A stretch of DNA of 64,000 nt. It comes from a virus. The stretch spans positions 10,664 to 74,663 of the IMG/VR virus record IMGVR_UViG_3300001097_000004; one strand, 5' to 3'. How positions within the stretch are numbered: position 1 is the stretch's first letter; each line of letters starts with the position of its first letter. The position numbers and the translations under genes were made by a program. Of the stretch, positions 1 to 64,000 are shown piece by piece. The notes under the pieces are model-generated. The model saw nothing but the letters and a program-made list of their open reading frames with translations. It had not been told where the DNA came from and searched no databases.

Positions 1-724
1 CGTCCTCAGTACCGCGAGGGATGTTAGGAGATTCGGAGTTGGCTTGTCCCCACCAGCCCTCAATTCCGGTGCAAATCCAGATCACGCCATCCTCGTCGAT
101 GGTGTTGAAGATCATCTCATTGAGGATGACATCAGCGTTCAATTCTAGGCCATTGAAAATTACTGGAGAGGGCTTGGTCAGAGCCTTGTTGACAATGCGG
201 TTCTCTTCTGCTTGACCGAGATTGTCTAGGTACCCGCCTACATAGTTAGCCTGCTCGAAGAGGAGAGCGTCGAGAAGGAATTTGGCGAGCGGAGTACCAC
301 CCAGGTCTTGAGAGATCGAGAAATACGCGACAGTGGCCCCTACAGGAGCCTCCCACACTCCGGACAGTCGGACCCACTCGTTATCGTCTTCTAGGTTGTA
401 TACCAGTGTGGTTGAGATGCTTATTGGATAGTTTACTGAGTTTCGCCACTCGACTGAAAGAGAAAGCCCAGCGCCCTCACTAGCTGGGAGAGTTTTAGGT
501 AGTCGTACATAGGCTGATGCGGCGTAAGGCAGGCCAGAGACCACTGAAACAGGATCAGAGATAGTGACTCCTGATCCGTTGTCACCACTCTTGGTGACTT
601 CTAGGGCCCCGGGGCCATAGGACCCCTGAACACTGTCAACGACGATGGTTGCACCGTTCACCGGATCATAGCCAGCAGTGCCCAGTCTGAATGATGGGTT
701 ATAGAGTAAATTTACGCGTGCCAC
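1..724 (-). CDS. Minor tail / distal-tail-like protein, N-terminal carbohydrate-binding-like domain (runs off window)
   Basis: GTG start overlaps the tape measure stop (TAGTG). The frame is open to the window edge: MARVNLLYNPSF...YAASAYVR...LLDALLFEQ...GVIWICTGIEGWWG. It lies immediately downstream of the tape measure gene. Confidence 0.7.
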   Translation of the reverse strand, partial: MARVNLLYNPSFRLGTAGYDPVNGATIVVDSVQGSYGPGALEVTKSGDNGSGVTISDPVSVVSGLPYAASAYVRLPKTLPASEGAGLSLSVEWRNSVNYPISISTTLVYNLEDDNEWVRLSGVWEAPVGATVAYFSISQDLGGTPLAKFLLDALLFEQANYVGGYLDNLGQAEENRIVNKALTKPSPVIFNGLELNADVILNEMIFNTIDEDGVIWICTGIEGWWGQANSESPNIPRGTED

Positions 725-3700
725 TATGCTGAGCCCTTTCGCATCCTGAAGGAGATGATGCGCGACACTTCTTGAGCAAGCTCCTGTACATTCTGCCCTG
801 GGGCTCCGTATACGTTGATGGTCGTTCCTCCACCGTCACCACCCGCTAGGAATGTGATGAGGGCTCTGTCTCTCTTGGATAGTCCGTCTTCGTCAAGTGG
901 CTCGATACGTTCCGGCTTACCGGCTTCAGCCACATTTACAATACTACCACCTCTGGACGGGAAGACAGTTGCGCCGTCAGCTAGTCTTGGAATTGTAAAC
1001 TTAGGGATTCTTGGAATGGCAGGCACTACAGACCGGGCCCCGGCTGTGGCATCATTCACACCGCTGGTCAATCCGTTGATCAAACCAATTGCGCCGTTTA
1101 CTCCACCCTCAATGAACCCGATAATGTTGTTCCAAGCGTCCTTCACAAATCCCTCGATATTAGTCCAGATATCGCTCACTGTAGAACTTAGGCCCTCCCA
1201 GAACCCGTTCCACAGGTCCTCCACTGTGCCAAAAGCATCGGATAGGAATGTTTCAATATTCGTCCAAATGTCAGAAACTGTATCAGAAATTCTATTCCAG
1301 ACAATATCCCAACCCTTGGTGAAGTTGGAGAGAGCATCTTCGAAGAACTTCTTGATGTTGTTCCAGACATCCTTGATGCCGTCTCGAATCCCGTTCCAAA
1401 TGTCAGAAACTGTATCAGAAATTCTATTCCAGACAATATCCCAACCCTTGGTGAAGTTGGAGAGAGCATCTTCGAAGAACTTCTTGATGTTGTTCCAGAC
1501 ATCCTTGAAGAACCCTAGAATCCCGTTCCAAATGTCAGAAACTGTGTCAGAAATTCCATCCCAAGTGTCTTTCCAGAATGTCACATAAGCGATTAGAGCA
1601 TCCCAGAAGAACTTCTTGATGTTGTTCCAGATGTCCGTGAAGAATTTGAGGACATTGTTCCAGACATCGGTAACGAGCTTGAGGACGTTGTTCCAGGAGT
1701 CAACCCAAAAACCAACAAACCCTGCTAAAGCATCAGTGAAGAATGTGACAACGTTGTTCCAGACTTCTTCGAAGAATTCAAGAATTTCTCCCCAGTGCTC
1801 AACTACCCACTGAATGATGAGGCCAATAGGTCCGATGATGAGCGAGAGCAAGAGGCCCCAGTTGTCTTGCACCCACGAGATGATGTTGTCGATAGTGTCG
1901 GTGATGAAGCCCATGAATCCGGACCAAACACCGTCCCACCATTCGAGAAGCCCGTCCATGATGCCCATGAACCAGCCCACAAAACCGTCCCAAATATCAG
2001 TAACAAACTTGACCACATTGTCCCAGTTCGTGATAAGCAGTACGATAGCCGCGACGAGCGCCACAATAGCTAGGATGATGAGGCCGATGGGGTTGGCCGA
2101 GACAGCGATGTTCCAGAGCCATTGAGCTGCAGTTACAACTCCGTTTATGGCTGCAGCTGCACCTTTAGCTACTGTAGACGCGACTGTTTTTGCAGCGTCC
2201 TTGACCCACAATGCTGTGTTGATGACCATTTGCTTAGCATTAGCTACAAGACTCTTCAGGAAGCCCCAAGAGGCTAGTGCAGCTTTCTTTAATCCCCCGG
2301 CGAGAGCTAGTGCCTTCTTGGCTCCGTCTACAAGCATACCGAGATAGCCGCCGACAACTAGCTTTCCAAACATAGCGGCTTTAGTGATCGCCCCAAGAGC
2401 CAAGGCTACACCAGCAATCGGCGCTGCAAACTCAACAATTTTCTGGACCCACGGCTGTTCCATGAAGTTTTTGATCGCCGTGAATCCTAGATTCAATGTG
2501 TCAAAGAATGCCTGGGCGGTTGCTGAGTCAAGGAATAGATCAAGAATCTCAGTCAAAGTGACAATAACTTCAGCCATGTTGGGACCGGCATCAGCGAACT
2601 TATCGAGAATGTTGCCCAAATTTGGGGCACCCTCAGCTAGAATATCAAATGTCTTTCCGATAGACTTGTTCTGGCCTAGTGTGATGAATTCGTCGAGGAG
2701 AGCACCAATCGAAGACAGCATCTTCTGTGCGTTGACGGCCATCGTCTGATAATTGGCCTTCAGCTCTGCGGCCCCCTCTGTGGTGTCGTTTAATCCGTCC
2801 CACTTACCTGTGGCCCTCTCTAGCCAGTCCAGAAGGTATTGACCTCCGGTCCCAGGACCGAGGTTGGCGGTAATCATCCCCCCAAATCCTCCGAAGATGT
2901 TGTCAATAATTCTGCCCCACTGAGCGGCAGCAACTTCAGCCTTACCGAAGAACTCGCTCATGGAGTTGTTGCCCTTTATGGACTTCATCCAATTATCAAA
3001 TCTGGTCAATCTGTCAAGAAGGAAGTCGAAGTATCGTTGAGCCATCGGAGCCACGGCGTTGAGTAGCGAGAGCATGATGCCCCACACCTTGCCCAGAATT
3101 TCACCGATAGTGACCAGTAACGGAGCTGAAGTCACAAACAGCTTGTCCAGATTCGCAAGGTTTCTAGTAGTGGTTATGGCGTTAGCAAGCGCAATAGCTG
3201 CGTCCCCCATAGCTGCGCCCATAAGGCCGATGCCCTTAGCAACTACTGGGTAGGCCTTGTCCATCAGAGTTTCGATGGCTTCTTGCAGCCTAGGGAGGAA
3301 GCTGTTGGCGGCAATTTCAGATAGCGCGTCAAACTGGGGCTTCAGGCCAGAAATGAAGTCGGCAAACTTGATCTGTGCAGCGTTTAGGCCTTCATACGGG
3401 TTTTGGCCTCCACCGCCACCGCCACCGCTTTTTTTATTTTTAGCGTCCTTCAAAGCCATCTCAGCATCCGTCTGGTCTCGAAGACCATCACGAATCGCCT
3501 TGGACTTAGCGGCTTCAGCACGAGCTAGAGCATCTGTAGCTGCCATAACAGACCTGGTGCCCGCCACGCCAGTACGAGCGAGGCGGTCCTGCTCCTTGCC
3601 AAGGTCTGCAGCCCTGTCCTTTGCCTTACGGTAGTTGAGTTCAGATTCCTGGTAGGCTAGTTCAGCCTCTTGGCGTACGCGTGAGTTTGGGGGGAGGTCC

Positions 3701-4437
3701 TGGGCCCTGGCCAGAGAAATACGTGCCTTCTCCAACTCAAGAGCGGCACGCTGCTCAGCTAGGGCAGCGTCTTCGGAGTCAAATCCAAGTTGCTGAATCT
3801 CCTCGCGGCCCTCCTTGATAGCTTTGTTGAGTGCAAGCTGCGCCTTGCGGAGAGTGTTGTTCGCGTTAAGCAGACGTTCACGGTTGCGCTCGATAGTACG
3901 AGACAGAGACCGTTCTGCGGCTTCGATAGCCTGGAGCATCGCTGCAGAGCCACCGCCTCCGCCTCCGCCCTTAGGGTTGTTGAGCATGGAGACGGCTTTA
4001 CCGACCCCGCCCAGCGCAAGTTTAGCGGCAATTGCACCCGCAGCGATAGAGAACAGTGCGTTTCCGAGCACAAGAACACTGCTGGCCGCGCCCAGCGCGT
4101 TTCCACCTAAGGCACCTATAGCCCCTATCAGAGCAGAAACGCCTCCAATTAGGGTCGAAATAATGGTGGTCATCCACTGCGCAGTACGGTTCAGATCGGA
4201 GAATGCTCTGCGAGCTTTGTCGTACTCTTGGCCCAGGGATCGAATACCATTAATGAGCTTCTTGAAAATATTTCCGTGGCCCTTTTGGAATCCCTCAGAG
4301 AATGTTCTCCCCAAGTTATTTCCAGCCTTCTTTACCGTTGAGTTGGCACCCGCGAAGCCACGCTGAATATCTTTCTTGATGGGTCGTGTAATAGCGCGGA
4401 CTATAACGCGAGCCGTACCGATATTTCCTATGGCCAC
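724..4437 (-). CDS. Tape measure protein
   Basis: 1237 aa, Ala/Gly-rich helical, hydrophobic segments, ANPIGLII motif and 11-aa W-periodic repeats; follows the tail chaperones. Confidence 0.95.
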   Translation of the reverse strand: MAIGNIGTARVIVRAITRPIKKDIQRGFAGANSTVKKAGNNLGRTFSEGFQKGHGNIFKKLINGIRSLGQEYDKARRAFSDLNRTAQWMTTIISTLIGGVSALIGAIGALGGNALGAASSVLVLGNALFSIAAGAIAAKLALGGVGKAVSMLNNPKGGGGGGGSAAMLQAIEAAERSLSRTIERNRERLLNANNTLRKAQLALNKAIKEGREEIQQLGFDSEDAALAEQRAALELEKARISLARAQDLPPNSRVRQEAELAYQESELNYRKAKDRAADLGKEQDRLARTGVAGTRSVMAATDALARAEAAKSKAIRDGLRDQTDAEMALKDAKNKKSGGGGGGGQNPYEGLNAAQIKFADFISGLKPQFDALSEIAANSFLPRLQEAIETLMDKAYPVVAKGIGLMGAAMGDAAIALANAITTTRNLANLDKLFVTSAPLLVTIGEILGKVWGIMLSLLNAVAPMAQRYFDFLLDRLTRFDNWMKSIKGNNSMSEFFGKAEVAAAQWGRIIDNIFGGFGGMITANLGPGTGGQYLLDWLERATGKWDGLNDTTEGAAELKANYQTMAVNAQKMLSSIGALLDEFITLGQNKSIGKTFDILAEGAPNLGNILDKFADAGPNMAEVIVTLTEILDLFLDSATAQAFFDTLNLGFTAIKNFMEQPWVQKIVEFAAPIAGVALALGAITKAAMFGKLVVGGYLGMLVDGAKKALALAGGLKKAALASWGFLKSLVANAKQMVINTALWVKDAAKTVASTVAKGAAAAINGVVTAAQWLWNIAVSANPIGLIILAIVALVAAIVLLITNWDNVVKFVTDIWDGFVGWFMGIMDGLLEWWDGVWSGFMGFITDTIDNIISWVQDNWGLLLSLIIGPIGLIIQWVVEHWGEILEFFEEVWNNVVTFFTDALAGFVGFWVDSWNNVLKLVTDVWNNVLKFFTDIWNNIKKFFWDALIAYVTFWKDTWDGISDTVSDIWNGILGFFKDVWNNIKKFFEDALSNFTKGWDIVWNRISDTVSDIWNGIRDGIKDVWNNIKKFFEDALSNFTKGWDIVWNRISDTVSDIWTNIETFLSDAFGTVEDLWNGFWEGLSSTVSDIWTNIEGFVKDAWNNIIGFIEGGVNGAIGLINGLTSGVNDATAGARSVVPAIPRIPKFTIPRLADGATVFPSRGGSIVNVAEAGKPERIEPLDEDGLSKRDRALITFLAGGDGGGTTINVYGAPGQNVQELAQEVSRIISFRMRKGSA
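1263..1508. repeat. Identical 114-bp direct repeat (132-bp period) inside the tape measure gene
   Basis: 1263-1376 is identical to 1395-1508. Confidence 0.9.
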
Positions 4438-4465
4438 GCGAGCACCTCCTCTCCTGTAATGTTCA

Positions 4466-4819
4466 TTAGCTCATTGGCCCGTCTAGCCCAGAAAACGGTG
4501 TCTGTGCTTCAGGGTCAAAGTCGGATGTCGGAACAAACGCCTTGGTGGGCTGTTCCTTAGCTGGGTTGAATGGTTCTGGAAGATCAGATGCGCCGAGTTC
4601 CGCATCATCTACGTAGGCCCGAGAATTTGCAATCTTGCTGTCATTGAATGGATACAAATATGTAGTGCCATACATACTGGAGTAGATTGCAACCCGGATA
4701 CCGGATCGGGATTTCGCAGACTCCTCGCTAACATAGTGATTATCGTCCTCAAAGAGGTAGTGGACAACATCTAGCATGTCACTGGCCTCCATCTCTTTCA
4801 GGTTTAATCCACTCATCAA
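4466..4819 (-). CDS. Tail assembly chaperone, downstream (GT-like) ORF
   Basis: Lies between the chaperone and tape measure genes. The frame stays open upstream (LITWATELWPYINGKAL) into the -1 frame of the chaperone. Confidence 0.7.
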   Translation of the reverse strand: MMSGLNLKEMEASDMLDVVHYLFEDDNHYVSEESAKSRSGIRVAIYSSMYGTTYLYPFNDSKIANSRAYVDDAELGASDLPEPFNPAKEQPTKAFVPTSDFDPEAQTPFSGLDGPMS

Positions 4820-4863
4820 CGCCTTACCGTTGATGTAGGGCCACAGTTCTGTGGCCCAAGTTA

Positions 4864-5217
4864 TTAGCTCTCGGGTCGCTCTTCCGGGCGGTTCGTGTAC
4901 TCCTCCATGAGCCAGCCGACAATTTCGGCCAGAGTGTCAACCTCTACCACCTTGTCCGGACTGGTGATGAGCGCATCAAATCGGGTGTAGCTCTCAGGGA
5001 GTAGTACATCTTCGAAGAAGCTCAAAATCATTTCTGCAGCTGCCCCGGAGTCCTCCGAGTCGGCCTTCTTCACTAGCTCAATAAGCATCTTGCCCTGAAC
5101 CTTGGGAACGGCATCGAATGTCTCGCCGTAGAGGGCAAAACTTAGCGGAGCCGCGGGGGTATCTGAAGCCCCTCCGAAGTCCTTGAACCTTTTCTTGTTG
5201 TTAGCCATGTTGTTCAT
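4864..5217 (-). CDS. Tail assembly chaperone (G-like)
   Basis: 117-aa acidic protein two genes before the tape measure gene, ending ...WLMEEYTNRPEERPES. Confidence 0.75.
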   Translation of the reverse strand: MNNMANNKKRFKDFGGASDTPAAPLSFALYGETFDAVPKVQGKMLIELVKKADSEDSGAAAEMILSFFEDVLLPESYTRFDALITSPDKVVEVDTLAEIVGWLMEEYTNRPEERPES

Positions 5218-5282
5218 CTTTCTGTGGTGTGTATTGATTATTTGTCACTGCCAGACCAGTTGATCTGGCTTCTACTATTGTA

Positions 5283-5699
5283 CTAGACGTACGCTAGGTA
5301 GAGATTGTCGGTAAGGTACCTGTTTGGTCGGGTTCCTGGGTGGTTTACGTGGTGCGTATAGACCGTTCGACCTCTGCTGGAGAATCGAAGCATCTTTGGA
5401 CCTGCGGTTATGCTGTGGGGACGGGTTCCCTCGTGATGTAGAAGAGCAATTTTGTTTTCAGATTCGATGACCAACTCTTGGTAGGCCCCAACTCGTCTGT
5501 GAATCAGCTGAATACTATTCATCAACTGGCCAGAATCTACCCCAACCTGACGCTTAGCGGCCAAGAGAATTGGAATACCGATATTCTTTTCGATAGCCCG
5601 ACCAATCTCCCCCCGAGGAGCGTTTTTGAAGTGATCAAATTGAGGCTCATGGAAGTCAACTAGTGACATATTAAAGTCTACGTAAAAACCTATACCCAC
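5283..5699 (-). CDS. HK97 gp10-like tail/neck protein
   Basis: VDSGQLMNSI, HHEGTRPH, VNHPGTRPNRYL motifs; head-tail region. Confidence 0.65.
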   Translation of the reverse strand: MGIGFYVDFNMSLVDFHEPQFDHFKNAPRGEIGRAIEKNIGIPILLAAKRQVGVDSGQLMNSIQLIHRRVGAYQELVIESENKIALLHHEGTRPHSITAGPKMLRFSSRGRTVYTHHVNHPGTRPNRYLTDNLYLAYV

Positions 5700-5701
5700 G
5701 A

Positions 5702-6208
5702 CTACATAACCGCCAGAGTCAGTTGCATCACTACGGTTTGCATCCCACCTGAGGGTCCCCTCGGGGATACGGTTGCGATAACACCTAGCCCGGGGATACC
5801 ATCGGTCCCTGCATCAAAGTCAGCTGCGGACTGCCCGAGAATCCAAACATCGGCTGCAGAGGCCCCAGAGGCCTGGATAATATCCGACGCGGCCACAGCT
5901 TTGCCGTTTACTCCGAGAGGGTAACTACGAGTAACTGCTATCTCTAAAACTGCACTGAATGGTGCCGTCTGACATTGCTGTGGGCGGTTCGCCTGGTCGC
6001 CCGGGACACCCAAGTAAATCTGGATGAGAGACACCACGGCCTGCTCACAGTCCTCTGCAGGCTGCTGGAGCGACCAGAAGCGTCGTTCAGGCAGTGGGAC
6101 CCCTGCACGCGCATACACGCCCACAAGGGTCTCCAGGGCCCGATCCATGAACTCTTTGAGGTCTAGGACCCCATCAGAGACAGAATAGTCATTTATGTTC
6201 ATAGCCAC
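5702..6208 (-). CDS. Putative tail terminator / neck protein
   Basis: Synteny between adaptor and gp10-like gene; beta-rich C-terminus GPSGGMQTVVMQLTL. Confidence 0.5.
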   Translation of the reverse strand: MAMNINDYSVSDGVLDLKEFMDRALETLVGVYARAGVPLPERRFWSLQQPAEDCEQAVVSLIQIYLGVPGDQANRPQQCQTAPFSAVLEIAVTRSYPLGVNGKAVAASDIIQASGASAADVWILGQSAADFDAGTDGIPGLGVIATVSPRGPSGGMQTVVMQLTLAVM

Positions 6209-6227
6209 GGTGTGGCCTCAATTCGAG

Positions 6228-6470
6228 TTAGGATGCGTCAGACTTGTTTGTAGTCTCGGGGGCTTCAGTCTCAGGAGCGTCCTGCTCCTCTTCTGCAGAG
6301 TCGTCAACCGGCTCAGTCTTGGGTGCGTCCGCAACTACTTCAGCCTCTAGGGTCTCAACCGGAGCGGTCTCGGCCTTAGATTCCTTAGGAGATTTGGCCT
6401 TCTTGTCAGTCTTAGCGTCAGCCTTACTGTGGCCGGGCATGTCTGCGGCGGTGAAATTAGTCATTGCCAT
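6228..6470 (-). CDS. Small low-complexity hypothetical protein
   Basis: RBS (GAAAGGAA) and co-oriented with the structural genes; Lys-rich then acidic. Confidence 0.65.
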   Translation of the reverse strand: MAMTNFTAADMPGHSKADAKTDKKAKSPKESKAETAPVETLEAEVVADAPKTEPVDDSAEEEQDAPETEAPETTNKSDAS

Positions 6471-6527
6471 GGTGTGTTCCTTTCATTCGAGACAATTTGT
6501 CTCGTTCCATTATAGTGTATTTTTGAG

Positions 6528-7244
6528 CTATCCGAGAGGATTAGGTCTGCGACCTCTAGGAACGTCAGGAGAGAAAACTTTAGCGGGGCGTGTAGCCTTA
6601 TGCGGGTTGACTGTCTTCAAAAACAGGTCTACAGAGTAGATACCGGTGCGGAGTTCCGCAATGAAGTCTTGATTGTCCAGGAGAACCCATGACACACCCT
6701 GGCGCGTGACATTAGTGACACGATCCGGAAGGGCGCACTTATCCTCTTGGCCACCCCAGAGCATGGCGAACTGCTCTGCAAGTGTCCGTGCAGCCATACG
6801 ACCGGCTGCAGGCGCGGGGGTTCCGTAGGTGTATGTGATCTCAACTTCTTCAACTAATGCGAAGCTGAAGACCACAGTGGTGTGGTTTTCCAAGGAGTAC
6901 CGGTCGGAGGAAATCTCAAGCCCAGTGGCTACACTTGTGACGCTGTCAATAGAGCGGATGGGGCGACCCCGGAGACGCAGACGATTTGAGAAGTCTGCGG
7001 CGAAGCTAGGGAAGGCGAGACTGGCCTCACTGACGGACGCGTATAGAAGTCCCAGCTGCGCCATCCGCATTGTTACACCGGGAAAGGTGTGGCCGTAGCG
7101 TTCTGTGACGAGCTGGAGACCAGAGAACTTACGTCCGGAGAGCCCCCACAAAATAAACGATGCAGCCTCACACGCGGCCAAAGCCTCGTAGGAGGTGTCG
7201 AGCCCGTTAGGAAGATCGGAGGGTAGTACCCACAGTCCAGCCAT
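6528..7244 (-). CDS. Head-to-tail adaptor
   Basis: AASFILWGLSGRKF, YTYG..P, CALPDRVTNVTRQGVS, TGIYSVDLFL..VNP motifs typical of actinophage adaptors. Confidence 0.8.
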   Translation of the reverse strand: MAGLWVLPSDLPNGLDTSYEALAACEAASFILWGLSGRKFSGLQLVTERYGHTFPGVTMRMAQLGLLYASVSEASLAFPSFAADFSNRLRLRGRPIRSIDSVTSVATGLEISSDRYSLENHTTVVFSFALVEEVEITYTYGTPAPAAGRMAARTLAEQFAMLWGGQEDKCALPDRVTNVTRQGVSWVLLDNQDFIAELRTGIYSVDLFLKTVNPHKATRPAKVFSPDVPRGRRPNPLG

Positions 7245-7269
7245 ATTCGTATCTCTCTGTTTAGACCAA

Positions 7270-7306
7270 TAGGCGGCACTCTAGTAGAAACTAGTAGTGC
7301 CGCCTA
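7270..7306 (-). terminator. Hairpin after major tail gene
   Basis: TAGGCGGCACT...AGTGCCGCCTA inverted repeat. Confidence 0.7.
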
Positions 7307-7327
7307 CTGATATTAACTAATCACTGA

Positions 7328-8368
7328 CTAGGAGGTCGGGTCCTCGTCGGAGTTTACTACAGTGTCGGTATCTTCATCAGACACGTAGTCAACGTTACCA
7401 GGAACGTTGAAGTCATCATCAACGGTCCCATCTGGGAGTTCAGTCACTGCACGAGAGCCTGCTGGGACCGAAGTGGTCCCAGTGTCAGTAGCAGACGCGA
7501 CTGTAACTTCACTGGCGTACGTGAATGTCGTACCAGTTGGCACTCCTGTGATGACGAATGTCCCCACAAGAGTGGTGGCCGCAACTGGTGTTACGGATAC
7601 ACGGTCACCGACTTCATACTCATGTGGCAGTGAGGTGGTGATTGTGGCCATGGTTCCAGAACCTTCTACATTTTCAATGGCTCCGACTAGCTCGCCGTGC
7701 CATGTGTAGAACCCAGACAAACCTAACGGAGCCCACGCGGCGCGTGCAAATGAGTATGGACGGTTTGTTGAAATCGGCCATTCCCATCTCTCGTCAAGTC
7801 CAGTACCGAAAGCATCATTACCAAGACCGTAGCCTTCGAATGTGTTGGCCAGAAGGCCGTTCTCGATTACACGGTCACCGCTCTGACGTAGCTTCACATA
7901 CGGGAAAATCCAGTGGAAGTACGGAAGATTTGCGGCCTTCTTGCCATCCTTGATGGCTAGGGACCAGGACTCTAGAGCCACACCATTACCGGAGGGGTCG
8001 TCACCGATAGCGGGCGAGGCCCAACCGATGCTCTTAACGTTCTGGTCAGCGAATGTTCCCAGGTTCTTGCGAAGCAGAAGACCACCGGAAAGCAGGCTGG
8101 TAAGCTCGGTGTCGGGCTCGCAGATTGCTACTTCCATGGTAATGCGCTTCAGAGTGTCCGGCGACTTGTAGGTTACGCATACGGAACCGTTCGCGGACTT
8201 CTCTGTGATTTCATCGCCCTCTTCGTACTCCGGAGTGAACGAGACGCGCATAAATGCAGACGTTGTGTAGCTGTCCCCGGGTCCGTTGAGAAGGTTGCCA
8301 GTTGCGTCTAGGCGTGTTGCGCGAATTGCGACACCCTGGATGCTGGCGGCGTACTCTTGAGTTGCCAT
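7328..8368 (-). CDS. Major tail protein with C-terminal beta-rich accessory domain
   Basis: IRATRLD, F.PEYEEGDEITEKSANG.VC, YFHWIFPY motifs; C-terminal Thr/Val-rich domain. Confidence 0.85.
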   Translation of the reverse strand: MATQEYAASIQGVAIRATRLDATGNLLNGPGDSYTTSAFMRVSFTPEYEEGDEITEKSANGSVCVTYKSPDTLKRITMEVAICEPDTELTSLLSGGLLLRKNLGTFADQNVKSIGWASPAIGDDPSGNGVALESWSLAIKDGKKAANLPYFHWIFPYVKLRQSGDRVIENGLLANTFEGYGLGNDAFGTGLDERWEWPISTNRPYSFARAAWAPLGLSGFYTWHGELVGAIENVEGSGTMATITTSLPHEYEVGDRVSVTPVAATTLVGTFVITGVPTGTTFTYASEVTVASATDTGTTSVPAGSRAVTELPDGTVDDDFNVPGNVDYVSDEDTDTVVNSDEDPTS

Positions 8369-8414
8369 TTAGCTTCCTCGTTCTCTTTCTTGGTTAGGTA
8401 TCTAGTTTACAGGA

Positions 8415-9299
8415 CTAGGGCAAAGTGACCTGGGCTGTAAGCCAGATGGATGGATCGAAACGTACGGCCACCGGTCGGGAGGCCTTTACAATGGAGTCGT
8501 TGGTGGCAGGAGAGAAGCCTTGAGCAAGTGACTCGTTATCAATACGAGCCTCTCCCAGGACTACCCCGACACTGCCGGTTGCGAACATCCACTTATTTGT
8601 TGCGGTAGCGGCGGCACCGGTAGTGCCCGTGGGGCCTGATCCTGTGTATCCACTTCCGATAACGACTGAGGTGCCGAGACGTGTCACTGCATAGGCCTCA
8701 TCGTCAAGCTGACTGTCGGCCTCGTACATGAGCTTCGATCCGAGGACCGAGGCAACATCGCGGGTCATGTGGATTACTCCACGAGCCCCCGTAGGGGAGT
8801 CGGCAATGCCCTGCTCCAGCAGTGCAAGTGCCTTGTCCGGGGCTGAGCCTCCGGTAGTTACTGTGGTAGCCTTGCCAGCCTCTGTGAGGTAACCGGTACC
8901 CGCTGGGGTTAGAGCCTTGGAGGCCTGCCCCATCCACAGCTCGTATTCAGCGGCCTTCTGAGAGGCGGCTTCGAGCTGTGTAAGAATATACCCATCGAAT
9001 GGGTTGTGGTTCATGAGATTCTGGCCAGTGTTTTTGGTCTCGATCTCTACGTAAAACGGCTCGGTGCTGTAGTACGCGGGAACGGCGGAGCCATCAAAGA
9101 TGGTGCCGTTGGAGACAGCGGCATTTGAATTGGACAGAATGCGGATTGTGGGTGAAGAGTTAGTGAGTGTGTCGAATCCTCTGATCCAAGCCTCACTGTT
9201 GGGATTGTCTGTGGACGTAACCACCCCGGCCACGCTCAAGAGTCCACAGGGAGCAACCTGCAGGTCTGGGGCATCAAAGATACCTTCAAATCTTGCCAT
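8415..9299 (-). CDS. Second capsid protein (pentamer-type)
   Basis: 294 aa directly after the main capsid gene; P.GLLSVA, ALALLEQ, GVIHM, TRLGT.VVIG.GY.G.GP, WMFATG motifs as in cluster-B-like actinophages. Confidence 0.75.
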   Translation of the reverse strand: MARFEGIFDAPDLQVAPCGLLSVAGVVTSTDNPNSEAWIRGFDTLTNSSPTIRILSNSNAAVSNGTIFDGSAVPAYYSTEPFYVEIETKNTGQNLMNHNPFDGYILTQLEAASQKAAEYELWMGQASKALTPAGTGYLTEAGKATTVTTGGSAPDKALALLEQGIADSPTGARGVIHMTRDVASVLGSKLMYEADSQLDDEAYAVTRLGTSVVIGSGYTGSGPTGTTGAAATATNKWMFATGSVGVVLGEARIDNESLAQGFSPATNDSIVKASRPVAVRFDPSIWLTAQVTLP

Positions 9300-9364
9300 G
9301 TTGTTCTACTCCTGTTTTCTCTTGAGCGTAGCTCGGGGTTAGTTGGTTACGTTACCTGGGTGAC

Positions 9365-11413
9365 TTAGTAGTCAACCGAGGTGGCGAGCGCTGCAGCTGC
9401 ACCGCTGACCGTGATGGTCGAGGTGACAGCAAGCGATTCGATTCCTACGAAGGCTACGCCCTCGAAGGTCTCAATGAACATCTTGTAGTCGTTGGTGGAG
9501 ACGAGACCGGAGTCACGAACCACACCAATGTCAAGAGTTCCACCATCAAGGAACAAGAATGTTCCTTCGGAGAACAAGTACCACTCGAAGGTGTTAGCGA
9601 ACTCCTCCATGGCCCCTGTGCCCTGTGCGCCGAACACGTTCTGGTCGTAAGACTCAGTAAGTGTTACATTCAGCTTGGCGAGCATTCCGTGAATCTCAGC
9701 CTTACCTACGGACAAGTTGTCGTCCCCAGGCATGTTGAGAGTCAAGTCAGCAGCCATGGCCTCAGTTACCCACATGGGGATGATGGCCTGGAGCTGTGTA
9801 TCAGGAGCGATACGGTGACGGCTACGGTATGCAGCAGATGCACGACGAACCTGAACCAGGAAGTCACGAGCAACACCAATGGTGCTGGTCGAAGTTACCT
9901 GGGTGGAATTCGAGTCAATCTTGGCGAGAAGAGTCTGCTCAGCGAGACGAGCGTGCTGGATTAGAGCAAGTTCGTTGTGACGAGCAACTAGCTCTGGGTA
10001 GGCACGGCTCAGAAGGTTACCGATCTTGAGCTGTAGAGTGATAGCGTCAGTTGTGGCGCTAACTTCTGATGCTCCAGTGACAGTCAAGGAGTCCTTGAGC
10101 GTGTCACCAGTACCGGTGTTACCAGCTGCGGTAACATCATTTGCCGGAGTCCACACGCCAACTGCGCCTGTGTAAGCAGACAGCTGCGGTGGTGTCACGA
10201 AGCGGATACCGCCACGGTTAGCCTGGAACTTAGGCAGGGAGTCCTTTACGGGACGTGCGTCGGTTCCGAATCCGAAGATGTCGTACTGCACTGCTTCCGG
10301 GGTTCCCCATCCACCGGAAGCGACAAGTGCGCCGTTTTCCTTGGAGTGAGATACCTTACCTGAGTTCTCCTCGGCTGTACCATCTAGGGTAAGAGCCTCT
10401 GAGTATGGGCGGTTAAGCGAGGCCACAATGACCTGCTCACCATCTCCACCGTTTACACGGCGAAGACTGTGAATGCGGTCTGCCATGTAATTGGCTACCT
10501 CACTCATGGACGGGATTGCCTGACCTGCACCTACACCCGGAAGGTCGGCTCCAGCAGTGATTGCCACTACGGGGGCTTCTGGTTCCTGAGTGACAGGGCG
10601 ACGGTCAGCTGGAGCCTCTACGATAGGGGTCTCGCCTGCTGTTGCGGTCACTGTTTGTGCCTCTTCCTGAGCCACTGGCTCATCGGTTGTTGTTTCTTCT
10701 TCGGTGTTTGAAGCTTCTGCTTCAGGTGCAGCTTCGGCAGATGCCTCGGCAGCTTTCTTCTTCTTCTTTGCTACTTCTTCTTCTTCTTCTTCTTCATCCT
10801 CTTCGTCGGCCTCGGCATCGTCTGCCTTGCCCTTCTTATCGAATGGGTTTACGCCCTTGGCGGCTGCCTCGGTGTCTGTAGCGGTTTCTTCCTCTGCTAC
10901 CTCTTCTGCGGCGGCTTCAGTCTCAACGACTGTCTCCTCCTCAGCGGCTACATCTTCAGTAGCCACTTCTTCGATTGCAGCCTCAGCCTCAGCGGGTGCC
11001 TCGGTTGCGGCCTCCTCTACAGAAGCTTCGGTTTCATTGGATAGTTCCGGTGTGTCTGTCTCGTCCGAGACGGCGGTTTCCTCTACCTCAGTTGTCGCAG
11101 ATGCTTCAATGGACTCTTCGACCACTGCGTCAGCAGTAGCTTCAGGTGCTTCTTCTGCATCGCCACGTACACGGGATGAAAGCTCGGCCTTGCGGGCACT
11201 TAGCTCTTCGGCAGCAGCCTCACGGCGTGCCACCTCTCCTCGTACTGTGTCGAGTGCGTCTGCAAGCGCAGTCATTGAGTCCACGGACTGAGATGTGAGG
11301 GAATCAGCGTTGTCGAACGTATCGAACTCACTGACAATGTTGGACTCAAGCTCACCGAGTTCTTCGGATGAAAGCTCAGGCAAATTGTCTAGCTGTGAAT
11401 TGATGGTGTCCAC
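9365..11413 (-). CDS. Major capsid protein (hexamer-type) with long acidic N-terminal scaffold-like region
   Basis: ITAGADLPG, ALVASGGW, RPVKDSLPKFQANRGGIRF, FLFLDGGTLDIGVVRDS..NDY..F.ETFE motifs. Confidence 0.9.
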   Translation of the reverse strand: MDTINSQLDNLPELSSEELGELESNIVSEFDTFDNADSLTSQSVDSMTALADALDTVRGEVARREAAAEELSARKAELSSRVRGDAEEAPEATADAVVEESIEASATTEVEETAVSDETDTPELSNETEASVEEAATEAPAEAEAAIEEVATEDVAAEEETVVETEAAAEEVAEEETATDTEAAAKGVNPFDKKGKADDAEADEEDEEEEEEEVAKKKKKAAEASAEAAPEAEASNTEEETTTDEPVAQEEAQTVTATAGETPIVEAPADRRPVTQEPEAPVVAITAGADLPGVGAGQAIPSMSEVANYMADRIHSLRRVNGGDGEQVIVASLNRPYSEALTLDGTAEENSGKVSHSKENGALVASGGWGTPEAVQYDIFGFGTDARPVKDSLPKFQANRGGIRFVTPPQLSAYTGAVGVWTPANDVTAAGNTGTGDTLKDSLTVTGASEVSATTDAITLQLKIGNLLSRAYPELVARHNELALIQHARLAEQTLLAKIDSNSTQVTSTSTIGVARDFLVQVRRASAAYRSRHRIAPDTQLQAIIPMWVTEAMAADLTLNMPGDDNLSVGKAEIHGMLAKLNVTLTESYDQNVFGAQGTGAMEEFANTFEWYLFSEGTFLFLDGGTLDIGVVRDSGLVSTNDYKMFIETFEGVAFVGIESLAVTSTITVSGAAAALATSVDY

Positions 11414-11570
11414 TTGTACCTCCTCCAGGCCATAGTGACGATCAAACCATTTGGTCGTCTTAGTGGTGATTTCTGGGGTAAGGGACTTTATACGCGCTGA
11501 GGGCGTTTAGGCGCTGACCTGTTCTACTATTATGGCACATGATCTAATAGTTCATGTGTTGTACTCTAGA

Positions 11571-14500
11571 TTATGTAAGCAATCTTAAGAGTTTGTTCAT
11601 CTGGGATGAAATTTCAGACTGACTGAATAGGTCTGCACCTGTCTTGAATGCCTCTAGCTCCGCAACAGCAGGTTCAGCATCCTCCGCACCGATCTTTTTA
11701 GTGACACGAACAATGAAGTCATCAATCAGGTCCCGCAATACGGGCGGTAGGTCGGAGAAGCGGACCTTCTCGGCCTCTTCACCAAACGGTAGAGGCAGAT
11801 TGGCGAGAACCTTGCCGAGGTCGGTAGTAGCACTTCGAACATTTGCAAGAGCATCAGAGTTCAGGGCCCCGGTGTCTAGTCGATTAAGTGTTTCAATAAG
11901 GTCCAAACCGCTCTTCACGGACCCCGCGTAGTCGCCCACGCCCTCGTAGCCCTCTGTCTCCTTGAGCTTGTCGATAACGCTCTGGTTGCTAGATGTACCC
12001 AGATTGTCTTTGATACGCGCAAGAACTAGTCGAAACTGGCCCTGATCGTCCCGGGGCTGATTCTTCGGGGTATACTTCTCACGGTTCTCTTCAGCATCTG
12101 GGGTGTCCTCGGGGTCCTCAGGGGCGCTCTGCCCGCGAGCCTCTAACAGTTCACGAATCTTGCGCTCTTCGATTTCCTTGGTAGTAGAGGCAAACTCAGT
12201 TGTGCGAGCAATACGCTCACGAAGTTCGTTTACGCTGTTGGTGTCGGTTCCGTTGGCGGAGCTACGAAAGGAAGCATTGGGCAATTCTTGTCCCTCTGCT
12301 GCCGCCTCCCTACGAGACTTTGCAGAGACGTACCCGAACTCTGACATGCGGTCCAAAACTGCTTCGGTGCGTGCGGAAAGCTCTGCATCACGTGCAGCGC
12401 GAGCCCCGGTCATCCGTTCACGAGCTGCGGAGGCCTGAAGGCTTAGTTCCTTGTTAGAAAACTGCTCCAACTTCTCTAGGCGGGCCGATAGCTCGTCAAG
12501 CGGGTCTTCTTTCAACTTAGCTAGGGACATGGCACCTGCAGCAACAAGGGACATAATCTGGCCCGAGGCAACAAGTGTCCTGGCGATGGGGAAGCCGGGA
12601 ACGTTGACTTGGCAGACAGCCACAAGTTCCAGCTTGCCGCGAATCGGTCGCCAGTCTCCTGAGGGAGCTGAGGCGCGAAGTGCTCGAATCTGTTCCGGAG
12701 AGGTTCCGGGGCGCACGGCACCGGCCACCCAGATGCCGTAAGCGTCTTCTCCAGCGTGAATATCCGCGACACTTGAGGCTGTGTCGTCGTAGTGACGGGC
12801 GGCCTCCCGAGCTGAGGCTGACATTCCGGCGTGGCCTCCAGCTAGTGTCAGCTGGCCCACGGGAACGTCTTCTCCCTCTTCGGTGCGAACAACTCCTGAG
12901 TGGAAGTATGCGTAGTTACTTGGAGAGTGGGGAGGGTTGGTCTTGAACTCACGACCAATGTGGTTGCTGTCCCATGCGGCGATATGTCCGAAGACCTTGC
13001 CATCGTCTGTGACGGTGAGAGGTGTGGGAGCACTAAGACTCGGGTTGGTGAACCACTCCTGCGGAGGAGTAATTGGGATCGCGTTAGCAATGAAGGCGCA
13101 CGCGACTAGCGCTTCCTCTTCACGTGGGTCGTTGCCGTCCACGTAGATTCCATCTGGAATCATGTTGTCCTCCTGTAGTACCGCTTCCGGGACGAGTTGA
13201 ATTGTGGCTTCTTGGAATGCAGGCTTAGCTACTATTGTAACAGCCATAACGCGACTCTGACTGATTGTCATCTTGCGTTGTCTGATGGACTTAACGTCCT
13301 CTTCCTCGGCTGCAGCCTCTTCAGGCTCCTCATCAGCCTCGAAATTGTCCATATCTGCGGAGACGAAACGGAGCATCCCGTTACGGACCATGCGTTCAGC
13401 TTCTGCTCCGTACACCCCAACATCAAAGTGGCCGTAGCCGCCTCCAATTCCTAGGGGTGTGCGACCTAGACGTTCGATCAGCCCCACGACTACTGAGCCT
13501 TTATGCCCATCGTCTGTCTTGATCTGCCAGAGCAACGAGATAGGCAAGTTTCGAATCGTGGCTGCATACTTATCCACCAGACGACCGTCTCCAGAAGAGA
13601 TGCCCTCCGGGAGAGCTAGCGGGATAAAGAATGCGGCACCGAGTGGATTCAGTGAGGGAATAACGCTGGCTGCAGCCGTCAACCCCTTTGGAGTAGAAGT
13701 GTCGTAGATGTTGTATTTTGGCTCACCAGAAGCGGTAAGACCGCGCATACGCAGTCTAGCCATTTCGCCACGGGTGCGGTCCACAGATGCAGTGAGGGCT
13801 TCCTCATAGTCTAGAATCAGGTCATCAGAGAATTCTGTCTCTCCTGATAGGGCAGAGAACATCTCGCGGTGCTTCTTGTCACCGGTCCACATGCCTGTGA
13901 CCTCGTGGTGACGTAAGGAACAATATCCTTTGGCGCGAGGCCCCATATACTTGCTCAGGTTGGCAACACAACGGGTCCAGTCTCCTGGAGTCCCCCACAC
14001 AATTTTGAGAGCCCCTGGGCCTTTAGTCCAGTAGTGGCGTAGCTTTTCAGCCCCGCCTCGATTTCGGTCCAGGCCTCCGTCTGCAGTGACTGCTGCGTCC
14101 ATGATGTCTTTGCGCGGACCCCAGAGGACCATAAGCCCATGGTCGTAGGCAGAGGCGGCTACCGGCTCTTCCGGAGCCTCAACCTCTTCTGCGGGTTCGG
14201 AATCTGTGTCTCCCTCAAACCCCGGAGCTGGAGATTCACCAAGATATTGACTTTCTTTGGTCTTAGTCTTGCTCTGTTCCTGGGCGCTGTCAACCTGTAC
14301 GAGAACATCGTTGAGCGCATCATCGGTGAGCGGAATAACGGGTGGAGGTGTTGCGGAGGTCAGAGTATTCATGACTTGTTCGTCTTGGACCCACTTCCCT
14401 GAGTCACGCTTATATGCTACGGGCTGGGTGCTTGAGGCAGTAGCCGGTACAAGGCTGATGAGCTTGAGTACGGCACGGGGGTCATCTGGAGCAACTACAG

Positions 14501-16214
14501 CAAGGTAGACAGGTTCAACATCAGAGGACTGAGGGGTGAGAGACCCGTCTGTGCCTTCCTCTGCGGGAGCGCTCTCAGAGTCAACAGCATCCATCGGAGC
14601 AGCCTGTACAGCATCCTCTACTTCATCACTTGCGGCGGTGATCGGCTGATACCAGAGCTTGTTGGATTGGTTTCCCTTTGAGTTCTTTCTCTTCAGCCAC
14701 TCGCTAATTAGGGAGTTGCTGTAGGCATCGGTAGTAAGCGTCTTACCTACAGTGTTCTCAAGCGCTCGTCCGGATGCCCCCTTATCGAGACTATCCTTCT
14801 TGAGGACTCCTCGGGCTCCTGGAGACGCTGCAGGCTTGAAACTCTCTCGCTGGGCCTTAACCCACGCGGGGAAGTTGTTGATAACACCGTGCAAGTCTTT
14901 GGCAGTCATCTGAGGGAGAGTGCCCGGAATCTGGGCCACGTCTCTGTTGACTGGGGTGCGCGGCTCTGCAAGAATTCCGCTGAAGTCTACGCGAGGAATA
15001 TCTTCGGTCTCGCCTGGAATCTGGGCCACAAATTGAGGTGATACTCCCGTAATCTGGTTCCCCAGAATAGTCTGAACACCGCCGCTGTCCATACGGACAT
15101 CAATAGTTCCGTTCTGGTTTACGCGGTCGATCTTACCGGCCTGGGATGGGTCATCGTTGACGATGACTCGCCCACCCTGCTTGGCAAACAGGCCCTTAGA
15201 GTCTCGCACCTGTTTGGAGGCATTAGCGGAGCGCTCGTCCTCAGTGTAGACCCCATCTCCAGGTGTCCCGGCTGTAGCGACCACAGAGTCAACGAGTTCC
15301 CAGTCCTCAGACTGGATAGCTCCGCGAACAAGGCGAGACTCCCCTAGGTCTAGGTCGTCGGCCCATACGGGATCAAACGGATTAACGACAAGCAGCTCTG
15401 CGATTTGAATAGCAGACTCAGCATCTACGACGAGGTGACTGTAGCCGGAAGTGCTGGAGGCCGGGCCGTCTAGGGCGTTGTCGATGCTCCAAATGGTGGG
15501 GGTCTGCAGATTGAGGGAAGTCCAGAGAGTGTCATCCCAGACGTAAGTACTGTGGTCAATATCGATCTTGTAGAGGCGGTCGATTGCGCCATCCTCTAGG
15601 TCAAGACGGATAATGAATTCGGGTGAGGCCTCAGGATTCTCCTCTAGAATCTCACTGACCTCCTGCCAATCCGGGGCGTGCTGGACAATGCTGGCGGGCT
15701 CGCGGTCCACGATTGTGGTGGCCCAGCGGCGTGCTGCATCTCCACCGTATAGGCGCTGTGCAACCTCACCACTTGTAGGGGAGCCATCGGCGGTTAGTCC
15801 CACCTTGTCGTCAGCGTGACGTTTGAAGAAGTCTACAATGTTGCTTAGATGTGCAAAGTCAATCTGGGCCTCAGTAGCCAGAGTTCTCGCAGTCAGGAGT
15901 GCAACGGAAGAGCCACCAACGGGGCGAGCCGCGAAGCTCTCTAGACCTAGTCGTGCAGCGTTGCGAACCCCACGAGGAATTGTATACATACGAGGGGTCG
16001 CCTGGGGCTCAGCGAATGCGAATGCGGACAGACCTGCCTCAGCAGAAACCTCGTCCGTTTGAGTAAACTCACCAGCTTCCCAGGTACGTGACGCTTCTAG
16101 CGTTGATGATGTGCCCGAGGCCACTACTACGGATACTCGGGAATCTACGACCACACCGCTATCGCCTTCTGTAAACAAAAGATGATAGCCAGATCGTCCA
16201 ATGAAACTAGCCAT
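11571..16214 (-). CDS. Capsid maturation protease, large multi-domain fusion
   Basis: EG..SGDGR, GH.GSVVVG.I, AVTIVAKPAFQEA, TPLTVTDDGKVFGHIAAW, SGDWR..LEL motifs; upstream of the capsid gene. Confidence 0.85.
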   Translation of the reverse strand: MASFIGRSGYHLLFTEGDSGVVVDSRVSVVVASGTSSTLEASRTWEAGEFTQTDEVSAEAGLSAFAFAEPQATPRMYTIPRGVRNAARLGLESFAARPVGGSSVALLTARTLATEAQIDFAHLSNIVDFFKRHADDKVGLTADGSPTSGEVAQRLYGGDAARRWATTIVDREPASIVQHAPDWQEVSEILEENPEASPEFIIRLDLEDGAIDRLYKIDIDHSTYVWDDTLWTSLNLQTPTIWSIDNALDGPASSTSGYSHLVVDAESAIQIAELLVVNPFDPVWADDLDLGESRLVRGAIQSEDWELVDSVVATAGTPGDGVYTEDERSANASKQVRDSKGLFAKQGGRVIVNDDPSQAGKIDRVNQNGTIDVRMDSGGVQTILGNQITGVSPQFVAQIPGETEDIPRVDFSGILAEPRTPVNRDVAQIPGTLPQMTAKDLHGVINNFPAWVKAQRESFKPAASPGARGVLKKDSLDKGASGRALENTVGKTLTTDAYSNSLISEWLKRKNSKGNQSNKLWYQPITAASDEVEDAVQAAPMDAVDSESAPAEEGTDGSLTPQSSDVEPVYLAVVAPDDPRAVLKLISLVPATASSTQPVAYKRDSGKWVQDEQVMNTLTSATPPPVIPLTDDALNDVLVQVDSAQEQSKTKTKESQYLGESPAPGFEGDTDSEPAEEVEAPEEPVAASAYDHGLMVLWGPRKDIMDAAVTADGGLDRNRGGAEKLRHYWTKGPGALKIVWGTPGDWTRCVANLSKYMGPRAKGYCSLRHHEVTGMWTGDKKHREMFSALSGETEFSDDLILDYEEALTASVDRTRGEMARLRMRGLTASGEPKYNIYDTSTPKGLTAAASVIPSLNPLGAAFFIPLALPEGISSGDGRLVDKYAATIRNLPISLLWQIKTDDGHKGSVVVGLIERLGRTPLGIGGGYGHFDVGVYGAEAERMVRNGMLRFVSADMDNFEADEEPEEAAAEEEDVKSIRQRKMTISQSRVMAVTIVAKPAFQEATIQLVPEAVLQEDNMIPDGIYVDGNDPREEEALVACAFIANAIPITPPQEWFTNPSLSAPTPLTVTDDGKVFGHIAAWDSNHIGREFKTNPPHSPSNYAYFHSGVVRTEEGEDVPVGQLTLAGGHAGMSASAREAARHYDDTASSVADIHAGEDAYGIWVAGAVRPGTSPEQIRALRASAPSGDWRPIRGKLELVAVCQVNVPGFPIARTLVASGQIMSLVAAGAMSLAKLKEDPLDELSARLEKLEQFSNKELSLQASAARERMTGARAARDAELSARTEAVLDRMSEFGYVSAKSRREAAAEGQELPNASFRSSANGTDTNSVNELRERIARTTEFASTTKEIEERKIRELLEARGQSAPEDPEDTPDAEENREKYTPKNQPRDDQGQFRLVLARIKDNLGTSSNQSVIDKLKETEGYEGVGDYAGSVKSGLDLIETLNRLDTGALNSDALANVRSATTDLGKVLANLPLPFGEEAEKVRFSDLPPVLRDLIDDFIVRVTKKIGAEDAEPAVAELEAFKTGADLFSQSEISSQMNKLLRLLT

Positions 16215-16226
16215 TAAGTTGTTACT

Positions 16227-16841
16227 CTATTCGTCGGAATTGTTGTCTGACTCGGAGTCTTCCGTGTCAGGCTCAGCGGACTCGTACTGCTCTGCATCTG
16301 ATACTGTGACAAAATTCTTGTCGTACTGCTCGATAAAGGCTTGGGCCTTCTCGGGGTCGATAAAGATTGCTTCCATGTCTTGGTGAGTCTCATCAGTTGG
16401 GGAGAGGCCAACCCAGTCTCCATCGGTACGGACATAACGTCCGGAGTCGTTGGCGTAGACAAGTCCTACGATGTAAGCTGAGTCTCCCAGCGCGTAAGCC
16501 ACAAGGCTCTCGGGGTGATTAATTTTGTCTCCTTCTTTTGCAAGGCTTCGTAGGGCTTCTACTGGCAAGTCAGTTTTGAATGACGACAACCAGAGTCCGT
16601 CAGGCTCCCGAAAAAGGCGAACCCTGTAGGTGGTGTCTGCGGACTTAAACTCTAGTCTAGCAGTTTTTTGGTCTACTGTTATATCATGAGCCTTAAATGA
16701 CTCGTCTGGGCCGGTCACCGCACTGACGGTCACCGAGGTCTTCCCGACGAGCGTCACCTTCAAGGTTACTACAGGTTGGGCCCCTTCGGAGGTTAAGACC
16801 CCTAGTCCTGTGAACAGGGGGTACGTGTTAGCTTTTACCAT
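16227..16841 (-). CDS. Hypothetical head-region protein
   Basis: 204-aa ORF overlapping the end of the giant ORF, co-oriented. Confidence 0.75.
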   Translation of the reverse strand: MVKANTYPLFTGLGVLTSEGAQPVVTLKVTLVGKTSVTVSAVTGPDESFKAHDITVDQKTARLEFKSADTTYRVRLFREPDGLWLSSFKTDLPVEALRSLAKEGDKINHPESLVAYALGDSAYIVGLVYANDSGRYVRTDGDWVGLSPTDETHQDMEAIFIDPEKAQAFIEQYDKNFVTVSDAEQYESAEPDTEDSESDNNSDE

Positions 16842-19800
16842 AGTCCTGGCTCCTCGTCATCATCTTCTAGCAACTCGTTCGAGTCAATGACCTGTGGCCC
16901 CTTGTTTACAGAGTTGATAAGACCGTTTAGTCTGAACATAATAGTACCATACCAAGCGGTCTGATCCATGTCCACAAAGTCTGGGAACACTGCCTGCAGC
17001 TTGCCTTTGACCATCAGTAGCTCGGCAGAGGTCATGTTGCCCCTGCCTGCACGAAGGTCGGCTAAGAGCCGGTCCGTGTACGGCGACTGCCAGACATTTT
17101 TCTGGAATTCCGGCTCAAGAGATAGAAGTCCGTGATCGATAGGTACGTGCTTGCCTTCGGGGGTGATCATCATGTTTCCAAGGTTCTGGTCGCGGTCTGG
17201 GTTTCCAATGAGGAAGTCCAATAGACCAATCTTTGGCATGTTCTCATGTCCGGGTTCCCAGAAGCTCTTATCGATATCCTTGTACCACAAACTAATGCTG
17301 GCACCCTCGTCAGCATCGCGGTTGCCGGTCCGGGGGACACTGTAGTGCTGGGCTGCAGCCTTTCCGGGGATTGTTGTGCTAGCAACAGTCACACCATCGG
17401 GAAGCATAGACATGGTCACATCGTCAATGCCTACGGCACGCATGACACGGTTGGCGGCAAGTTCTGCCTGCCCCATACCAACCTTGCTGGCACCTCTGGC
17501 ACGCTTGACGAACAGCTTCTGGCCGTCCGCAGTCTTCACGAAGGCCCCAAGTTCGTGGAGTGCACCCTGCTCAGGCGCGGGACCATCGGGGGTGCTGCCT
17601 TCAAGAAGACTGGCGATCTGAGCAGCAGATTCGGATTTGATGTTCTCGTAGAAGTGTGGCTCATCAGCCACCAGGGTAGGCGAGTCATCGCCACCTCGGT
17701 GCCTACGACGAGCATTAGCCTCAACCTGTGCACGACTTGGGGTCGCTGCAAAGTAGGTCTCATTGGCCTTGGAAGGCACAATGACATTGAACTGCTGATC
17801 CTTGTCCGGAGAGTAGTCGAAGATTTCTCCTGTGTTCCGGAGAACCCCGTCAACAGAGATTGGAGCACCGTAGGGGTCTTCTGCGTCCAAGAGACGTACC
17901 CTTATGGTTCCATCATCCTTGCGGCCTAGAGTTTGGAGGTATCCAAGCCCACGCAGAGGAATGATATCCCCGACTTCCATGTCACGGACGAGCTTGTATC
18001 GACGTTCGAACTGGTCGGTACTACGACCGATCTTTTCAAGCTTGTTGACCTCAGCAATGTCCGGGAAAGATACAGCTTCCCCACCATAATCCACACCGCT
18101 ACGTAGGTCTGCAAGGTCCTGCTCGGAGCGACCCTCCACTAGGTTCAATGTTTCAGTAGAGATACCGAACTGAGCGAAGAGGGCAGCTAGCGGAGACTCA
18201 TTCTCTCTAGTCTGTGCCTCCTCTTCGATGTCAGAGATTGTCCTGATCATATCTTCAACGTCGGCCTGGGTGGCATCCAGATCACCCAACACACCTTGAG
18301 CCATGTCAAAGTCTGCACGAGTGAGACGCTTGTCGTCTAGTAGACGACGCAGAGTATCAATCTGGGCGTTAGTGGCCGGAGCCGCCGGGTCAATAACATC
18401 ATCGAACTCGGAGAGGTCCATGTCCTCGAATGCTGTGAGGGTTTCTGGTCCAAGGTCGCGCTCTTTGATTGTCTGGGAGCCATCCTCTCCGGCGCTGGCG
18501 GTCGTGACCTGAGTGCGGTCGTTGTCCTTACGCTGGATTCGGATTACAGTCTCGTACTGAACGTTGTTGCCTTTGTCTAGCGTGGTGATGTGGTCCCCGG
18601 GAGCTAGCTCAGAAGCTCTTGCAGACTTCGGCTCAGCGTTCTCAACACGAATGGCAGCATCACGGCTATCGGACGGAACGTTGGCCCCTTCAAATCCTTC
18701 GATTTCAGTCTTGCCCGTTGCAGGATTCAACTCAGCCTTAGCCTTCGTAGGTGCGGCCTTCTTCGGACGAGCAACAGTCTTGTCGCCAGTCTCCGGAACA
18801 CCGAATCCGTTAGCCTCCATGAGATCATGGTCGATCACACGGGTGGGCGGGAAGAACGGCTCAGACTCAGGAGCGTCCGGTCCACTGACCTTCTGCAGAC
18901 CGGAGCCTACGTGAGGAATCGAGCGTGACTCAGGGTTTCTAAGTCCGTTCTCGGTGTTCTTCTCGATGAAGGTGGAAAGCGTGGTGTCACCATAACCATA
19001 TCCGGCAGGGTTCAGAGCCTCATAGAGCAAGTGGTCAACCTGGCCACGATATACGCGTCCGTAGTTCGGGTTAGGCTCGGTCACAACTTTAGGCTTGCCT
19101 GTAGTCACGTTATAGACAAGGTTTCCGTCTTCATCCCGTAGAGGAATGTTGTTTCCATCTGCATCCTTAACCGGGCGAGTCTTGCTGTTGTCAGTCCAAT
19201 CAACCCAGTCTCCGGCGTGCAACTTTGTACCGTCGAAAGAGATGTGAGAAGGCTTATCGGCCTTACCGGGGTTGAGCTTGTAGTTAGCTTCTGCCTTCTG
19301 TCGGCGCTTAACTGCAGAGAAAACCTTCGCAATCATCTTGGGGTCGAGGCTGCTCTTGGCACCGATAGCCTTGAGAGCCTTGAGATTTGTTACCTCAGGG
19401 TTGTCCATGAGCATCTGAACAATGGCTCCGATAGCCTGTGAGTCAGCCTCGTGAACGGACTTCGGAAGGTCTGTCCCAGAAATCAGCTCATCAGCGGCGC
19501 TGTCCGGAAGGACCCCATCCGTGCCTAGATAGTCCTTCTTGACGTAACGCTGCTTCTTGAAGAACGCTTCGGGGTCTCCGATGCCGGACATGCCCTTCTT
19601 GATGTAGTTCAAGGACTTGAATACTGCCTTGGGGGAGTGCTGACCATTCTCACGCAGACGTGTAGCGGTCACCTCTCCAGTCTTGAGGTCCGTGGCAGTT
19701 ATGTAGGTGAAGAACTGATTGCTGCTGGTACGACGAATGGTCGTATCGTAGCGCTTTTCACCGAATTCACGGGACTGAACAATCATATCACCATTATCCT

Positions 19801-22800
19801 TACGGATGAAGTTCGGGTGAGCGAACTCCAGCTGATCAGAAACTGAGTCAGCATTGGTGTAGTTGTTCGGGTTGTCGTCCGCAGCCATAAGCCCGGGGTC
19901 GGTAGGCGTGAAATTCTCAGCCAAGTCCTCTGAAGGTCGAGGTGTGGTCTTGATGTCGGCACGGTCAGGTGCGCTGGAGACCTCCTGCATGATCTCTGCA
20001 GACTCAGCGGGGGTCACACCCTCGTTGATGCGATCCTTGATCTCCTGCTTGCGCTCTGGAGTAATATCCTTGGCCTCAATAAGAGTCTCAACGACCTTTT
20101 CACGGTTCCCAGAAGCTACATGCTCCTCGGATGTGAATGTAGGGGCCTCTGGTGCCTCGTCAGGTGCAGGAATAGTATCATCGGGGTCAGCGTCGCCTCC
20201 GGAGTCCAGAGTCTCGTACTTCTCGTAAATCTTGTCGAGCTGCTTCTGGAGAATCTTCTTACGAATCGGATTGGTCTCGTTCGACTTCTCGATCTCAAGA
20301 CGACCGGCTAGGTCCTCTAGCTCGTCCGTGGTGTCCGGCATTCCGTCACCGACAGGCTCATCCTCAAGGGCAGCATCGGGCTCCGGAGTCTCGTCCGGTG
20401 TCGGCTCAGGCTCTGGAGTATCACGAACGGCTCGGGCAGCATCGCGCTCACGGCGGTCCTTCTCCATACGCAAATCATCTTCGCGCTCAAGATCGGTGAT
20501 GGAACGATCCTCTTCAGGTGTGTCGGTGCGTAGATCAATTTCTGCGTCGATTTCCTCGACCGACATATCCCTCGGCTTGGTCTCTACAGGCTGATCGGCC
20601 TTGATTTGCTCACGGCGTTCAAGTTCCTTACGAACATCCGCCATTTCCTTGGGGGAAGAGTTGCCGTTGTTTAGGACATCGTTGGCGTGGTTATCGAGGT
20701 CACCGTCAGACATGGTCTCTAGCGGAACTTCAACTTCAGAGTCTCCTGGAGCGACAACTTCTGCCGCAGCAGGGGCCTCAGGAGCTTCGGGAGCCTCTTC
20801 AGCTTCTGGAAGTGTGGCTGTGTCGTAGTTTTCGGTGCCAGGAATACCTCGTGAAGGGGTGTCTGGGTTCTCGTCAGACTCGTCGGTATAGTCGAAAGCC
20901 CATGCAAGGGAGCCTGGATCAAGGGCTTCCTGAGCGCGGGTAACGGCCACGTAGGCTAGACGCATCTCTTCGGGCTCTGGCCACGTCATTTCAGACTCCC
21001 CGGTCCTCTCGTTGACCTCTTCCTGAGGCCCACGGAAGTCCGCAGCGATCTTGACTCGGTTCCACTCAAGACCCTTAGCCTTGTGCGCGGTGGAGACTAC
21101 AACATCAATCGGAGCTTCATCGCTGTTCTGCATCGCAGTGATGCCATCAGCCATGCTGTCTGGTCTGCCGGTCTTGTCCCACGACTTGCTGTCACGGTTC
21201 CACTTGAACCCCATGGCTCGGAACTTGTCCCCAATCGGGAACGTGTTTCCGGACACCTTGAAGGTTACGTCTCCGCCACCAGCATCCTCAACATCATACA
21301 TGGCGGGCTTCATGCCACCGAACTTGTTGGGCACGTCTACGAGCACACCGCGTGCGCCCGGAGTCCACTTGACGGCCTCTCCAGCACCGAAGCCAGCACC
21401 ATCGGTCTCTCGGATGCTACCTACGGCCTGTTTGATCTGGTCCATACCCATCGTGTTCACGATGTTGTACAGCATGGACACCTTTGCGGAGGCCTTGCCA
21501 TTGGCTACGTCATCAGCAACTTCGTCCCATGTGGTGTAGCCCTGGAGGTCTTCGTGGTTGACTCTACCGTTGCCGTAGCGCAGTGTGTTCACGCTTTGGA
21601 CAAGGTTCTGCATGTCCTGCTTGAACTTCTTGGAAGTACCGACAACGCGGCCCTTCTCTAGCTCTTCGAGGATTGAGGTCAGTGCCCCAGCATTAGAGCG
21701 TGTGAGAATTGCATCCGGGTCGTTCATGGAGCCGGGCTCCATAACTTCACCCTTCTTACCTCCACCAATAACCTTCAGTGGGGAGTTGAGGAGCGAGAGG
21801 AACCGGTTCCCGAACCCAGCAATCTCGGGGCCGAAGCGCCAGGACTGTGTGAGGGGAAGATCGATATCAACCTCTACGTTGTCCATCTCGTTGATGGCAC
21901 CGCGGAAGGAGTAGATGGATTGTCGAGCGTCACCAACGTAGACCTTCTGGATGGTCTGATCACGGACGATCTTGGCCATAACCGGGTTGATGTCCTGGGC
22001 CTCATCGAAGAAGATTACGTCAGCCTTACCTGGTCCCTTGCCCGGAACGGACTGGGAGAGGTCTGGCTTGCTGAGAGCCCAAATCTTGAAGTTGTGGTTG
22101 AAGGTGTATTTGATCTTGCCAGTCGGGCTGTTTAGGTCGGCCCAATACTCTTCGGCCCACGCCTGTGTCTGCTCGTTGTGTGGGATGTCGAGACCCTCAA
22201 AGTGCTGAGGACCGATCTTGTCGTCAGCGCTAATGGAGAACTTGTCAATGGCCTCGCCTAGGGCGCGTGCAATCTCCGTGTCCTCGTGCTCTTCGCCGTC
22301 AAGCTTGGTGTTCTTGATATCGAGGTGCTGTGCAACCTTCTTAGGCAGCACTAGGGACTCTCGGTCACTGAGCTTCTTGGTGAGCTTCTTGTCTACACCA
22401 GCATACGCCAGTGAGTCGCCGGTACGTGAGTGCACGTTCTTCGGCATACGACCATCGGCCTCAAGCTGAGTAGTCTTGTTGAAGGCCACGTAAAGGATGT
22501 CCTTGTCCGGATCATTCTTCTGCAGCTGGCGAGCCATTAGCTCAAGTGTGGAGGTCTTACCGGTTCCGGCCAGAGCCTGCACAATGGCAGACATTCCGGA
22601 CATGACGGCGCGGATAATGTTGCGCTGTTCCTTGGTCGGCATGAACTTCTCGTCAGCGTAGTCCTCATCGGAGTCCTGGTAGGGAATTTCCGTCTGGGCT
22701 GCATCTCGGAGCTTCTGGCCTTCCTGGCTCTGCTGAAGAATCTCTTCGCTACGGGTCAACCCGCTACGCTCAGATGAAGCAATGTAATCATCCAGCGGGG

Positions 22801-25800
22801 TGTCCTCCGGAATATCAATGCTGTCTGCAGTACCAGAAGAGGACGGGATGCGATCTACATCTAGACGGTCGTCCGTGTCTCCACTAGGCTCGGCAATTTC
22901 ATAGATGGCAGAAGAGTTTGTAGGCTCGCCGTCGTTGTTGAGGTTGAGGGGCTTGTTGGTGTCCTGCAGTCCTGGGAAGTCCTGTCGGGACTTGCGCTCT
23001 GCAAGCGAGCCCTCAGAGTTGGGTCCAGCATCTACCTCATCTAGAGTAATGCTTTCGCCATTGACTACATCGAAGATAGCGTCTTGGTTTCGTTCCTTGC
23101 CGATACGGACAGCATCATCTCGGTCATCAACCTTCTCGGACACGTCCAGAGCGTACTCGTTGCCGTCTTCGGTCTTCCATACGCCAAGGTTGTTGCCGGG
23201 CTTGTCCAGCTCTTCACGGTTCTCGTCCACGTAGTTATTGACAGTGTCTAGGCCCTTCTCAGGGTTGTCGATATCATCCAGAGGGACACGGAACTCGTGA
23301 TCCTCAAGGGAAACAATGAACCCATCCTCGGGTCGTTCGCCAGTGTTGACATCAACAGTGATGCCACCATCCGTACGGATGTCGTCTAGCGTGGCCTCAT
23401 CGACCATGAATACACCCACACGACGTGCGTCAGGAACGTCAGTCTCGGTGCCAATAAGGTCAGCGCCCCATAGACTCTCGTCTACAGGTCCAGCCTTCTG
23501 ATCAGCGAACGGACGGTCGGGGATTGGCAGACTGCCGTTGTCTCCGAAGTAATTAGTCCAAGTGTTCTGACCACGAGTCTCAAGCCACAGGGCCTGCCAA
23601 GAATCTTTGGGCAAAGTGCGACGGTGGGTTCTCCATGCCTCCCATTCGCCCTTGGGGCCGAAGCCTACAGTGGCTCCACGCTCCTTGGACTTGACGTGAC
23701 CGAAGTAGTCGTGAACGGCACGGAAGAGGTCATTGACAACAAAGTCCTTGCGATCAATCGTGACGACATTCTTCATTGGGTGGCCCACAGGTAGAGTGGC
23801 TCCACCGTCTGCGAACACCTTCAACGTACCGTTGTTTTCCACGTCAGCAAGCATCTCTGCAGAGCTACCATACGGGTCGTCCTGGCCGAACTGAATTTCA
23901 ACTCCGTCAGCCTTCATCTCAAGGTACTGTGCAGCAATCGCATCGGTAAGCTTGAAGTAGGACTCGCGCACTTCGGGGGTTAGGTCCATATCTGGCAGGG
24001 CATCATAGGCCTCTGCCGCAGTGGGTCCCGAGGCATCCCAGGGGGTGACCTCTGGTTCGTCGGGGGCAGCGTCCATATCAGCGAGACGCTTCTCTTCAAT
24101 ACGTAGGTCAGCGTCGAGGTCATCAGCATACTCGCCGTTAGCAGTCTTGAGACGTTCCTTAAGGTCTGCAATACGTGACTCAACCTTGGCACGTTCGGGG
24201 CTTGAGGCCTCAGGAGCGTCCGGCTCCGGCAGAGTATCATCAACTACGGGGCGGTCGGGAAGAGTGTTGATGGCCTTGAGGGTCTTCTCCATCTCGGCCC
24301 AGCGGTCCTTCTGGTCCTGGCTGCGGAGGTCTACCTGCCAGCTGTCGTTGAAGTCCTCTAGACGTGCGGCCCAGGAGGCATCCTTTTGAAGTTCATCCAG
24401 AACCTCCTGCTTGGAGGCCCCATTCTCGATCATCTCAGCGATGTGGCCGTCAGAGTCGAAGTCCTTGATGAGGTCGGCGGCGAGGTCCGGCTTGGGCGCA
24501 GCGAGCCGCTCCTTCTCAGCGGCTCGTTCGGCCTTGACGGTGTCCGTATAGTCAACGTGCTCCTGGACTGAGTTCCACGAGTACGCGGTACCACCAGGCA
24601 TCTGGCCGTCCTTGTGCTTGATAACAAAGCGCGGAGAGAGCTGACCGTTTCCCCCCTTGATGGAGAGAAGTGTGGCTTCGATGTTACCGTCTGGAGAAGT
24701 CCAAACTTCACTGCCGTTAGCGTCAGTGCTCTTGGTCCAACCCTCTAGAGGGGTATTACCAAAGCGGTCAAGGTTGGTGTCTTCAGGAATGTCCAGCTCT
24801 GCGGGGTCGGCGGGGGTGTCCGCTTCTGGCGCAGGGGTAGTACGTGCATCACTGTCGGATACAATCAACTTCCCACGATTGACAACTATGTAATAGTTGG
24901 AGCCATCATCCTGCTTGGCGACAATCGCGTCATACCCCAACTCGGAGGCCAAAGCACCAATACCCTGCCCCATCTGAGCAGACATGGCACGGTCTATCTG
25001 AATGTCTCTAGACTTCCAGTTTACCTCGGGTCGTTCATCCAGTGGGATACTTTCAAACGCCCGGAAAGTCTCCATACGAGCGAGCGCTAAAGTTCTAAGC
25101 TCGTCCATGTCAATGATTTTTGCATCCCTAGGGAGTGCGGCAGCTACGGCATAATCATTACCGTCCATATCGGAGTAGTCACTAACAACCCCTTCATAGT
25201 TATCTCCAAAGTAGATTCCGAGACCGAAATCTCCAGGCTTGAATGGGGCAATCTCGGAGGTTCGTAGAGCGTCTGCACGCCCCTCGGGAGTGTCAGGAGT
25301 TCCCGTCTCGCCGTCCTCGTCGTCATCATCGGATGACCCGTTCCAGCTCAGCCCCTCCATGCGATAGATCGGTGTGGCACCGGCATCAACGGCATCTTTT
25401 AGCTCTTCGGCAGTAACAACCTGGGGCAGACCGCTACCATTCTCTGCGACAACAAAGTCAGAACTGAGGTTAAGACCGTACTGGTAGTTATACTTCCCGA
25501 ACATGTCTGGACCGAGATCAGTAGGAGACTCCTCACTAGTGTATGGAGAAGACTCTTTTGACGTGCCGTCAGGCGCGTCTAGTGCATCGAGCTTGGCCTG
25601 CGTGTCCGCAATGTCCTGCTCGATCTGATCTAGCTGCTCGGGCTTGGCGTTGTCTAGTCTTTTGTTATTCCGAGCGAGGGTACGTTCGAGGGCTCTTCGG
25701 TCGGAGTCGTCTCCGCTGTCGGCTGGGGCTGCTGTGGGCTTGTCTCCTCCGGAGTCTCCACTATCCCCTCCTCGGGAGTCGGGCTCGGCTGGGCTCCCTG

Positions 25801-27508
25801 TGTCAGCTTCTGGCTGATCTGGGTCGTCCACTGCCTTAGCTGTTCCGGGGTCATCTGTCCCAGATTTTCCGGAATCGGAATCACTGTCTTTGGCATCGGG
25901 TGCCTCCTTCTTTTCGGTTTCCTTAGGATCGCCAGCCAGCTCCTTCTTGAGGTCGTCAACAGACTTCTCCAGGTCAGCAAGACGCTTGTCCTCTTTGGCT
26001 TTGTCGTTCTTCTGCTGCTCCTTGAGACCGGCTCGGGCCGTGTCGGCTTCTTCCATGTCTCCGGAGTCGGCGTTCTCACCCTTGTCGTCTAGGTTCTTCT
26101 GGGCTCTTGTGTCAGCGTCAATGATCTGCTCACGCGCTAGAGCGTCAGCCTCTTCACGCGCCTTCTCGTAGGCATCCCAACCGGCACGCTCTTCTTCGGT
26201 CATGTCGTCTACGGGCTCGATCTTCTTCGAGGGTGCGTCCGTCTCCGGAGCCTCCCCCTCAGGCGCATCAGCCTCGGCTTCAGGAGCCTCATCTAGGGCT
26301 GCAATCTTCTCTTCAGTCTCAACGATCTGCTTCTCAAGACGTTCGAACTGCTTGCCATCTGCATTGGCTTGCTGATCGTTCAGCTTGGCTAGGCGGGTCT
26401 CCAGAGCTTCGCGCTCTTCAGGCTTGACCTGACTGGCAGGCTCGCCAGCCACACGTCCCTTGTCGTTGGGGATGGTCTCTCCGGTGGAGAGGTCGTGGAA
26501 CTCGGGGGCACCGATGCCACCAGCCTGGGCCTTAGCGTTGTCTAGGGTGTCAGCGGAGGTGTAAATCTCAACAGAACCGGAATCCGAGTCTACAACGAGG
26601 CGCTTTCCGGAGCCCTCCTTGAGGTAGTCACTATTCGCTTCAACGAACTGGGCCAGACCTTCAGGAGAGGTGTCCTGGCCGGACTTGCCGGTAGGAATAA
26701 GGAAGCCCTCACGTGCAACACCGAAGGTGTCAAGGTCGAGTTCACCCTCACCAAGGTCACTCTCGGACTGCGCGTCAGCAATGTCCTGAGGCTGAACGTC
26801 AGCGCCCTCGGGCAGACGTTCCTTGGTATCAAGAGTGTCCTCCTCAGGACCGAAAGAGTCTAGCTCGTTGACCTGCTTGAGCGCGAAGCCCACGCCACGC
26901 CAGTTCTTGACGGTGCCCGGGTTGTTGTTGACATTTTCAACGCCCCATGTCTCTGTCGGGGAGCCGTCCACTTCGGTGGTGCTGTGGTAGAGGTTATAGT
27001 CGTTGTCCTCTGTGGACCACATCTCCGCACCGCCCCTAGCGGGCTTGTGGTTCCAGCCGATGGGTGAGTCTGAGAACGGAATCTTGTCAACGTCAGGAAT
27101 CTTTTCGGAGAGACGTTCCTTGACGAGGGTGCCGTTAGCGTCTAGACCGAGCTTGATACCCCGGTCGGAGAGTTGCTTGGCGGAAAGCTGGCCAACGAAC
27201 TCCTGCACGTTGGAACTCTTTACATCATAGAACCCGGTCCTAAGTCCGGAAGGGTCCTCGGAGACGTAGACCTGAGCGGTCTGCGGATCACGAGCACCTA
27301 CGAATGATCCGAGCACGGAACGAACGGTTCCATCACTGAAGCGAACCTTGAACTTGAGCAACCCACGACCCATGAAAATGAATCGTCCGTAACGGTCACG
27401 CAGCTGGAGCTTGGCTCGTGCTGAACGTGCGGCCTTGCTATTTCCACCAGCGGCAACAAGTGCGGCCAGTTCCTCATCAAAGTCAGGAAACTCAGGAAAA
27501 TCGAGCAC
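16835..27508 (-). CDS. Giant polyvalent protein (ART-like, HDxxGH, SF1 helicase and HipA/PI3K-like kinase domains)
   Basis: 3557 aa. Helicase motifs: ALAGTGKTST, FDEAQD, VGDARQSIYSFRGA, LTQSWRFG, STAHKAKGLEW, RLAYVAVTRA. Kinase motifs: LFVK, AELAA, DFLIGNPDR..GN, IDHG. ART-like motifs: YR.EG, GLGIYF, GYDAI. Confidence 0.85.
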   Translation of the reverse strand: MLDFPEFPDFDEELAALVAAGGNSKAARSARAKLQLRDRYGRFIFMGRGLLKFKVRFSDGTVRSVLGSFVGARDPQTAQVYVSEDPSGLRTGFYDVKSSNVQEFVGQLSAKQLSDRGIKLGLDANGTLVKERLSEKIPDVDKIPFSDSPIGWNHKPARGGAEMWSTEDNDYNLYHSTTEVDGSPTETWGVENVNNNPGTVKNWRGVGFALKQVNELDSFGPEEDTLDTKERLPEGADVQPQDIADAQSESDLGEGELDLDTFGVAREGFLIPTGKSGQDTSPEGLAQFVEANSDYLKEGSGKRLVVDSDSGSVEIYTSADTLDNAKAQAGGIGAPEFHDLSTGETIPNDKGRVAGEPASQVKPEEREALETRLAKLNDQQANADGKQFERLEKQIVETEEKIAALDEAPEAEADAPEGEAPETDAPSKKIEPVDDMTEEERAGWDAYEKAREEADALAREQIIDADTRAQKNLDDKGENADSGDMEEADTARAGLKEQQKNDKAKEDKRLADLEKSVDDLKKELAGDPKETEKKEAPDAKDSDSDSGKSGTDDPGTAKAVDDPDQPEADTGSPAEPDSRGGDSGDSGGDKPTAAPADSGDDSDRRALERTLARNNKRLDNAKPEQLDQIEQDIADTQAKLDALDAPDGTSKESSPYTSEESPTDLGPDMFGKYNYQYGLNLSSDFVVAENGSGLPQVVTAEELKDAVDAGATPIYRMEGLSWNGSSDDDDEDGETGTPDTPEGRADALRTSEIAPFKPGDFGLGIYFGDNYEGVVSDYSDMDGNDYAVAAALPRDAKIIDMDELRTLALARMETFRAFESIPLDERPEVNWKSRDIQIDRAMSAQMGQGIGALASELGYDAIVAKQDDGSNYYIVVNRGKLIVSDSDARTTPAPEADTPADPAELDIPEDTNLDRFGNTPLEGWTKSTDANGSEVWTSPDGNIEATLLSIKGGNGQLSPRFVIKHKDGQMPGGTAYSWNSVQEHVDYTDTVKAERAAEKERLAAPKPDLAADLIKDFDSDGHIAEMIENGASKQEVLDELQKDASWAARLEDFNDSWQVDLRSQDQKDRWAEMEKTLKAINTLPDRPVVDDTLPEPDAPEASSPERAKVESRIADLKERLKTANGEYADDLDADLRIEEKRLADMDAAPDEPEVTPWDASGPTAAEAYDALPDMDLTPEVRESYFKLTDAIAAQYLEMKADGVEIQFGQDDPYGSSAEMLADVENNGTLKVFADGGATLPVGHPMKNVVTIDRKDFVVNDLFRAVHDYFGHVKSKERGATVGFGPKGEWEAWRTHRRTLPKDSWQALWLETRGQNTWTNYFGDNGSLPIPDRPFADQKAGPVDESLWGADLIGTETDVPDARRVGVFMVDEATLDDIRTDGGITVDVNTGERPEDGFIVSLEDHEFRVPLDDIDNPEKGLDTVNNYVDENREELDKPGNNLGVWKTEDGNEYALDVSEKVDDRDDAVRIGKERNQDAIFDVVNGESITLDEVDAGPNSEGSLAERKSRQDFPGLQDTNKPLNLNNDGEPTNSSAIYEIAEPSGDTDDRLDVDRIPSSSGTADSIDIPEDTPLDDYIASSERSGLTRSEEILQQSQEGQKLRDAAQTEIPYQDSDEDYADEKFMPTKEQRNIIRAVMSGMSAIVQALAGTGKTSTLELMARQLQKNDPDKDILYVAFNKTTQLEADGRMPKNVHSRTGDSLAYAGVDKKLTKKLSDRESLVLPKKVAQHLDIKNTKLDGEEHEDTEIARALGEAIDKFSISADDKIGPQHFEGLDIPHNEQTQAWAEEYWADLNSPTGKIKYTFNHNFKIWALSKPDLSQSVPGKGPGKADVIFFDEAQDINPVMAKIVRDQTIQKVYVGDARQSIYSFRGAINEMDNVEVDIDLPLTQSWRFGPEIAGFGNRFLSLLNSPLKVIGGGKKGEVMEPGSMNDPDAILTRSNAGALTSILEELEKGRVVGTSKKFKQDMQNLVQSVNTLRYGNGRVNHEDLQGYTTWDEVADDVANGKASAKVSMLYNIVNTMGMDQIKQAVGSIRETDGAGFGAGEAVKWTPGARGVLVDVPNKFGGMKPAMYDVEDAGGGDVTFKVSGNTFPIGDKFRAMGFKWNRDSKSWDKTGRPDSMADGITAMQNSDEAPIDVVVSTAHKAKGLEWNRVKIAADFRGPQEEVNERTGESEMTWPEPEEMRLAYVAVTRAQEALDPGSLAWAFDYTDESDENPDTPSRGIPGTENYDTATLPEAEEAPEAPEAPAAAEVVAPGDSEVEVPLETMSDGDLDNHANDVLNNGNSSPKEMADVRKELERREQIKADQPVETKPRDMSVEEIDAEIDLRTDTPEEDRSITDLEREDDLRMEKDRRERDAARAVRDTPEPEPTPDETPEPDAALEDEPVGDGMPDTTDELEDLAGRLEIEKSNETNPIRKKILQKQLDKIYEKYETLDSGGDADPDDTIPAPDEAPEAPTFTSEEHVASGNREKVVETLIEAKDITPERKQEIKDRINEGVTPAESAEIMQEVSSAPDRADIKTTPRPSEDLAENFTPTDPGLMAADDNPNNYTNADSVSDQLEFAHPNFIRKDNGDMIVQSREFGEKRYDTTIRRTSSNQFFTYITATDLKTGEVTATRLRENGQHSPKAVFKSLNYIKKGMSGIGDPEAFFKKQRYVKKDYLGTDGVLPDSAADELISGTDLPKSVHEADSQAIGAIVQMLMDNPEVTNLKALKAIGAKSSLDPKMIAKVFSAVKRRQKAEANYKLNPGKADKPSHISFDGTKLHAGDWVDWTDNSKTRPVKDADGNNIPLRDEDGNLVYNVTTGKPKVVTEPNPNYGRVYRGQVDHLLYEALNPAGYGYGDTTLSTFIEKNTENGLRNPESRSIPHVGSGLQKVSGPDAPESEPFFPPTRVIDHDLMEANGFGVPETGDKTVARPKKAAPTKAKAELNPATGKTEIEGFEGANVPSDSRDAAIRVENAEPKSARASELAPGDHITTLDKGNNVQYETVIRIQRKDNDRTQVTTASAGEDGSQTIKERDLGPETLTAFEDMDLSEFDDVIDPAAPATNAQIDTLRRLLDDKRLTRADFDMAQGVLGDLDATQADVEDMIRTISDIEEEAQTRENESPLAALFAQFGISTETLNLVEGRSEQDLADLRSGVDYGGEAVSFPDIAEVNKLEKIGRSTDQFERRYKLVRDMEVGDIIPLRGLGYLQTLGRKDDGTIRVRLLDAEDPYGAPISVDGVLRNTGEIFDYSPDKDQQFNVIVPSKANETYFAATPSRAQVEANARRRHRGGDDSPTLVADEPHFYENIKSESAAQIASLLEGSTPDGPAPEQGALHELGAFVKTADGQKLFVKRARGASKVGMGQAELAANRVMRAVGIDDVTMSMLPDGVTVASTTIPGKAAAQHYSVPRTGNRDADEGASISLWYKDIDKSFWEPGHENMPKIGLLDFLIGNPDRDQNLGNMMITPEGKHVPIDHGLLSLEPEFQKNVWQSPYTDRLLADLRAGRGNMTSAELLMVKGKLQAVFPDFVDMDQTAWYGTIMFRLNGLINSVNKGPQVIDSNELLEDDDEEPGLW

Positions 27509-27574
27509 AGAAAAGTCCTCTACGTAGGGTGCGAATGGTACTACCCCATCGTAGCAGAAAAATCTAGCTTTATA

Positions 27575-27790
27575 TCAACTTTCCAGCGGAGTGATCGACA
27601 GATACCCGTTAGACCACCCAGAAATCTTCAAGAGCAGAGCATCACCACGAACACCAGGCTTCTCAAACCCCTTCAGAGTGTTCGTTGCCGTAGATGTGGT
27701 GGTGCTGAATGTTTGGGTTTCGTGGTCGTAGACGATCTGACCAAGAATCTTGTTGAATCGGTCAGTCACGTTGAGGGTTGTAGTTTCCAT
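27575..27790 (-). CDS. Small hypothetical protein
   Basis: 71 aa between portal and giant gene; TAGGAT -10 box 6 nt before the ATG. Confidence 0.65.
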   Translation of the reverse strand: METTTLNVTDRFNKILGQIVYDHETQTFSTTTSTATNTLKGFEKPGVRGDALLLKISGWSNGYLSITPLES

Positions 27791-27808
27791 GTCCCTATCC
27801 TATCAGGT

Positions 27809-29497
27809 CTACTGCGGTTCCGCAAGGTCAATTGGGGGAGCATTAGCGCCCGGGGCGACATCAGGTCCGTCCGACACAGGCTCCGCACCCGGCTCAGCTC
27901 CAGGGTCAGCGGACCCGGCGTTCGGGTCTCCCGGAGAGCCGCCCTTGAGAATGTCGTTGACATCACCGGGGATCGGAGCCGCGTTGGTGGCCTGACTTGC
28001 GGCACGGGCGGCATCCATAAGCTCAGGGGAGATAACCTTCAACAGGCTCTCGGTCAGCTCAGGAGTGAATGTGGCGCGGTCCATGAGAAGACGCAAAGCC
28101 AGCTCCGTGGGGTCCGGAGCATCCGAATCCGAGAAGCCGTGCTGTCTACGCCATGTCTGGGCGGAGACGGCCATCTTCTCGTACCCCACGTTGGCATCTT
28201 CAGCGCGGTCGTTGCGGGTAGCAACAGAGGAGGGATCGTACCAGACAACGAGACGGTCAACCTCAGCCTGATCCCAGCCCTCAGCCATGAGGTAGGGACG
28301 CAAGTAGACAATGGTGATTGCGTCAGAGATCAGGAGAAGCATCGGCTCAATGTGGGCCTTGTAAAGTGCTTCGTCAATTTGTATTGCGTTGCTGTACTTC
28401 ACGTTGGCCAGGCCTGTAACAACATCCTTCGGAACGTCAAGTCCCTGGAGGATTCTCTCCAGCACGCGGTCAGAGCGGGCGATCATCGTCTGGTCGTACT
28501 CACGCGTGAATGTGATGTGACGGATTTCTTTTCCCAACTCTGTGGGGCCACGCACTAGGAGAGGCACAACCGCAGACGCGGAGTCCTCTTCAGAGATGGG
28601 TGTGGTCATAGCTTCGACCAGCTCGTTCTCGAACGAGTCCGCGATCTCTTCGGGCGTGGGTTCCTTGTCGGCATCCTCTCCATCCTCTAGATAGAGGTCT
28701 GGGTCGGGCATAGCGGCGTTGGAGAGGCCGTCCGGAACGAACAGCAGACCGGCGTTCAACCTAGAGCGTTCGACGGAGCGGAAGGATCGGTTAAGGAGTA
28801 GAAGTTCAGCGCAGAGGTCGAGGAGGCCCTTCAGGCTGGAGTCGGGGTCCTCAGAGAAGCGCGGGTGGGCACGCCACATACGACCCACGAACGCGGTGTC
28901 GGGGAGCATAATGCTGCCCTGCTTGGTTCCACTACCACCAACTAGATCAGATCGGGGTGCGAGGTAGTAGCTATTTTTTCCGGCCATCTGAAGCTCGTCA
29001 ACGGATCGGACATCCCATGACTCGCGGGTGCCGGTTCCAATACGCTCAGGAAGCTGAACTAGATAGCACTCGCCAGCAACACTGAGGTTGAGAGCTGCAT
29101 CGCGCAAGAGGCCCGCCTGTCCACCGTAGGCAGAGTCTAGACGGGTGACGGCACGAACGGCAGCGTCCGCGAGATCGGGGTCAAGAGTGTCGGAGTCTCT
29201 AACAGAAATAGGAACCTCTGCCGGATTTTCAATAACAGCCGGGTAGAGACGAATTCGGGAGACCACGGAGGCCACCAAGTTGAAGGCGTACTTGATCTCA
29301 CCGATAGAGTCGTAGTACTCCCAGGCCTCAGTCTGCCACTGCTTTGTATTGGAGCCTTGACGGCGCTTGAAGGCTGCGGCCTCGTTCTTGTCCTTAAGGT
29401 TGATTCGAGATGCAGCAGCAGTTAGGGGGCGCGGTGCGTTGTAGACCGTAGCCTCGGCTGAAGAGGCATCGGGGTCACGGAGGAACGGGGAAGCCAT
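27809..29497 (-). CDS. Portal protein
   Basis: WQTEAWEYYD.IGEIKYA, LNLSVAGECYL, W.AHPR..PDS, GLDVPK.VVTG, VWYD.S motifs. The start MASPF has an AAGGA RBS. Confidence 0.9.
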   Translation of the reverse strand: MASPFLRDPDASSAEATVYNAPRPLTAAASRINLKDKNEAAAFKRRQGSNTKQWQTEAWEYYDSIGEIKYAFNLVASVVSRIRLYPAVIENPAEVPISVRDSDTLDPDLADAAVRAVTRLDSAYGGQAGLLRDAALNLSVAGECYLVQLPERIGTGTRESWDVRSVDELQMAGKNSYYLAPRSDLVGGSGTKQGSIMLPDTAFVGRMWRAHPRFSEDPDSSLKGLLDLCAELLLLNRSFRSVERSRLNAGLLFVPDGLSNAAMPDPDLYLEDGEDADKEPTPEEIADSFENELVEAMTTPISEEDSASAVVPLLVRGPTELGKEIRHITFTREYDQTMIARSDRVLERILQGLDVPKDVVTGLANVKYSNAIQIDEALYKAHIEPMLLLISDAITIVYLRPYLMAEGWDQAEVDRLVVWYDPSSVATRNDRAEDANVGYEKMAVSAQTWRRQHGFSDSDAPDPTELALRLLMDRATFTPELTESLLKVISPELMDAARAASQATNAAPIPGDVNDILKGGSPGDPNAGSADPGAEPGAEPVSDGPDVAPGANAPPIDLAEPQ

Positions 29498-29507
29498 GTA
29501 TAGGTCC

Positions 29508-29813
29508 TTAGTTGCTGAGTTTTTGGTCGAGGATTCCGACCATAGTGGATAATGCAAGAAGTGTGCATCCGATAAGGGTGGGCACGGGTACCAGCAAGTA
29601 CAATACTAGCACAACTGCGGCGATCCAGAAGCCCAAACACCAGTAGCAGGTGAGCAGATAGCCTATGCGTGTGCTCTCCGGGGGGAATTTGTTCCAAAAA
29701 CGGGCTCTGAGACCGGAAAACAAGGTATCTTCTATGGCCAAACGACAGAGTCTGTAGATGGCCAGGGCCAGAATAATGAGGTAGACAGGGTTGAAATAGG
29801 GGGTAAAATCCAT
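29508..29813 (-). CDS. DUF1360-like membrane protein
   Basis: LA.YRL.RL..ED, YLLTCYWCLGFW; hydrophobic helices. Confidence 0.75.
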   Translation of the reverse strand: MDFTPYFNPVYLIILALAIYRLCRLAIEDTLFSGLRARFWNKFPPESTRIGYLLTCYWCLGFWIAAVVLVLYLLVPVPTLIGCTLLALSTMVGILDQKLSN

Positions 29814-29841
29814 GTTTTTTGGTCCTTTTGCTCTTTTAGGT

Positions 29842-30216
29842 CTAACTTGGGTCTTTTATGCTGGAAACACCACTGCCATAGGGGTTCCAAGAGCGCAAAC
29901 GGCTCCCACAACCACACGCGGAGTCCTTTTTGAAGGCGATCTTCTTACCGGAGAGGGTTTGAACGAAGGAATCACGGTCTTTGTCGGGATTCTTGTAGTA
30001 AGTCAGAGGATCAATCCCCTCGGAGAATACCACCTGAGGTCCGTTGCCGCTGTCTTGGGCAATAATGATGCGATTGTTCATGATTACGACCCGCGCAATG
30101 GTAATCGGGTAGCTTCCGTGGGTCGGAGGGGCACTTCTAAGGTTAAACGGCTCAATATCTGAGCCTGTAGGGGCAATGGAGACCGTTGCAGGGACTACAT
30201 CAGCACGAGCATTCAT
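29842..30216 (-). CDS. Hypothetical protein (CGCG motif)
   Basis: 124 aa, coupled to the upstream gene; C-terminal CGCGSRLRSWNP. Confidence 0.7.
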   Translation of the reverse strand: MNARADVVPATVSIAPTGSDIEPFNLRSAPPTHGSYPITIARVVIMNNRIIIAQDSGNGPQVVFSEGIDPLTYYKNPDKDRDSFVQTLSGKKIAFKKDSACGCGSRLRSWNPYGSGVSSIKDPS

Positions 30217-30719
30217 TATTTGTCCAATCTTTTGGCCATAGCACGATAGGTGACCTCAGATGCCGCGGCCAACTCTCTTATTGTAACGTCTTTGGAGCGA
30301 AAATCCTTGCAAATACTCGTCAGCTGGTTATTGGCGAGAGCGGCAGCATGTTGGGGGGACATTCCGGAGCGATATTTCCTCGCAACCAGAGAAAGTTTGA
30401 GAATGTGGGACTGATCGTAGGGGGAAATTCCGGGAGAGACGGGGTTGGTGGGCTCAGGCCGGGGTGGAGGCTCGGGGAGGGGGGCATCAACCAGGTGCTC
30501 AGAGACTACAGTGTCTGTGGCCCGGTCAATCCACGATTTGACAGTGGATCGGGGCTTAGGCGGAATGAACGCCTCACCGATAGCTCGAAGAGTCCAACCG
30601 TTGGTGTAGAGGGTAAGAGCGCGAGCGTCCCGATAGAGGGGCGTAAGAGTGGTAAGGAGTATAGACTCGCTCTCCGGGAGAGTTTGTCCTCGGGCGGGCC
30701 GTCTAATGTTTGTGGGCAT
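30216..30719 (-). CDS. Double helix-turn-helix DNA-binding protein
   Basis: GWTLRAIGEAF..PRSTVKSW and VTIRELAAASEVTYRAMAKRL; leaderless TAGACT -10 box. Confidence 0.75.
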   Translation of the reverse strand: MPTNIRRPARGQTLPESESILLTTLTPLYRDARALTLYTNGWTLRAIGEAFIPPKPRSTVKSWIDRATDTVVSEHLVDAPLPEPPPRPEPTNPVSPGISPYDQSHILKLSLVARKYRSGMSPQHAAALANNQLTSICKDFRSKDVTIRELAAASEVTYRAMAKRLDK

Positions 30720-30842
30720 GTAGAGAGTCTACCAGACTTGTACTGAGGGGAGTTTTGTGGTACCTTGTGTCCATGACACATCTACACTGCACGGATCAAG
30801 CCGCTATGCTTGGTTTGGCCGAAGTAAGCTTGGAAGCTTGAC

Positions 30843-31526
30843 ATGGGCGTGAAGTACTTTTTGGATCGGGAGGGGTCCCTCTGGGCGCAAAAGACTGAGG
30901 AGACCTATACATGTGTCACCGAACCCTATAAGGAGACTTCTGAGGCGTGGGGGCCTCTAACGGAACTTGTGCCTAAGGGCTCAGAGGATGTGGACTCTGA
31001 GGAGCCGTCAAGCGTGGTAACCGAACGGGATGTGGACGGAACTGTCGTAGTCACTAAGACATACACGTCCGGAAGCGCATCCCCGGTCATTGGAGGGGTA
31101 TTAGTGTCGTACACAGCCTCAGGGTATCCTACTGGGGTTGTAGGTGATCCCGGAGCTACAGGTGTTGCTGGTGTGGAGTCTACGTGGCCGTTCCCGCCTC
31201 CGGAGGTGGGCCCGGTATATCCGGAGCCGAAGAGCAAAATGAGAAAGAAAAATAACACATCCTTCCGCCAGATTCGCAAAGCTGAGCAAGATAGACGCAA
31301 GCAAGCCGAGGGCCGAATTCAGAGACCTTTGATAGGGTTTGACCCGGCAGGCCCTGCGGAATCAGCCGTTGTGATGTTGCCCGACGGACGAATCACTCCT
31401 GTATCGGAGGGATTTAAGTGGGACGGGTCTAAGCCCGGAGCTAGCGAACTCGGAACGTACCGAGCCCTGGACGTGGACGGCGTGCGGTCGGGTCCATCTG
31501 GATACGGCGAGACGCAACGGACTTAG
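30843..31526 (+). CDS. Hypothetical protein, antisense to the structural operon
   Basis: 227 aa; N-terminal D.EG..W...WGPLTEL motif recalled from small actinophage proteins; overlaps the terminase 3' end. Confidence 0.55.
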   Translation: MGVKYFLDREGSLWAQKTEETYTCVTEPYKETSEAWGPLTELVPKGSEDVDSEEPSSVVTERDVDGTVVVTKTYTSGSASPVIGGVLVSYTASGYPTGVVGDPGATGVAGVESTWPFPPPEVGPVYPEPKSKMRKKNNTSFRQIRKAEQDRRKQAEGRIQRPLIGFDPAGPAESAVVMLPDGRITPVSEGFKWDGSKPGASELGTYRALDVDGVRSGPSGYGETQRT

Positions 31527-34056
31527 CCTGGATGGAACCTCCAGTGAAGCCCTTCGGTGGCTTAATGAGGAGGGCGGTTAGGGCGTGCACGAGTGCGTCC
31601 ACGCGGTCAGGGGATTTGGATGAAAGCTCGGGCATCCACGTAGTCATCTGGGTCTCCAGGTCACCGAGGACGTTGAGGTGGTGGACACGCCTCTGGGTGT
31701 AGGCCAGCGTAATCGGCTCGGCGCGGAGCTTCTTACCCTGCTTGGAGAAGACCTCTAGGACTGTGATGGAGGGGTCGATCTGGTGGATAGCGTTGCGCAC
31801 GAGGGCACCACCTTGGTTGACCTCTGCCACAACGGGGCACTGCCAGCGGCGGGCCGCATCTACAACGACCTGCGCCCACGCGGTTGGTGAGCCCTTGATA
31901 GAGAGGTCTTCGATAACCCACGCGTTACGGCGGTAGAGGTCCGGCTCGTTCGTGGAGCCAACGACAACAATTCCGCACTCGTCCTTGGGGTTCTCCGCAA
32001 CGGAGGGGTCAACCCCAACCAGACGTAGTGGTGTGAACGGGGGCTTCAAGGACATGTAGCGAGCATCCGTAATCATCTCGTCCGTCCAAAGGGCCCCATC
32101 GATGGCATCCAACATCTCTCCGAAGAGTTCTTGGCGAGCCTGTTGGGAGCCGTGCCCGAACTGAGCTTCTAGAGAGTTTAGATAGGCGGCACCAAGGTTT
32201 CCGGCGTTGTCGTACGTGGAACCACGGCGTAAGAGTACGCGTCCGGTCTTCTTCTCCTCCTCTAGAAGATCAAAGAGAACAGGGACACGCTTGGGAGTCG
32301 TAGTAGCAATGATCTGCGGGTTCTTGCCTAGACGGGTGGCTACTCGGAGATTTTGCCATGCGGTCATACCTGCCTTATCCGGGGTCAGTCGCCAGGCTGC
32401 GATCTCATCGGCCCAGCTGTAGGAATTAGCTGTGGGAATAAGGCCCTCACCGGCGAGGAAAAGATGGTTTGGAGAGTCTACAGTAATGCAGCGAACATCT
32501 CGCGCAGGAATCAGATCGACAGACCTAATAGTTCGAGTAAAATTAGCCCGAGAGTTTCTAGGCACAAACCTCTCAACCTTTCGAGGTAGGGTGACCAGAG
32601 AGACATCCGAGTATACGTGCACATACCATGATGGCTTCGTGGGAACATCATATCTGTAGTTGTCTGGCTTAGAGTACACACGAGGGATAAGACCAAGACT
32701 TCTGCAGAGACGGACATAGCCATCAACAAGGCTCTTGTTGGTGTTGAAGAAACGAAATGCACCGTCATCCTCTACACCGCCGTCTGAGTCGGTAAGCCCC
32801 TGAACTAGCGCCAACCTATCTTCGTAGGAGGACATAAAGAACTCCTCGGGGATGAACTTCGCTGTGTCCCACACCTTAGTGATACCTAGGGCAGCAATCT
32901 TATGGTTTTTACGTTCTCTGGCTGGATAACCCAGTTCTGTGAGCTTTTCTACTGTAAAATCGATGTCCTCTGCGTTGGAGGCAATAGTGCCGGGTTGTCG
33001 TGTGGCTCCATCTCCTAGAACGAGACCCAGCACCCAAGGATGTAGAGGAAGTTTTAGGGCGTAGGGCTCTGATGGGATATTTAAGGCCGGAGACGCTGGA
33101 ATCTGATGACGACTGGATATTGTTTTAGCAATCTCAGATGTAGTTTTTACCGTAGAGGGGTATCCCGGTACTGTGCCAGTTTTGAACTTGTTTCTCCAGT
33201 ACTTAACCTGCTTGATAGAGACACGAGCCGTCTGCATAATTTTCGTTTTAGTGTCCCCTTGAGCGGTCATCTCATAGATGAGTCGTTGTTGTGCTGGAAT
33301 TATTGAATCTTTACGAGTGAATGTGGGCTCATAGCTGGCCCATGTGGGAACAATGATCTGCCTACCATGGATGCGATCTAGCCGAGATGTGTCCACAGCA
33401 GTTAGCGTGGGCCAGAGGTGGTTACCGTCTGCGTCAATATATGTGCCGTCTGAGAAGGAGATTCGATAGAGAGATTCGGCCCGCTGGATAGGGTGAATTC
33501 TAGTTACGCGGGATGGGAGGCCTCTCTCATCAAAGACATAATCCTCCGTGGTGGTGTCACGCATAGTTGTCCACCCTCTGGTAGTGAGAATGGGGGTATC
33601 AAGAGCAAGCGGAGCCTGTGGGCCACGGAGTGAGTCCGGCTCGTCAGCGGTAGTGATAAAGGCCGAGTTGCCGTTCGGCCAGATCAGCTCACGGATAGAG
33701 GGCTTATACTCTGGTCGCTCAGAGGGTGGGGAGACCGCGAGGATTCCACTTTCTCCCGAAACCATAACCTGACGCGCATCGGCTGCGGTACGGGCAACGA
33801 GAAGGAAGCGTAGACGACCCTCATTGGTCTTCTTGGCCTTCTCTCTGATCCACTCAGCCGCTGCGCGGGTCTTGCCCGATCCTCTTCCAGCCAAGTATAC
33901 ACCTATATCGAAAGACTCGTCGTCAGGGAACTGCTGCTCAGGGCGACCGAAGAAGCTCCAGTCCCAGACTAGGGCTTCAGGATCGAGACCTCGGAGGGCT
34001 TCATCCCGCTCATCGGGGGGCAGGAGCGCAACCTGCTCTGCTAGTGAAAGGGCCAT
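31441..34056 (-). CDS. terL: Terminase large subunit (intein-containing)
   Basis: Walker A AGRGSGKT, LRGPQ..W.DE Walker B, TTTPK, nuclease VGVDP..DECGIVV, SPDRVDAL. Confidence 0.95.
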   Translation of the reverse strand: MALSLAEQVALLPPDERDEALRGLDPEALVWDWSFFGRPEQQFPDDESFDIGVYLAGRGSGKTRAAAEWIREKAKKTNEGRLRFLLVARTAADARQVMVSGESGILAVSPPSERPEYKPSIRELIWPNGNSAFITTADEPDSLRGPQAPLALDTPILTTRGWTTMRDTTTEDYVFDERGLPSRVTRIHPIQRAESLYRISFSDGTYIDADGNHLWPTLTAVDTSRLDRIHGRQIIVPTWASYEPTFTRKDSIIPAQQRLIYEMTAQGDTKTKIMQTARVSIKQVKYWRNKFKTGTVPGYPSTVKTTSEIAKTISSRHQIPASPALNIPSEPYALKLPLHPWVLGLVLGDGATRQPGTIASNAEDIDFTVEKLTELGYPARERKNHKIAALGITKVWDTAKFIPEEFFMSSYEDRLALVQGLTDSDGGVEDDGAFRFFNTNKSLVDGYVRLCRSLGLIPRVYSKPDNYRYDVPTKPSWYVHVYSDVSLVTLPRKVERFVPRNSRANFTRTIRSVDLIPARDVRCITVDSPNHLFLAGEGLIPTANSYSWADEIAAWRLTPDKAGMTAWQNLRVATRLGKNPQIIATTTPKRVPVLFDLLEEEKKTGRVLLRRGSTYDNAGNLGAAYLNSLEAQFGHGSQQARQELFGEMLDAIDGALWTDEMITDARYMSLKPPFTPLRLVGVDPSVAENPKDECGIVVVGSTNEPDLYRRNAWVIEDLSIKGSPTAWAQVVVDAARRWQCPVVAEVNQGGALVRNAIHQIDPSITVLEVFSKQGKKLRAEPITLAYTQRRVHHLNVLGDLETQMTTWMPELSSKSPDRVDALVHALTALLIKPPKGFTGGSIQAKSVASRRIQMDPTARRPRPGLGTFRVR
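32425..33612 (-). mobile_element. Class 3 intein with LAGLIDADG homing endonuclease (396 aa)
   Basis: Starts PLALDTPILT; block B HLW, block F VRCITV, block G PTAN|S; LAGLIDADG-like VLGLVLGDG and LVQGLTDSDG. Removal restores LRGPQASYSWADE. Confidence 0.9.
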
Positions 34057-34339
34057 TTGGTTATTATAGCATTGAAAAGGAACGAGTTGTTGTTCGTACT
34101 GAGTGGGTGGGATGGTACCTTAACCTTAATTTTGTTACCGGGTGGGGGCGCGGAATAGGCAGCGGCAGAAGAGGGGTGGGTATACTTCGTACTGAGGGGG
34201 GAAATCGGCCCATTAACGTCAAAGTGCGTTTGACGGGTGAGACGGGAACCCTTATATGCGCCTCGGCTGCAAAATCGTTTCCTGAATTTTTCTCATGCCG
34301 ACCGGCCAGAAATTCCAAGTCCCACCCCCTCCCTCCCAA

Positions 34340-34790
34340 GTAGTGCATTATATCATCATTTCTCGTGTTTGTCAACATAATTGACAATATATTCCTCACA
34401 AAAATATGTGAGAGACATTCATGTACATTTCTATGAAATAATCTCACTATCTCAATGATGAGTTTCATTCATGACTATTATTGATAGACATTCATCATTC
34501 AATTAGCCTAGCTAATGTATATGCTTAGCTAGCTAATGTATATGCTTAGCTAGGCTAATGATAATCAATGAGCAATAATCATCAATGATGTGTTGACACT
34601 GGGCTGATAGTGTGCTAGGGTAGGCCTAGGATGTGTGTACAGCCCAGGTGTGAGCACTACTCACGTGCATAGGTGCGCCTGCCTGCCTGCTGCCTGCCTG
34701 AAGATAGCAGTGAGGCAAACTCCTCAGACCCCCCTCAGACCCCCCTCAGACCCCCCCCTCTACAGGCAAAAAATACCCCCCCCCTGTAGG
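34340..34790. repeat. AT-rich non-coding block with direct and inverted repeats
   Basis: TAGCTAATGTATATGCTTAGC x2 flanked by TAGCCTAGC/GCTAGGCTA; CCTCAGACCCC x3; GCCT runs. Confidence 0.8.
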
Positions 34791-34803
34791 CTATAATTGA
34801 GAT

Positions 34804-34902
34804 ATGAAGAAATGCTCAAAATGTGGAGACACGTATCCGACATCCCAGTTCGAGCGAGACTCAACAAAAAGAGACGGCCACAAATATCAATGTGAAATTT
34901 GA
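34804..34902 (+). pseudogene. Truncated zinc-finger ORF (HNH/EndoVII-type N-terminal finger)
   Basis: TATAAT-N6-ATG; MKKCSKCGDTYPTSQF...DGHKYQCEI* with TGA where the fourth Cys is expected. Confidence 0.5.
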
Positions 34903-35368
34903 GCTAGGCAACTATCGGCATCACGGTTGGCACCGGGCCTAAGGGTTATCGGCATGTAGCTACGCTCTACAGATATTGATCGTAGCGTGAACTATAGGTG
35001 AGCTTCACCGCATCGACTGGGTTACGCGTGAAAGTCTCAACGTCACCCGTTGACGTGTTGCCAAGGATGCCAACCATTCTCACGGCAGTAAACACTACGT
35101 CACCGCATGAGTCCGCGACCGCCGAGCTACGCGCCAACCATCGCTGTGAGCCTGTAAGAAATTCATCATCTTCAATGATGTCCGCATACTCTACTGTGTG
35201 TGCCACGGTGTCTCCCGACTTGATCCCCATCTGGTGGAGGTAGTTCCTACTATACATGACCCGCGACACGATTGCAACTCTTGTACCGCGACACGCCCGA
35301 GATTCGTGAGAGTTGACTCTCACCCCCTAAGCATGTAAGCTAAAGCTAACCGATTGAAAGGGGACACA

Positions 35369-35593
35369 ATGTCTCACACAAACACTGTAAGCCACGAGCT
35401 AGCCGAGTGGACTACTGCCGAGTTGCAACTCCGCTATGACGTGCTCACCGAGTTAGGCGCACCATACGGCCCCGGGGACATTGACAGCTACCTGCGCCGA
35501 CTGGATACAGCGATGTGTGGCTGTGGGGACGAGTACCCCTGCGAGGTTGATAGCTCACGCGCCATTGATATCGAGCTAGGCTCACGCGCCTAA
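35369..35593 (+). CDS. Hypothetical early protein
   Basis: TTGACT-N17-TAAGCT promoter (35313-35341), RBS GAAAGGGG, downstream hairpin. Confidence 0.8.
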   Translation: MSHTNTVSHELAEWTTAELQLRYDVLTELGAPYGPGDIDSYLRRLDTAMCGCGDEYPCEVDSSRAIDIELGSRA

Positions 35594-35799
35594 GGCCTAA
35601 GACATGCGCCCCGGGGTAGTTGACCGGGGCGTTAGTCTTGCCCGGGGTACTCTCACGCGCCAACACGCGCCTAAGCCCTTAGACGGCCACACAGCGAACG
35701 ACACGCCCGGGATTCACGAGAGTTGACACGACACTCGCAATACGATAGTCTTACATTGTAAGCAGTTGATAACTCCACACAGACAGAAATGAGACTCTC

Positions 35800-36021
35800 A
35801 TGACGACAGCGACCATCGTAGGCATCACCGGTCAGGCAGACAACCTCTTCGCAACTGGAACTAAGTCCGGGGGCATCAAGGTGAAGACCAGCGATAAAGG
35901 TCTCGCCCGTAACATCGCTCCTAGCACAGTCCAGAATAAAGGTGGATTCCTCGCAACACTCGACAACATCTACCTCAACGGCCAGAACGGCACCTATTAC
36001 CACTCGATCATTCTCAACTAA
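35800..36021 (+). CDS. Hypothetical early protein
   Basis: TTGACA-N17-TAGTCT promoter (35723-35751), downstream hairpin. Confidence 0.8.
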   Translation: MTTATIVGITGQADNLFATGTKSGGIKVKTSDKGLARNIAPSTVQNKGGFLATLDNIYLNGQNGTYYHSIILN

Positions 36022-36216
36022 ACTCAATGCCCCTCAGCTTTCACAGTGTGGGGCGTTAGTTGTTTCCAGGGGCAACTCCACGCCGAGCACTCCTAAGCCG
36101 TTAGCGAGACACACAGCACCACAGGACACGCTGAGAGTCAAGGGTTGACATGCACGCGCCTACCATGTACACTTTAACTATAGCCCCAAGGTGGGGCAGA
36201 TTGAGAGACAACCACC

Positions 36217-36450
36217 ATGGCTCACGTCAACACGCGCCCATCGCGCACGAGCACCTATGCGCTCCCATACCCGGGGCAGGTGGAGTCAGACCCGGCCCTA
36301 GGCGATATCGTAAAGGTTCTGTCCGGCGATCTCCGGGGAGACTTCGGGATAGTCCAGAATTACGTGTTAGGTTCTGTCAAACCCTATGAAATTCTAGTAG
36401 GCCACACCTCGCACTACTTTAGCGCACCGCAACTCTTGCCGGTTATCTAG
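36217..36450 (+). CDS. Hypothetical early protein (KOW/SH3-like)
   Basis: TTGACA-N17-TACACT promoter (36145-36173); GDIVKVLSG..RG..G.V pattern. Confidence 0.7.
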   Translation: MAHVNTRPSRTSTYALPYPGQVESDPALGDIVKVLSGDLRGDFGIVQNYVLGSVKPYEILVGHTSHYFSAPQLLPVI

Positions 36451-36541
36451 ACCAGCACGACACGCGCCCCGGCTCACACGAGCGCGGGGCGTTAGTCGTT
36501 CCCCAGGCGATCTGCCCGGACACTGAGAATTTCCGAGTCCC

Positions 36542-37102
36542 TTACGCGGTCGCCCGGTTCCCGGACTTGATAGGTGTGTAGACTTTAGACTCTCCTGTAG
36601 CCGGGGACTTAAGCCCGTATCTGGCAAGTCTGAACCTTAACGCGCCGTGAGTGACACCTAGTCTTTTAGCTAGTCTATACATTGGTACCCCATCTGTCAA
36701 GTGCACGTCTGCCACCAGATTAGTGTACTCCTCAGCTTCTTCACGATACAGTGGCGAATTAGCTCGCACTTGCTGCGCCAGTGGTTGCAGCTCCAGCATG
36801 CGCTCAAGCTTCACCGGGTCAGGCTCCACGAACACGCGGGGCGACTTCACTGGCTTAGCCGGGGGCATGGGCAGCGGGAACTCCGCTAGGCTCACTGTAG
36901 AGTCCACGAATGTAGAGTCTGCCACGATCTGCCGGATACGCTCGCGCGTTACGCCTGCCGAGTTGGAGATAGACTGTAGTGTCCAGCCCTGCGCACGTAA
37001 CGCAGTAGCGTAATCGTCACGCGCATCATTGTCAAGTTCTGAGAATTTCTCATCCACCTCGACCGGTAGGGTCAGGCGAGTCTTACGATATTCAATATCC
37101 AT
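36542..37102 (-). CDS. Double helix-turn-helix DNA-binding protein (sigma70 region-4-like)
   Basis: GWTLQSISNSAGVTRERIRQI and GVPMYRLAKRLGVTHGALRFRL. Confidence 0.8.
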   Translation of the reverse strand: MDIEYRKTRLTLPVEVDEKFSELDNDARDDYATALRAQGWTLQSISNSAGVTRERIRQIVADSTFVDSTVSLAEFPLPMPPAKPVKSPRVFVEPDPVKLERMLELQPLAQQVRANSPLYREEAEEYTNLVADVHLTDGVPMYRLAKRLGVTHGALRFRLARYGLKSPATGESKVYTPIKSGNRATA

Positions 37103-37216
37103 GTTAGTTTGTCCTTGTACGTGTCCCGCACAACTCTACTCTAACACAATATACTTCAACCCGCAAGCCCAGACAGAAATACCCCAGACCAATTAGCCCG
37201 GGGCACTTCTATAATC

Positions 37217-37570
37217 CTATGAGCCGGACATCGCGACCGGGGCCATATTCTCCAGCAGCGTGTGCACGTACTCTGTCAGCCCGAGAGTTTCGCCCTCTAA
37301 GTCAACGCCACCGGTCAGCAGCACGTCACCCTCAATGGTGCCTGTGCCTTGTCCATAGACCATCGACCACAAATGTGTCGCCACTGTGTTGTGGTCAAGC
37401 CCGATCAGCTTGCCCTCTTCGTTGACGTACATGTCAAGGTCACGACTCAGTGAGACACACTCAATGTATCCACCTACCGCATCTTGCATGACGTTCAGTG
37501 AGGAATCCCCACTGTCAAGATCAACTACGACCTGCTCGCCCGAGACCTTAATCTGTAGTGCTTTACGCAT
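37217..37570 (-). CDS. DUF3846-like protein
   Basis: MQDAVGGYIE..L...MYVNEEGK..L..N..AT...I.GDVLLTG; start MRKAL with AAGGAG RBS. Confidence 0.8.
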   Translation of the reverse strand: MRKALQIKVSGEQVVVDLDSGDSSLNVMQDAVGGYIECVSLSRDLDMYVNEEGKLIGLDHNTVATHLWSMVYGQGTGTIEGDVLLTGGVDLEGETLGLTEYVHTLLENMAPVAMSGS

Positions 37571-37630
37571 CTTGCGCTCCTTCGTTGTTGGTATTACCAG
37601 AGTACCAGCAGCTAGCGCGTATGTCAAACT

Positions 37631-38092
37631 CTAAGGAACAATATTAACATTCGGGTCGCCCTCGAACATCTTTTCAATCTGCTCTAGCGTAAAGTCGCCC
37701 GAGTAGTTGTTAGCATTTTGCCACTTCTTGGTAGCATTAGCCGTAAGTGCTCCGAACTTCCCGCCATGGTCGGAAGCAGCCTCAGAGAAACCAGCGTCAG
37801 CTAGTGCACGTTGCAGGTGCAGCACAGATAGTGACTTGCGCCTAGCGTCCCGCTTGTTCAACTGCGAGATCAGCACGTCGTCCGTGAACTTGCCCGAGAC
37901 TACGAACTCCTTGCGGATACGGGGGCGCGACTTCTGTGCTGCGGGCGCGGGCGTGGGAGCGGTAGCAGTCTCGACCTTCTCAGTCTCGACTTCCACAGTC
38001 TTCTTGCTCTCCTTCGCGGGAGCAGCAGGGGACTTGGAATTTTTCTTGTCCTCCGGGGCCTCAGCAGCCGGGGCGTTCTTGTTCTCATCCAT
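37631..38092 (-). CDS. Peptidoglycan-binding-domain-like protein
   Basis: VLHLQRALADAGF...GKFGALTANATKKWQ after a disordered N-terminus. Confidence 0.6.
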   Translation of the reverse strand: MDENKNAPAAEAPEDKKNSKSPAAPAKESKKTVEVETEKVETATAPTPAPAAQKSRPRIRKEFVVSGKFTDDVLISQLNKRDARRKSLSVLHLQRALADAGFSEAASDHGGKFGALTANATKKWQNANNYSGDFTLEQIEKMFEGDPNVNIVP

Positions 38093-38136
38093 AGCAATAT
38101 CTTACCACAGCTTCGCAGGGGGTAGTGCCCGTATGG

Positions 38137-38505
38137 TTAGTCTATCATGTGCGCGACCAGTTTGTCAAATGTGATTGTCTCCACCCGTAGCACGTGTCGC
38201 ATGTCGTACGTGGCTTGATTCTTTCCGATTCGTGTCTCTGAGCGGGGCACAGCGACCAATGCCACGACGTAGCCTAGCTTTTCAAGCATGGACATGATAG
38301 CGGGCTGTCCGAACCAGCGCAATAGCGCACCCGGGGACTCGAACGCGAATCGGTCACTCCAGCCAACCATGGGGATGCCATCATCGTATGGGGCTGGGTG
38401 AATGTCCTTGTGTGTACGATACGTGCCAACCATAGCAGCCTCCTTATAGGGGCCTAGACCAGAGTCACAGTGTTGTACTCGGTAGAGCAGAATAGGGTTA
38501 TCCAT
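38137..38505 (-). CDS. Hypothetical protein
   Basis: Leaderless promoter TTGACA-N17-TAGACT-N6-ATG. Confidence 0.8.
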   Translation of the reverse strand: MDNPILLYRVQHCDSGLGPYKEAAMVGTYRTHKDIHPAPYDDGIPMVGWSDRFAFESPGALLRWFGQPAIMSMLEKLGYVVALVAVPRSETRIGKNQATYDMRHVLRVETITFDKLVAHMID

Positions 38506-38528
38506 AGCCCTAGTCTACAGCATATGAG

Positions 38529-38699
38529 CTACGGTGTCAAGTTCAGCAGCGCGATAGTCCCAGCACCGACTACCAGCACACCCGCAAGCGCGAGCAGGCT
38601 ACCAGACAGCACCGCAAGCACGATACCAGTCACGACCATAGCGAGCGCAAGCACAGCGAGCCAGTTAACCGAGCGCGTAAACATGAGGATTCTATTCAT
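38529..38699 (-). CDS. Small two-helix membrane protein (56 aa)
   Basis: MNRILMF...WLAVLALAMVVTGIVLAVLSGSLLALAGVLVVGAGTIALL; AAGGA RBS, ATGA overlap with the upstream gene. Confidence 0.7.
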   Translation of the reverse strand: MNRILMFTRSVNWLAVLALAMVVTGIVLAVLSGSLLALAGVLVVGAGTIALLNLTP

Positions 38700-38848
38700 T
38701 TCTTGTCCTTAGGTGGTGAGACTACCCCTAGCAGCGGTTCCAGCTTACGCGCACGCCTACGGGATAGGTACTCTAGCAGGGCGATGTACGCAGCGAATGC
38801 CGTAGCGAGCCCAGCGATTACCAGCAGCACGGCGAGGATAGGATTCAT
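38696..38848 (-). CDS. Small single-helix membrane protein (50 aa)
   Basis: MNPILAVLLVIAGLATAFAAYIALL..RRRARK; TAGACT-N6-ATG. Confidence 0.7.
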   Translation of the reverse strand: MNPILAVLLVIAGLATAFAAYIALLEYLSRRRARKLEPLLGVVSPPKDKK

Positions 38849-38912
38849 GCCCCGAGTCTAACACAGAAACGGCCTACCCGCAAGGGGCAAGCCGTATCCT
38901 GTTCAGCCGGGG

Positions 38913-39248
38913 TTAGCCGTTGACAAATACCTCCGAGTGTGCTACGCCTTGACGCGTCAGGAACGACTTGATCGGTGTGTACAGCTTGCGCAGCTCCGCG
39001 CTCGATATGTCAGTCTCCGGGCGACTGCGCTCAGGGTAGCTCATGTAGCACACCCGCACAGTCTCCTGTAGGCGCGTTGACGCGTTGCTAGGCTTGCGCC
39101 AATATGCCCAGCCGTCACTAATGCTATTCGACCAGTCCATAAGTCGCCACAGCGTCATAACGGCAGCTTGCAGGTTAGGGCGGTGAAAGTCCTCGCACGC
39201 GTCACGCGCAGCGTTCTCTATCTCGCACTCGTTCAGGATGAATGCCAT
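38913..39248 (-). CDS. Hypothetical protein
   Basis: Start MAFILN with GAAAGGAG RBS; W...SDGWAYW.KP motif; PafBC-like promoter upstream. Confidence 0.8.
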   Translation of the reverse strand: MAFILNECEIENAARDACEDFHRPNLQAAVMTLWRLMDWSNSISDGWAYWRKPSNASTRLQETVRVCYMSYPERSRPETDISSAELRKLYTPIKSFLTRQGVAHSEVFVNG

Positions 39249-39351
39249 GGGGCACTCCTTTCTGTGGTTGTTAGTTCTAGTGTAGCACACTCTACCGACA
39301 AACACAAACGGCCTACCCCGTAGGGTAAGCCGTCAGCGTTGATCTAAGGGG

Positions 39352-39591
39352 TTAGAGTGGGCCATTCACCCAGTCATAGACGGAACGATCTAAATGACGC
39401 GGCTCTCGCACGCGCCCCTTGCCAGCAGGGTGGTTAGCCTTGCTACGCAGCAGGTCGGCGTACGCAGCACGCGCAGCGACTTTCTCCCGGTGAGTCTTCA
39501 ATGCCGACGCGACCAGCAGCAGCACGATTCCGAGTGCAAACACGTAGGCGAGCAGTGTGGTTCCCGGTGTGGTGGCGATGAGTTCAAGCAT
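39352..39591 (-). CDS. Small membrane protein
   Basis: GAAGGA RBS; one TM helix then a basic tail; own promoter. Confidence 0.75.
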   Translation of the reverse strand: MLELIATTPGTTLLAYVFALGIVLLLVASALKTHREKVAARAAYADLLRSKANHPAGKGRVREPRHLDRSVYDWVNGPL

Positions 39592-39631
39592 GTTGTCCTT
39601 CTCTCTGGTTGGTGGTTCCAACTCTAGCAGG

Positions 39632-39751
39632 TCATTCCGTTCCTGTCAAGCGGGTTATGAGTGCAGCGACTGCCCAGATAACCGGCAGCACTACAATGAA
39701 TCCGCTCGCACCGTAGGCGGTGAACGCTACGATGGTGGTGAGGATGGTCAT
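39632..39751 (-). CDS. Small hydrophobic protein (39 aa)
   Basis: MTILTTIVAFTAYGASGFIVVLPVIWAVAALITRL; AGGGAG RBS; own promoter. Confidence 0.65.
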   Translation of the reverse strand: MTILTTIVAFTAYGASGFIVVLPVIWAVAALITRLTGTE

Positions 39752-39806
39752 GGTGTCTCCCTTGCTTGTTACTGCAAGCTTACCATGATACCCGCAACCT
39801 GTCAAG

Positions 39807-39950
39807 TCACTCTTTGAATGTCGGCACTTTCTTCTTCGGGGGCTCTATCTTGACTGTTCTCTTATATTCTTTGCGGGGGTTTTCTGTCGGACTCTTAAAC
39901 AAAATTAGCCCGACGATGAAGATACACATTGCGATATAGGCGATACTCAT
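39807..39950 (-). CDS. Small membrane protein (47 aa)
   Basis: MSIAYIAMCIFIVGLILF then a Lys-rich tail; TTGACA-N17-TAGACT-N6-ATG. Confidence 0.7.
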   Translation of the reverse strand: MSIAYIAMCIFIVGLILFKSPTENPRKEYKRTVKIEPPKKKVPTFKE

Positions 39951-39997
39951 CCCTATAGTCTATCAGCTCGACACCTTGATGTCAAGTCTCTAACGGC

Positions 39998-40118
39998 GAA
40001 TGCCCCGACACAGTTCACGATGTCGGGGCACTCTCAACCGAGAGTAGCAGGGGAGTCAGGTTTCGCCGGGGTCTTACGCCCTTGTTAGAGCTACCCAATC
40101 AGGCCAACTTCCCTACTA
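39998..40118 (-). ncRNA. Candidate structured small RNA
   Basis: Promoter TTGACA-N17-CAGAAT, no ORF; 15-bp closing stem 40104-40118 with 40045-40059, internal hairpins, terminal GC hairpin. Confidence 0.55.
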
Positions 40119-40180
40119 ACTACTATTCTGCCACCTATCCGCTCGCTTGTCAAGTCCTAAGATTCCCGGGCGTGTCGGAA

Positions 40181-40399
40181 CTACCCCACAAACTGCACCA
40201 GCTCGTCATACAGCTCATCAGTACGCTCCCGCGATAGCTTTGCGATCTCCAGCATGGCGGTATACATCTCCGCAGCGAGTGCTCCTGTAGTGGCTCCCAG
40301 TACCGGATGATTGCGTATCACAGTGTCCAATACTGCCATATCCGCACCGAGCAGGGCATCCATATCCGCACCGAGCGGGGCATCTTGTAAAGGTTCCAT
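40181..40399 (-). CDS. Hypothetical protein
   Basis: Leaderless promoter; internal LGADM duplication. Confidence 0.7.
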   Translation of the reverse strand: MEPLQDAPLGADMDALLGADMAVLDTVIRNHPVLGATTGALAAEMYTAMLEIAKLSRERTDELYDELVQFVG

Positions 40400-40542
40400 G
40401 CCTACAGCCTATACTCTATATGCTCGATTGTCAAGTCGGCGGGCGCAGTACCGGGGACTTGGAATTTCTGCCCCGGGGGATAAAAAAATCACCGAATAAG
40501 GGAGACTATACGTCATCCCTTATCCGGGTGGTGTTTGGTACG

Positions 40543-40713
40543 CTATGCAGCGTAACGGGCGATCTCTGCCCGCTTAACCGCTTGGCGCGATCTCTCGCGC
40601 TTGGGGCGATTGTCCCATGGCGTGGCCGCTCCAGACCGGCGACGTTCCCGGTCAGCTTGTGCAAGCTCCGGGTTCTCGTGACGGTGGCGCTTGGTGTTCT
40701 CCTTGTTGGTCAT
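40543..40713 (-). CDS. Small basic protein
   Basis: MTNKEN...RRRSGAATPWDNRPKRERSR; TACACT-N6-ATG. Confidence 0.75.
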   Translation of the reverse strand: MTNKENTKRHRHENPELAQADRERRRSGAATPWDNRPKRERSRQAVKRAEIARYAA

Positions 40714-40752
40714 GATACTAGTGTAGCACACCGCTCGCCCGGTGTCTACTCT

Positions 40753-40986
40753 CTAGAAGAAAATATCCTTGGAATAGTCCCGGTCGCATCCGGGGCATAT
40801 CCACGCGAACGTGGCGCACGCATGGTCACCGTAGAGTTCTCCCTCTACGTCTCCACCAGAGAATGTGCAGCTATCCCGTAAGTAGTCGCACGCGTCAACG
40901 TGGCGCGTCTCGTCTCGCTCGTAGTCGTCTCCCGCGATCTGTGTCTCATTACCACTCACGCCAGGGGGAAAATTTGAAAGTGTCAT
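40753..40986 (-). CDS. Small Cys-rich protein
   Basis: SNFPPGVSG.E..IAG N-terminus, WICPGC; GAAGGA RBS. Confidence 0.75.
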   Translation of the reverse strand: MTLSNFPPGVSGNETQIAGDDYERDETRHVDACDYLRDSCTFSGGDVEGELYGDHACATFAWICPGCDRDYSKDIFF

Positions 40987-41082
40987 GCTGTCCTTCTTTC
41001 TGGTTGATGCTCTAAGCCTACACCATACCCCAGACAAACACAATACCCCCGGCAAACTATCTACCGGGGGCGTGTCTCGCGT

Positions 41083-41334
41083 CTAGAGAAACACGTGCAG
41101 GTGTAGTTGACTGATTGCGTCCTCCGCAGACACTACGCGCCCATTAGGCAGCTCCAGCGACGCGTCCCAGTCCTCCTGTTGAGCTAGTCGGATAGCCTCG
41201 ACCGCGAACGGGTGGAAGTCCGAATGAACCGGGGGATAGCAGTTCGTGAGCAGGTGTGCAGATACCGCCGTGGCAAGTGAGATTGCCCCATCCTGAGCCG
41301 ACTCCGCGTATGCTTGTGCAGTTGAGAAACCCAT
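41083..41334 (-). CDS. Hypothetical protein
   Basis: MGFSTA..., HL..NCYPPV motif; GAAAGGA RBS; own promoter. Confidence 0.8.
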   Translation of the reverse strand: MGFSTAQAYAESAQDGAISLATAVSAHLLTNCYPPVHSDFHPFAVEAIRLAQQEDWDASLELPNGRVVSAEDAISQLHLHVFL

Positions 41335-41553
41335 GTGAGTTTGTCCTTTCTGGTTGATAGTTCCTATCCTACACTGTATCCGGCAGGATGTCAAATCCGA
41401 ATATGAGACTCCGAGTGTGGTCGCGCTTGTCGTCACGCAAGTCCGGGAGGCCGGGCGCAAGGGACTTGGAATTTCTGTTTGGGCCGACAAAAACGCCCCA
41501 ATAGACTAGAGTGTCTACCGGGGCGTTTCGCCTAGCACCTTTCTATTAGATTA

Positions 41554-41739
41554 TCAACTCAGAGCGTAAATCTTTTCAGCCAGTTCAGGGTAGCCGTAGC
41601 CGTCTAGCGTGTCCGCGAACGTGTCTTTGTCCATGCCATAGCTTTCAATACCGGAAGTTATTGCTGACGCGTCATACGGGTCAATGGCAAAATCTTGTAC
41701 CCAGCCCTTGAGCCTTTTGATGATCGCTGTTCTGGTCAT
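41554..41739 (-). CDS. Hypothetical protein
   Basis: 61 aa; CAACCAGAAAGG leader. Confidence 0.75.
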   Translation of the reverse strand: MTRTAIIKRLKGWVQDFAIDPYDASAITSGIESYGMDKDTFADTLDGYGYPELAEKIYALS

Positions 41740-41964
41740 GATGTCCTGCCTTTCTGGTTGATAGTATCAACGATACACTATCCCCGGCGATAGTGCAAGG
41801 GGCAGTTTAGAGCTTGTGTGCCTCGTAGAGAGCTTGACACTACGCCCGGCAATTGGTACCCCGGAATGAGCCACGCGCCCCGTAGAGCGCATCCTGTCGC
41901 GTGCATGCGTATAGGGCACAGAAAGCGAGGCATCCCGTAGGATGCCCCGCGATCTTGATATGCC

Positions 41965-42312
41965 CTAGAGCACCTTGATGAATGAGTAGGGAGTTGACGT
42001 AAACGTTGCAGCGTACGCTTCTGGCCATGCAGCAGCAAGAGTCTTTGAGTCCACCTTGCCATTGCTTGAATGCTGAACCTTGACGGCCTTGATGCCACGA
42101 ATTACGGCCTCTTCTGCCCCGTTCAACTCTTCCAGTAGGATAGGCGCAACGATTGTCTTGCGACGAGCAGCAGCTTCTACCCCGGCTTTCTCGATGGCCT
42201 TGAGTTCCTTGAGTTCCGCAAGGGCTTCCAGAGCGCGAGCGTTCTTCGACCAGTTGATTACGCCGTCCTTGACGGGCGAAACTTGACCGGCGGTGAGAGT
42301 GGAGATTGACAT
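41965..42312 (-). CDS. Coiled-coil protein resembling phage exonuclease-associated C-terminal domains
   Basis: ALAELKELKA.EK..., VDSKTLAAAWPEAY; GAAAGG RBS; RecA-NDp-like promoter. Confidence 0.65.
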   Translation of the reverse strand: MSISTLTAGQVSPVKDGVINWSKNARALEALAELKELKAIEKAGVEAAARRKTIVAPILLEELNGAEEAVIRGIKAVKVQHSSNGKVDSKTLAAAWPEAYAATFTSTPYSFIKVL

Positions 42313-42613
42313 AATGTGTAGCCTTTCAGTAGTTTGTCTCTGGCGTATTGCCTCGACTAAGAACAACCATACGCATACCCACTGACAAATGCAAATTAGC
42401 GTGTTTCCCGGGCGTGTCGGAATTGCGTCCTCTCTCCACGCACGCACCCGCACGCACCCGCACGCGATTATCCCAGACCGCATGCGTTCTGTCAAGTCCC
42501 AATTCGGGGGGTAGCTCGGCAGGGCGTGCCACAATTTCCAAGTCCCTGGCGGGGGACAAAAAAATACCCCCGCTAGTGGATACCAGCGGGGGCGTTCCCT
42601 TTGACCTTTCTCG

Positions 42614-42823
42614 TTATTTGATGTAAACGACTTTGGTGAGCCGGGCGTATCGTAACATGACGGATGCTCCAGTCCTGTCCGCGTCCTGCTTGTTTATGTA
42701 TCTACCCATATCAGGGCCGAATGTGGCGATCACGAAATCCTTGCCAGCGTTCCACGCGTCACGTACAGACTTGACTGTTGTATAATCCTGCCCGTAGGCC
42801 GGTGTGCACTCTAACGTGTCCAC
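42614..42823 (-). CDS. Hypothetical protein
   Basis: PAYGQDY...W..GKDF...GRYINKQD; own promoter. Confidence 0.75.
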   Translation of the reverse strand: MDTLECTPAYGQDYTTVKSVRDAWNAGKDFVIATFGPDMGRYINKQDADRTGASVMLRYARLTKVVYIK

Positions 42824-42899
42824 TTGATTCTCACTTTCTGTTTGGTTGATATCTCTATCCTAAACTCTAAGGTCGCAGCGTGTCAAATCCTGTTTGATG

Positions 42900-43067
42900 T
42901 TACTTAGCCCACCCGCATTTTGAGCAAACTCCCGAAACAATGCTACCCTCACGACGCTTACCAGTAACTGATGAAAAAGTCAAGCAAGGGTCAATATCGG
43001 CGTGTTCTGAGCACAACATTGTTGTTACCGAGCCGTCTTGGTGTTTGGCACATGCACAATTACGCAT
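42900..43067 (-). CDS. Small Cys-rich protein
   Basis: GGAGG RBS; CAC..C..C..CSKCGW. Confidence 0.65.
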   Translation of the reverse strand: MRNCACAKHQDGSVTTMLCSEHADIDPCLTFSSVTGKRREGSIVSGVCSKCGWAK

Positions 43068-43167
43068 TTTGGGCCTCCATAAGTTTGTGGTGTGTGTGTG
43101 TTGTAAGTCAATTATAAGCATACACTGCCCGGGAAGTCAAATCTTGTGTTTCCCGGGCGTGTCACGC

Positions 43168-43647
43168 CTAGTTGCTGCGTACCCACTCGAACGCATATCG
43201 TGAGTCAAACACGCCCGAATTGTACATCCTACAGCATGCCCCGCATGCTATGGAGTGCGATGGTCGTCGTGCTTTGTGGGCGGTTGTTTTGCATATCTGG
43301 CACGTTGCAGTCCATGGCATCGGTGGCTGTATAACGTTACCCCCGTATGTACGCTTTCCGTCGCACCCGATATCCTTGGCGACTCTCTGCCACTCGCGCC
43401 CGTGTCCTGTACCCGGCGTGAGCGCGTGAGCTATCTCGTGTAGGATTGTGTCCTGAGTATTCATCCACGGATTGACTGCCGTGAGCTTACGGCTGATCGT
43501 GATTGTCTTGTCATGGTGGCGACATTGCCCGTAACGCCTGACTGCGTTGTCGTATCCGATACCCCAGTCTTGCAGTCCGTGAGAGTTCATCAACTCACGC
43601 GCCTTAGCCAGCGTGTCGCGTAGCAGAGTGTCGGTATCGTTTAGCAT
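43168..43647 (-). CDS. SprT-like zinc metalloprotease
   Basis: G.C, DTILHEIAHAL, HG..W, two CxxC pairs. Confidence 0.9.
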   Translation of the reverse strand: MLNDTDTLLRDTLAKARELMNSHGLQDWGIGYDNAVRRYGQCRHHDKTITISRKLTAVNPWMNTQDTILHEIAHALTPGTGHGREWQRVAKDIGCDGKRTYGGNVIQPPMPWTATCQICKTTAHKARRPSHSIACGACCRMYNSGVFDSRYAFEWVRSN

Positions 43648-43767
43648 TGTGGTTGTCCTGTCTGGTTATGGTGTACATCCATTATACACACACCAGAGAT
43701 TATTTGTCAAGTGTGTTCTTGCCGTCAAATATTGTGTTTCCCGGGCGTATCGGAACTGTACCCTCGG

Positions 43768-43908
43768 CTACTCGCAATCTGTGAGTACCTGCTCCAACAG
43801 CGCAAGGGCAGATATCGCCCGACTCAAATCAGCGGGGTCAACTTTCCCCTGTGTGGCTTGCAGTTCGGCATTAGCTTGCAACTCTTCGATGTTCTTCATA
43901 ATGTCCAT
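43768..43908 (-). CDS. Small hypothetical protein (46 aa)
   Basis: TTGCGC-N17-TACACT-N6-ATG; MDIMKNIEELQA... Confidence 0.6.
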   Translation of the reverse strand: MDIMKNIEELQANAELQATQGKVDPADLSRAISALALLEQVLTDCE

Positions 43909-44020
43909 GTATTTAGTGTAGCATATGCACGCAGAGAGCGCAAATCACAGGGGACTTAGAGTTTCTGCATCGCGCCCGAAAGAAAATCCCGGCGAACCGG
44001 GAATTCCTCACCTTTCGGGT

Positions 44021-44140
44021 CTAGTCCTCGTAGTCGTAGTCAAACGGGTCTACGGGGTCATCGTCCATATAGTCGCCCGCGTATGGATCGAAACCTAGGT
44101 CACTAGGATCGCTGTCGTAGTCTTCCTCGTAATCTTCCAT
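44021..44140 (-). CDS. Very acidic 39-aa peptide
   Basis: MEDYEEDYDSDPSDLGFDPYAGDYMDDDPVDPFDYDYED; TTGACA-N17-TAAACT-N6-ATG. Confidence 0.7.
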   Translation of the reverse strand: MEDYEEDYDSDPSDLGFDPYAGDYMDDDPVDPFDYDYED

Positions 44141-44171
44141 GACTTTAGTTTACACGCGCCCGCGCCCGGTG

Positions 44172-44792
44172 TCAAACCGACACGTCGTGATTGTCCCACG
44201 CGCCCACTGCCCAGTAGCGTCCGCGCCATGTTGTCCATGTTACCGCTTGTGTTTGCCCCGCTGTAAATGTCTGCCCGTATTCCTTGGATAGAATTGTGGC
44301 AGCACGCTCATACATGGCTGTAATCGTGGCGTAGAGTCCTTTAGAGATGCCGGGGCGTGTCGCGTCGGTGTGGCGCGTGTTCACTGCGATATCGTACGCA
44401 TGACGGTCTACCGTGAGCCCAAACTCCCCGCGAGTAAGGATGGAGAGGTAAAAGTTCTTCACTTTCTGCCCCCCGATAACCGCATCCGGGGACTCCCCCA
44501 GAATCAAGCGATTGGCTTTAGCAATGTTGGCGGGGAGTCCACCCGTAGTTAGGGTACCCTTGCCTTCGATCACGCGTGCGCTCAAATTGATATTGTTCCC
44601 CCACGCATTCATGGGAGACAGTACAGCAATGACTGCCACTACAGTGTCCACCCGCAAGCCATGCTTGACTGCCAGAGCGTCAGCAATGGCGTACGCGTCA
44701 GAGTACCATTGACCAGCAGTAGCTATCTGGTACGCGTCAGCGGTGCGGAATACTCTAGTTATATTCCTAACTGAGGGGATGTGGTTGGTCAT
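44172..44792 (-). CDS. Helix-hairpin-helix / DNA-glycosylase-like phage protein
   Basis: G.WY, AVIAVLSP...W..N, G.KV.NF, TVDRHA, QAVTW motifs. Confidence 0.65.
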   Translation of the reverse strand: MTNHIPSVRNITRVFRTADAYQIATAGQWYSDAYAIADALAVKHGLRVDTVVAVIAVLSPMNAWGNNINLSARVIEGKGTLTTGGLPANIAKANRLILGESPDAVIGGQKVKNFYLSILTRGEFGLTVDRHAYDIAVNTRHTDATRPGISKGLYATITAMYERAATILSKEYGQTFTAGQTQAVTWTTWRGRYWAVGAWDNHDVSV

Positions 44793-44970
44793 AATCTAAT
44801 ACTAAAGCATGCCACCCGCAATGTCAAATCTATTTTGCTATTGACTTCTCCCGCAACCTGTGCTAAAATCCCGCGCACGCGTTTCGGTAACGCGCAGAAA
44901 TTTCCAAGTCCCTCCCGGCAAACAGAAACGCCCCGGACAATTTGCTATCCGGGGCGATCTGTGCTAGGGG

Positions 44971-45186
44971 CTAGGGGGTACGCCCAGAAATCTTGATTGC
45001 GAGCAACACACTGGCAACAGAGATGTTTGCGTCCGCAAGGTGCTCCTTCCAAAGTCCGCCCCAAAGGTTGGTGGCGATCTTCTCGGCACGCGCATCCTGC
45101 TCGGCAGTTACACGATCAGCTTCTGCGATATGTGCAAGCGTTTCCGGTGTCATGGACTTGTCCCACCGGTTCTTGTATTCTTTCAT
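44971..45186 (-). CDS. Hypothetical protein
   Basis: Own promoter and AGGA RBS. Confidence 0.75.
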   Translation of the reverse strand: MKEYKNRWDKSMTPETLAHIAEADRVTAEQDARAEKIATNLWGGLWKEHLADANISVASVLLAIKISGRTP

Positions 45187-45247
45187 GCTGTCCTGCCTCT
45201 CTGATTGATTAGTTCTAATCTACACCATATCCGGGCGTATGTCAAGT

Positions 45248-45460
45248 CTAGTCTTCTCCGCCCGGCTCACGCGTGACACCCGCGTATCCTTGCAGTGTCA
45301 TATCCGCGTCACACTCGTTGCAGATAAGCGTTCCGCAGTCCACGATATCCGTGAGTGGCTGGTCGGCAAACACTTCGCTGTTGCTGGCGTGTTCTTCCTC
45401 GTTCCCGCACACGTAGTACAGGTTTATTTTGTCGGTCGGTACGAGCTTCTGGTTGGTCAT
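45248..45460 (-). CDS. Small Zn-binding-like protein
   Basis: GTLICNECD; leaderless promoter. Confidence 0.75.
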   Translation of the reverse strand: MTNQKLVPTDKINLYYVCGNEEEHASNSEVFADQPLTDIVDCGTLICNECDADMTLQGYAGVTREPGGED

Positions 45461-45469
45461 GATTCTAGT

Positions 45470-45664
45470 CTACACCTTATCTGTATTTTTGTCAAGCAGA
45501 TGCACAATCTCGCGTGCCTCTGCGAGAGTTTCGTTGGATGCGTCCCAGCCGTCCGCACGTCCTTCTGGAGTCTGTATCCAGTCCAGCCAGTCTAGAGATT
45601 CTTGAATCGGGATATTCGGGCTGTCGAAAGTCAAGTACGAGATCAGGGGGTTTGTGGTTGTCAT
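45470..45664 (-). CDS. Hypothetical protein
   Basis: Leaderless promoter. Confidence 0.75.
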   Translation of the reverse strand: MTTTNPLISYLTFDSPNIPIQESLDWLDWIQTPEGRADGWDASNETLAEAREIVHLLDKNTDKV

Positions 45665-45763
45665 AAGTAAAGACTACACCTTATCCGCATGCGTGTCAAG
45701 TCCCGGCGAAACAGAAACACTCCCCGACGACTGACCAGAATCGCGGGGAGTGTTAGTCTGTAG

Positions 45764-46132
45764 TTATTTGCGCGGCAGCTTGTCCAACCATCCCGAACCG
45801 ATGGAGATTAGCGCAGACTGGCACGTCGCGTCAAACTCATCCCAGTATTCCTCTAGGGCGATCTCTGAGAACCAGACTCCATTGCTGTAGGGGTCAACCG
45901 AGTTCGGCAAGAACTCTAGCTCAGAATCGGAGTGCACGCCTAGGGCATCGATGCAACCGCCCTCGGCATCCACGGTATCGGTGTCCGGCATGTCGTAGTC
46001 CGGGTGCGTGTATACGGTGGTCTCCTGTAGAGTCACCGAGTCTTTCTTGATGTAGTAGGATGCGAACCCGATCTCCTTGCCACCGTGTTGCGTGATCTTG
46101 ATATCGTAGAAAGGTGTAAGTATTCTGGTCAT
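45764..46132 (-). CDS. Acidic hypothetical protein
   Basis: Leaderless promoter; terminator 45716-45754. Confidence 0.8.
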   Translation of the reverse strand: MTRILTPFYDIKITQHGGKEIGFASYYIKKDSVTLQETTVYTHPDYDMPDTDTVDAEGGCIDALGVHSDSELEFLPNSVDPYSNGVWFSEIALEEYWDEFDATCQSALISIGSGWLDKLPRK

Positions 46133-46141
46133 GATTCTATC

Positions 46142-46324
46142 CTAACGTACGGCGCTCATCGTGTCAAGCTCGGCCTGTAGAATGTACCCCGAACTCAGGG
46201 CTCCATCCGGGGACATATCGTTGACCCATGTCTCAGGGCAGCGCGTGCAGCTCCACACGATCATTCCGGAATTGATTGCGAACGGCAGCGAGCCTTGGTC
46301 GTGTCGGCAGGCATTAAATGGCAA
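46142..46324 (-). CDS. Small Cys-containing protein
   Basis: AGGAG RBS; C.H...CTRC. Confidence 0.65.
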   Translation of the reverse strand: MPFNACRHDQGSLPFAINSGMIVWSCTRCPETWVNDMSPDGALSSGYILQAELDTMSAVR

Positions 46325-46379
46325 GTGATCTCCTAGGTTGTGGTTGGTTGTTGCTTCTAGTGTAGCAGGTTAGGCGTTG

Positions 46380-46769
46380 TTAAAACTCTTCAGGCTCAGG
46401 GTACATAAGCGCAGCCGTACGTGGTACGATCTTCATCGAAAACCCAAACGGCACGTGTCCTTCACCAAGATAGAACACGTCTTTACTGCTGGTTGTGGCC
46501 TTGTCCACGCCCCAAGAGATACGCTCCCACGGCGACATGGTGAGTTCTCCACCCCCGAATAGACTCGTCACGAACCCGTACCCGGGAACCTGCCACGCCT
46601 TACGCAAGTACGGGCCTCCCACTTCTTCAGTACCGGGGTCGGCATTCGCCCACGTGTCTACAATGAGCTTGGCATCCTTGGATGAGATAACGACGGCACT
46701 CTTGGAGTGTACCGTGGCAACGACGAGCACTCTACTTTCGAGTATTTCTACTTCTATCATTTCTTGCAT
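46380..46769 (-). CDS. Hypothetical protein
   Basis: Perfect TTGACA-N17-TATAAT-N6-ATG. Confidence 0.8.
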   Translation of the reverse strand: MQEMIEVEILESRVLVVATVHSKSAVVISSKDAKLIVDTWANADPGTEEVGGPYLRKAWQVPGYGFVTSLFGGGELTMSPWERISWGVDKATTSSKDVFYLGEGHVPFGFSMKIVPRTAALMYPEPEEF

Positions 46770-46810
46770 GATTATATTATACCCTTCTGGTCGGTGGTTG
46801 TCAAATCGGG

Positions 46811-46927
46811 TCAGACTTCGACCGCAGTCACAGTCAGGCGCGTGTTGGTCGGCAGCATGTTTAGCATGGCTTGCAGAGCCTCCGTAAGTTCGGGGGCTTC
46901 CCCATCTATTTCAATGTTTATCATCAT
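46811..46927 (-). CDS. Small hypothetical protein (38 aa)
   Basis: TTGACA-N18-TAGGAT-N6-ATG; MMINIEIDGEAPELTEAL... Confidence 0.55.
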   Translation of the reverse strand: MMINIEIDGEAPELTEALQAMLNMLPTNTRLTVTAVEV

Positions 46928-47108
46928 GCTTCTATCCTATACCCCCCGGCATCCGAATGTCAAGTGTCAAACCGTACAGGGATGTATCAGATTCAGTATC
47001 TTTCCTGTATATTTTGACACCCGGGACTTGGAATTTCCACCCGCACACAAAAAGGTGAGCCGAACTCACACCATCTTTAGTGTGAGTTCGGCTCGTCTCC
47101 CTTTCTCT

Positions 47109-47453
47109 CTATCGTGCGTAGAGTTGACCTCCGTGGCGTTGTGCCTCGGCAGTGGCCTTATCGAATCCTGCTGGCGTGCTTAGGTCGTAGCGTGAGGCTA
47201 CAGAGCCGTCAGAGTAGTACGCGGGACTCTTCCATCCCGCAGCCTTGATGAGCTTGCCTGTGGCACGCTCCACGAACGCGTAGACGAATGTCTGCGTCCC
47301 GTTGGTGTAGGCGATCTTGTCGAACCTGCGCCCCGGCTTGACCGAGAACAGGTAGGGTACGCGGTATTTCGCGTACTCTCCGGTATCGAGTGCATCCTCG
47401 TGCGCGAACTCGACTTCAATTCGCTTGGCGAATCGTGTTGCAAAGTTGTCCAT
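47109..47453 (-). CDS. Conserved phage hypothetical protein
   Basis: GRRFDKI...AFVE..TG.LIKAAGWKSPA...RY motif; own promoter. Confidence 0.8.
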   Translation of the reverse strand: MDNFATRFAKRIEVEFAHEDALDTGEYAKYRVPYLFSVKPGRRFDKIAYTNGTQTFVYAFVERATGKLIKAAGWKSPAYYSDGSVASRYDLSTPAGFDKATAEAQRHGGQLYAR

Positions 47454-47517
47454 GATGAGCCTTTCTGGTTGGTGGCTGATGTATTTAGTCTACACCAACC
47501 ACCAACCGGTGTCAAGT

Positions 47518-47667
47518 CTAGTAGTCGTCCATGTCATACTGCTCGTCATAGTCCGGCGCGTTCATCCGGCGAACCACGTCCGCCTTGATGGACTCGTCAG
47601 AGCCGTAGAGCTGTCCTTCGCAGTCGTTCATCTCGTGACCACACGCGGGCCAGTCCTCACATGCCAT
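47518..47667 (-). CDS. Small acidic Cys-containing protein
   Basis: MACEDWPACGH..C...YDEQYDMDDY; GAAAGG RBS; own promoter. Confidence 0.75.
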   Translation of the reverse strand: MACEDWPACGHEMNDCEGQLYGSDESIKADVVRRMNAPDYDEQYDMDDY

Positions 47668-47810
47668 TGGGTACCTTTCTGGTCGATTGGTTGTTAGTAC
47701 AAGACTACACCCGTACAAGCTCCCTGTCAAGTCCCGGCGCAAACTAATTTCCAAGTCCCTCCCGCAAACGAAAACGGGGGTACGTTTCCGCGCCCCCGTA
47801 TCCGTACGTG

Positions 47811-48224
47811 TCAGTTCTCCACGAACGTCATGACTCCTTCCAGCGTACCTTTCGGTGTCCACTTCCAGAATGAGCCATCCTCCCCGTGCCAGATGATGTA
47901 CGCGTCAGGGTTGACAAACGGCGCGATAGCGTCTAGGAACTGGGATTCGTCCCCAATCTTGTTGTCGTAGTCGGTGATCGCCAGATCGCCCTCTCCGGTA
48001 AGGTCGGTGTAGAAACCAAGCTCCGTGAGAATCTGGTCGGCAGTACTGCATTTCTTGTCGTAGTCGGCCTCCATCCACGAGAACCATTTCTCGCCAGTGG
48101 ATGAACCGCCACCCTTCTGGGCTTTCGGGTCATGGTTGAGAGCACACATGGCCTTGAACGCAGCGTCAAGGTGCTCTTTCAAGATATAAGTATCGCTCTC
48201 GTTGATGGTTACATAGAATCCCAT
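47811..48224 (-). CDS. Hypothetical protein
   Basis: MGFYV..., FL.AIAPFV..YI.W.GEDG.FW; GAAAGGG RBS. Confidence 0.8.
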   Translation of the reverse strand: MGFYVTINESDTYILKEHLDAAFKAMCALNHDPKAQKGGGSSTGEKWFSWMEADYDKKCSTADQILTELGFYTDLTGEGDLAITDYDNKIGDESQFLDAIAPFVNPDAYIIWHGEDGSFWKWTPKGTLEGVMTFVEN

Positions 48225-48295
48225 GGGGTTCCCTTTCTGGTTGGTGGTTGGTTGATATCTAAATAGCCTATACCATACCCGCATGTCTGTCAAGT

Positions 48296-48658
48296 CTAGC
48301 TCCCATACGCGTCGTCGGGGTGGGCGAGGATGTACTTGAACGAGCTGAGTGCAGCTCCCCACGTCTCTCCACGATCTTGATCTCTCTGTGCTTCGCGTGC
48401 TGCGAGGCTCAAACTGCTCGGCGCGTCATAGTAGAGGGTGAACAAGTCGAAAATGTTTATGTTGACCTCCGGCATCGGGATACCAAGGTTCCAAAGCGCA
48501 TGCCCCAACAGACAGGACGGCTCGCCATCAATCTCGTACTGGCACATATCGTACGGGTACGACACGTAGACAAAACCCTCACCCATGAGAGTTACGGCAT
48601 CCTCCAATGCCTTAGTGAATTCCTCGGTTGTGATCTTGATCTTCTTGGTTGTGGTCAT
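48296..48658 (-). CDS. Hypothetical protein, paralog of the domains in 57149-57925
   Basis: C.Y...G.PSCLLG.AL..LG, AQ..QD.G.TWG.AL. Confidence 0.8.
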   Translation of the reverse strand: MTTTKKIKITTEEFTKALEDAVTLMGEGFVYVSYPYDMCQYEIDGEPSCLLGHALWNLGIPMPEVNINIFDLFTLYYDAPSSLSLAAREAQRDQDRGETWGAALSSFKYILAHPDDAYGS

Positions 48659-48786
48659 ATACCTATTCTAAGCCACTCGACACCCAATGTCAAGTCTGGA
48701 ACCGGCACAAAATTCCAAGTCCCTCGGCACGCAAGAACCCCCGCACAGTGACCAGAATGTGCGGGGGCGGTCTCTTGAGTTTTGGG

Positions 48787-49149
48787 TTAGCGGTTCCTGT
48801 AGAACTCCGAAATGTTGATGGGCGGTTCGCCTACGTCCTCGGGGGAGACACCATCCGGTAAGGCCTCCAGGCCCATTTCATCGGCAGCAGTCTCCACGGC
48901 ATTCTGAACGTAAGTCCAGTCGGTTTCGGTGCAGTCTTCGAGCATGCCCCACGAATGAGTAACCTGTGCAGACTCGCGCAGTGCCTCGCGGTGCTCTGCG
49001 GGGTACCAGACAACATACTCGTCCAGATCGGCAGGCGACCAAATCTTGACTGGGATGTCGAACTCGCTGGCAATCCCGCGCAGTAGGTCATATGGTGATA
49101 TACCTTCCGGCACCCTGATCGGCGTGCCGTTTATGTGAATGATGTTCAT
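48787..49149 (-). CDS. Acidic hypothetical protein
   Basis: GAAGGAG RBS; own promoter. Confidence 0.8.
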   Translation of the reverse strand: MNIIHINGTPIRVPEGISPYDLLRGIASEFDIPVKIWSPADLDEYVVWYPAEHREALRESAQVTHSWGMLEDCTETDWTYVQNAVETAADEMGLEALPDGVSPEDVGEPPINISEFYRNR

Positions 49150-49212
49150 GTGGCTCCTTCGTGGTTGTTGTTGTTCTAATCCTACGCGAACAAGTCGCTC
49201 GTGTCAAGTCCT

Positions 49213-49500
49213 CTACAAAACAACTTTCCCGCATTCGCAGGTCGTTTCTGCGGGGGCGTACGCGTCCCGCATATCTTGTCTGTTCGATTCTGAGAGCTTA
49301 GTGAAAAGCTCGTTCCGCATTCCGTAGAACGTCCTGAGTCCGGGGCGCGAGACGATGTCTCCGTGCAGGGTCATACCCGCGCACCGTGTGTCAGCACAGA
49401 CCAGTCGGTCATACCCGAGGAATACTTCTCCGGGGTATGCAGCCTCATAGGCCGCGTCCCGCGCTCGGTACTCGTCAATGGTCTTCTCCGTGGTTGTCAT
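49213..49500 (-). CDS. Hypothetical protein
   Basis: Leaderless promoter; C....CAG, CECG. Confidence 0.8.
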   Translation of the reverse strand: MTTTEKTIDEYRARDAAYEAAYPGEVFLGYDRLVCADTRCAGMTLHGDIVSRPGLRTFYGMRNELFTKLSESNRQDMRDAYAPAETTCECGKVVL

Positions 49501-49539
49501 ACCTAAAGACTACACCTCGGAGAATCCAATGTCAAGGGG

Positions 49540-49746
49540 TTAGCCTACATCCTCGCTGCGTTGGATTGGGTTATCGTACCAGTAGCAACCGATGCCGTTT
49601 GGCGAGTATCCGAAGTGGGTCATGTCCCACTTCGGGTCGTACACATCATAGCTCTGGTTGGCCTTGAGACCGCCCTCGTAGTCTGCGAGTTCACGCAGGC
49701 GATCAAAGTTGTCGGCGGTGATCTTGATTACTTGTGTGTTGGTCAT
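49540..49746 (-). CDS. Hypothetical protein
   Basis: Leaderless promoter. Confidence 0.75.
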   Translation of the reverse strand: MTNTQVIKITADNFDRLRELADYEGGLKANQSYDVYDPKWDMTHFGYSPNGIGCYWYDNPIQRSEDVG

Positions 49747-49784
49747 AAGTAAAGATTACCAGTTGGCGGGCGAGCTGTCAAGTC

Positions 49785-50195
49785 CTACCACACCCAGTCA
49801 TGTGTTGAGTCCTCGTCAGTCCACGGCTTGGTGCTCATGACGTACCCAACGCGATTGACGCTGTGCCAGCCGGTGGCGATGTATAGAATGCCGTCACAGT
49901 CAAGCACAGTCCACAGGTGGGACTCGTCCTTTGGGCGGTAGAAGAACTGGGGAGACACAGTGTCAGTGGTGTCTGGCCACGGCTCGGCAACAAAATGGTC
50001 GTCCCAGTCTGGAAGACTTGCACGCTCCCGCGCACCTTCCACGGCAGCCTCAATCAGGTTGGCAACGTCATGGGCGAGTCCATCTAAAATCTGGTCATAC
50101 CCACCCTCGTCAAAGTCTGGGCCTGTAAAGAGAGGGGCCAGTAGGTCGTTGAGTTCGTAGCGGTCAATTTCAAACTTCGGTGTGGTTGTGGTCAT
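49785..50195 (-). CDS. Hypothetical protein
   Basis: HLWTVLDCDG.LYI..GWH.VNR.GY motif; leaderless promoter. Confidence 0.8.
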   Translation of the reverse strand: MTTTTPKFEIDRYELNDLLAPLFTGPDFDEGGYDQILDGLAHDVANLIEAAVEGARERASLPDWDDHFVAEPWPDTTDTVSPQFFYRPKDESHLWTVLDCDGILYIATGWHSVNRVGYVMSTKPWTDEDSTHDWVW

Positions 50196-50216
50196 GTCTC
50201 TACTCTACCCTCCGGG

Positions 50217-50627
50217 TTAGTCGTTGTCAAGTGTTCCGGTGGACTCGCGCCAGAGTGCAGCCTCGAACAGGTCACGTCCCGCGCCCCACTCGTCTGCCGC
50301 ATCCCATTCTCCATCGCTGGCAATCTTAAAGTCCGGGCTGTCCTCTTTGATGCGGAGGAGTGTAGCGCAGACCACGGGGTCGTAGAGCTTGCGAGCTGTC
50401 TTGCAGCATCCGAATCCGTCTTCGACAGTGGAGATGTACAGCGTCTCGTACGCGTCGTCTCCGACTCCGTTGAACGAGATCAGGTCGTCGGTAAGTATAG
50501 GCTCCGTACCCTCGACTCCGTACGCCCCTGTGATAGGGATTCCGGAAGTCTCGATGATGGTCTTGATGTCTGCGAGAGCGGCATCCGTGATGACTCGCTG
50601 TCCTCGCCAGTAGTGTGTAAAGCCCAA
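50217..50627 (-). CDS. Conserved hypothetical protein
   Basis: GFTHYW, I.FNG, ETL, CKTARK.YD.VV, SDG motifs. Confidence 0.8.
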   Translation of the reverse strand: MGFTHYWRGQRVITDAALADIKTIIETSGIPITGAYGVEGTEPILTDDLISFNGVGDDAYETLYISTVEDGFGCCKTARKLYDPVVCATLLRIKEDSPDFKIASDGEWDAADEWGAGRDLFEAALWRESTGTLDND

Positions 50628-50686
50628 TTTGAATCCTTTCGTCGGTGGTTGATGTACTTCTACTTTACAGGGCTAGCGCCCGTTTG

Positions 50687-50959
50687 TCAAGCCTTCTGGC
50701 CAAACCAGATTCCCTCGGAACGCAGGGCACGCAGCACTTCCTCACCGAGGAATTCGTACACGCTACCCGCGCAGTCCCCGGAGATGTCCGTGCCATCGGT
50801 ATCGAACAGATACAAGCCCATCGCAAGGATGTGGCCATCTTCCAGAATCTCGGTAACTCGGAAAGGGGCCTGCTCGTCTCCGTCGGAGATGCGGAACTTG
50901 CGTCCCACGAGCAGGTTATCGAGCTGGTTATCGAGCTTGGTCTTCTGTGTGTTGGTCAT
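50687..50959 (-). CDS. Hypothetical protein
   Basis: TTGACT-N17-TATTAT-N6-ATG (MTNTQK). Confidence 0.75.
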   Translation of the reverse strand: MTNTQKTKLDNQLDNLLVGRKFRISDGDEQAPFRVTEILEDGHILAMGLYLFDTDGTDISGDCAGSVYEFLGEEVLRALRSEGIWFGQKA

Positions 50960-51038
50960 ACTTCTATAATACACGGCATATTCTGGGAAGTCAAGCGTTG
51001 TTGCGGGACAGGCTTCAGAGGCCTGACCTCCCAGAAAT

Positions 51039-52826
51039 CTATTGGCTGGCGTTAGCCAGAGCTTTCACGCACGCCGCGCCGATTATGTACGCGGCATCGG
51101 TAACTTTCGCCCCCTGCATCTCGACAAGGGTGGCACCGTACTCAGTGCAGAACTTGGCCGCTTCGTGTGACCCACGGAAATCCAACCAGACCACCGCTAC
51201 CCCCTTCACACGGCACGCCTGCAAATGCTTTCGAACCGCAATGATCTGCTCCGGGCGGTACTGGCCATCCGAGCAGATGATTAGGAGACGAGCACCCTCG
51301 CCCGCCAGCAGTTTGAGACCGCCGTTGAGGGCTCGGAAACCTTTGTCAAATTCTTCGTAGTTGTCGTTGGCCGAGTACGCGGTGACCTGCTTTAGGACCT
51401 CGCCGGGCTTGAGCGCACTGAACGTAGACGCTCCGTAGTAGACAGCAGCCGACTTTCCGCGTATACGCGCAACCGCGTTGGAGAGGGCCCAAACCGCCAC
51501 CGCAATCGGGTTAACCGCTTGGTGCATCGAACCGCTCACGTCACTCATGATCCCCACCGTCAGCTCAGGGTCTTCCACGTGTATTCTCGACATCTTTCTC
51601 CACGGGTTATACCGTTCACGCTCTGACCGTCCAGTCATACTCCTGGCCGCACTGGCCTGCATCGCCGCTCGGGGTCGCAACCGTCCTGGCGGGTCTGACC
51701 GGTTGGTCTCCACCTTGATGTGGTCCCGGTACTTTGCTTTCCGTAGCTTGTCCGCGATCTGACTGGCCGCAAGAATCTCTTCCGCTGTGGGGTCCCTCTG
51801 GCCGATCCGTCTGGATTTGCTCTTACCGGGGGCACCGTTATGGATGTCAAACACCTCGTGAGCTGTCCCCGAGTCCGCATCCTCGCGGGCCGACTCTTTC
51901 GCGTCAGCTTTCGCTTGCCGTTCCGTCCGCTCACGGGCCTGCATCTCGTCGGCCACATCCGTGGCAGCAAACTCTGTCGCCTTACGGTCGGCATTCATCG
52001 CATCAAAGAGCGCCTGCAGCAGCTCCATGAGGGGTTTAGTCCCTCTGCTCGTTCCGCTCGCCGTTTCTTCTTTTTTGATGAGCTTGTCAAAGTCCCGTGC
52101 GATCTGATACATACGTGCGCGTTCAGAGCTAGCCCGTCCGTCTCCTTTGATCTTCAGGAACTCACACCACAGGGCTCGCATCCCGTCTCGACACCCCTCC
52201 GACAGGCCGCTCTTCAGTTGCTTGGAGATGTTCTTAACATCTCGCCGTTTCAGCGATCCGGCATCCACTCGCCCCTCGGCTAGGATGGCCACCTGAGCTA
52301 GAGCTGAGACCGAGGTCTCCGGTTTCGTCCGTGTCAGGTCACCCTCCAGAACTACTTCCAGAGCACAGGCCCGCAGAAAAACTTGGTGATCCGGGTAGGA
52401 CCGCAGAATCCGGTACTCGATCCGCAGCTCCTCCATGTTGATCATCCACCGTAACTCGCGCTCCGTTAGAGCCTGCCCGCCTTCTGTGATCATCTCGACC
52501 GGTGAGTGTGCAGCGTGTGCCGCTTCATGCAGAATCATGCCTGCCGCCTTTGGCCACTCCAGGTGAGTGTCGCGCTCGCGGAAGTCTCCGACCGTTTCAG
52601 GCCGCACACGCGTACCGAACGCAATGTCGGTGTTCACATCGATCTCGCCACCGTGAAAGTCGTAGAGCGCTGGAGCTTCACCGTCCCCACCGTCAGGCCC
52701 TAAATACACCTGAAGGTCTCGCCGGTTGGCCCACGTGTTGACTTGTGCAGTGACCTGACTGTTCAGCTCTCGCCACTCGGGCTTGATCTTCCGGAAGGTC
52801 CTCCGGTGTACGGTAAAGGCAGACAT
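51039..52826 (-). CDS. vWA (MIDAS) domain protein with N-terminal HExxH region, CobT-like
   Basis: HEAAH, NMEE.RIE, GRL, DVSGSM, LLIICSDG. Confidence 0.85.
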   Translation of the reverse strand: MSAFTVHRRTFRKIKPEWRELNSQVTAQVNTWANRRDLQVYLGPDGGDGEAPALYDFHGGEIDVNTDIAFGTRVRPETVGDFRERDTHLEWPKAAGMILHEAAHAAHSPVEMITEGGQALTERELRWMINMEELRIEYRILRSYPDHQVFLRACALEVVLEGDLTRTKPETSVSALAQVAILAEGRVDAGSLKRRDVKNISKQLKSGLSEGCRDGMRALWCEFLKIKGDGRASSERARMYQIARDFDKLIKKEETASGTSRGTKPLMELLQALFDAMNADRKATEFAATDVADEMQARERTERQAKADAKESAREDADSGTAHEVFDIHNGAPGKSKSRRIGQRDPTAEEILAASQIADKLRKAKYRDHIKVETNRSDPPGRLRPRAAMQASAARSMTGRSERERYNPWRKMSRIHVEDPELTVGIMSDVSGSMHQAVNPIAVAVWALSNAVARIRGKSAAVYYGASTFSALKPGEVLKQVTAYSANDNYEEFDKGFRALNGGLKLLAGEGARLLIICSDGQYRPEQIIAVRKHLQACRVKGVAVVWLDFRGSHEAAKFCTEYGATLVEMQGAKVTDAAYIIGAACVKALANASQ

Positions 52827-52853
52827 ATTATCTCTATCCTACCACAGACTTCA

Positions 52854-54455
52854 TCAAAGTGCAAGTGTTGGCGGGTCTTCCGCATTCTTGCCGATCCGGG
52901 CTGGAAGGTGGTCTCCCGTGTATACACGCCCCACGCGTTCAAGGACCACCGTTCGATCCTCCGGGGGACATGAGGCCAGCAGGTTGGCTAGCGCAAACTT
53001 CTCACCGTAGATGGCCGCTAGGTTTTTATACGTCAATAACTCTCGGAGCTGGGGTGCCCAACTGATCTTACCGTTGAACATCATCTTGGACAGTCCTTGA
53101 GCAATTCCTGCAATCTTCTCTGGGACTCCTAGTCTGGTTACGGCCAACTCCCAGTCCGTGTGCACCTCAACGTGGAGGTTGAACCGTGACATCAGTGCTT
53201 CAGACATCTGCACGCCGGGGGCATCCGGGTTGGTGGCACCGAGGAGGAAGAATCCGTCCGTTACGGAAATCACGCCACGGTCTGGGTTGGAGGTTACCTG
53301 AAGTTCACGCCGACCGTCCATGAGTGGGTAGACCACCGATAGCATCTTCGGGTCTCCCAGACCGATCTCGTCCAAAAGGATGGGCCGTCCCTCAAGGGCC
53401 GCACGAACTAATGGACCGTCAACCCAGATGTACTCGCCCTCACCTTTCTCACCGTGCTTCGGATTCGGGATGAACTGGCCAACAAGGTCAGAAACCTCGG
53501 TATCGCCGGTAATCATCACCGTGATCAAGTCCGTACCGTACGTAGCTTCTGCGAGCGCCGTCTTGCCCGTCCCTGGAGGGCCGTAGAGCAGCGGGAACTG
53601 ACTGTGCTCCCTCGCCGTCTTCAGTACCTCGACATCCTCAATACCCGTCCAGTTGCGTGAGTAGTACATCTCGCCGTTCGGTCGGGTGTATTCGTTCACG
53701 GTAGGTAGTAGGCTTTCTGTGCGGCTTGGGGGGCGGTCTTCCAGGGCGGGCGTTTGGATGCGGCCCATAGGTGGGACCGCTCTCTCAAGCATATCAAATG
53801 CGAGGCTCACGTATGAGGCCGCAACCATTTTAGAGGCCTGGCTCATGATGATCGGCCTCTGATTAGAGTTGGGCAGGAACGTGACCGCCCTGGCGAGCCA
53901 TCCGTTGAGGGTGTTCTCCTCAGCCCCTTTGTAACTGTACTCTGTGAGCGCTCCGGGGTCTGACCACATCACCGCTTGGTAGTGCTTCTTCGCACGGGAC
54001 AGCATTTTGTAGGGGGTTTTCGCTCCGTAGTCCGTGTGTGATCCCCAGTTCATCTCTAGGAATTCGGTGGCCGTCACTTGGATGAAGCCCATTGCAGGCT
54101 TGTCCGCTGTCCACGGGACCGTTTTCACCGTTCCACCGAAGTCGGAGAAGACCTCACCGATCACGGTCAAGTAGTTAACGAAATGGTCTTCACGTCTGGG
54201 TTCTGTGGATGTGTTGATCCTACCACCACGGGCCGGATCACTGGTCAAGCCCGCAAAGGATGGTACTCCCACTACTTCCCAGTGACCGTTAGATTCGGGG
54301 GTACAGAGCCGAGACACAATCGCTCCATGGCCGTTGGGGACTGTAGGGGTCGGGCCGACGAACATTACGTCTCGGGTGTTGCCGGTCTCCAGAAGCAGCT
54401 CGAAGTAGAGGGCGTGGGTCACCGTCTTAGTTTGGGAGATAGGCGCATCAGTCAT
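52854..54455 (-). CDS. MoxR-family AAA+ ATPase (CobS/CbbQ-like)
   Basis: GPPGTGKT, W.DGPL, ILLDEI, ATNP, SEAL.SRF. Confidence 0.9.
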   Translation of the reverse strand: MTDAPISQTKTVTHALYFELLLETGNTRDVMFVGPTPTVPNGHGAIVSRLCTPESNGHWEVVGVPSFAGLTSDPARGGRINTSTEPRREDHFVNYLTVIGEVFSDFGGTVKTVPWTADKPAMGFIQVTATEFLEMNWGSHTDYGAKTPYKMLSRAKKHYQAVMWSDPGALTEYSYKGAEENTLNGWLARAVTFLPNSNQRPIIMSQASKMVAASYVSLAFDMLERAVPPMGRIQTPALEDRPPSRTESLLPTVNEYTRPNGEMYYSRNWTGIEDVEVLKTAREHSQFPLLYGPPGTGKTALAEATYGTDLITVMITGDTEVSDLVGQFIPNPKHGEKGEGEYIWVDGPLVRAALEGRPILLDEIGLGDPKMLSVVYPLMDGRRELQVTSNPDRGVISVTDGFFLLGATNPDAPGVQMSEALMSRFNLHVEVHTDWELAVTRLGVPEKIAGIAQGLSKMMFNGKISWAPQLRELLTYKNLAAIYGEKFALANLLASCPPEDRTVVLERVGRVYTGDHLPARIGKNAEDPPTLAL

Positions 54456-54486
54456 AGCTCTACATTAGCACGCCGCTCCGTTAATG

Positions 54487-54756
54487 TCAAGCCTTAGGTG
54501 CGCACACCGGAGCTGAGCATGAGAGGCACAGAAGGTGTCCGTCATCATCCTCGCCTAAGACTATCGTCAGCGGAATGAATTTGATTGCCAGGGCCGGAGC
54601 CCGCCCAATCGCACTCTCGCAGTTGAAGCACTCGGTCAGGTCGTAGGGGACTTCAGGGAGACCGGCCAAAAGGGCCAAGTCGGCTTCCAAAGAGTTCGTG
54701 ATCAGATGGACCTCGAAGTGTTTGGTTATCGTGTTTTCCACGGTTACGTTTATCAT
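54487..54756 (-). CDS. Small Zn-finger-like protein
   Basis: CFNC ... CLSC. Confidence 0.7.
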   Translation of the reverse strand: MINVTVENTITKHFEVHLITNSLEADLALLAGLPEVPYDLTECFNCESAIGRAPALAIKFIPLTIVLGEDDDGHLLCLSCSAPVCAPKA

Positions 54757-54790
54757 ATCTGAAACCTACCACACATCCCGCGAACGTGTA

Positions 54791-55555
54791 CTACTGCACG
54801 GGCGCGGTTAGGAACACATTCTGAGAATCAAAAGCCAACCGTTGCAAAGTCTGCACCGTTGGAGTCCCAGTAGCCTCACTCGCCGTGTACCCGATTCGAA
54901 GTTGGTACCGTCTCATCGCACTCACCGTTGCATCATCGAACAGGCCCCGAGTCATACCGCCAGCGCCCACCGTCAGATGGAGAGCCTGCTGCATGCGTAG
55001 AACCTGACCGTTACGTTTTCCAGGCTGAAGCATGTGGACCTGACCCGTCACAACCTTACCGTTGTCCCCTCGGGCCTTCTTAGCTTTCGCGCCGTACCGT
55101 GGACGAACGAACACGAGAACATCCGTCTCATGCCTCAATCGTTCATACACACCGTCATCCTCCTGCGGTCCTCGCTTCAGGCCGCTCGCCGTCTGTCCTT
55201 CGACCGCTGAGAAGACGCGCTTGCGTTTCCAGTCACGGGTATCTGTTACCAGGCCGACATGCGGCTGAGCGAAGTCACCGTCCGTTGAGAAAGCATAGAA
55301 CACCAAATCACCCGGTAGGGGACTTGGAAATATGCGTCCCGCACGCGTGTACTCGGCAAGAGCACTCACCGTTGAAATAAGTGACGGTTGAGTGAACTCG
55401 CCTGCGTTACGGAGTACGGAATCCATGAAACTACCCGCCCACGCCTGCCCCGGATGACCGGACAGCGCCGCGTACGAGTTGTTTTTGTTCGGTTGGGATC
55501 GGGCCCCAACGTTGAGACGCGCCACCTCGATGACGGCCTGGACTTTAGCCTTCAT
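54791..55555 (-). CDS. CHAP-like domain plus peptidoglycan-binding domain (endolysin-like, catalytic Cys absent)
   Basis: AWAGSF (normally WC..F), P.PGDLVFY, HVGLV, VEGQT; C-terminal VLRMQQAL...G.FD..T..A.RRYQ. Confidence 0.75.
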   Translation of the reverse strand: MKAKVQAVIEVARLNVGARSQPNKNNSYAALSGHPGQAWAGSFMDSVLRNAGEFTQPSLISTVSALAEYTRAGRIFPSPLPGDLVFYAFSTDGDFAQPHVGLVTDTRDWKRKRVFSAVEGQTASGLKRGPQEDDGVYERLRHETDVLVFVRPRYGAKAKKARGDNGKVVTGQVHMLQPGKRNGQVLRMQQALHLTVGAGGMTRGLFDDATVSAMRRYQLRIGYTASEATGTPTVQTLQRLAFDSQNVFLTAPVQ

Positions 55556-55558
55556 GGG

Positions 55559-55744
55559 CTACTCTCCAAGTACTGACCGGTACAAAAGAATGAGAAGTGG
55601 GATACCCGCAACAGTGACTGAGGCCAAGACAAAAGCAACCACCGCTGTAGTGATCCGCTTAATGAACTTGTCCATATGTAGATCACGGGCCAGCTGGGCC
55701 TTATGCAGGTTGTATCGATCTGCGTCCATTTGTTCTGTGGTCAT
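55559..55744 (-). CDS. Small membrane protein
   Basis: One TM helix; coupled to neighbours. Confidence 0.7.
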   Translation of the reverse strand: MTTEQMDADRYNLHKAQLARDLHMDKFIKRITTAVVAFVLASVTVAGIPLLILLYRSVLGE

Positions 55745-55896
55745 TACACACCAAAAGCCCATCTATACAGGCCGATGAAGAAAGGGACCACGGCAGCAAC
55801 AACTCCGGTGATGATTACATAAGCCACGACCGTCGTAATTTTGACACTCGCCGCCGATGCTTCTTTTGATGGGGTCTTCTTAGGTGTGTTAGACAT
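55744..55896 (-). CDS. Small membrane protein (50 aa)
   Basis: MSNTPKK...VVAYVIITGVVAAVVPFFIGLYRWAFGV; TAATG coupling to the next gene. Confidence 0.65.
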   Translation of the reverse strand: MSNTPKKTPSKEASAASVKITTVVAYVIITGVVAAVVPFFIGLYRWAFGV

Positions 55897-55908
55897 GTCT
55901 TTACCCTA

Positions 55909-56097
55909 TCACACTTCCGGCTCAAGTGCAATATCCAAGGCGGCAACAACCCTGGAGGCCTCCTCGGCAAGCTGGGAGAGGCGCAGATGCTCGCCACGAG
56001 TAGCAGCATTCACCAAATCTTTCACCGCTGAGTTCACATGCTCAACCGCAAGGTCTCGGGCCGCTTCAATTACTGCACGGTCAGTCTCACACATCAT
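55909..56097 (-). CDS. Small hypothetical protein
   Basis: ATGA overlap with the upstream gene. Confidence 0.65.
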   Translation of the reverse strand: MMCETDRAVIEAARDLAVEHVNSAVKDLVNAATRGEHLRLSQLAEEASRVVAALDIALEPEV

Positions 56098-57032
56098 TTG
56101 TCCTTGTCCTTGTCCTTGTTCTTTTTCACTTCTACAATTACAGGCTCTTCTTCAACAACTTCGGCATCAACCACATCTTCATCCTCCGTGGAGTGCCCCA
56201 TCATTCGAGACTCAATCTCGGCACGGTCAGTGTGCCCCTGCTTCAGCTGGTCCAATCTGTTCTTCAATAGCTCAGCAGCAGGGAGCATCACCGTTACGTT
56301 AGTATCGATCTCCACACCACCACGGATACCGGCACGGTCAAGAAGCTCTCTCGCCGCTCCGAGACGTACGGGTTCGGAGGTCGCGTTGCTTAGGAGGTCT
56401 TCGAGTTCTTCAACCGCTGAACTCGCCGCGCTCTGAATTCTGTTACGCGCACGCGCCAGGTGTCCGGCCTGTTCGTCCTCGCCATACTGACGGTTGGACT
56501 GGTGGACACGACAGAAGGTTCCATAGTCGGCAGTACCGTTGAACCAATTCTCGCAACGGTGCTTGTCAATGCGCTTAGCCGTGCACCGTCCGGGCGCGGA
56601 CTTGATAGCAGGCCGGAAGTTGGGGTTGCCTCGCTTCTGACGTTCCTCCTGGACTACGAGCCAGTGGTTCGTGGCTGCGATCACCCAAGCAGGGACCAAA
56701 AGGTCTGAGGCAGGCTCAACTAGGAGAGCCACGCCGGTCAGCCAGTCGGAGTCGATGTTCCGGTCGTCGGATAGGATCGCGGACTTGTTTTGGGCGAGAG
56801 CGTGAGTACGCATCTCAGAAGTGATGACCTGAATGTAGGGGGTGATACGGCCCGAGTTGTCGTAGACCGGGAGGTAACGTGCGGCAAACTCACGGATGAT
56901 TCGGCGGTTCTCGGCAGAGTCAACACAGGTGCCTTTCTCGACTTCTTCGATCCCCCACTCCGAAAGATTCGGTAGCAGGGAGAGCGGGGCATCAATCGAA
57001 AGGGCCGTCTCTGTGTCTGTAGTGTTCTCCAT
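56094..57032 (-). CDS. Terminase-small-subunit-like protein
   Basis: RC.A.....RC......C..H finger followed by A..AV..L..LL..A.SE.VRL.AA.ELLDRAG and an acidic VDAEVVE tail. Confidence 0.5.
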   Translation of the reverse strand: MENTTDTETALSIDAPLSLLPNLSEWGIEEVEKGTCVDSAENRRIIREFAARYLPVYDNSGRITPYIQVITSEMRTHALAQNKSAILSDDRNIDSDWLTGVALLVEPASDLLVPAWVIAATNHWLVVQEERQKRGNPNFRPAIKSAPGRCTAKRIDKHRCENWFNGTADYGTFCRVHQSNRQYGEDEQAGHLARARNRIQSAASSAVEELEDLLSNATSEPVRLGAARELLDRAGIRGGVEIDTNVTVMLPAAELLKNRLDQLKQGHTDRAEIESRMMGHSTEDEDVVDAEVVEEEPVIVEVKKNKDKDKDK

Positions 57033-57148
57033 TCGTACACTGTCTCACACTATGAACCGTGTGCTCAGGAGCCGCGAAACGAGGTAGGTGTCAACTTCTC
57101 TATTCTAGGCCTTGATTTCCCGGGGTTTTTCTAGTTGAACTAGAACAA

Positions 57149-57925
57149 CTAAAAAGTGACCGGAAGTAGTGCTTCGATACGGGCCTCATTCTTGGTGTCA
57201 CCGGACTCGTGGTATCGAATAATTACCTCTTCGAGATACCGGTTCAATGCCACGCCCCAAGTCAATCCGAAGTCTTGTGATTGTTGTCCTTTATGTGCTG
57301 CATAGGCCAACCACTCTGGTGCGTTGTATGGAGAGTCCGAGAGAAGTAGATCAGCTGATTTGTAGTTCTTGTCCGAATTGTGCTCAGGTAACGGGAACCC
57401 AGCAATCTCCAGTGCCGCTCCGATGAGGCACGAACCGCTGCCGTCTTCGTCTGTGTATCGGCAGTCCCGGATTACATGTTCGGTGCCTCTCCACTTGACC
57501 GCTTTGATGATCGCCTCTGTGAGGGCTTGTTCTGTAAGCTTGCTCATCTTAGACTCCCCCCAAAGCAAATTCTTTCTTATTGTGGTGAATGCCTCTTCGT
57601 ATCTGATCAGAGCTTCGCCCCAAGTACCGCCAGAATCCTGTACGCTTTGTGCCACTCCGGCAGCAGTGTGAACCCCGGGGTCGAACTTCACGTCTCCGGA
57701 GTCTTCGAGGGATACGATGTACGTGCTAATCGTCTTCCCCTCTGTGGGGAGCCCCAAACCAAGAATCTCGAACGTCACGCCCATGATGCAGGAGCCTACC
57801 TCACCGTCAAGGCTGTAGAAAACTCCTCCGGCTGCCGCTTCCTTATCATATCGGTAGTCCGCACCTCTACTCTCCACGGCCTGTCGTAGGGCGGCTGTGA
57901 ATTCGTCTTCTGTGATTTCTCTCAT
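57149..57925 (-). CDS. Tandem-duplicated-domain protein
   Basis: Two copies of Y...G..SC..G..L...G / Q..QD.G.TWG.AL. Confidence 0.8.
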   Translation of the reverse strand: MREITEDEFTAALRQAVESRGADYRYDKEAAAGGVFYSLDGEVGSCIMGVTFEILGLGLPTEGKTISTYIVSLEDSGDVKFDPGVHTAAGVAQSVQDSGGTWGEALIRYEEAFTTIRKNLLWGESKMSKLTEQALTEAIIKAVKWRGTEHVIRDCRYTDEDGSGSCLIGAALEIAGFPLPEHNSDKNYKSADLLLSDSPYNAPEWLAYAAHKGQQSQDFGLTWGVALNRYLEEVIIRYHESGDTKNEARIEALLPVTF

Positions 57926-57928
57926 GTC

Positions 57929-58273
57929 TTAGTTCTCCTCACCGCTCATAGCCCATGCCCATGCCTCGGCAGCACGGATGATTTTGTATGCCCCATCACG
58001 AACATCTCTGTCTGTGCCTTGGTAGCCGTCAGGGAAGTCAATGTAGTACCGCAGACCACCGAACTTCGACTTGATCTGGGCGATGTTGTACCCCGGGACC
58101 GCCTTCTCCAGTTCTGCATTCGTGAGGACCAGAATCGGATACCAAAGATCGCCCGCCCACTGCTCGATGTAGTACGCGTTGTTCTTCGGATTGTTCTTAA
58201 CAAATCCTGAGGTTGCCCGATACCCACTCTCTTCGGGGAACGGAGCTTCTGTATCTTCGTCGTTGTTGTTCAT
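57929..58273 (-). CDS. Conserved phage protein (QIKxKFGGLRYY motif)
   Basis: W..I...N..L, YNIAQIKSKFGGLRYY. Confidence 0.8.
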   Translation of the reverse strand: MNNNDEDTEAPFPEESGYRATSGFVKNNPKNNAYYIEQWAGDLWYPILVLTNAELEKAVPGYNIAQIKSKFGGLRYYIDFPDGYQGTDRDVRDGAYKIIRAAEAWAWAMSGEEN

Positions 58274-58282
58274 GTCTCTACT

Positions 58283-58681
58283 CTAGTACTTTTCTTTCTC
58301 GGTGTCAATAGTGTGCACTCCCATGAGTTGTGAGCGTTTGAATTTGGGGAGCCACAGAGCCAGAAGATCAAAAGCAATCTCGGCAACGTTTTCTTCTGTC
58401 CACATTGGTGTGCCGGGCGATACCGCGTGACGGTAGAGCCACGTACCGTGAATCTCAAATCCACTCCCCCTGCGCATGATCTGTGGAGTCACACAGTGAT
58501 CTCTCTTCTTGAGTACGTCCAGACGCGCCCTCGACTCCTCGTCAGTGAGGCCGCGGTTAGTATCTCCGGAGAGCGGCGTTTCCATGGTTGGCTTCACAAT
58601 CTCAATCGCTTCTGACGTGAGCAGCCACAGGAATCCTTCGGGCAGCTTAGGCAAGCTCGCAAACATTTCGTTTCTGTGCAT
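58283..58681 (-). CDS. Hypothetical protein, paralog of 58683-59189
   Basis: LPKLPEGFLW...LMG. Confidence 0.75.
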   Translation of the reverse strand: MHRNEMFASLPKLPEGFLWLLTSEAIEIVKPTMETPLSGDTNRGLTDEESRARLDVLKKRDHCVTPQIMRRGSGFEIHGTWLYRHAVSPGTPMWTEENVAEIAFDLLALWLPKFKRSQLMGVHTIDTEKEKY

Positions 58682-58682
58682 C

Positions 58683-59189
58683 TCAATCGTCCTCTGGGCC
58701 GTGCAGTACGTTCGGCGGATATAGGCCCATCAAATCCAAGGTTTCACGAGTCTGTGTGAACGCCTTGTAGGTCTTCTCTGCACGTTTAATAATGTTGGTC
58801 CGCGAGATCATCTCTGCGTGATCGTTTCTGCCGTAGGCCTCATGGCCGTGCGCGTCATAAACAACATCACCGTTCGGGTCGTTGAAGATCAATCTATCTT
58901 GGAGATATACCACTTTGAATTGCTCAACGACTGAACTCTTGAATAACAAAAAGCCGTAGCCTGGGATCGTCACTGGCAGGACTCGGGCTTCATAGCCTTC
59001 GGACTCTATCACACGCTTGTACTCGTCAGCTTTGTCCCTCGTGTCTACTGATCCACGAAACTGTGCGGCCCTCTTCCAGTCCGTGTTCATTTCACTGATA
59101 TGGATAGAGTACTTGTTGACTCTCCATCGAAAGTTCTCTGGGAGTTCCGGGAGTCCGGTAGTCGGGTTCAGATGTGTGTCGTTTGTCAT
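58683..59189 (-). CDS. Hypothetical protein
   Basis: LPELPENFRW...LMGLYPP; leaderless promoter. Confidence 0.8.
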   Translation of the reverse strand: MTNDTHLNPTTGLPELPENFRWRVNKYSIHISEMNTDWKRAAQFRGSVDTRDKADEYKRVIESEGYEARVLPVTIPGYGFLLFKSSVVEQFKVVYLQDRLIFNDPNGDVVYDAHGHEAYGRNDHAEMISRTNIIKRAEKTYKAFTQTRETLDLMGLYPPNVLHGPEDD

Positions 59190-59213
59190 ACCTTCAGTTT
59201 AGACTCTCAAAGT

Positions 59214-59858
59214 CTATTTGTCAAGCATCCAATCCCAGTCCCCGGCATTGACGTGTGCGTTCAGCCAGGAGAGCGGGTTCACTGCCCTACCGTTGATGTG
59301 CACTTCAAAGTGTAGGTGTGCCCCTGTAGACTTACCCGTTGATCCGACTCGTCCTAGATGGGTGCCCAGTGCAATCTCTTGCCCGGCTGATACCGCCACC
59401 GACCCCGCAATCATATGCGCATAGACCGTGCGTACTGTTGCACCGTTGATGGTGTGCCCCATTGTGACCGCGTAACCATACGATCCGTCCACCCCCGCCT
59501 TCAGCACTACGCCTTTAGCTGCCGAGGCTACAGATGTCCCGGCCCCCGGTAAGAAGTCGATACCTCTGTGCGTTCCTCCTCGTGCACCGAAACCGTCCGA
59601 CTGCTTTCTACTGTTGCCGTAAGTCGGCCACCCAACTGCGGAGACCTGCTCCACCGTATACGTAGCCCTCACCAATGGTTCAGCTGTGTAGGACACAACT
59701 TCTAGTCTTTGGAGTTGGGCTTGTTCTGCAACACGCTCCACACCCCCTTGTGCCTCAGCCCCGAGAGCCGACCACACCGGCACTGAGCCGAATGTTAGTG
59801 CGACTCCGATGACCATAAATGATCGCAGAGTTTTGCTGCGTTGTGAACGTAGTGCCAT
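59214..59858 (-). CDS. Secreted M23 family peptidase
   Basis: Signal-peptide-like N-terminus; HRGIDF, YAHM, G.TG.STGAHLHFEV, VNP. Confidence 0.9.
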   Translation of the reverse strand: MALRSQRSKTLRSFMVIGVALTFGSVPVWSALGAEAQGGVERVAEQAQLQRLEVVSYTAEPLVRATYTVEQVSAVGWPTYGNSRKQSDGFGARGGTHRGIDFLPGAGTSVASAAKGVVLKAGVDGSYGYAVTMGHTINGATVRTVYAHMIAGSVAVSAGQEIALGTHLGRVGSTGKSTGAHLHFEVHINGRAVNPLSWLNAHVNAGDWDWMLDK

Positions 59859-59868
59859 CGGTCTGAAC

Positions 59869-60210
59869 CTACTTCTCTCCGGCGAAGATGTCTACCGCCG
59901 TGTCTCTACGTCGCATAGCTTTGAAGTCGCCTACGGCAATGAAGTTCAACAGGACGGCTCGGAATGAGAGTACGAATCCGAATGAGGTGGCCAGAATTAC
60001 GGGCATCACCAGCATTGATCCGTTGCCGAAGAATACGGCCCAGACCCAGGTTCCGGTAAACACAGACGTAAACGCCACAGCCAACCATGCTCCAACTCGA
60101 TGCTGTCTGATCATCTCAGATGCGTCCGGAAACTCGGGCTTTATGGGTGCCGGAGCACTTTTTTCAGGTACTGTAACTTCTACCTCAATGTTGGTATCTG
60201 ATTTGCTCAT
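59869..60210 (-). CDS. Two-TM membrane protein
   Basis: Two hydrophobic helices; TAGAGT-N6-ATG. Confidence 0.75.
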   Translation of the reverse strand: MSKSDTNIEVEVTVPEKSAPAPIKPEFPDASEMIRQHRVGAWLAVAFTSVFTGTWVWAVFFGNGSMLVMPVILATSFGFVLSFRAVLLNFIAVGDFKAMRRRDTAVDIFAGEK

Positions 60211-60242
60211 CTAAATACTCTAACACAGCCCGGTAAAAACAA

Positions 60243-60339
60243 CAAGAAGGCCCTGAGGAGTTCCCAACCACAAGAACTCAACTCAGGGCCTACCCATTAG
60301 GAGATCAAGGGGAGCCTATCAGGTCTCCCCCGTCATGCA
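60243..60339 (-). ncRNA. Candidate small RNA with two hairpins
   Basis: Promoter TTGCAG-N17-TAGAGT (60346-60374); only a 5-codon ORF; hairpins 60309-60330 and 60248-60291 followed by a U-rich tail. Confidence 0.5.
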
Positions 60340-60380
60340 AGTACTACTCTATCAGACCCGAACAGGAACTGCAAGCCTTT

Positions 60381-60638
60381 TCAGGAATCTTTTTCGTGGT
60401 TCCTTTTTCCGGGGTTGTCCTTGTTGATTTTGAAGCGTTCCCAGTGATTTCGTCTGCTGCGCCGACACTTGCTGCATCGACAGTCGGGGTACATATCCGC
60501 TTTTCCGCTGTTGCATGGTCGGCAACTGGGGATTCTGTTTTCTCGGGAATCGATACCCCCAAGAGCACGAGGCACGATATGGTCAATTGTTCGTGTCACT
60601 ACAGACAAGCTACAAAGGCAGCAAGCTAGTAGTGGCAC
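60381..60638 (-). CDS. HNH endonuclease
   Basis: C.LC, TIDHIVPRALGG.D..N...CRPCN..K. Confidence 0.85.
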   Translation of the reverse strand: MPLLACCLCSLSVVTRTIDHIVPRALGGIDSRENRIPSCRPCNSGKADMYPDCRCSKCRRSRRNHWERFKINKDNPGKRNHEKDS

Positions 60639-60751
60639 TCCCAGTCTCCGGTAACTAAACTACCGTTCGCCGTTCCTACTGTGTGTGCCACTTAATTCCT
60701 CCAATCCATCTGTCTCAGGTAGGCCTACCTCTGAGTCCGCTCGACAGGGGT

Positions 60752-61231
60752 CTAGAGACCATCCGTGCCGTACGCATCGCCGTTCTTTTTTAGGTCGTTC
60801 AGCATCTGCTTGAGCTTGTCTACGGACTCATGCTCTGGGCCCTCAATTGCGTCCGCGCCTTGCATCTCCGCTAAAGTCTCCATGTGCCTCGTCTGCGAGG
60901 TCATAACCCACATCTCAACTGTGGAAACCAGATCGATGTACGACATAGAGTTCACAGTTTGTGCATCCAACGGGCTTAGCATCGCCAGCTCTAACATCTG
61001 CTTCGAGATGATCATGGCCAAATTAGGCGGCACCAACCCCACGCGCAGGATCACATCGGCAGGAAACTCAAAGTACGAGATCGCCGGTCCCGAGAACTCG
61101 CCCATCTTCACGTCCACCTTCAGCGTTGAGTCGAGCAAGATCGAATCGATCTCACTGGCGCGATCCGATGATACACCTTCTTCAGAAGAAGAGGAAGATG
61201 AAGAGGAGCTATCGTTCTCTGAGTTATTCAT
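60752..61231 (-). CDS. Hypothetical protein
   Basis: 159 aa, Ser-rich N-terminus; -10 box 6 nt upstream. Confidence 0.75.
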   Translation of the reverse strand: MNNSENDSSSSSSSSSEEGVSSDRASEIDSILLDSTLKVDVKMGEFSGPAISYFEFPADVILRVGLVPPNLAMIISKQMLELAMLSPLDAQTVNSMSYIDLVSTVEMWVMTSQTRHMETLAEMQGADAIEGPEHESVDKLKQMLNDLKKNGDAYGTDGL

Positions 61232-61243
61232 ATCTATAGAGTA

Positions 61244-61783
61244 TCACGCCTCAGGTGTAGTGTCAACCTCAGCAGGAGCAACCCACAGAACTGAGCGATC
61301 CAGCTTAGCAATACAGTCCCCACAAAGTAGTTTGTTGATTTTTGCTGGCTTGTCGTCCTGTCGTCCGTCTTCTCGAAGAGGTACCGGAACAACACTCACG
61401 TCCTCACGCTTACACGCGAAGCATGACCAGTCCCCAGCTGGTGAGACCTCGATGTCCCGAGCCCTAGCTGTCACAATGCCTTGAAACAGTGCGTGCTTAG
61501 GACCTCGACCTGAGGTCTTGAACCTGAAGAGTCGTACGTCCGCGCACACCGCAGCCAACTCGAATCCCACACACGGGCACTCCTGTCGTCCCGGTCTGCA
61601 CCTATCAGTCCCTCGCTGTTCCCAGAGGACCGCGTTCGCACTGCCCGGCTTAGCCTTGGACGAGTGTGATCCCGCATTGTGTCCACACACGCAGACTTCA
61701 CGTACTGGCACTCTCTGCGACTTCTTCTTCTTGATTTCGGCTAGTACGTCTTCCGTATCAACATCGATGTTAAATTCTTTCAT
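61244..61783 (-). CDS. Cys-rich putative Zn-binding protein
   Basis: CVCGH...H, C....CPC..F, CFAC, CGDC. Confidence 0.75.
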   Translation of the reverse strand: MKEFNIDVDTEDVLAEIKKKKSQRVPVREVCVCGHNAGSHSSKAKPGSANAVLWEQRGTDRCRPGRQECPCVGFELAAVCADVRLFRFKTSGRGPKHALFQGIVTARARDIEVSPAGDWSCFACKREDVSVVPVPLREDGRQDDKPAKINKLLCGDCIAKLDRSVLWVAPAEVDTTPEA

Positions 61784-61834
61784 AACCTTATCCTATCATC
61801 TTTCCCCCCCAGAGCAACCCAAAACCAGAGAAAG

Positions 61835-62169
61835 TTATCCACAGGTAAACATAATAGTCTATGTATCTAGAATAGTGATTCAATTCCCCAGAGCTTCTAG
61901 AAAACCTTAACGTGAAATGTCAGCCTCGTTGCATAGTTAATTACTATTCTAGATATAAGAGTGTATACCACACTTTTTGGCCTCTTTACAAGTACCATAC
62001 AATACTCTAGAAGCTAGAAGCAATCTACCATACACCGTCCACACCGAACACACAAAGACAGTCACTTTCATAGCATTCATAGCGATCCGGTCCAGCCCTC
62101 ATTCATCACTATTATAATCGCCTTCCCAAGAACATTCATCACTATCATAACCGCAAAAAGTTATCCACA
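61835..62169 (+). promoter_or_regulatory. Two perfect DnaA boxes flanking an AT-rich spacer
   Basis: TTATCCACA at 61835-61843 and 62161-62169, both within AAAGTTATCCACAGG. Confidence 0.7.
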
Positions 62170-62218
62170 GGCAGATGGGTCGAAATTACCACTGTTAAGA
62201 GCCTGATCTGAACAAGAA

Positions 62219-62587
62219 TTAAAGCCCCGTCTCACTTACGACCGGGCTCGGATTTCGGATTTCGGATACCGGATACCGTAGAGAGTCCCCAGAGCGTCCC
62301 GCGAACAGCTTAAGGGTCCGTCCCTGGTCCTGAACAGACATCGATGCACCTGCGTCCACGTAGTGCTGCACGAATGCGCGACCGTCCGCGTCAATAACCT
62401 CAATCCGGGTTACGAGTGGCAGAAACTCTTGAGCACTAAGCGTGTCTGAGGTCTCAAGCCCTGCCCAGAAGGCTCCCACGATGAACGCGTCCCGCTTAGC
62501 GGAGACCACCGAGTTCGGAACGCCATCCTCCCAAGGATATTTCAGCTCCGCCTCAATGCTTACTGATTTGTTTGTATTTGATTTCAT
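62219..62587 (-). CDS. Hypothetical protein
   Basis: VTRIEVID..GRAFV...S.QD.GRTLKLF motif; leaderless promoter. Confidence 0.8.
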   Translation of the reverse strand: MKSNTNKSVSIEAELKYPWEDGVPNSVVSAKRDAFIVGAFWAGLETSDTLSAQEFLPLVTRIEVIDADGRAFVQHYVDAGASMSVQDQGRTLKLFAGRSGDSLRYPVSEIRNPSPVVSETGL

Positions 62588-62774
62588 GTCCCCAGTCTAC
62601 AGGGTATGATTCAAGATGTCAAGAGGAAGTTAAATGCCAGCGCGTACGTGGGGCTTAGACCACATTGTACGGACTCATTTACGCCATATCCTCTGAAGCA
62701 GCCGGAACGTCATAGCCACACGACTGAAGTTCTTTGAAGAACCCCTCCTTGACCGCGTGTCGGATGCCAGCTAC

Positions 62775-63296
62775 TTACTTACTTAGGTCAATAGAGAACT
62801 CTTGCAGTATAGTTCCAGGCGGCACGTGGAAGTCTAGCGCCTGCATGCGTAGGGACACCCACGGCCAAGGCGCGAGCCACCACGCAGAGGTAACTATTGA
62901 CCCTGTGTGCAGGGCCGGACCTGTGTCGTCCTCGAAGATACGCACGTTTGTAGGGCTGGCTGACGATAGGATATATCCCCCGTCCGGGTCCTGAGCAATA
63001 TAGTTGATCTGAACCTCTTCTCCCACTTGACCATAGATTAGAAAGAACGATCCGCTCACGGATGTATGGTTGGCCATAGCTTTCAAAGGCTCCACTTTGT
63101 CGTACGAGTGGTCTATCGGCGCACCGGTAGCGGCCACCGCGAGGATGAACCCTCCTAGAAGAGAGCCGAACACTGCTACAATCAGCAGTGCTCCCGGGTA
63201 CCACCCCCAAGAGTAATTACAAGAGTCATTCCACAGGTAAAACCACCATCCGAGTGTTGACAGTATCAGCACGGCCACAATTATCCAGAATATCAT
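62775..63296 (-). CDS. Membrane-anchored protein
   Basis: Two N-terminal TM helices, GSFFL..G; TTGACT-N17-TAGGCT-N6-ATG. Confidence 0.8.
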   Translation of the reverse strand: MIFWIIVAVLILSTLGWWFYLWNDSCNYSWGWYPGALLIVAVFGSLLGGFILAVAATGAPIDHSYDKVEPLKAMANHTSVSGSFFLIYGQVGEEVQINYIAQDPDGGYILSSASPTNVRIFEDDTGPALHTGSIVTSAWWLAPWPWVSLRMQALDFHVPPGTILQEFSIDLSK

Positions 63297-63533
63297 GTCT
63301 ACAGCCTACTCTACTAAACTCACTAAGTCAAGCGGGAGCGGCCCCACGCAGAGAAGGCAGAACTACAGCACATCCAAAACACTTCTCAGAACCCGTTCTG
63401 AGCTGAGCACGCCCACACAGGACGGCACCACCCAACACCTTGAGCACCACACCGCACGACCTCGCATTGCTAGACCTGTTCGATGACAGCAACGGAGAAA
63501 CCTACCTCCGCTACGTTGCCACCGGGGCACCGA

Positions 63534-64000
63534 TCAGGCACGAGCTTTTCGGTTCTTGAGCAGCAAAGAGAGACCCCCAAGCAACATCCCGGCACCCAGC
63601 AGTAAGAGCCCTATCCCTGCAATTAACCATCCAAGGCCGCCGAACAGGTGCGGTACAGAAACTCCTGTAACAAGTTTTTCCGGGGCAACCGTCGGGGGTG
63701 CGGTGGCAGAACCTTGCGTACTGGTGGTACCGTTCTGGCCGTCTCCGCCATCGTTGTTGGCTGCACCGTTCTGGGTGGCAGTCCCGTTCGTGCTGTTCTT
63801 ATCACTCTGACCTGCGGTCCCGGTTACACCGTTGGTCCCGTCAGAACCTTGCGTGCCGGTAGAGCCCGTGGCCCCGTCTGTGCCACCAAGCCCGTCCGCA
63901 CCGTCTTGGCCGGTCTTTCCGGTGGCCCCCTTCGCACCGTCTACACCGTCCTGTCCAGTGGCTCCGGTCGCTCCATCAGCGCCGTCTTCACCGTCAGTAC
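63534..64000 (-). CDS. Collagen-like protein with C-terminal cell-wall sorting-like signal (5' end outside window)
   Basis: About 20 Gly-X-Y triplets, then PEKLVTG, hydrophobic helix, KNRKARA*. Confidence 0.75.
   Translation of the reverse strand, partial: TDGEDGADGATGATGQDGVDGAKGATGKTGQDGADGLGGTDGATGSTGTQGSDGTNGVTGTAGQSDKNSTNGTATQNGAANNDGGDGQNGTTSTQGSATAPPTVAPEKLVTGVSVPHLFGGLGWLIAGIGLLLLGAGMLLGGLSLLLKNRKARA

Follow-up and report, generated by a model that had tools for sequence, protein, structure and literature searches.

What kind of protein is encoded by a 10.7-kb gene lodged between the portal and protease genes of a phage, and where would that protein act? The question is raised by a stretch of 64,000 nucleotides (the window: positions 10,664 to 74,663 of IMG/VR record IMGVR_UViG_3300001097_000004) from an uncultured relative of the large Microbacterium phages, in which the genes run on a single strand throughout in the order TerL, portal, giant, small gene, protease/scaffold, capsid, tail; all features described below lie on the minus strand, with coordinates given in the window. 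The giant ORF (P0001; 16835..27508) specifies 3557 residues, 390 kDa, with a pI of 4.45 and a net charge of -303. Its upstream neighbour in the same operon is the portal gene (27809..29557; phrog_776, E 9e-109), with a 71-aa ORF between the two. On the other side, a 204-aa ORF (16227..16841), whose start overlaps the giant's stop, precedes a 1547-aa protease/scaffold polyprotein (P0002, here p1547; 11571..16214) whose head maturation protease signature (phrog_18402, E 8e-62) spans residues 1044-1275; the counterpart in phage Cece, gp70, is annotated as a capsid maturation protease, and a PDB search with p1547 returned no match. The initial annotation had set the giant between portal and prohead protease: the order is right, but the protease is one domain of the polyprotein, and two small ORFs intervene. 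A scan turned up promoter- and terminator-like sites no more often than shuffled sequence did.

The frame is uninterrupted from 16835 to 27508, as first described, and begins with a GTG preceded by a Shine-Dalgarno sequence, AGAGGA, about 7 nt upstream. That the source record is a metagenomic contig lends some colour to the suspicion that several genes have been fused by misassembly or sequencing error. Chance, however, cannot produce an open frame of 10.7 kb; cultured phages (Pumpernickel, A3Wally and Cece) carry syntenic single genes of 1654-2235 codons; independent metagenomic proteins of 2838-5584 aa keep the order N-terminal module, ART, UvrD, kinase; and the identical 3557-aa protein is present on two contigs in the protein collection. 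The chance that the ORF is an artefact is negligible: it and its domains are real, and the catalytic motifs are intact, save for an atypical loop in the kinase. The composition profile bears out a chain in which globular islands alternate with linkers that are acidic and rich in Pro/Glu (28-30% D+E), and each of the five islands initially delimited lies within about 30 residues of its proposed position. Linker or coiled-coil-like segments make up about 40% of the chain; the linkers are long and acidic, and probably disordered.

A giant gene occupies the same slot in Pumpernickel, A3Wally and Cece, which are cultured Microbacterium phages, and in 28 IMG/VR loci. In all 28 of these the portal is about 60% identical, while the giants have only the N-terminal module in common. 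Across the family this module is retained and the kinase frequently so, whereas the intervening cargo differs, the relatives' giants carrying PI3_PI4_kinase, UvrD, RNase_T, ADPrib_exo_Tox, GNAT or ParB_N domains. The family is built as frame and cargo: the N-module is constant, the C-terminal kinase often so, and the middle is exchanged from one relative to another. Pumpernickel gp82, A3Wally gp85 and Cece gp68, each named 'hypothetical protein', share slot, N-module and a conserved core with the window's giant, and the Pumpernickel protein has the kinase as well; all three are without the ART, HDxxxH/GGITV and helicase domains, the window's protein being some 1300-1900 residues longer. A search of the literature on Pumpernickel, A3Wally and other relatives, virion proteomics included, found nothing relevant.

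Among the cargo domains, the helicase (aa 1609-2206; 20891..22684) matches phrog_1967 (E 6e-84) and, above the Pfam cut-offs, UvrD-helicase (46.3 bits, cut-off 23) and UvrD_C (39.4 bits, cut-off 25.6). Every SF1 motif is present and intact: I, ALAGTGKT, at 1645; II, DEAQD, at 1835; III, GDARQSIYSFRGA, at 1859; IV, SWRF, at 1889; and VI, TAHKAKGLE, at 2140. These data strongly support the prediction, already made at ~20900-22650, of a complete SF1/UvrD-type enzyme, here classed as SF1A UvrD/FBH1-like; the closest solved structure is that of FBH1 (PDB 9xzj, E 4e-25). A DUF5710-like motif (GFKWNRDSKSW) in the helicase insert was dropped, the Pfam search being empty up to E 5. Further along the chain lies the core shared with Pumpernickel gp82 and with the giants of loci L005, L007 and L009 (aa 2464-2992; 18533..20119), with motifs DWTDW, PNPNYGxVYRG and EPFF; it gave no Pfam match and, by profile, no PDB match, and its role is probably structural.

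The island for which an ART-like fold had been proposed at ~24860-25375 (aa 655-891; 24836..25546) appears to be a divergent ADP-ribosyltransferase-fold domain of ART-PolyVal type, and the proposal holds at the level of both fold and family. Its best ESM Atlas matches are ART-PolyVal clusters (score 0.93). In the giant itself PF18760 (ART-PolyVal; gathering cut-off 31.2 bits) finds no match; four homologues (P0129, P0123, P0122, P0125) score 18.9 to 29.3 bits over the same region, again below cut-off. The AF2 model (pLDDT 70) superimposes on diphtheria toxin with Z 6.8 and rmsd 3.2 Å over 125 residues, all 50 of the top VIA matches listed are ART-fold chains, and Foldseek matches include AcrIF11, ParT, RES toxins, exotoxin A and PARPs. 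Support for the ART fold, and for a place in the diphtheria toxin/PARP-like clade, is moderate because Z is below 8. The top Foldseek match, a chain of the cyanophage A4 pre-ejectosome (E 1.1e-3), was set aside: VIA gave an rmsd of 7.4 Å, and the paper describing it makes no mention of an ART. R716, Y766 (in GxGxYF), D860 (GYDA) and N877-R878 are invariant. In the ART-PolyVal family as described by Iyer, Burroughs, Anand, de Souza and Aravind (2017, J Bacteriol; PMC5512222) the active site is H-Y-D, with His on strand 1, Tyr on strand 2 and Asp on strand 5; here the strand-1 position is Arg716, not His, in 11 of 11 aligned sequences, giving a triad R-Y-D.

Two adjoining islands follow. The domain first recognised by its GEWEAW and ETRGQN motifs at ~23500-23960 is present as an HDxxxH (HDYFGH) domain (aa 1160-1350; 23459..24031; phrog_3170), a widespread phage module with 116 homologues, in which N1259, R1263, H1266, D1267, H1271, E1288, H1295, E1310 and N1319 are invariant, a pattern that looks enzyme-like. 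AF2 models it with pLDDT above 93 throughout, yet Foldseek against the PDB gave only E >1, and VIA against 48,161 chains a best Z of 3.9, so that no known fold can be named, which does not by itself prove the fold novel. In BFVD the domain occurs in proteins carrying ART-PolyVal, MuF, LPD or NAT domains, its fusion partners in other phages thus including the 'phage head morphogenesis' domain MuF; more speculatively, it could be a new hydrolase fold travelling with ART-PolyVal domains. The MATCAP/DUF1704-like gluzincins have an HExxxH zinc site and a downstream Glu ligand (PMC10499314); here the motif H1266-D-x-x-x-H1271 has Asp where the gluzincins have their catalytic Glu, and G-E1288-x-x-A comes after it. 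PF08014 matched 2 of 109 homologues at E 5e-4 and the VIA Z with MATCAP was 2.5; PF08014 found nothing in the source genome, and the HDxxxH profile retrieved no MATCAP entry from the PDB, its sole match there, a designed protein, being taken as spurious. A MATCAP-like zincin is accordingly a weak hypothesis. The GGITV domain, expected at ~23050-23370, is found at 23039..23458 (aa 1351-1490; phrog_17808), with a low-confidence AF2 model; it forms a dyad with HDxxxH in proteins of mycobacteriophage cluster C such as Rizal gp102.

The C-terminal island (aa 3290-3557; 16838..17641) is PI3/4-kinase- or CtkA-like, with K3335, E3349, D3438-R3439-(D3440), N3445 and D3458 at the catalytic positions, which in such kinases are held by the ATP-binding Lys, the helix-C Glu, the DRHxxN loop and the Mg-binding Asp. 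Pfam PI3_PI4_kinase scores 18.7 bits with the whole protein and 22.6 bits with the domain, both below the cut-off of 27.1, but it matches 8 of 15 relatives and many of a set of 39, and relatives carry precomputed PF00454 matches. A phmmer search with the window's copy failed to reach the family members, the family alignment being needed to make the link; in that alignment K3335, E3349, D3438, R3439, N3445 and D3458 are invariant, and its profile finds CtkA (E 0.0025) and PI4K2B (E 0.014) in the PDB. Helicobacter pylori CtkA, HipA and the type II PI4-kinases (PDB 3akj, 4wtv) share with the giant's kinase family a DRHxxN loop and a Mg-binding Asp; CtkA and PI4-kinase are its best profile matches, though weak ones (E 0.0025 to 0.015). 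Within the family the outlier is the window's copy: it reads DRDQNLGN, that is DRD and a two-residue insert, where 25 relatives have DR[HN]xGN, and given these changes it may be impaired. The HipA/PI3K-like kinase initially placed at ~17000-17540 is thus supported by its invariant residues and by consistent, if weak, PI3_PI4_kinase, CtkA and PI4K2 matches, and qualified by the sub-threshold Pfam score and the atypical loop. The adjacent 204-aa ORF was considered as a kinase-specific partner, a link that finds no support here: its homologues, kept in Pumpernickel (gp83) and in loci L007 and L009, adjoin kinase-less giants in the latter two, and in the kinase-bearing clade L012-L029 the same slot holds a gene of 316-335 aa, unrelated by phmmer.

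One chain thus houses an ART fold, an SF1 helicase and a kinase-like domain along with no fewer than two other conserved modules, a combination of at least two disparate activities, and the assignment to the polyvalent class made at the outset agrees with Iyer et al. (PMC5512222): like the proteins described there, the giant is a single, very large chain made up of many enzyme domains unrelated to one another, its gene adjoins the virion genes of a portal-terminase phage, and its ART belongs to the ART-PolyVal lineage; UvrD-type helicases are also recorded there in polyvalent proteins of actinomycetes. It differs in having no detected MuF, MPTase, methylase-SNF2 dyad, PBECR or LPD Pfam domain, and in its R-Y-D rather than H-Y-D triad. 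In the part of PMC5512222 available to us we did not find its frame, the 345-aa N-module with its tag and the PI3/4K-like kinase; the kinase described there is of a truncated Ser/Thr/Tyr-kinase type, from phages of Verrucomicrobia and Bacteroidetes. The giant is a new version of the proteins of Iyer et al., the general concept being already published; in that source packaging and injection are predicted, not shown.

Bearing on whether this version travels in the virion is the N-terminal module (aa 1-345; 26474..27508), which consists of block A (1-220), a variable insert and block B (256-345), and is the only part common to every relative: it is encoded at the 28 IMG/VR loci, recurs in 39 giants whose lengths run from 1956 to 5584 aa, and is 44-52% identical to those of Pumpernickel gp82, A3Wally gp85 and Cece gp68. 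It gave no Pfam match and no usable ESM Atlas match; a single-sequence query of IMG/VR recovered no close relatives, an alignment query did. Within it, a core of residues ~20-83 (27260..27451) contains an invariant motif, Q-x-R-D-R-x-G-x-[FW], at 27380-27400. By hhalign the alignment of this core matches that of p1547 residues ~320-395 with a probability of 87% (E 4e-6, 56 columns), and in every relative the RDxxGxF motif occurs once per giant and twice per p1547 (in the window at 15186-15206 and 12033-12053). The core is thus a candidate procapsid-docking element. Since the module has no known relatives, this role depends on the one 56-column profile-profile match. What were first invoked as 'N-terminal signals' prove to be a real conserved module, its core showing homology to part of the protease/scaffold protein.

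A second property of the chain is its lack of cysteine: 0 of 3557 residues, compared with 0.58% for the remaining ORFs of the window, and 16 of 120,475 residues in 44 relatives, a depletion of about 45-fold in the family. The tape measure and capsid proteins are likewise without cysteine, and the depletion groups the giant with these rather than with the non-structural ORFs of the window.

We infer that the giant would be packaged, injected and active before phage transcription; loading into the head and release into the next host, an idea already known, is probable. The circumstantial grounds are the tag shared with the protease/scaffold protein, the near-absence of cysteine and the HDxxxH-MuF fusions found elsewhere. 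In full, the reading that we favour, and hold to be reasonably likely, is of a late-expressed polyvalent protein of phage type, docked in the procapsid, injected with the DNA and acting in the new host. The N-module would dock it inside the procapsid, the RDxxGxF tag making the same contact as the protease/scaffold protein; it would remain in the mature head, its linkers possibly cut by the head protease, leave unfolded with the DNA through portal and tail, and refold in the new host. There the ART and kinase would modify host proteins before any phage gene is expressed, and the helicase would work, equally early, on DNA-bound host factors or the entering genome. Against it we count the sub-threshold kinase, the ART with Arg for the ART-PolyVal His and without a Pfam match of its own, the lack of any detected MuF domain, portal-binding domain or further recognised head-targeting element (Phage_Mu_F had no match up to E 5 in the N-module or elsewhere in the giant) and the lack of any identified protease cut site in it. 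A 390-kDa protein of such negative charge is, moreover, hard to accommodate next to packed DNA, and passage through a siphovirus tail demands unfolding.

One alternative is that the giant, made along with the head genes, forms an enzyme complex in the cytoplasm late in infection, is never packaged and serves in the same cycle, for instance on DNA that has been replicated but not yet packaged, in shutting off the host at a late stage or in countering abortive infection: helicase, ART and kinase could all work within the producing cell, the giant is very acidic, and neither a MuF nor a portal-binding domain was detected. Such a complex leaves unexplained the invariant N-module with a tag common to the protease/scaffold protein, the strict portal-protease slot held in ~30 genomes by giants of differing cargo, and the cysteine depletion; we think it unlikely. 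Another alternative is a mainly structural internal head protein, an inner-body, scaffold or DNA-organising component that sets head size or orders the 180-190 kb genome, its enzyme domains secondary or decayed. The large share of linker or coiled-coil-like chain and the non-enzymatic core retained by relatives without helicase and ART point that way, as do DarA and Hdf of P1, which are head-morphogenesis factors besides being defence proteins (PMC12810830). The catalytic motifs of helicase, kinase and ART are, however, intact, but for the window's kinase loop, and conserved family-wide, the middle is swapped between relatives, as is usual for effectors rather than scaffolds, and the operon already has a separate protease/scaffold polyprotein, making a structural role less probable still than a cytoplasmic one.

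The packaged reading admits a bolder extension, which we put forward tentatively as more doubtful than the reading itself: that the ~56-residue RDxxGxF element is a portable capsid-loading tag, such that in the present group of large actinobacterial siphoviruses any chain placed behind it, even one of over 5000 residues, enters the procapsid, and that the absence of cysteine is an adaptation for unfolded passage via portal and tail and refolding in the next host. If true, it would amount to a rule-based, programmable route of protein delivery in a tailed phage. Injected phage proteins set the first minutes of infection, ahead of the reading of phage genes, and very few have experimental proof, namely T4 Alt, the P1 Dar proteins and N4 vRNAP. 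To the polyvalent repertoire the giant would add a kinase resembling the PI3/4-kinases, an ART variant with an R-Y-D triad and the widespread HDxxxH module, with a confident model and no solved-structure relative. With Pumpernickel, A3Wally and Cece in culture as safe model phages of Microbacterium, the frame-and-cargo design and the candidate tag make the loading and arrival roles of the giant effectors directly testable.

In DarB of phage P1 an N6-adenine methyltransferase is joined to an SF2 helicase; the giant differs in that its helicase is of SF1/UvrD type and that no methyltransferase was matched in Pfam, NCBIfam or PHROGs. Homologues of DarA or Hdf were likewise not detected, and P1 is an enterobacterial myovirus, the giant's phage an actinobacterial siphovirus. 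The Dar proteins, including DarB of ~2000 aa or more, are nevertheless co-ejected with the DNA; DarB, helicase-containing like the giant, is packed into the head via other head-associated proteins and protects the co-ejected DNA (PMC12810830). Further precedents in the literature are T4 Alt, N4 vRNAP and the polyvalent proteins themselves (PMC5512222), and of these Alt, a late-made ART-fold enzyme that is carried in the head, injected and modifies host proteins, offers a working model for the giant's ART island. Alt consists of one R-S-E ART domain and has a short capsid-targeting sequence that is cleaved, whereas the giant's putative ART is of the diphtheria toxin/PARP-like ART-PolyVal lineage and is embedded in a chain of 3557 residues.

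The giant gene (16835-27508, on the minus strand, like its operon neighbours and the islands described here) is a single uninterrupted frame of 3557 codons, with a GTG start codon and AGAGGA ahead of it; the source is an IMG/VR viral contig of 74.7 kb, 42% complete by the CheckV estimate. The protein, of 390 kDa, has a pI of 4.45 and a net charge of -303, and a simple composition profile resolves it into ordered islands separated by linkers in which Asp+Glu make up 28-30% and Pro up to 11%. The five domain islands named in the initial annotation are confirmed: all lie within about 30 residues of the boundaries set here.

From high to low coordinates along the minus strand, the genes of the operon include the large terminase (31441-34056), the portal (27809-29557; phrog_776), a 71-aa ORF (27575-27790) whose position corresponds to that of Pumpernickel gp81 (71 aa) and Cece gp67, and the giant gene. 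The next ORF, of 204 aa, has its start overlapping the stop of the giant; it is followed by a 1547-aa protein that has a coiled-coil tail and, at aa 1044-1275, the signature of a head-maturation protease (phrog_18402). After this protein come the major capsid protein (682 aa; 9365-11413), the major tail protein, the adaptor and the tape measure protein (1237 aa; 724-4437). Promoter-like and terminator-like sites are no commoner in the window than in shuffled sequence. The terminase (Terminase_6N at aa 54-148, Terminase_6C at aa 681-827) is interrupted by an intein of the LAGLIDADG/Hom_end homing-endonuclease type (LAGLIDADG at aa 414-489); in cultured relatives it is annotated as several separate genes.

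The nearest cultured relatives are the Microbacterium siphoviruses Pumpernickel, A3Wally, Big4, Zooman and Cece, with genomes of 186-195 kb, all of which carry in the giant-gene slot a gene annotated "hypothetical protein" (gp82 of Pumpernickel, 2235 aa; gp85 of A3Wally, 1913 aa; gp68 of Cece, 1654 aa). With the N-terminus alignment as query, 28 IMG/VR loci were recovered, and every one has a portal about 60% identical to that of the window, then an ORF of 1100 to >3700 aa with the conserved N-terminal module (N-module, aa 1-345 of the giant), then a homologue of the 1547-aa protein. A search of a 5.8-billion-protein collection turned up the N-module in 39 proteins of 1956-5584 aa. Only the first ~150-345 residues are common to all relatives; the C-terminal kinase is present in 25 of 44. 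Because the N-module is universal while the other Pfam domains of the 39 proteins vary (PI3_PI4_kinase, UvrD, RNase_T, ADPrib_exo_Tox, GNAT), the family consists of a constant frame with polymorphic cargo, which is the logic of delivered effectors. One locus (L011:9959-20381) has two tandem giant ORFs (1104 and >2269 aa), both with the N-module and an RDRYGRW motif. In a more distant clade (loci L012-L031) the N-module begins ~180 residues into the giant ORF, the gap from portal to giant ORF is ~2 kb, and the protease/scaffold protein is separated from the giant by a gene of 316-335 aa, unrelated by phmmer to the 204-aa ORF of the window.

The cargo includes a UvrD-type helicase (aa 1609-2206), which exceeds the Pfam cut-offs for UvrD-helicase and UvrD_C, matches phrog_1967 (E 6e-84), has human FBH1 as closest solved structure (E 4e-25) and keeps motifs I, II, III, IV and VI intact. 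The C-terminal kinase-like domain (aa 3290-3557) scores 18.7 to 22.6 bits against Pfam PI3_PI4_kinase, below the cut-off; 8 of 15 IMG/VR relatives match the same family, as do many of the 39 giant database relatives. A 12-sequence alignment shows invariant K3335 (the ATP-binding Lys), E3349, D3438 and R3439 (catalytic loop), N3445 and D3458 (the Mg-binding Asp), and the kinase-family profile finds its best solved matches in H. pylori CtkA (E 0.0025) and type II PI4-kinases. The catalytic loop of the window's copy, DRDQNLGN, is a family outlier against the DR[HN]xGN of 25 relatives.

The ART-like island (aa 655-891) has no Pfam match itself; it falls among ART-PolyVal clusters in the ESM Atlas (score 0.93), and a full HMMER search against 1.8 billion representatives brought up 11 relatives, among them giants of 5015 and 2838 aa; several of the 11 match ART-PolyVal in the aligned region just under the cut-off. 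Arg716, Tyr766 (GxGxYF), Asp860 (GYDA) and Asn-Arg877/878 are invariant. The ART-PolyVal active site is described as H-Y-D (PMC5512222), of which the island, by its aligned residues, has an R-Y-D variant. Its AlphaFold model (pLDDT 70) has only ART-fold chains among the matches listed: diphtheria toxin (Z 6.8, rmsd 3.2 Å over 125 residues), then exotoxin A, cholix toxin, ParT, RES toxins, MbcT, PARPs and the anti-CRISPR entry 6kyf. The top Foldseek match of the model is PDB 9k3a chain B residues 1269-1605, a cyanophage A4 pre-ejectosome ejection protein (E 1.1e-3), which superposes poorly (VIA Z 5.3, rmsd 7.4 Å); the paper on that structure makes no mention of an ART fold.

The HDYFGH (HDxxxH) island (aa 1160-1350; 23459-24031) has 116 homologues, many of them stand-alone proteins of ~200 aa, in which N, R, H, D, H, E, H, E and N residues are invariant; its AlphaFold model (pLDDT >93) finds no match among solved structures in the PDB. 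Predicted viral structures place the module in large phage proteins together with ART-PolyVal, MuF ("phage head morphogenesis"), LPD or acetyltransferase domains, and also in small solo podovirus proteins. The module, which repeatedly accompanies ART-PolyVal, is a candidate for a new enzyme fold. The HDxxxH...GExxA pattern recalls, on thin support, HExxxH gluzincins such as MATCAP (PMC10499314). The adjoining GGITV island (aa 1351-1490) is its dyad partner, the two also occurring together in mycobacteriophage cluster C proteins. The HDxxxH module is widespread in phages and bacteria, ~200-aa solo examples being those of podoviruses LKA1, AS12 and Percy.

As Iyer et al. 2017 (PMC5512222) use the term, the giant is a phage-type polyvalent protein, one more member of that kind with its own cargo set. 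It differs from the proteins described in the parts of the survey consulted in its own frame of N-module plus tag, in a kinase of another type and in the R-Y-D form of its ART, and it has none of the MuF, MPTase and methylase-SNF2 elements that typify them; nor is its domain content DarB-like.

Whether the giant is packaged was judged from several features. Within the window the RDxxGxF motif occurs once in the giant (aa 37-43), twice in the 1547-aa protein and otherwise only in one short 73-aa plus-strand ORF, and this one-plus-two pattern is kept in every relative. Around it, the giant and the 1547-aa protein share a homologous stretch of ~56 residues (profile-profile probability 87%, E 4e-6); since the protease/scaffold protein must enter the procapsid, the shared element is reasonably read as a putative docking tag. 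Cysteine is absent from the 3557 residues of the giant, compared with 0.58% for the remaining ORFs of the window, and 44 relatives total 16 cysteines in 120,475 residues; the tape measure and major capsid proteins also have none. Such avoidance fits a virion protein that must unfold and refold; alternatively, part of it may stem from cysteine being scarce in acidic, disordered chains. Cysteine reaches 1-5% in non-structural ORFs of the window. Also bearing on packaging, other phages have the HDxxxH module fused to head domains of the MuF type; counted against packaging are the giant's huge size and strong acidity, the lack of a detected known head-targeting domain, and the absence of virion data for relatives in the literature.

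The earlier interpretation, of a packaged and injected effector, is supported in part. The analysis establishes gene structure, domains and family design; for the steps from docking to action in the new cell, we infer a course modelled on T4 Alt, the P1 Dar proteins and N4 vRNAP (PMC5512222, PMC12810830). The giant would be made late, together with the head genes, and dock in the procapsid via the tag; the head protease may cut it within the linkers, and it would leave unfolded, ejected with the DNA. Once in the new cell, it would modify host proteins through its ART and kinase and act on DNA-protein complexes through its helicase.

By eye only, a small beta-rich pattern, P-x-G-W ... D-G ... 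W, closes block A of the N-module (26849-27060) and seems to recur at aa ~920-1000 (24254-24835), and several SH3-like-looking stretches can be picked out at aa 2760-2830, 2960-3020 and 3150-3230.

Follow-up and report, generated by a model that had tools for sequence, protein, structure and literature searches.

The locus raises the question of why a short word, GGGACTTGGAAWTT, is repeated along one part of the genome of an uncultured actinobacterial phage. It is found 12 times between positions 34,310 and 55,332 of the window (the whole 64,000-nt stretch of DNA that was analyzed); nine copies are exact, two have one mismatch and one has two mismatches. An earlier note on this DNA had reported a dispersed repeat of about 12 copies in both orientations, with none among the structural genes. 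This is borne out, and the coordinates given there are correct within 1–3 bases. A scan of the window with up to two mismatches shows 13 matches, where 0.77 are expected from shuffled sequences (n = 100, maximum 4). The 13th match (27782, minus strand, two mismatches) is in the portal gene region and is probably due to chance. The whole 74,663-bp record, scanned with up to one mismatch, shows no copy beyond the array. The exact motif was found in one contig and one metagenome run only.

The logo displays a sharp 14-bp block of ~25 bits with all 14 positions near-invariant and with unconserved flanks, which argues against spread by duplication of longer segments. Half-sites are not dispersed elsewhere in the window. 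Dyad symmetry is absent from the logo, and a partial symmetry of the type GGAAWTTCC is present in one copy only. The orientations are divided equally, six plus and six minus, and are interspersed, not grouped, whereas all genes in the array region are transcribed from the minus strand. The gaps between neighbouring copies vary from 723 to 6,609 bp and track the length of the transcription units; thus the regular spacing that had been described does not hold. The copies and their surroundings are as follows.

34310–34323, minus strand: exact copy (GGGACTTGGAATTT), ~17–30 nt downstream of the expected start of the consensus promoter 34375–34347
36528–36541, minus strand: copy with one mismatch (GGGACTCGGAAATT), directly adjoining the stop codon of the HTH open reading frame 36542–37102
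38029–38042, plus strand: exact copy within open reading frame 37631–38092, in its low-complexity N-terminal part (codes KNSKSP)
40454–40467, plus strand: exact copy, 24 nt past hairpin 40527–40492 and 19 nt ahead of the -35 at 40434
41461–41474, plus strand: exact copy, 6 nt past the extended terminator hairpin 41539–41481 and 19 nt past its core stem; next promoter 41394–41366
42533–42546, minus strand: exact copy, 19 nt past terminator stem 42593–42566 and 37 nt ahead of promoter 42495–42467
43951–43964, plus strand: degenerate copy with two mismatches (GGGACTTAGAGTTT), 22 nt past terminator 44002–43987; downstream are a promoter with a weak -35 and then a leaderless ATG
44899–44912, minus strand: exact copy, 16 nt past terminator 44956–44929 and 71 nt ahead of the DUF7178 gene promoter 44827–44799
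47023–47036, plus strand: exact copy, 20 nt past terminator 47094–47057; next promoter 46963–46934
47746–47759, minus strand: exact copy, 14 nt past the core stem (extended hairpin 47808–47763) and 15 nt ahead of the -35 at 47730
48710–48723, minus strand: exact copy, 13 nt past the core stem (extended hairpin 48780–48729) and 16 nt ahead of promoter 48693–48665
55319–55332, plus strand: copy with one mismatch (GGGACTTGGAAATA) within open reading frame 54791–55555

Eight of the 12 copies sit 1–24 nt past the extended hairpin of a rho-independent terminator, in either orientation, and 13–22 nt past its core stem. These are the same eight copies that the earlier note had placed between a terminator and a promoter. 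The location stands, but the hairpin is closer than the ~30 bp given there, and what was missed is that the motif is tightly coupled to the terminator, not the promoter. The distance to the -35 of the next sigma-A-type promoter is variable (6–71 nt), and at terminators without the motif the promoter comes immediately after or overlaps. The other four copies have no preceding terminator. Two of them (38029 and 55319) lie within open reading frames, as had been noted; the second of these frames is a homolog of a gene annotated as an endolysin in the terminal repeats of related phages, and the version of this gene in the phage Cece also has an intragenic motif copy. Early shut-off, a function that had been proposed, is unlikely in the form of promoter occlusion, as none of the copies covers a -35 or -10; one (34310) is just downstream of a promoter.

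A -10 element (TAnnnT) is not present at 16–18 bp from the TTGGAA of the motif in either orientation, and the window has no Rfam 15 match at the gathering threshold and no tRNA gene. Together with the mixed orientation, this indicates that GGGACTTGGAAWTT is neither a promoter nor an RNA element.

The array occupies a particular part of the genome. Synteny and alignment with related phages predict that the following segment is a collapsed long direct terminal repeat (DTR), as in the large actinophages that resemble Pumpernickel.

34248–57095, no strand assigned: predicted DTR equivalent, collapsed in the assembly, containing all 12 motif copies

The segment aligns with the DTR of relatives at both ends. 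The internal end is placed from an alignment in which the DTRs of three relatives end in one column, and the left end is approximate, from a weak homology to the start of the relatives' genomes. The array had been assigned to an early region; the array itself was correctly recognized, but not that the region would be the phage's long terminal repeat. The copy at 34310–34323 is 62–75 bp inside the predicted internal end. The first gene of the DTR, gp1 (56094–57032 in the window), carries a small-terminase annotation in Cece; a helical hairpin in it resembles that of small terminases weakly (Z 6.0), and its Cys/His cluster is invariant. The pre-early repeats of T5/BF23 and SPO1-type phages are comparable to the predicted window DTR: they are ~10–20 kb in length (~8–12% of the genome), enter the cell first and are full of small host-takeover genes, each with strong host-type promoters in front and a terminator behind. 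These phages belong to families unrelated to the window phage. We know of no array of terminator-side motifs in these repeats.

The related phages have a different word at the same places. In Cece, A3Wally, Big4, Zooman and two IMG/VR contigs this word is CGCAAGAG-N6-CACTAAAC. Scans of two whole genomes, Cece and A3Wally, establish its restriction to the DTR: there are 13 copies per DTR in each and none in the ~150–165 kb of unique DNA. The source records of contigs L208 and L209 have 12 and 15 copies, respectively, in a single block. Both orientations are present (4/9 in Cece, 4/9 in A3Wally, 4/8 in L208 and 7/7 in L209), and the copies are mostly right behind terminators, 11 of the 13 in Cece being intergenic. 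A further lineage, L223, displays junctions of the type terminator-TTACACGGAAAAA-promoter, and Pumpernickel, a Microbacterium phage, has a diverged version. The bipartite CGCAAGAG-N6-CACTAAAC was not found in a scan of the window, which has a single CGCAAGAG, distant from the array, and no CACTAAAC.

The array in Cece, A3Wally, Big4 and Zooman (11–13 copies) thus has the same anatomy as the window array: in both, copies of either orientation follow terminators and precede promoters, and the junction upstream of the DUF7178 gene is occupied. At this orthologous junction the window phage has its own word and Cece, A3Wally, L208 and L209 have theirs. Lineage-specific replacement of the word is shown, as is the anatomy of the array. 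The window array joins the terminal-repeat junction boxes of the relatives by anatomy only, not by sequence word. A swap of the word as a set, including the DUF7178 junction, would be expected if the trans-acting reader had changed. The relatives' word is 22 bp and bipartite (8+8 bp) whereas the window word is 14 bp and contiguous, so the readers need not be homologous. No description of the CGCAAGAG-N6-CACTAAAC array was found in the searched literature.

The presence of a differently spelled word at the same places in related phages makes GGGACTTGGAAWTT a likely docking site for a DNA-binding protein. The earlier note had argued for a DNA-level protein-binding array rather than an RNA signal. 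As far as can be judged from the sequence, a DNA-level site fits best, with an RNA signal unlikely, based on the orientation independence, the position in gaps transcribed only as read-through, the sharp 14-bp edges and the replacement of the word as a set in relatives; none of the specific functions listed in that note is established. The explanation preferred here, though tentatively, is that GGGACTTGGAAWTT may be this lineage's version of a “junction box” in the pre-early DTR, i.e. the site of a putative DNA-binding protein at the boundaries of transcription units. We infer both the binding of the protein and its action on these boundaries. A sequence-specific protein would read the asymmetric site past a rho-independent terminator and short of the next sigma-A promoter, in the only DNA of the region that is transcribed solely by read-through, and when bound would mark or enforce the boundaries between the many small pre-early units. 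As a roadblock or insulator, it may reinforce termination and keep read-through away from the next promoter; alternatively, it may be a handle for later switching of the whole pre-early class. Known roadblock sites (stoperators) are orientation-dependent, which the GGGACTTGGAAWTT copies are not, and this counts against the roadblock view. The four copies with no terminator before them also speak against the junction-box reading.

One neighbouring gene was considered as the source of the binding protein.

36542–37102, minus strand: two-HTH protein of 186 aa, neighbour of the motif copy at 36528

This is the only recognizable DNA-binding protein that adjoins a motif copy. It has no match among PDB sequences (best E-value 0.64). 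It is not supported as the reader: relatives with another motif have both of its recognition helices unchanged. A homolog of stoperator-type repressors was not found in the record, which covers ~42% of the genome.

Several known systems have features of the array. In cluster A mycobacteriophages a repressor monomer reads a 13-bp asymmetric site at >20 dispersed places and stops RNA polymerase; the orientation of these stoperators follows transcription, and flipping abolishes their function (PMC9283540). The stoperators (read by L5 gp71 or the TipsytheTRex repressor) are similar to GGGACTTGGAAWTT in being a 13–14 bp asymmetric word present in 12 to >20 copies, near-invariant within a genome and found chiefly in the short gaps between genes of an actinobacteriophage. 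They differ in that they are tied to one orientation (compared with the equal split of GGGACTTGGAAWTT), are distributed over the whole genome of temperate phages rather than the terminal repeat only, and are not coupled to terminators. The C1 operators of phage P1 are many long non-palindromic sites, dispersed in both orientations over tens of kb and served by one regulator, features they share with GGGACTTGGAAWTT. They overlap promoters or are just downstream and act in repression, whereas the GGGACTTGGAAWTT copies that flank terminators are upstream of the -35. In eukaryotic Pol I/II transcription, the Sal box (the site of TTF-I) and Reb1 sites are protein sites a short fixed distance behind a T-rich release element, and like GGGACTTGGAAWTT they precede the next promoter; unlike GGGACTTGGAAWTT they are polar, and they belong to another kingdom and polymerase. 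To our knowledge, a roadblock-assisted counterpart coupled to intrinsic terminators is not established in bacteria or phages. The OB sites of RK2 KorB, and ParB-parS, resemble the array in having about a dozen sites over a replicon, some far from promoters, with global control. They are palindromes read by dimers, however, and GGGACTTGGAAWTT has no dyad symmetry.

Other explanations have to be weighed. It is very improbable that the motif works in RNA, whether for processing, stability or antitermination of read-through transcripts. Read-through RNA would carry the motif, and the copies at 34310, 38029 and 55319 are certainly transcribed, but in the one strand that is transcribed six copies would appear reverse-complemented, most copies are past the termination point, and the motif has no conserved structure, pairing partner or Rfam match. 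A -35-like decoy, at which the RNA polymerase holoenzyme released at the terminator is held and handed to the next promoter, seems improbable as well. GGGACTTGgaa in the motif does resemble the local extended -35 element GGGACTTGACA, and the 8-mer GGGACTTG has 15 occurrences in the window: 10 within motif copies, three at promoters (42493, 45697 and 47728) and two outside the array (22987 and 28438). Inside the repeat, AC is found just 5′ of the -35 in 17 of 36 promoters and GAC in 11 of 36 (outside, 0 of 9), and after terminator 45715 a promoter itself takes the position that the motif has after terminator 44927. Nevertheless, the -10 is missing at 16–18 bp in both orientations, half of the copies face away from the next promoter, the invariance of 14 bp exceeds what sigma region 4 would read, and the relatives' word is only weakly -35-like. 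A somewhat less remote view, still doubtful, is that the site serves a host protein recruited or titrated by the phage, the words differing as hosts differ. This would suit a pre-early region expressed before any phage protein is made, a specificity of 25 bits that surpasses the requirement of a ~180 kb genome, and the use of one word by a clade of Microbacterium phages and another by the window phage, from a hypersaline lake. However, Pumpernickel, likewise a Microbacterium phage, has the diverged version, and GGGACTTGGAAWTT occurs 3 times, always singly, in 401 Actinomycetota genomes vs ~14 times for the reversed control, a sample that may not include the true host and that would overlook a regulator having very few sites in the host. 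To much the same degree it is doubtful that the word is a shared linker at cassette boundaries, helping co-infecting relatives to exchange promoter-gene-terminator cassettes by homologous or site-specific recombination. The relatives' DTRs are strongly mosaic, a number of blastn segments begin or end within 10–20 bp of the motif, often the sole conserved island, and an extra gene in Big4 is accompanied by a motif copy at its 3′ end. Alignments would likewise end at a conserved functional island, though, and the replacement boundaries in the close pair Big4/Zooman are mostly at gene ends (one of ~18 within 15 bp of the motif, 4–5 within 60 bp); the cassette-recombination breakpoints that had been suggested do not follow the equivalent motif in this pair. 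In addition, the window copies have no target-site duplications or extended flank similarity, the array has no associated recombinase, and 14 bp is short for homologous exchange. Neither a host regulon nor cassette breakpoints are supported.

The remaining alternative, with a modest chance of being correct, is that the words mark the DTR for a process at the DNA ends: DNA entry in steps (through first-step transfer as in T5, or a binding ratchet), defence of either genome end against end-entering nucleases, or packaging, in which the repeat would be recognized and duplicated. The restriction to the DTR is equally compatible with such a process instead of transcription: the relatives' word is DTR-only in Cece and A3Wally, all window copies are inside the DTR equivalent, and one is close to its predicted end. 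T5-type phages with terminal repeats of ~10 kb are described in one account as injecting their DNA in two steps (PMC10644984), and the small-terminase annotation of gp1, with its weak hairpin resemblance, would also fit this alternative. Both orientations are found in every lineage; as the repeat has the same sequence at both genome ends, a polar site could serve the two ends only if present in both orientations. On the other hand, the tight placement behind terminators is unexplained, unless the site merely needs little-transcribed DNA, and the orientations are interspersed rather than grouped. Small-terminase sites normally cluster at the cut site, and Chi-type hotspots are 5–8 nt sites with a strand bias to DNA ends, not words of 14–22 nt; here all 14 bp are conserved in interspersed orientations.

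A broader form of this alternative, rather speculative, is that the terminal repeats of this actinophage superfamily carry lineage-specific “address” words, read by a dedicated protein that couples unit boundaries to the process at the DNA ends. The reader would possibly be virion-borne or the first gene product, both orientations would serve both genome ends, and the process may be genome entry in stages, protection of the ends or duplication of the repeat. If this is true, the “address” words would be the actinophage counterpart of the first-step transfer of T5, with a defined cis code.

The 14-bp word GGGACTTGGAAWTT is found 13 times in the window at two or fewer mismatches, as against 0.77 expected and a maximum of 4 in shuffled sequence. 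Twelve of these matches form an array that spans positions 34,310–55,332; nine of the twelve are without mismatch, and the two strands have six each, which bears out the presence of both orientations described in the earlier note. The 13th match (27782), located in the portal gene region with two mismatches, probably arose by chance. No further copy is present in the entire 74,663-bp IMG/VR record (CheckV completeness 42%), of which the window covers bases 10,664–74,663. The aligned copies display 14 near-invariant positions (~25 bits) with sharp edges, and no conservation beyond base composition is seen in their flanks. Shorter pieces of the motif are not scattered elsewhere in the window, with the exception of GGGACTTG, which additionally heads three promoters and occurs at two sites outside the array. 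The gaps between copies range from 723 to 6,609 bp and track unit length; thus the “regular spacing” attributed to the motif is not real. At motif position 12 (W), the AT core reads AAATT on the transcribed (minus) strand in four of six forward and four of six reverse copies, so that the direction of the core tends to be retained as the GGGACTTGG arm switches side, the counts being too small for significance.

All genes of the motif-bearing region are on the minus strand. Eight of the copies are preceded, on the transcribed strand, by the hairpin of a rho-independent terminator, and for these the location between a terminator and the next promoter, previously described for most copies, is confirmed (four are forward and four reverse). 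The terminator-to-motif gap is 13–22 nt from the core stem, or 1–24 nt from the extended hairpin, where in four cases the T-run pairs with an upstream A-rich stretch. The distance from the motif to the next −35 element varies (6–71 nt); the motif is thus coupled to the terminator end of the gap. At strong terminators that have no motif (45715, 41038, 39304, 38868 and 37178), a promoter follows immediately or overlaps. The four remaining copies are placed as follows:

One copy, abutting the stop codon of ORF 36542–37102
Two copies, within open reading frames
Copy 34310, near promoter 34375–34347

Copy 34310 is situated ~17–30 nt downstream of the start expected from this perfect promoter, ahead of the terminase gene.

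Several other readings of the motif were considered. It includes a −35-like TTGGAA, but no −10 element was found after it in either orientation. Sigma-54 and ECF/SigH-type (GGAAT-N18-GTT) promoters were rejected because the aligned copies, inspected by eye, have no conserved downstream element. Three inward-facing inverted pairs (47746/47023, 44899/43951 and 42533/41461) could be read as a transposon or MITE, but they show no target-site duplication and no flank similarity. There are no matches to tRNA or Rfam families in the window.

The structural block of the window is that of a siphovirus (tape measure, major tail, capsid and portal proteins, a 3,557-aa open reading frame and the large terminase), and the segment at ~34–57 kb has some 40 small genes, mostly orphan. 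The portal and other proteins group the phage with the 186–195 kb Microbacterium phages Pumpernickel, Cece, Big4, A3Wally and Zooman, and also with Actinomycetia phage DSL-LC01. Three open reading frames of the segment have homologs in these relatives:

56094–57032, homolog of the relatives’ first gene (gp1)
54791–55555, homolog of the relatives’ “endolysin”
36542–37102, homolog of the helix-turn-helix (HTH) gene that ends the relatives’ left arm

In Cece and A3Wally, each match to the phage’s own motif is duplicated at a fixed offset that reaches the record end; thus the left arms are direct terminal repeats. Their lengths are 18,079 bp in Cece and 15,503 bp in A3Wally, and the repeat of Pumpernickel is 19,963 bp. 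Window positions 34,170–34,350 (minus strand) align with the internal repeat ends of A3Wally (L218, 15,390–15,570), Cece (L219, 17,965–18,145) and Pumpernickel (L204, 19,850–20,030). The three ends share one alignment column, right after ATATAAGGnn, which places the predicted end in the window at ~34,248; the left repeat end shows a weak alignment at ~57,095. These alignments indicate that the “early region” of the earlier note is a terminal repeat, by homology one that was collapsed by assembly in this contig, and window positions 57.1–64 kb are predicted to be the distal end of the right arm. The repeat equivalent contains all 12 motif copies, and copy 34310 lies 62–75 bp from its end.

Sigma-A-type promoter matches on the minus strand number 36 within the repeat equivalent (34,248–57,095) versus nine outside. 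Many of those within sit directly ahead (5–8 nt) of a leaderless ATG. Just 5′ of the −35 element, AC is present in 17 of the 36 and GAC in 11 of the 36, compared with none of the nine outside. The promoters of the repeat equivalent are distinct as a class.

Near the repeat end, positions 34,400–34,850 (minus strand) are an ORF-poor block with G-runs and short tandem repeats: CCTACAG9, GGTCTGAGGGGGG three times, GCAGGC repeats and TAGCTAAGCATATACAT twice. Runs of G7–15 are found in all cultured relatives, ~100 bp past the HTH gene and 450–500 bp before the internal end of the repeat. The large terminase open reading frame (31441–34056) is 871 aa long, but most relatives align to it over only ~453 aa, distributed across residues 1–852; it thus has at least one large insertion, which may be an intein. 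Terminase annotations in the cultured relatives are split into several pieces.

The exact motif is absent from 80 loci collected by way of the large terminase gene, 10 by way of the DUF7178 gene (downstream of copy 44899) and 80 by way of gp1, as well as from Pumpernickel, DSL-LC01, A3Wally, Cece, Big4 and Zooman. A scan of IMG/VR with the exact 14-mer gave only single scattered matches among the matches listed. One metagenome match to the motif plus GACTTGACA is in an unrelated low-GC contig without the look of a phage and was taken as chance. Closer protein relatives exist (DUF7178 at 69%–78% identity, gp1 at 87% and 58%–63%); a genome-contig scan with DUF7178 yielded a 40% relative in Haloactinopolyspora alba as its sole match. 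Among sequencing runs, the stretch is found only in its probable source, a hypersaline lake metagenome, and no RNA runs with it are listed. The exact motif is recorded from one contig of one metagenome run.

A different word, CGCAAGAG-N6-CACTAAAC, is carried by Cece, A3Wally, Big4 and Zooman (in the last two with a final G) and by the IMG/VR contigs behind loci L208 and L209; Pumpernickel has a diverged form, CGCAAGAGAAT-N6-CTAAT. Whole-genome scans of Cece and A3Wally show 13 copies per repeat and none in the ~150–165 kb between the repeats. The records behind L208 and L209 have 12 and 15 copies, in one block. Copies of either orientation mostly sit between a terminator, which they immediately follow, and a promoter; a small number overlap a stop codon, or the ribosome-binding site together with the start codon. 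Upstream of the DUF7178 gene, the window and four relatives all have a terminator-motif-promoter junction, and each of these junctions displays the word of its own lineage:

Window, 44899
Cece, 7780
A3Wally, 6206
L208, 9854
L209, 9616

The more distantly related contig L223 contains junctions of the form terminator-TTACACGGAAAAA-TTGACA in both orientations, and its word and the window motif have a common AC..GGAAA core. Further lineages use words of their own, again in two orientations (CTTAGTAGCA and CTTGATAGCA).

Other repeated elements were seen in the course of these comparisons. A second box, (C)GACACGCCCGGGA, is located ~10–12 nt upstream of −35 elements. It is letter-for-letter common to the window and A3Wally and is absent from Cece, Pumpernickel, L208 and L209. 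Its positions are:

Window, 35700, 40164, 42406, 43151 and 43739
A3Wally (L218), 6250, 12263, 12781, 13343 and 13777

Low-GC (41%–50%) IMG/VR relatives (L224, L225, L230, L241, L243, L249 and L272) have dense clusters of AACTTnnAACGA around gp1 (locus ~9.2–13.5 kb), with 12–23 copies per locus, mostly in one orientation. Most fall within a few kb around or after gp1 and some are intragenic; they may represent a packaging-site array. The reverse complement, TCGTTGGAAGTT, resembles the window motif core CTTGGAAATT. A distant relative, L210, has a different, one-directional junction design: TAGTTACAA(A/G)AAACGC occurs 23 times at 1,638–18,639 in a single orientation, and most copies start at a stop codon and are followed by a hairpin enclosing the −35 element of the next promoter.

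Two phage proteins were considered as readers of the motif. ORF 36542–37102 encodes 186 aa with two HTH motifs, and its stop codon touches a motif copy, as the stop codon of Pumpernickel gp49 touches a copy of its word. The protein is reminiscent of two-domain repressors that, as monomers, recognise asymmetric stoperators of 13 bp (PMC9283540). However, both recognition helices, GVTRERIRQI and GVTHGALRFRLARYG, show no change between the window protein and its counterparts in Pumpernickel, A3Wally, Cece and L208, despite the differing words, and no motif copy touches the HTH-gene stop codon in Cece or A3Wally. The HTH protein was therefore rejected as the specificity determinant. It could be a reader of the second box (C)GACACGCCCGGGA. 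The HTH loci are at window 36542–37216, L204 ~17,560–18,224, L218 ~14,223–14,873 and L219 ~16,860–17,509, and a conserved leader, GTGCGGGACAnGTACA, is found ahead of the start codon in every lineage. The second protein, gp1, is widespread (207 homologs), with C150, C160, C174 and H177 invariant. Its predicted fold is confident (pLDDT 83) and a PDB search gave no clear match; the sole fold match is a 51-residue helical hairpin like that of the NV1 small terminase (Z 6.0).

The data show that the word is lineage-specific, orientation-independent, located at the terminator side and confined to the pre-early terminal repeat, the repeat of the window itself being assigned by homology. The best-supported inference is that the motif is a DNA site for a specific protein. 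Such a protein would occupy the sole DNA of the region for which read-through is the only source of transcription. Its most likely job would be to mark the limits of the units or to enforce them, by roadblock or insulation, or else to act as a class-wide switch; this assignment is tentative, at somewhat below an even chance. The main rival, a role at the DNA ends, would account for the need for both orientations in a repeat that is found at each end, but is considered unlikely.

Linker recombination at the motif ranks lower. Among distant relatives the repeats are mosaic and several alignment ends coincide with the motif, but a conserved island would produce such coincidences as well. Replacement boundaries between the closely related Big4 and Zooman are chiefly at gene ends: of the ~18, a single one comes within 15 bp of the motif, so the suggestion that gene gain/loss breakpoints coincide with it is not upheld, and the four to five of ~18 within 60 bp represent only a mild excess for intergenic features. 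Target-site duplications are likewise absent from the window copies. Recruitment of a host factor, an RNA-polymerase capture site and an RNA signal also rank lower. No host regulon was seen in 401 Actinomycetota genomes, which may not include the host (three single motif matches versus ~14 for a reversed control).

Stoperators are dispersed asymmetric operator arrays of actinophages. Unlike these, the window array is indifferent to orientation, keeps close to intrinsic terminators and does not extend beyond a long terminal repeat. Literature searches gave no relevant match for the motif string, the Microbacterium phages or terminal-repeat motif arrays of this kind, and as far as these searches reached such an array is undescribed. 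The motif array, together with the conserved end signature ATATAAGG, is a marker that delimits collapsed terminal repeats in metagenomic contigs of the group. Because cultured Microbacterium phages amenable to genetics (Cece, A3Wally, Big4 and Zooman) have an equivalent array, the identity of the reader and its role in termination, pre-early shut-off or DNA ends are directly testable.

What the first reader, a model, noticed from the sequence alone, without database searches (positions are those of the whole stretch)
35289..43752. CGACACGCCCGGGA box at fixed 18-19 bp spacing upstream of -35: possible hijack of WhiA/WhiB-type activation
GACAC lies 18 nt before the -35 hexamer at 35290, 35700, 40172 and 43159, 19 nt at 42414, and a GATAC variant is 18 nt before TTGACG at 43747. 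This holds on both strands. Known: actinobacterial WhiA recognises GACAC upstream of SigA promoters. Inference: a promoter subset is coupled to a host (or phage) activator, potentially sensing cell-division state.
Basis: partly seen in the sequence, partly recalled or inferred. Interest (0 to 1): 0.7.

Follow-up and report, generated by a model that had tools for sequence, protein, structure and literature searches.

The report
Host ribosomal-promoter box on phage promoters
Six promoters of an uncultured actinobacterial phage carry, two DNA turns upstream, the 14-base box that marks the ribosomal RNA and ribosomal-protein promoters of its likely host family and matches the binding site of the host regulator WhiA, so the phage probably ties some early genes to the host's growth-control circuit.

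Summary
The box CGACACGCCCGGGA occurs six times with at most one mismatch, about 0.02 expected by chance. Each copy lies 10-11 nt upstream of a sigma-A -35 hexamer and is oriented with its promoter. Only 6 of about 50 early promoters have it.

The window is a fragment of a large phage related to Microbacterium phages. Big4, a relative with no nucleotide similarity, has three exact boxes before promoters, and nine IMG/VR contigs have one each.

New here: the same box at the same spacing is the upstream element of rRNA operon promoters in Microbacteriaceae (14 of 20 unbiased 16S upstream regions), Demequina and Propionibacteriaceae. It also sits in their rpsJ promoters. Its core matches the published WhiA motifs GACACGCC and GAYACRCY, and the WhiA recognition helix is identical in Microbacteriaceae and Streptomyces.

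Best reading (0.6): host WhiA, with a WhiB partner, acts on phage promoters that copy host ribosomal promoters. The coupling is therefore more likely to growth state than to cell division.

There are no binding or RNA data. The spacing differs from sepX (18-19 nt against 10-12 nt), and the core promoters are already strong. This scan has reported WhiA boxes on other phage DNA before; the rRNA-promoter link is the addition.

The parts
35289..35341 (+). Boxed promoter 1: box 35289-35302 (one mismatch, GAGA), 10-nt spacer, -35 TTGACT 35313-35318, 17-nt spacer, -10 TAAGCT 35336-35341
35369..35593 (+). 74-aa Cys-rich ORF driven by promoter 1, followed by a hairpin; no Pfam or PHROG match
35699..35751 (+). 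Boxed promoter 2: exact box 35699-35712, 10-nt spacer, -35 TTGACA 35723-35728, 17-nt spacer, -10 TAGTCT 35746-35751
35800..36021 (+). 73-aa ORF driven by promoter 2; no family match
40125..40177 (-). Boxed promoter 3: exact box 40177-40164, 10-nt spacer, -35 TTGACA 40153-40148, 17-nt spacer, -10 CAGAAT 40130-40125
39998..40118 (-). ORF-less structured RNA unit of about 120 nt driven by promoter 3, ending in a terminator hairpin
   Evidence: no ORF; MFE -52.6 kcal/mol, z -4.05; no Rfam family
42366..42419 (-). Boxed promoter 4: exact box 42419-42406, 11-nt spacer, -35 TTGCAT 42394-42389, 17-nt spacer, -10 TATGGT 42371-42366
41965..42312 (-). 115-aa ORF driven by promoter 4. Its homologue in Big4 also follows an exact box (Big4 9772).
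   Evidence: (33% identity over 99 aa, E 6.5e-11)
43111..43164 (-). Boxed promoter 5: box 43164-43151 (T at position 1), 10-nt spacer, -35 TTGACT 43140-43135, 18-nt spacer, -10 TATAAT 43116-43111. An inverted partial copy of the box (TCCCGGGCAGTGT) lies in the spacer.
42900..43067 (-). 55-aa Cys-rich ORF driven by promoter 5; no family match
43681..43752 (-). Boxed promoter 6: box 43752-43739 (GATAC variant), 10-nt spacer, -35 TTGACG 43728-43723, 18-nt spacer, -10 AATAAT 43704-43699. An unboxed consensus promoter overlaps it in tandem (TTGACA 43710, TATAAT ending at 43681).
43168..43647 (-). 159-aa SprT-like metalloprotease (HExxH) driven by promoter 6
   Evidence: PF10263, E 4.6e-11; phrog_1006, E 8e-35

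Best explanation
The box is a binding site for a host transcription factor, most probably WhiA. Its C-terminal helix-turn-helix would read the GAYACRCY core. The homing-endonuclease-like domain or linker would lie on the CCGGGA half. A WhiB-type partner (host WhiB2 or the phage's own WhiB) would bridge to sigma-A region 4. The phage has not invented this element. It copies the composite 'box, 10-13 nt, -35' that forms the upstream half of rRNA operon promoters in Microbacteriaceae, Demequina and Propionibacteriaceae, and the same box sits in their rpsJ ribosomal-protein promoters. A subset of early transcription units (five small genes and one structured RNA) is thereby put under the signal that sets ribosome synthesis in the host. 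I expect these units to be most active in growing, energy-replete cells. Shown here: the box, its spacing, its conservation in other phages, its presence at host rrn and rpsJ promoters, and the identity of the WhiA recognition helix. Inferred: that WhiA binds it, that a WhiB partner is involved, and that the net effect is activation.
For: 1. Six boxes sit at fixed spacing and orientation, about 0.02 expected by chance.
2. Big4, a Microbacterium foliorum phage with 60% portal identity and no nucleotide match, has three exact boxes 10, 12 and 20 nt before -35 elements. Nine IMG/VR contigs of 47-71% GC carry the exact box plus a TTGAC promoter.
3. A scan of 185,579 species genomes for box-N9-12-TTGAC gave 68 loci, against about 17 expected by chance. 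About 45 are actinobacterial and about 30 share an rrn-type leader. All 8 tested with enough downstream sequence have 16S rRNA 425-604 nt downstream.
4. In Microbacteriaceae, 48 of 151 genomes have an exact match and there are no control hits. Of 30 loci, 28 are rrn promoters. In an unbiased sample, 14 of 20 16S upstream regions carry the box with at most 2 mismatches.
5. The same extended box lies in the rpsJ promoter in 5 of 5 host genomes, and GACACGCCCG lies upstream of rpsJ in 5 further actinobacteria.
6. Published WhiA motifs: Mtb ChIP-seq and in vitro IDAP-seq give GACACGCC, an earlier study gave CGACACGCCGn, and WhiA and WhiB2 both bind the Mtb rpsJ promoter (PMC13473873). The core GAYACRCY occurs in rpsJ promoters across Gram-positives and is bound by M. 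gallisepticum WhiA in EMSA and MST, with the second domain binding downstream of the core (PMC11701221).
7. The WhiA recognition helix (TKDAVAGRIRRLLAMADK, which includes the Lys that makes the base contact in Streptomyces venezuelae) is identical in Streptomyces and four Microbacteriaceae (PMC10243135).
8. All five related phages encode a WhiB protein.
Against: There are no binding, transcript or reporter data, and no RNA run holds this DNA. The gap from GACAC to the -35 is 18-19 nt here. It is 10-12 nt at the only structurally solved WhiA/WhiB promoter, seen here in a sepX-type promoter of a Streptomyces genome, and 7-8 nt at Microbacteriaceae rpsJ. The published view is only that spacing 'is variable'. 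The phage core promoters are near consensus and would probably fire without an activator. Conservation runs over 14 bp, beyond the 8-bp WhiA core, and known WhiA contacts downstream of GACAC are backbone-only. A second or different protein therefore cannot be excluded. The rrn link is limited to some lineages: 1 of 25 rrn upstream regions in a class-wide sample, although WhiA is universal in the class. No whiB gene lies in the 74.6-kb record, but the record is only 42% complete.
Confidence: 0.6

Rival explanations
1. The box is bound by another host factor dedicated to ribosomal promoters in Micrococcales and Propionibacteriales. Its resemblance to the WhiA core is then incidental or reflects only partial overlap. 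The phage still copies host rrn promoters, but the regulator is not WhiA.
For: The full 14-mer, not only the 8-bp core, is conserved in hosts and phages. In five host genomes the 9-mer at this spacing is found almost only at rrn promoters. The rrn box is lineage-limited although WhiA is universal. The spacing differs from sepX.
Against: The core matches motifs obtained with purified WhiA in two distant bacteria. The same extended box sits in rpsJ promoters, which are a documented WhiA/WhiB2 target. The recognition helix is conserved. No other actinobacterial factor with this motif turned up in the literature searches.
Confidence: 0.15
2. A phage-encoded or injected protein recognises the box. 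It would act on the phage's boxed promoters and on host rrn and rpsJ promoters at once, for example as an early-to-middle switch combined with shut-off of host ribosome synthesis. The phage WhiB could be part of it.
For: All five relatives encode WhiB. Only a subset of promoters is boxed, as expected for a temporal class. Boxes are gained and lost among orthologous genes in the two phages.
Against: The box is a native host element in genomes without the phage. Pumpernickel, Cece and DSL-LC01 encode WhiB but lack boxed promoters. No candidate DNA-binding protein is linked to the boxes in the record, and WhiB proteins are not known to read such a sequence themselves.
Confidence: 0.12
3. The boxes act mainly as decoys. 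High-affinity WhiA sites on replicating phage DNA would titrate WhiA away from host rRNA, ribosomal-protein and division promoters. Their position beside promoters would then be secondary.
For: There are several perfect sites per genome, and Big4 carries its three twice in its long terminal repeat. The host has only a few such sites.
Against: The strict spacing and orientation relative to the -35 in every copy is not needed for a decoy. Six sites are few.
Confidence: 0.08
4. The boxes have no function and are copies of one ancestral promoter cassette that duplicated within the phage.
For: Promoters 1 and 2, and promoters 4-6, share a few bases after the box.
Against: Outside the box, -35 and -10, the sequences differ. 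The same box and spacing recur in a phage with no nucleotide similarity, in nine other viral contigs and at host rrn promoters.
Confidence: 0.03

Closest known systems
WhiA/WhiB co-activated sigma-A promoter of Streptomyces venezuelae (sepX; cryo-EM complex, PMC10243135)
   Same: A GACAC word lies on the non-template strand upstream of the -35. The WhiA recognition helix is identical in the candidate host family. CCGGG follows GACAC in both.
   Different: The gap from GACAC to the -35 is 10-12 nt in the sepX-type promoter I recovered, against 18-19 nt here. sepX has a poor -35, whereas the phage promoters are near consensus. The target there is a cell-division gene.
Mycobacterium tuberculosis WhiA/WhiB2 regulon, motif GACACGCC (PMC13473873)
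   Same: The 8-bp motif is identical in five boxes and becomes GATACGCC in the sixth. Nine of ten positions match the earlier consensus CGACACGCCGn. That regulon includes the rpsJ ribosomal operon and replication genes, which are growth functions.
   Different: Those are host chromosomal targets. No phage promoters and no rRNA promoters are reported there, and the text I could read gives no spacing rule.
Mycoplasma gallisepticum WhiA site in the rpsJ promoter, core GAYACRCY plus a downstream auxiliary motif (PMC11701221)
   Same: All six boxes fit GAYACRCY, including the GATAC variant. The site is bipartite, with a second conserved half downstream of the core. It is linked to ribosome synthesis and energy state.
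   Different: There WhiA is a repressor that overlaps the promoter and senses ATP, and there is no WhiB partner. The auxiliary motif is GTTGT, not CCGGGA.
rRNA operon promoters of Microbacteriaceae, Demequina and Propionibacteriaceae
   Same: The 14-bp box is identical, 10-13 nt before the -35, in the same orientation.
   Different: The host promoters have -35 TTGSC and -10 GTAATGT and drive rRNA. The phage versions have TTGACA-type -35 hexamers and mostly drive small protein genes.
E. coli rrnB P1 upstream activation (UP element and Fis sites), and phage early promoters with UP elements (from my own knowledge)
   Same: A conserved element at about -45 to -60 of ribosomal promoters is reused by phage early promoters.
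   Different: UP elements are A/T-rich and are read by the alpha subunit's C-terminal domain. This box is G+C-rich and looks like a helix-turn-helix site.
Stoperators of cluster A mycobacteriophages (L5 gp71 sites; from my own knowledge)
   Same: An asymmetric 13-14-bp word is repeated in a phage genome and oriented with transcription.
   Different: Stoperators are phage-specific, number 20-30, lie within transcribed regions and are bound by the phage repressor. This box lies at a fixed distance upstream of -35 elements and is a native host promoter element.

Membership tests
WhiA/WhiB co-activated sigma-A promoter | WhiA core motif (GACAC; extended forms GACACGCC / GAYACRCY) upstream of the -35 | tested here: met
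   All six boxes fit: five GACACGCC and one GATACGCC, on the non-template strand. Motifs from PMC13473873 and PMC11701221.
WhiA/WhiB co-activated sigma-A promoter | Geometry that lets WhiB bridge WhiA to sigma region 4, as at sepX | tested here: inconclusive
   The gap is 18-19 nt here, 10-12 nt at a sepX-type promoter and 7-8 nt at Microbacteriaceae rpsJ. The steps between classes are about one helical turn (7-8, 18-21, 28 nt). The paper calls the spacing variable.
WhiA/WhiB co-activated sigma-A promoter | WhiA binds the site (EMSA, footprint or ChIP) | not testable with these tools
   No binding data exist for this phage or for Micrococcales.
WhiA/WhiB co-activated sigma-A promoter | Host encodes WhiA with the DNA-reading residues conserved | tested here: met
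   WhiA HTH is present in 5 of 5 candidate-host genomes. The recognition helix is identical to that of Streptomyces. The true host of this phage is unknown.
WhiA/WhiB co-activated sigma-A promoter | A WhiB-family partner is available | tested here: inconclusive
   No PF02467 match in the 74.6-kb record, which is 42% complete. All five related phages have one at 73-132 kb. Host WhiB2 was not examined.
WhiA/WhiB co-activated sigma-A promoter | Weak core promoter that depends on the activator | tested here: not met
   The -35 hexamers are TTGACA, TTGACT, TTGACG and TTGCAT, with usable -10 hexamers. Boxed promoters show only a non-significant trend to weaker -35 than unboxed ones (2 of 6 against 40 of 54 TTGACA, p = 0.06).
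Micrococcales-type rRNA operon promoter | 14-bp box CGACACGCCCGGGA 10-13 nt upstream of the -35, same orientation | tested here: met
   Phage spacers are 10-11 nt. Host rrn spacers are 10 nt (Demequina) and 11-13 nt (Microbacteriaceae).
Micrococcales-type rRNA operon promoter | Drives a stable RNA with an rrn leader | tested here: not met
   Five of six units are short protein genes and one is an ORF-less structured RNA. No rRNA, tRNA or Rfam family was found.
UP element (alpha C-terminal domain site) | A/T-rich sequence at -40 to -60 | tested here: not met
   The box has 11 G+C in 14 bases.
Phage repressor stoperator or operator array | Phage-specific word, absent from host promoters, bound by a phage protein | tested here: not met
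   The same word is a native host rrn and rpsJ promoter element.

The most novel reading that the evidence does not exclude
In Micrococcales and their neighbours the 14-bp WhiA-type box may be the main growth-state control element of ribosome synthesis, acting on rRNA and ribosomal-protein promoters alike, a role played by UP/Fis/DksA control in E. coli. Large lytic actinophages would have captured it. With their own WhiB they may redirect WhiA from host ribosomal promoters to a chosen set of early phage units, so that one element serves both as a sensor of host vigour and as a lever for host shut-off.
Probability: 0.2. Interest if true: 0.8.

Novelty: new variant of a known kind. Interest (0 to 1): 0.6.

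Why it matters
If this holds, it links three things. The first is an essential and still poorly understood actinobacterial regulator pair, WhiA and WhiB. The second is the control of rRNA and ribosomal-protein promoters in a large bacterial order; I found no paper that places a WhiA box at rRNA promoters. The third is phage early transcription. It offers a concrete reason why so many actinophages carry whiB genes. It also gives a testable model of how a lytic phage reads host growth state. A cultivable system is available, because Microbacterium foliorum phage Big4 has three perfect boxes. The box may also help predict hosts for uncultured actinophages and may be useful in designing strong promoters for Micrococcales.

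Tried and rejected
- N4-like phage: I suspected this from the 3557-aa ORF. PHROGs instead shows a helicase-bearing giant protein, and the portal matches actinophages.
- Nucleotide searches of the phage collection with 35-44 kb found nothing.
- No tRNA and no Rfam family in the region.
- No WhiB or WhiA gene in the record. The record is incomplete, so this says little.
- A class-wide sample of rrn upstream regions gave the box in only 1 of 25. I therefore dropped the idea that the box is a general actinobacterial rrn element. It is limited to some lineages.
- A larger host regulon with the 9-mer at this spacing: essentially only rrn promoters turned up.
- Homology of the RNA unit after promoter 3 with the region after Big4's boxes: none beyond the promoter.
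- Orthologous genes keeping the box in both phages: one of three pairs does.
- Differences between boxed and unboxed promoters in -35 quality, leaderless starts or TAGnnT -10 hexamers were not significant.
- Literature searches for the box word, WhiA with phage, WhiA with rrn, and mycobacterial rrn upstream activation found no description of this element at phage or rRNA promoters.
- No supplementary tables are held for the Mtb paper, so I could not check whether the rrs promoter is a ChIP peak.
- No RNA holder is listed for this DNA. The one DNA holder is a hypersaline lake metagenome that may be the source.


Full report
**What the window is.** The window is bases 10664-74663 of a 74,663-bp IMG/VR virus record that CheckV rates 42% complete. 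The one public run holding it is a hypersaline lake metagenome. G+C is about 54%. The portal protein (27809-29557, minus strand) is 59-63% identical to portals of the 186-195-kb Microbacterium phages Pumpernickel, Cece, Big4, A3Wally and Zooman, and 61% identical to that of Actinomycetia phage DSL-LC01. The host is therefore an actinobacterium, probably of the Micrococcales. The layout mirrors Pumpernickel. Structural genes run on the minus strand up to the terminase at 31441-34056. A short plus-strand cassette follows at about 34.6-36.45 kb. From 64 kb back to 36.5 kb there is a long minus-strand arm of small genes.

**The observation.** CGACACGCCCGGGA occurs with 0-1 mismatch at 35289(+), 35699(+), 40164(-), 42406(-), 43151(-) and 43739(-), and nowhere else in the record. 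The reversed control gives none. For 128,000 positions I calculate about 0.02 such matches by chance. GACAC alone is not enriched, with 181 matches against 172 expected. Each box is followed by 10 nt (11 nt at 42406), then a -35 hexamer (TTGACT, TTGACA, TTGACA, TTGCAT, TTGACT, TTGACG), a 17-18-nt spacer and a -10 hexamer.

**Only a subset of promoters is boxed.** The region from 34 to 64 kb holds about 50 convincing TTGACA/TAGnnT promoters, many of them leaderless, and only six carry the box. The boxed promoters each drive a short unit. These are ORFs of 74, 73, 115 and 55 aa, a 159-aa SprT-like metalloprotease, and one ORF-less RNA of about 120 nt that folds strongly, with z = -4.05.

**Conservation in other phages.** No phage in the collection matches this region at the nucleotide level. 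Even so, Big4 has three exact boxes at 8008, 9208 and 9772, repeated in its long terminal repeat. They lie 20, 10 and 12 nt before -35 elements. The gene after Big4's box at 9772 is a homologue of the gene after the box at 42406 here. Two other orthologous pairs have the box in only one of the two phages, so the element is gained and lost. Pumpernickel, Cece and DSL-LC01 have no boxed promoter. Nine IMG/VR contigs with 47-71% G+C carry the exact box followed by TTGAC and a -10 hexamer.

**The box is a host element.** A scan of one genome for each of 185,579 species for box-N9-12-TTGAC gave 68 loci. I expect about 17 by chance, and the roughly 20 non-actinobacterial hits look like chance hits in coding sequence. 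About 45 hits are actinobacterial: many Demequina, plus Rathayibacter, Glaciihabitans, a Microbacterium, Lumbricidophila, Propionibacteriaceae, Mycolicibacter and Streptomyces. About 30 share one promoter-plus-leader form and often sit at contig ends. All eight tested with enough downstream sequence have the 16S rRNA gene 425-604 nt downstream.

- In three host genomes the box with at most one mismatch occurs 6, 21 and 10 times, against 1, 2 and 3 for the control.
- In a sample of 151 Microbacteriaceae genomes, 48 have an exact match and there are no control hits. Of 30 loci, 19 lie 443-808 nt before 16S, 9 are at contig ends with the rrn leader, and 2 are something else.
- In an unbiased test starting from 16S genes, 14 of 20 usable upstream regions carry the box with at most 2 mismatches. 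The exceptions are mostly small, low-G+C genomes.
- A class-wide sample found it in only 1 of 25, so the rrn link is limited to some lineages.
- The host spacer from box to -35 is 10 nt in Demequina and 11-13 nt in Microbacteriaceae. In the phage it is 10-11 nt.

**Ribosomal-protein promoters.** In four Microbacteriaceae genomes the S10 (rpsJ) operon has GCGACACGCCCGGG directly abutting a -35 TTGCAG or TTGCGA, with an extended -10, about 360-400 nt upstream of the gene. One genome has a tandem second box inside the promoter spacer. In Demequina the box lies 87 nt before rpsJ and also before rpsL. GACACGCCCG also lies 100-190 nt before rpsJ in Streptomyces, a Propionibacteriaceae genome and three mycobacterial relatives.

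**Link to WhiA.** The evidence comes from three papers and one comparison made here.

- In M. tuberculosis, WhiA ChIP-seq and in vitro IDAP-seq with purified WhiA give GACACGCC. An earlier study gave CGACACGCCGn, and WhiB2 ChIP gives the same word. Both proteins bind the rpsJ promoter and activate growth genes (PMC13473873).
- A GAYACRCY core is conserved in rpsJ promoters across Gram-positive phyla, Actinobacteria included. M. gallisepticum WhiA binds it in EMSA and MST through its HTH domain, while the homing-endonuclease-like domain binds a second motif downstream (PMC11701221).
- All six phage boxes fit both motifs, the GATAC variant included.
- In S. venezuelae the HTH makes the base contact through Lys287 (PMC10243135). 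The helix carrying it, TKDAVAGRIRRLLAMADK, is identical in Streptomyces and four Microbacteriaceae.

**Geometry.** I recovered a sepX-type promoter from a Streptomyces genome using the two words the cryo-EM paper quotes. There GACAC lies 10-12 nt before the -35. At Microbacteriaceae rpsJ the gap is 7-8 nt. At rrn and phage promoters it is 18-21 nt, and at one Big4 promoter 28 nt. These classes differ by roughly one helical turn, which suits a factor that must face RNA polymerase from one side. The phage arrangement is nonetheless not the solved one.

**Mechanism proposed.** Host WhiA sits on the box two turns upstream of the -35. A WhiB protein on sigma region 4 connects it to RNA polymerase. 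The boxed units then follow the same growth signal as host ribosomal promoters. All five related phages encode a WhiB. By synteny with Pumpernickel, this record probably ends just before where that gene would lie. A phage WhiB acting at these promoters is possible but untested.

**Weak points.** There are no binding or transcript data. The core promoters are strong. Conservation of the CCGGGA half is not explained by known WhiA contacts. The host is unknown.

**Relation to earlier notes of this scan.** Several follow-ups on other phage DNA reached the same reading, host WhiA boxes on phage promoters, including one with the box two turns upstream of TTGACA. I tested the claim independently on this window. 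What this report adds is that the full 14-bp box, at this spacing, is the upstream element of host rRNA operon promoters and also sits in rpsJ promoters of the likely host family.

**Verdict.** The feature is real and non-random. It is a new variant of a known kind of promoter control. Interest is moderate to high because it can be tested directly in a cultivable phage-host pair.

Noticed in passing
window 39998-40118 (-): An ORF-less unit of about 120 nt lies between boxed promoter 3 and a terminator. It folds into a long closing stem plus two hairpins (MFE -52.6 kcal/mol, z -4.05, no shuffle as good). No Rfam family and no tRNA.
   Followed up: partly
window 36500-63400 (-): About 45 near-identical promoters (TTGACA, 17 nt, TAGnnT) occur, roughly one per small gene. 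Many have ATG 6-7 nt after the -10 hexamer, which points to leaderless mRNAs.
   Followed up: partly
window 43122-43134 (-): The spacer of boxed promoter 5 holds an inverted, imperfect copy of the box (TCCCGGGCAGTGT), so the -35 hexamer is flanked by an inverted repeat. The rpsJ promoter of Microbacterium sp. P05 likewise has a second box inside its spacer (L156). This may be a repressive second site.
   Followed up: no
window 44349-44362 (-): A box-like word with two mismatches (CGACACGCCCCGGC) lies inside the 206-aa ORF 44172-44792, with no promoter after it. It is probably chance or a decayed site.
   Followed up: no
window 42366-42350 (-); Big4 about 9250; locus L249: The first transcribed bases after boxed promoter 4 and after Big4's box at 9208 read GTTCTTAGTCG. 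A Microbacteriaceae rrn promoter reads GTTCTTACTCG at nearly the same place. This may extend the mimicry into the initial transcribed region, or it may be chance.
   Followed up: no
L060 and L066 (Mycolicibacter and relatives): The exact box, 9 nt, then TTGACC lies directly upstream of an M-box magnesium riboswitch (Rfam RF00380, 146 bits). The box is therefore not confined to ribosomal promoters in mycobacterial relatives.
   Followed up: no
L067, L085, L088 (three Streptomyces genomes): The exact box, 9 nt, then TTGACT lies upstream of a conserved gene that begins MRSGAKVA(I/V)VG. The gene was not identified.
   Followed up: no
L084 and L124: A Mycobacterium MAG contig and an IMG/VR viral contig share an identical boxed promoter region, so the element is also present in a mycobacterial phage or prophage.
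   Followed up: no
window 16835-27508 (-): A 3557-aa ORF between the portal and the head genes has a helicase domain (phrog_1967, E 6e-84). Relatives have equivalent giant genes. It is probably a packaged, injected protein.
   Followed up: no
Phage relatives: L229-L233: Each of the five related phages encodes at least one WhiB-family protein, and DSL-LC01 encodes three. In the Microbacterium phages the gene lies at 73-76 kb on the minus strand.
   Followed up: partly
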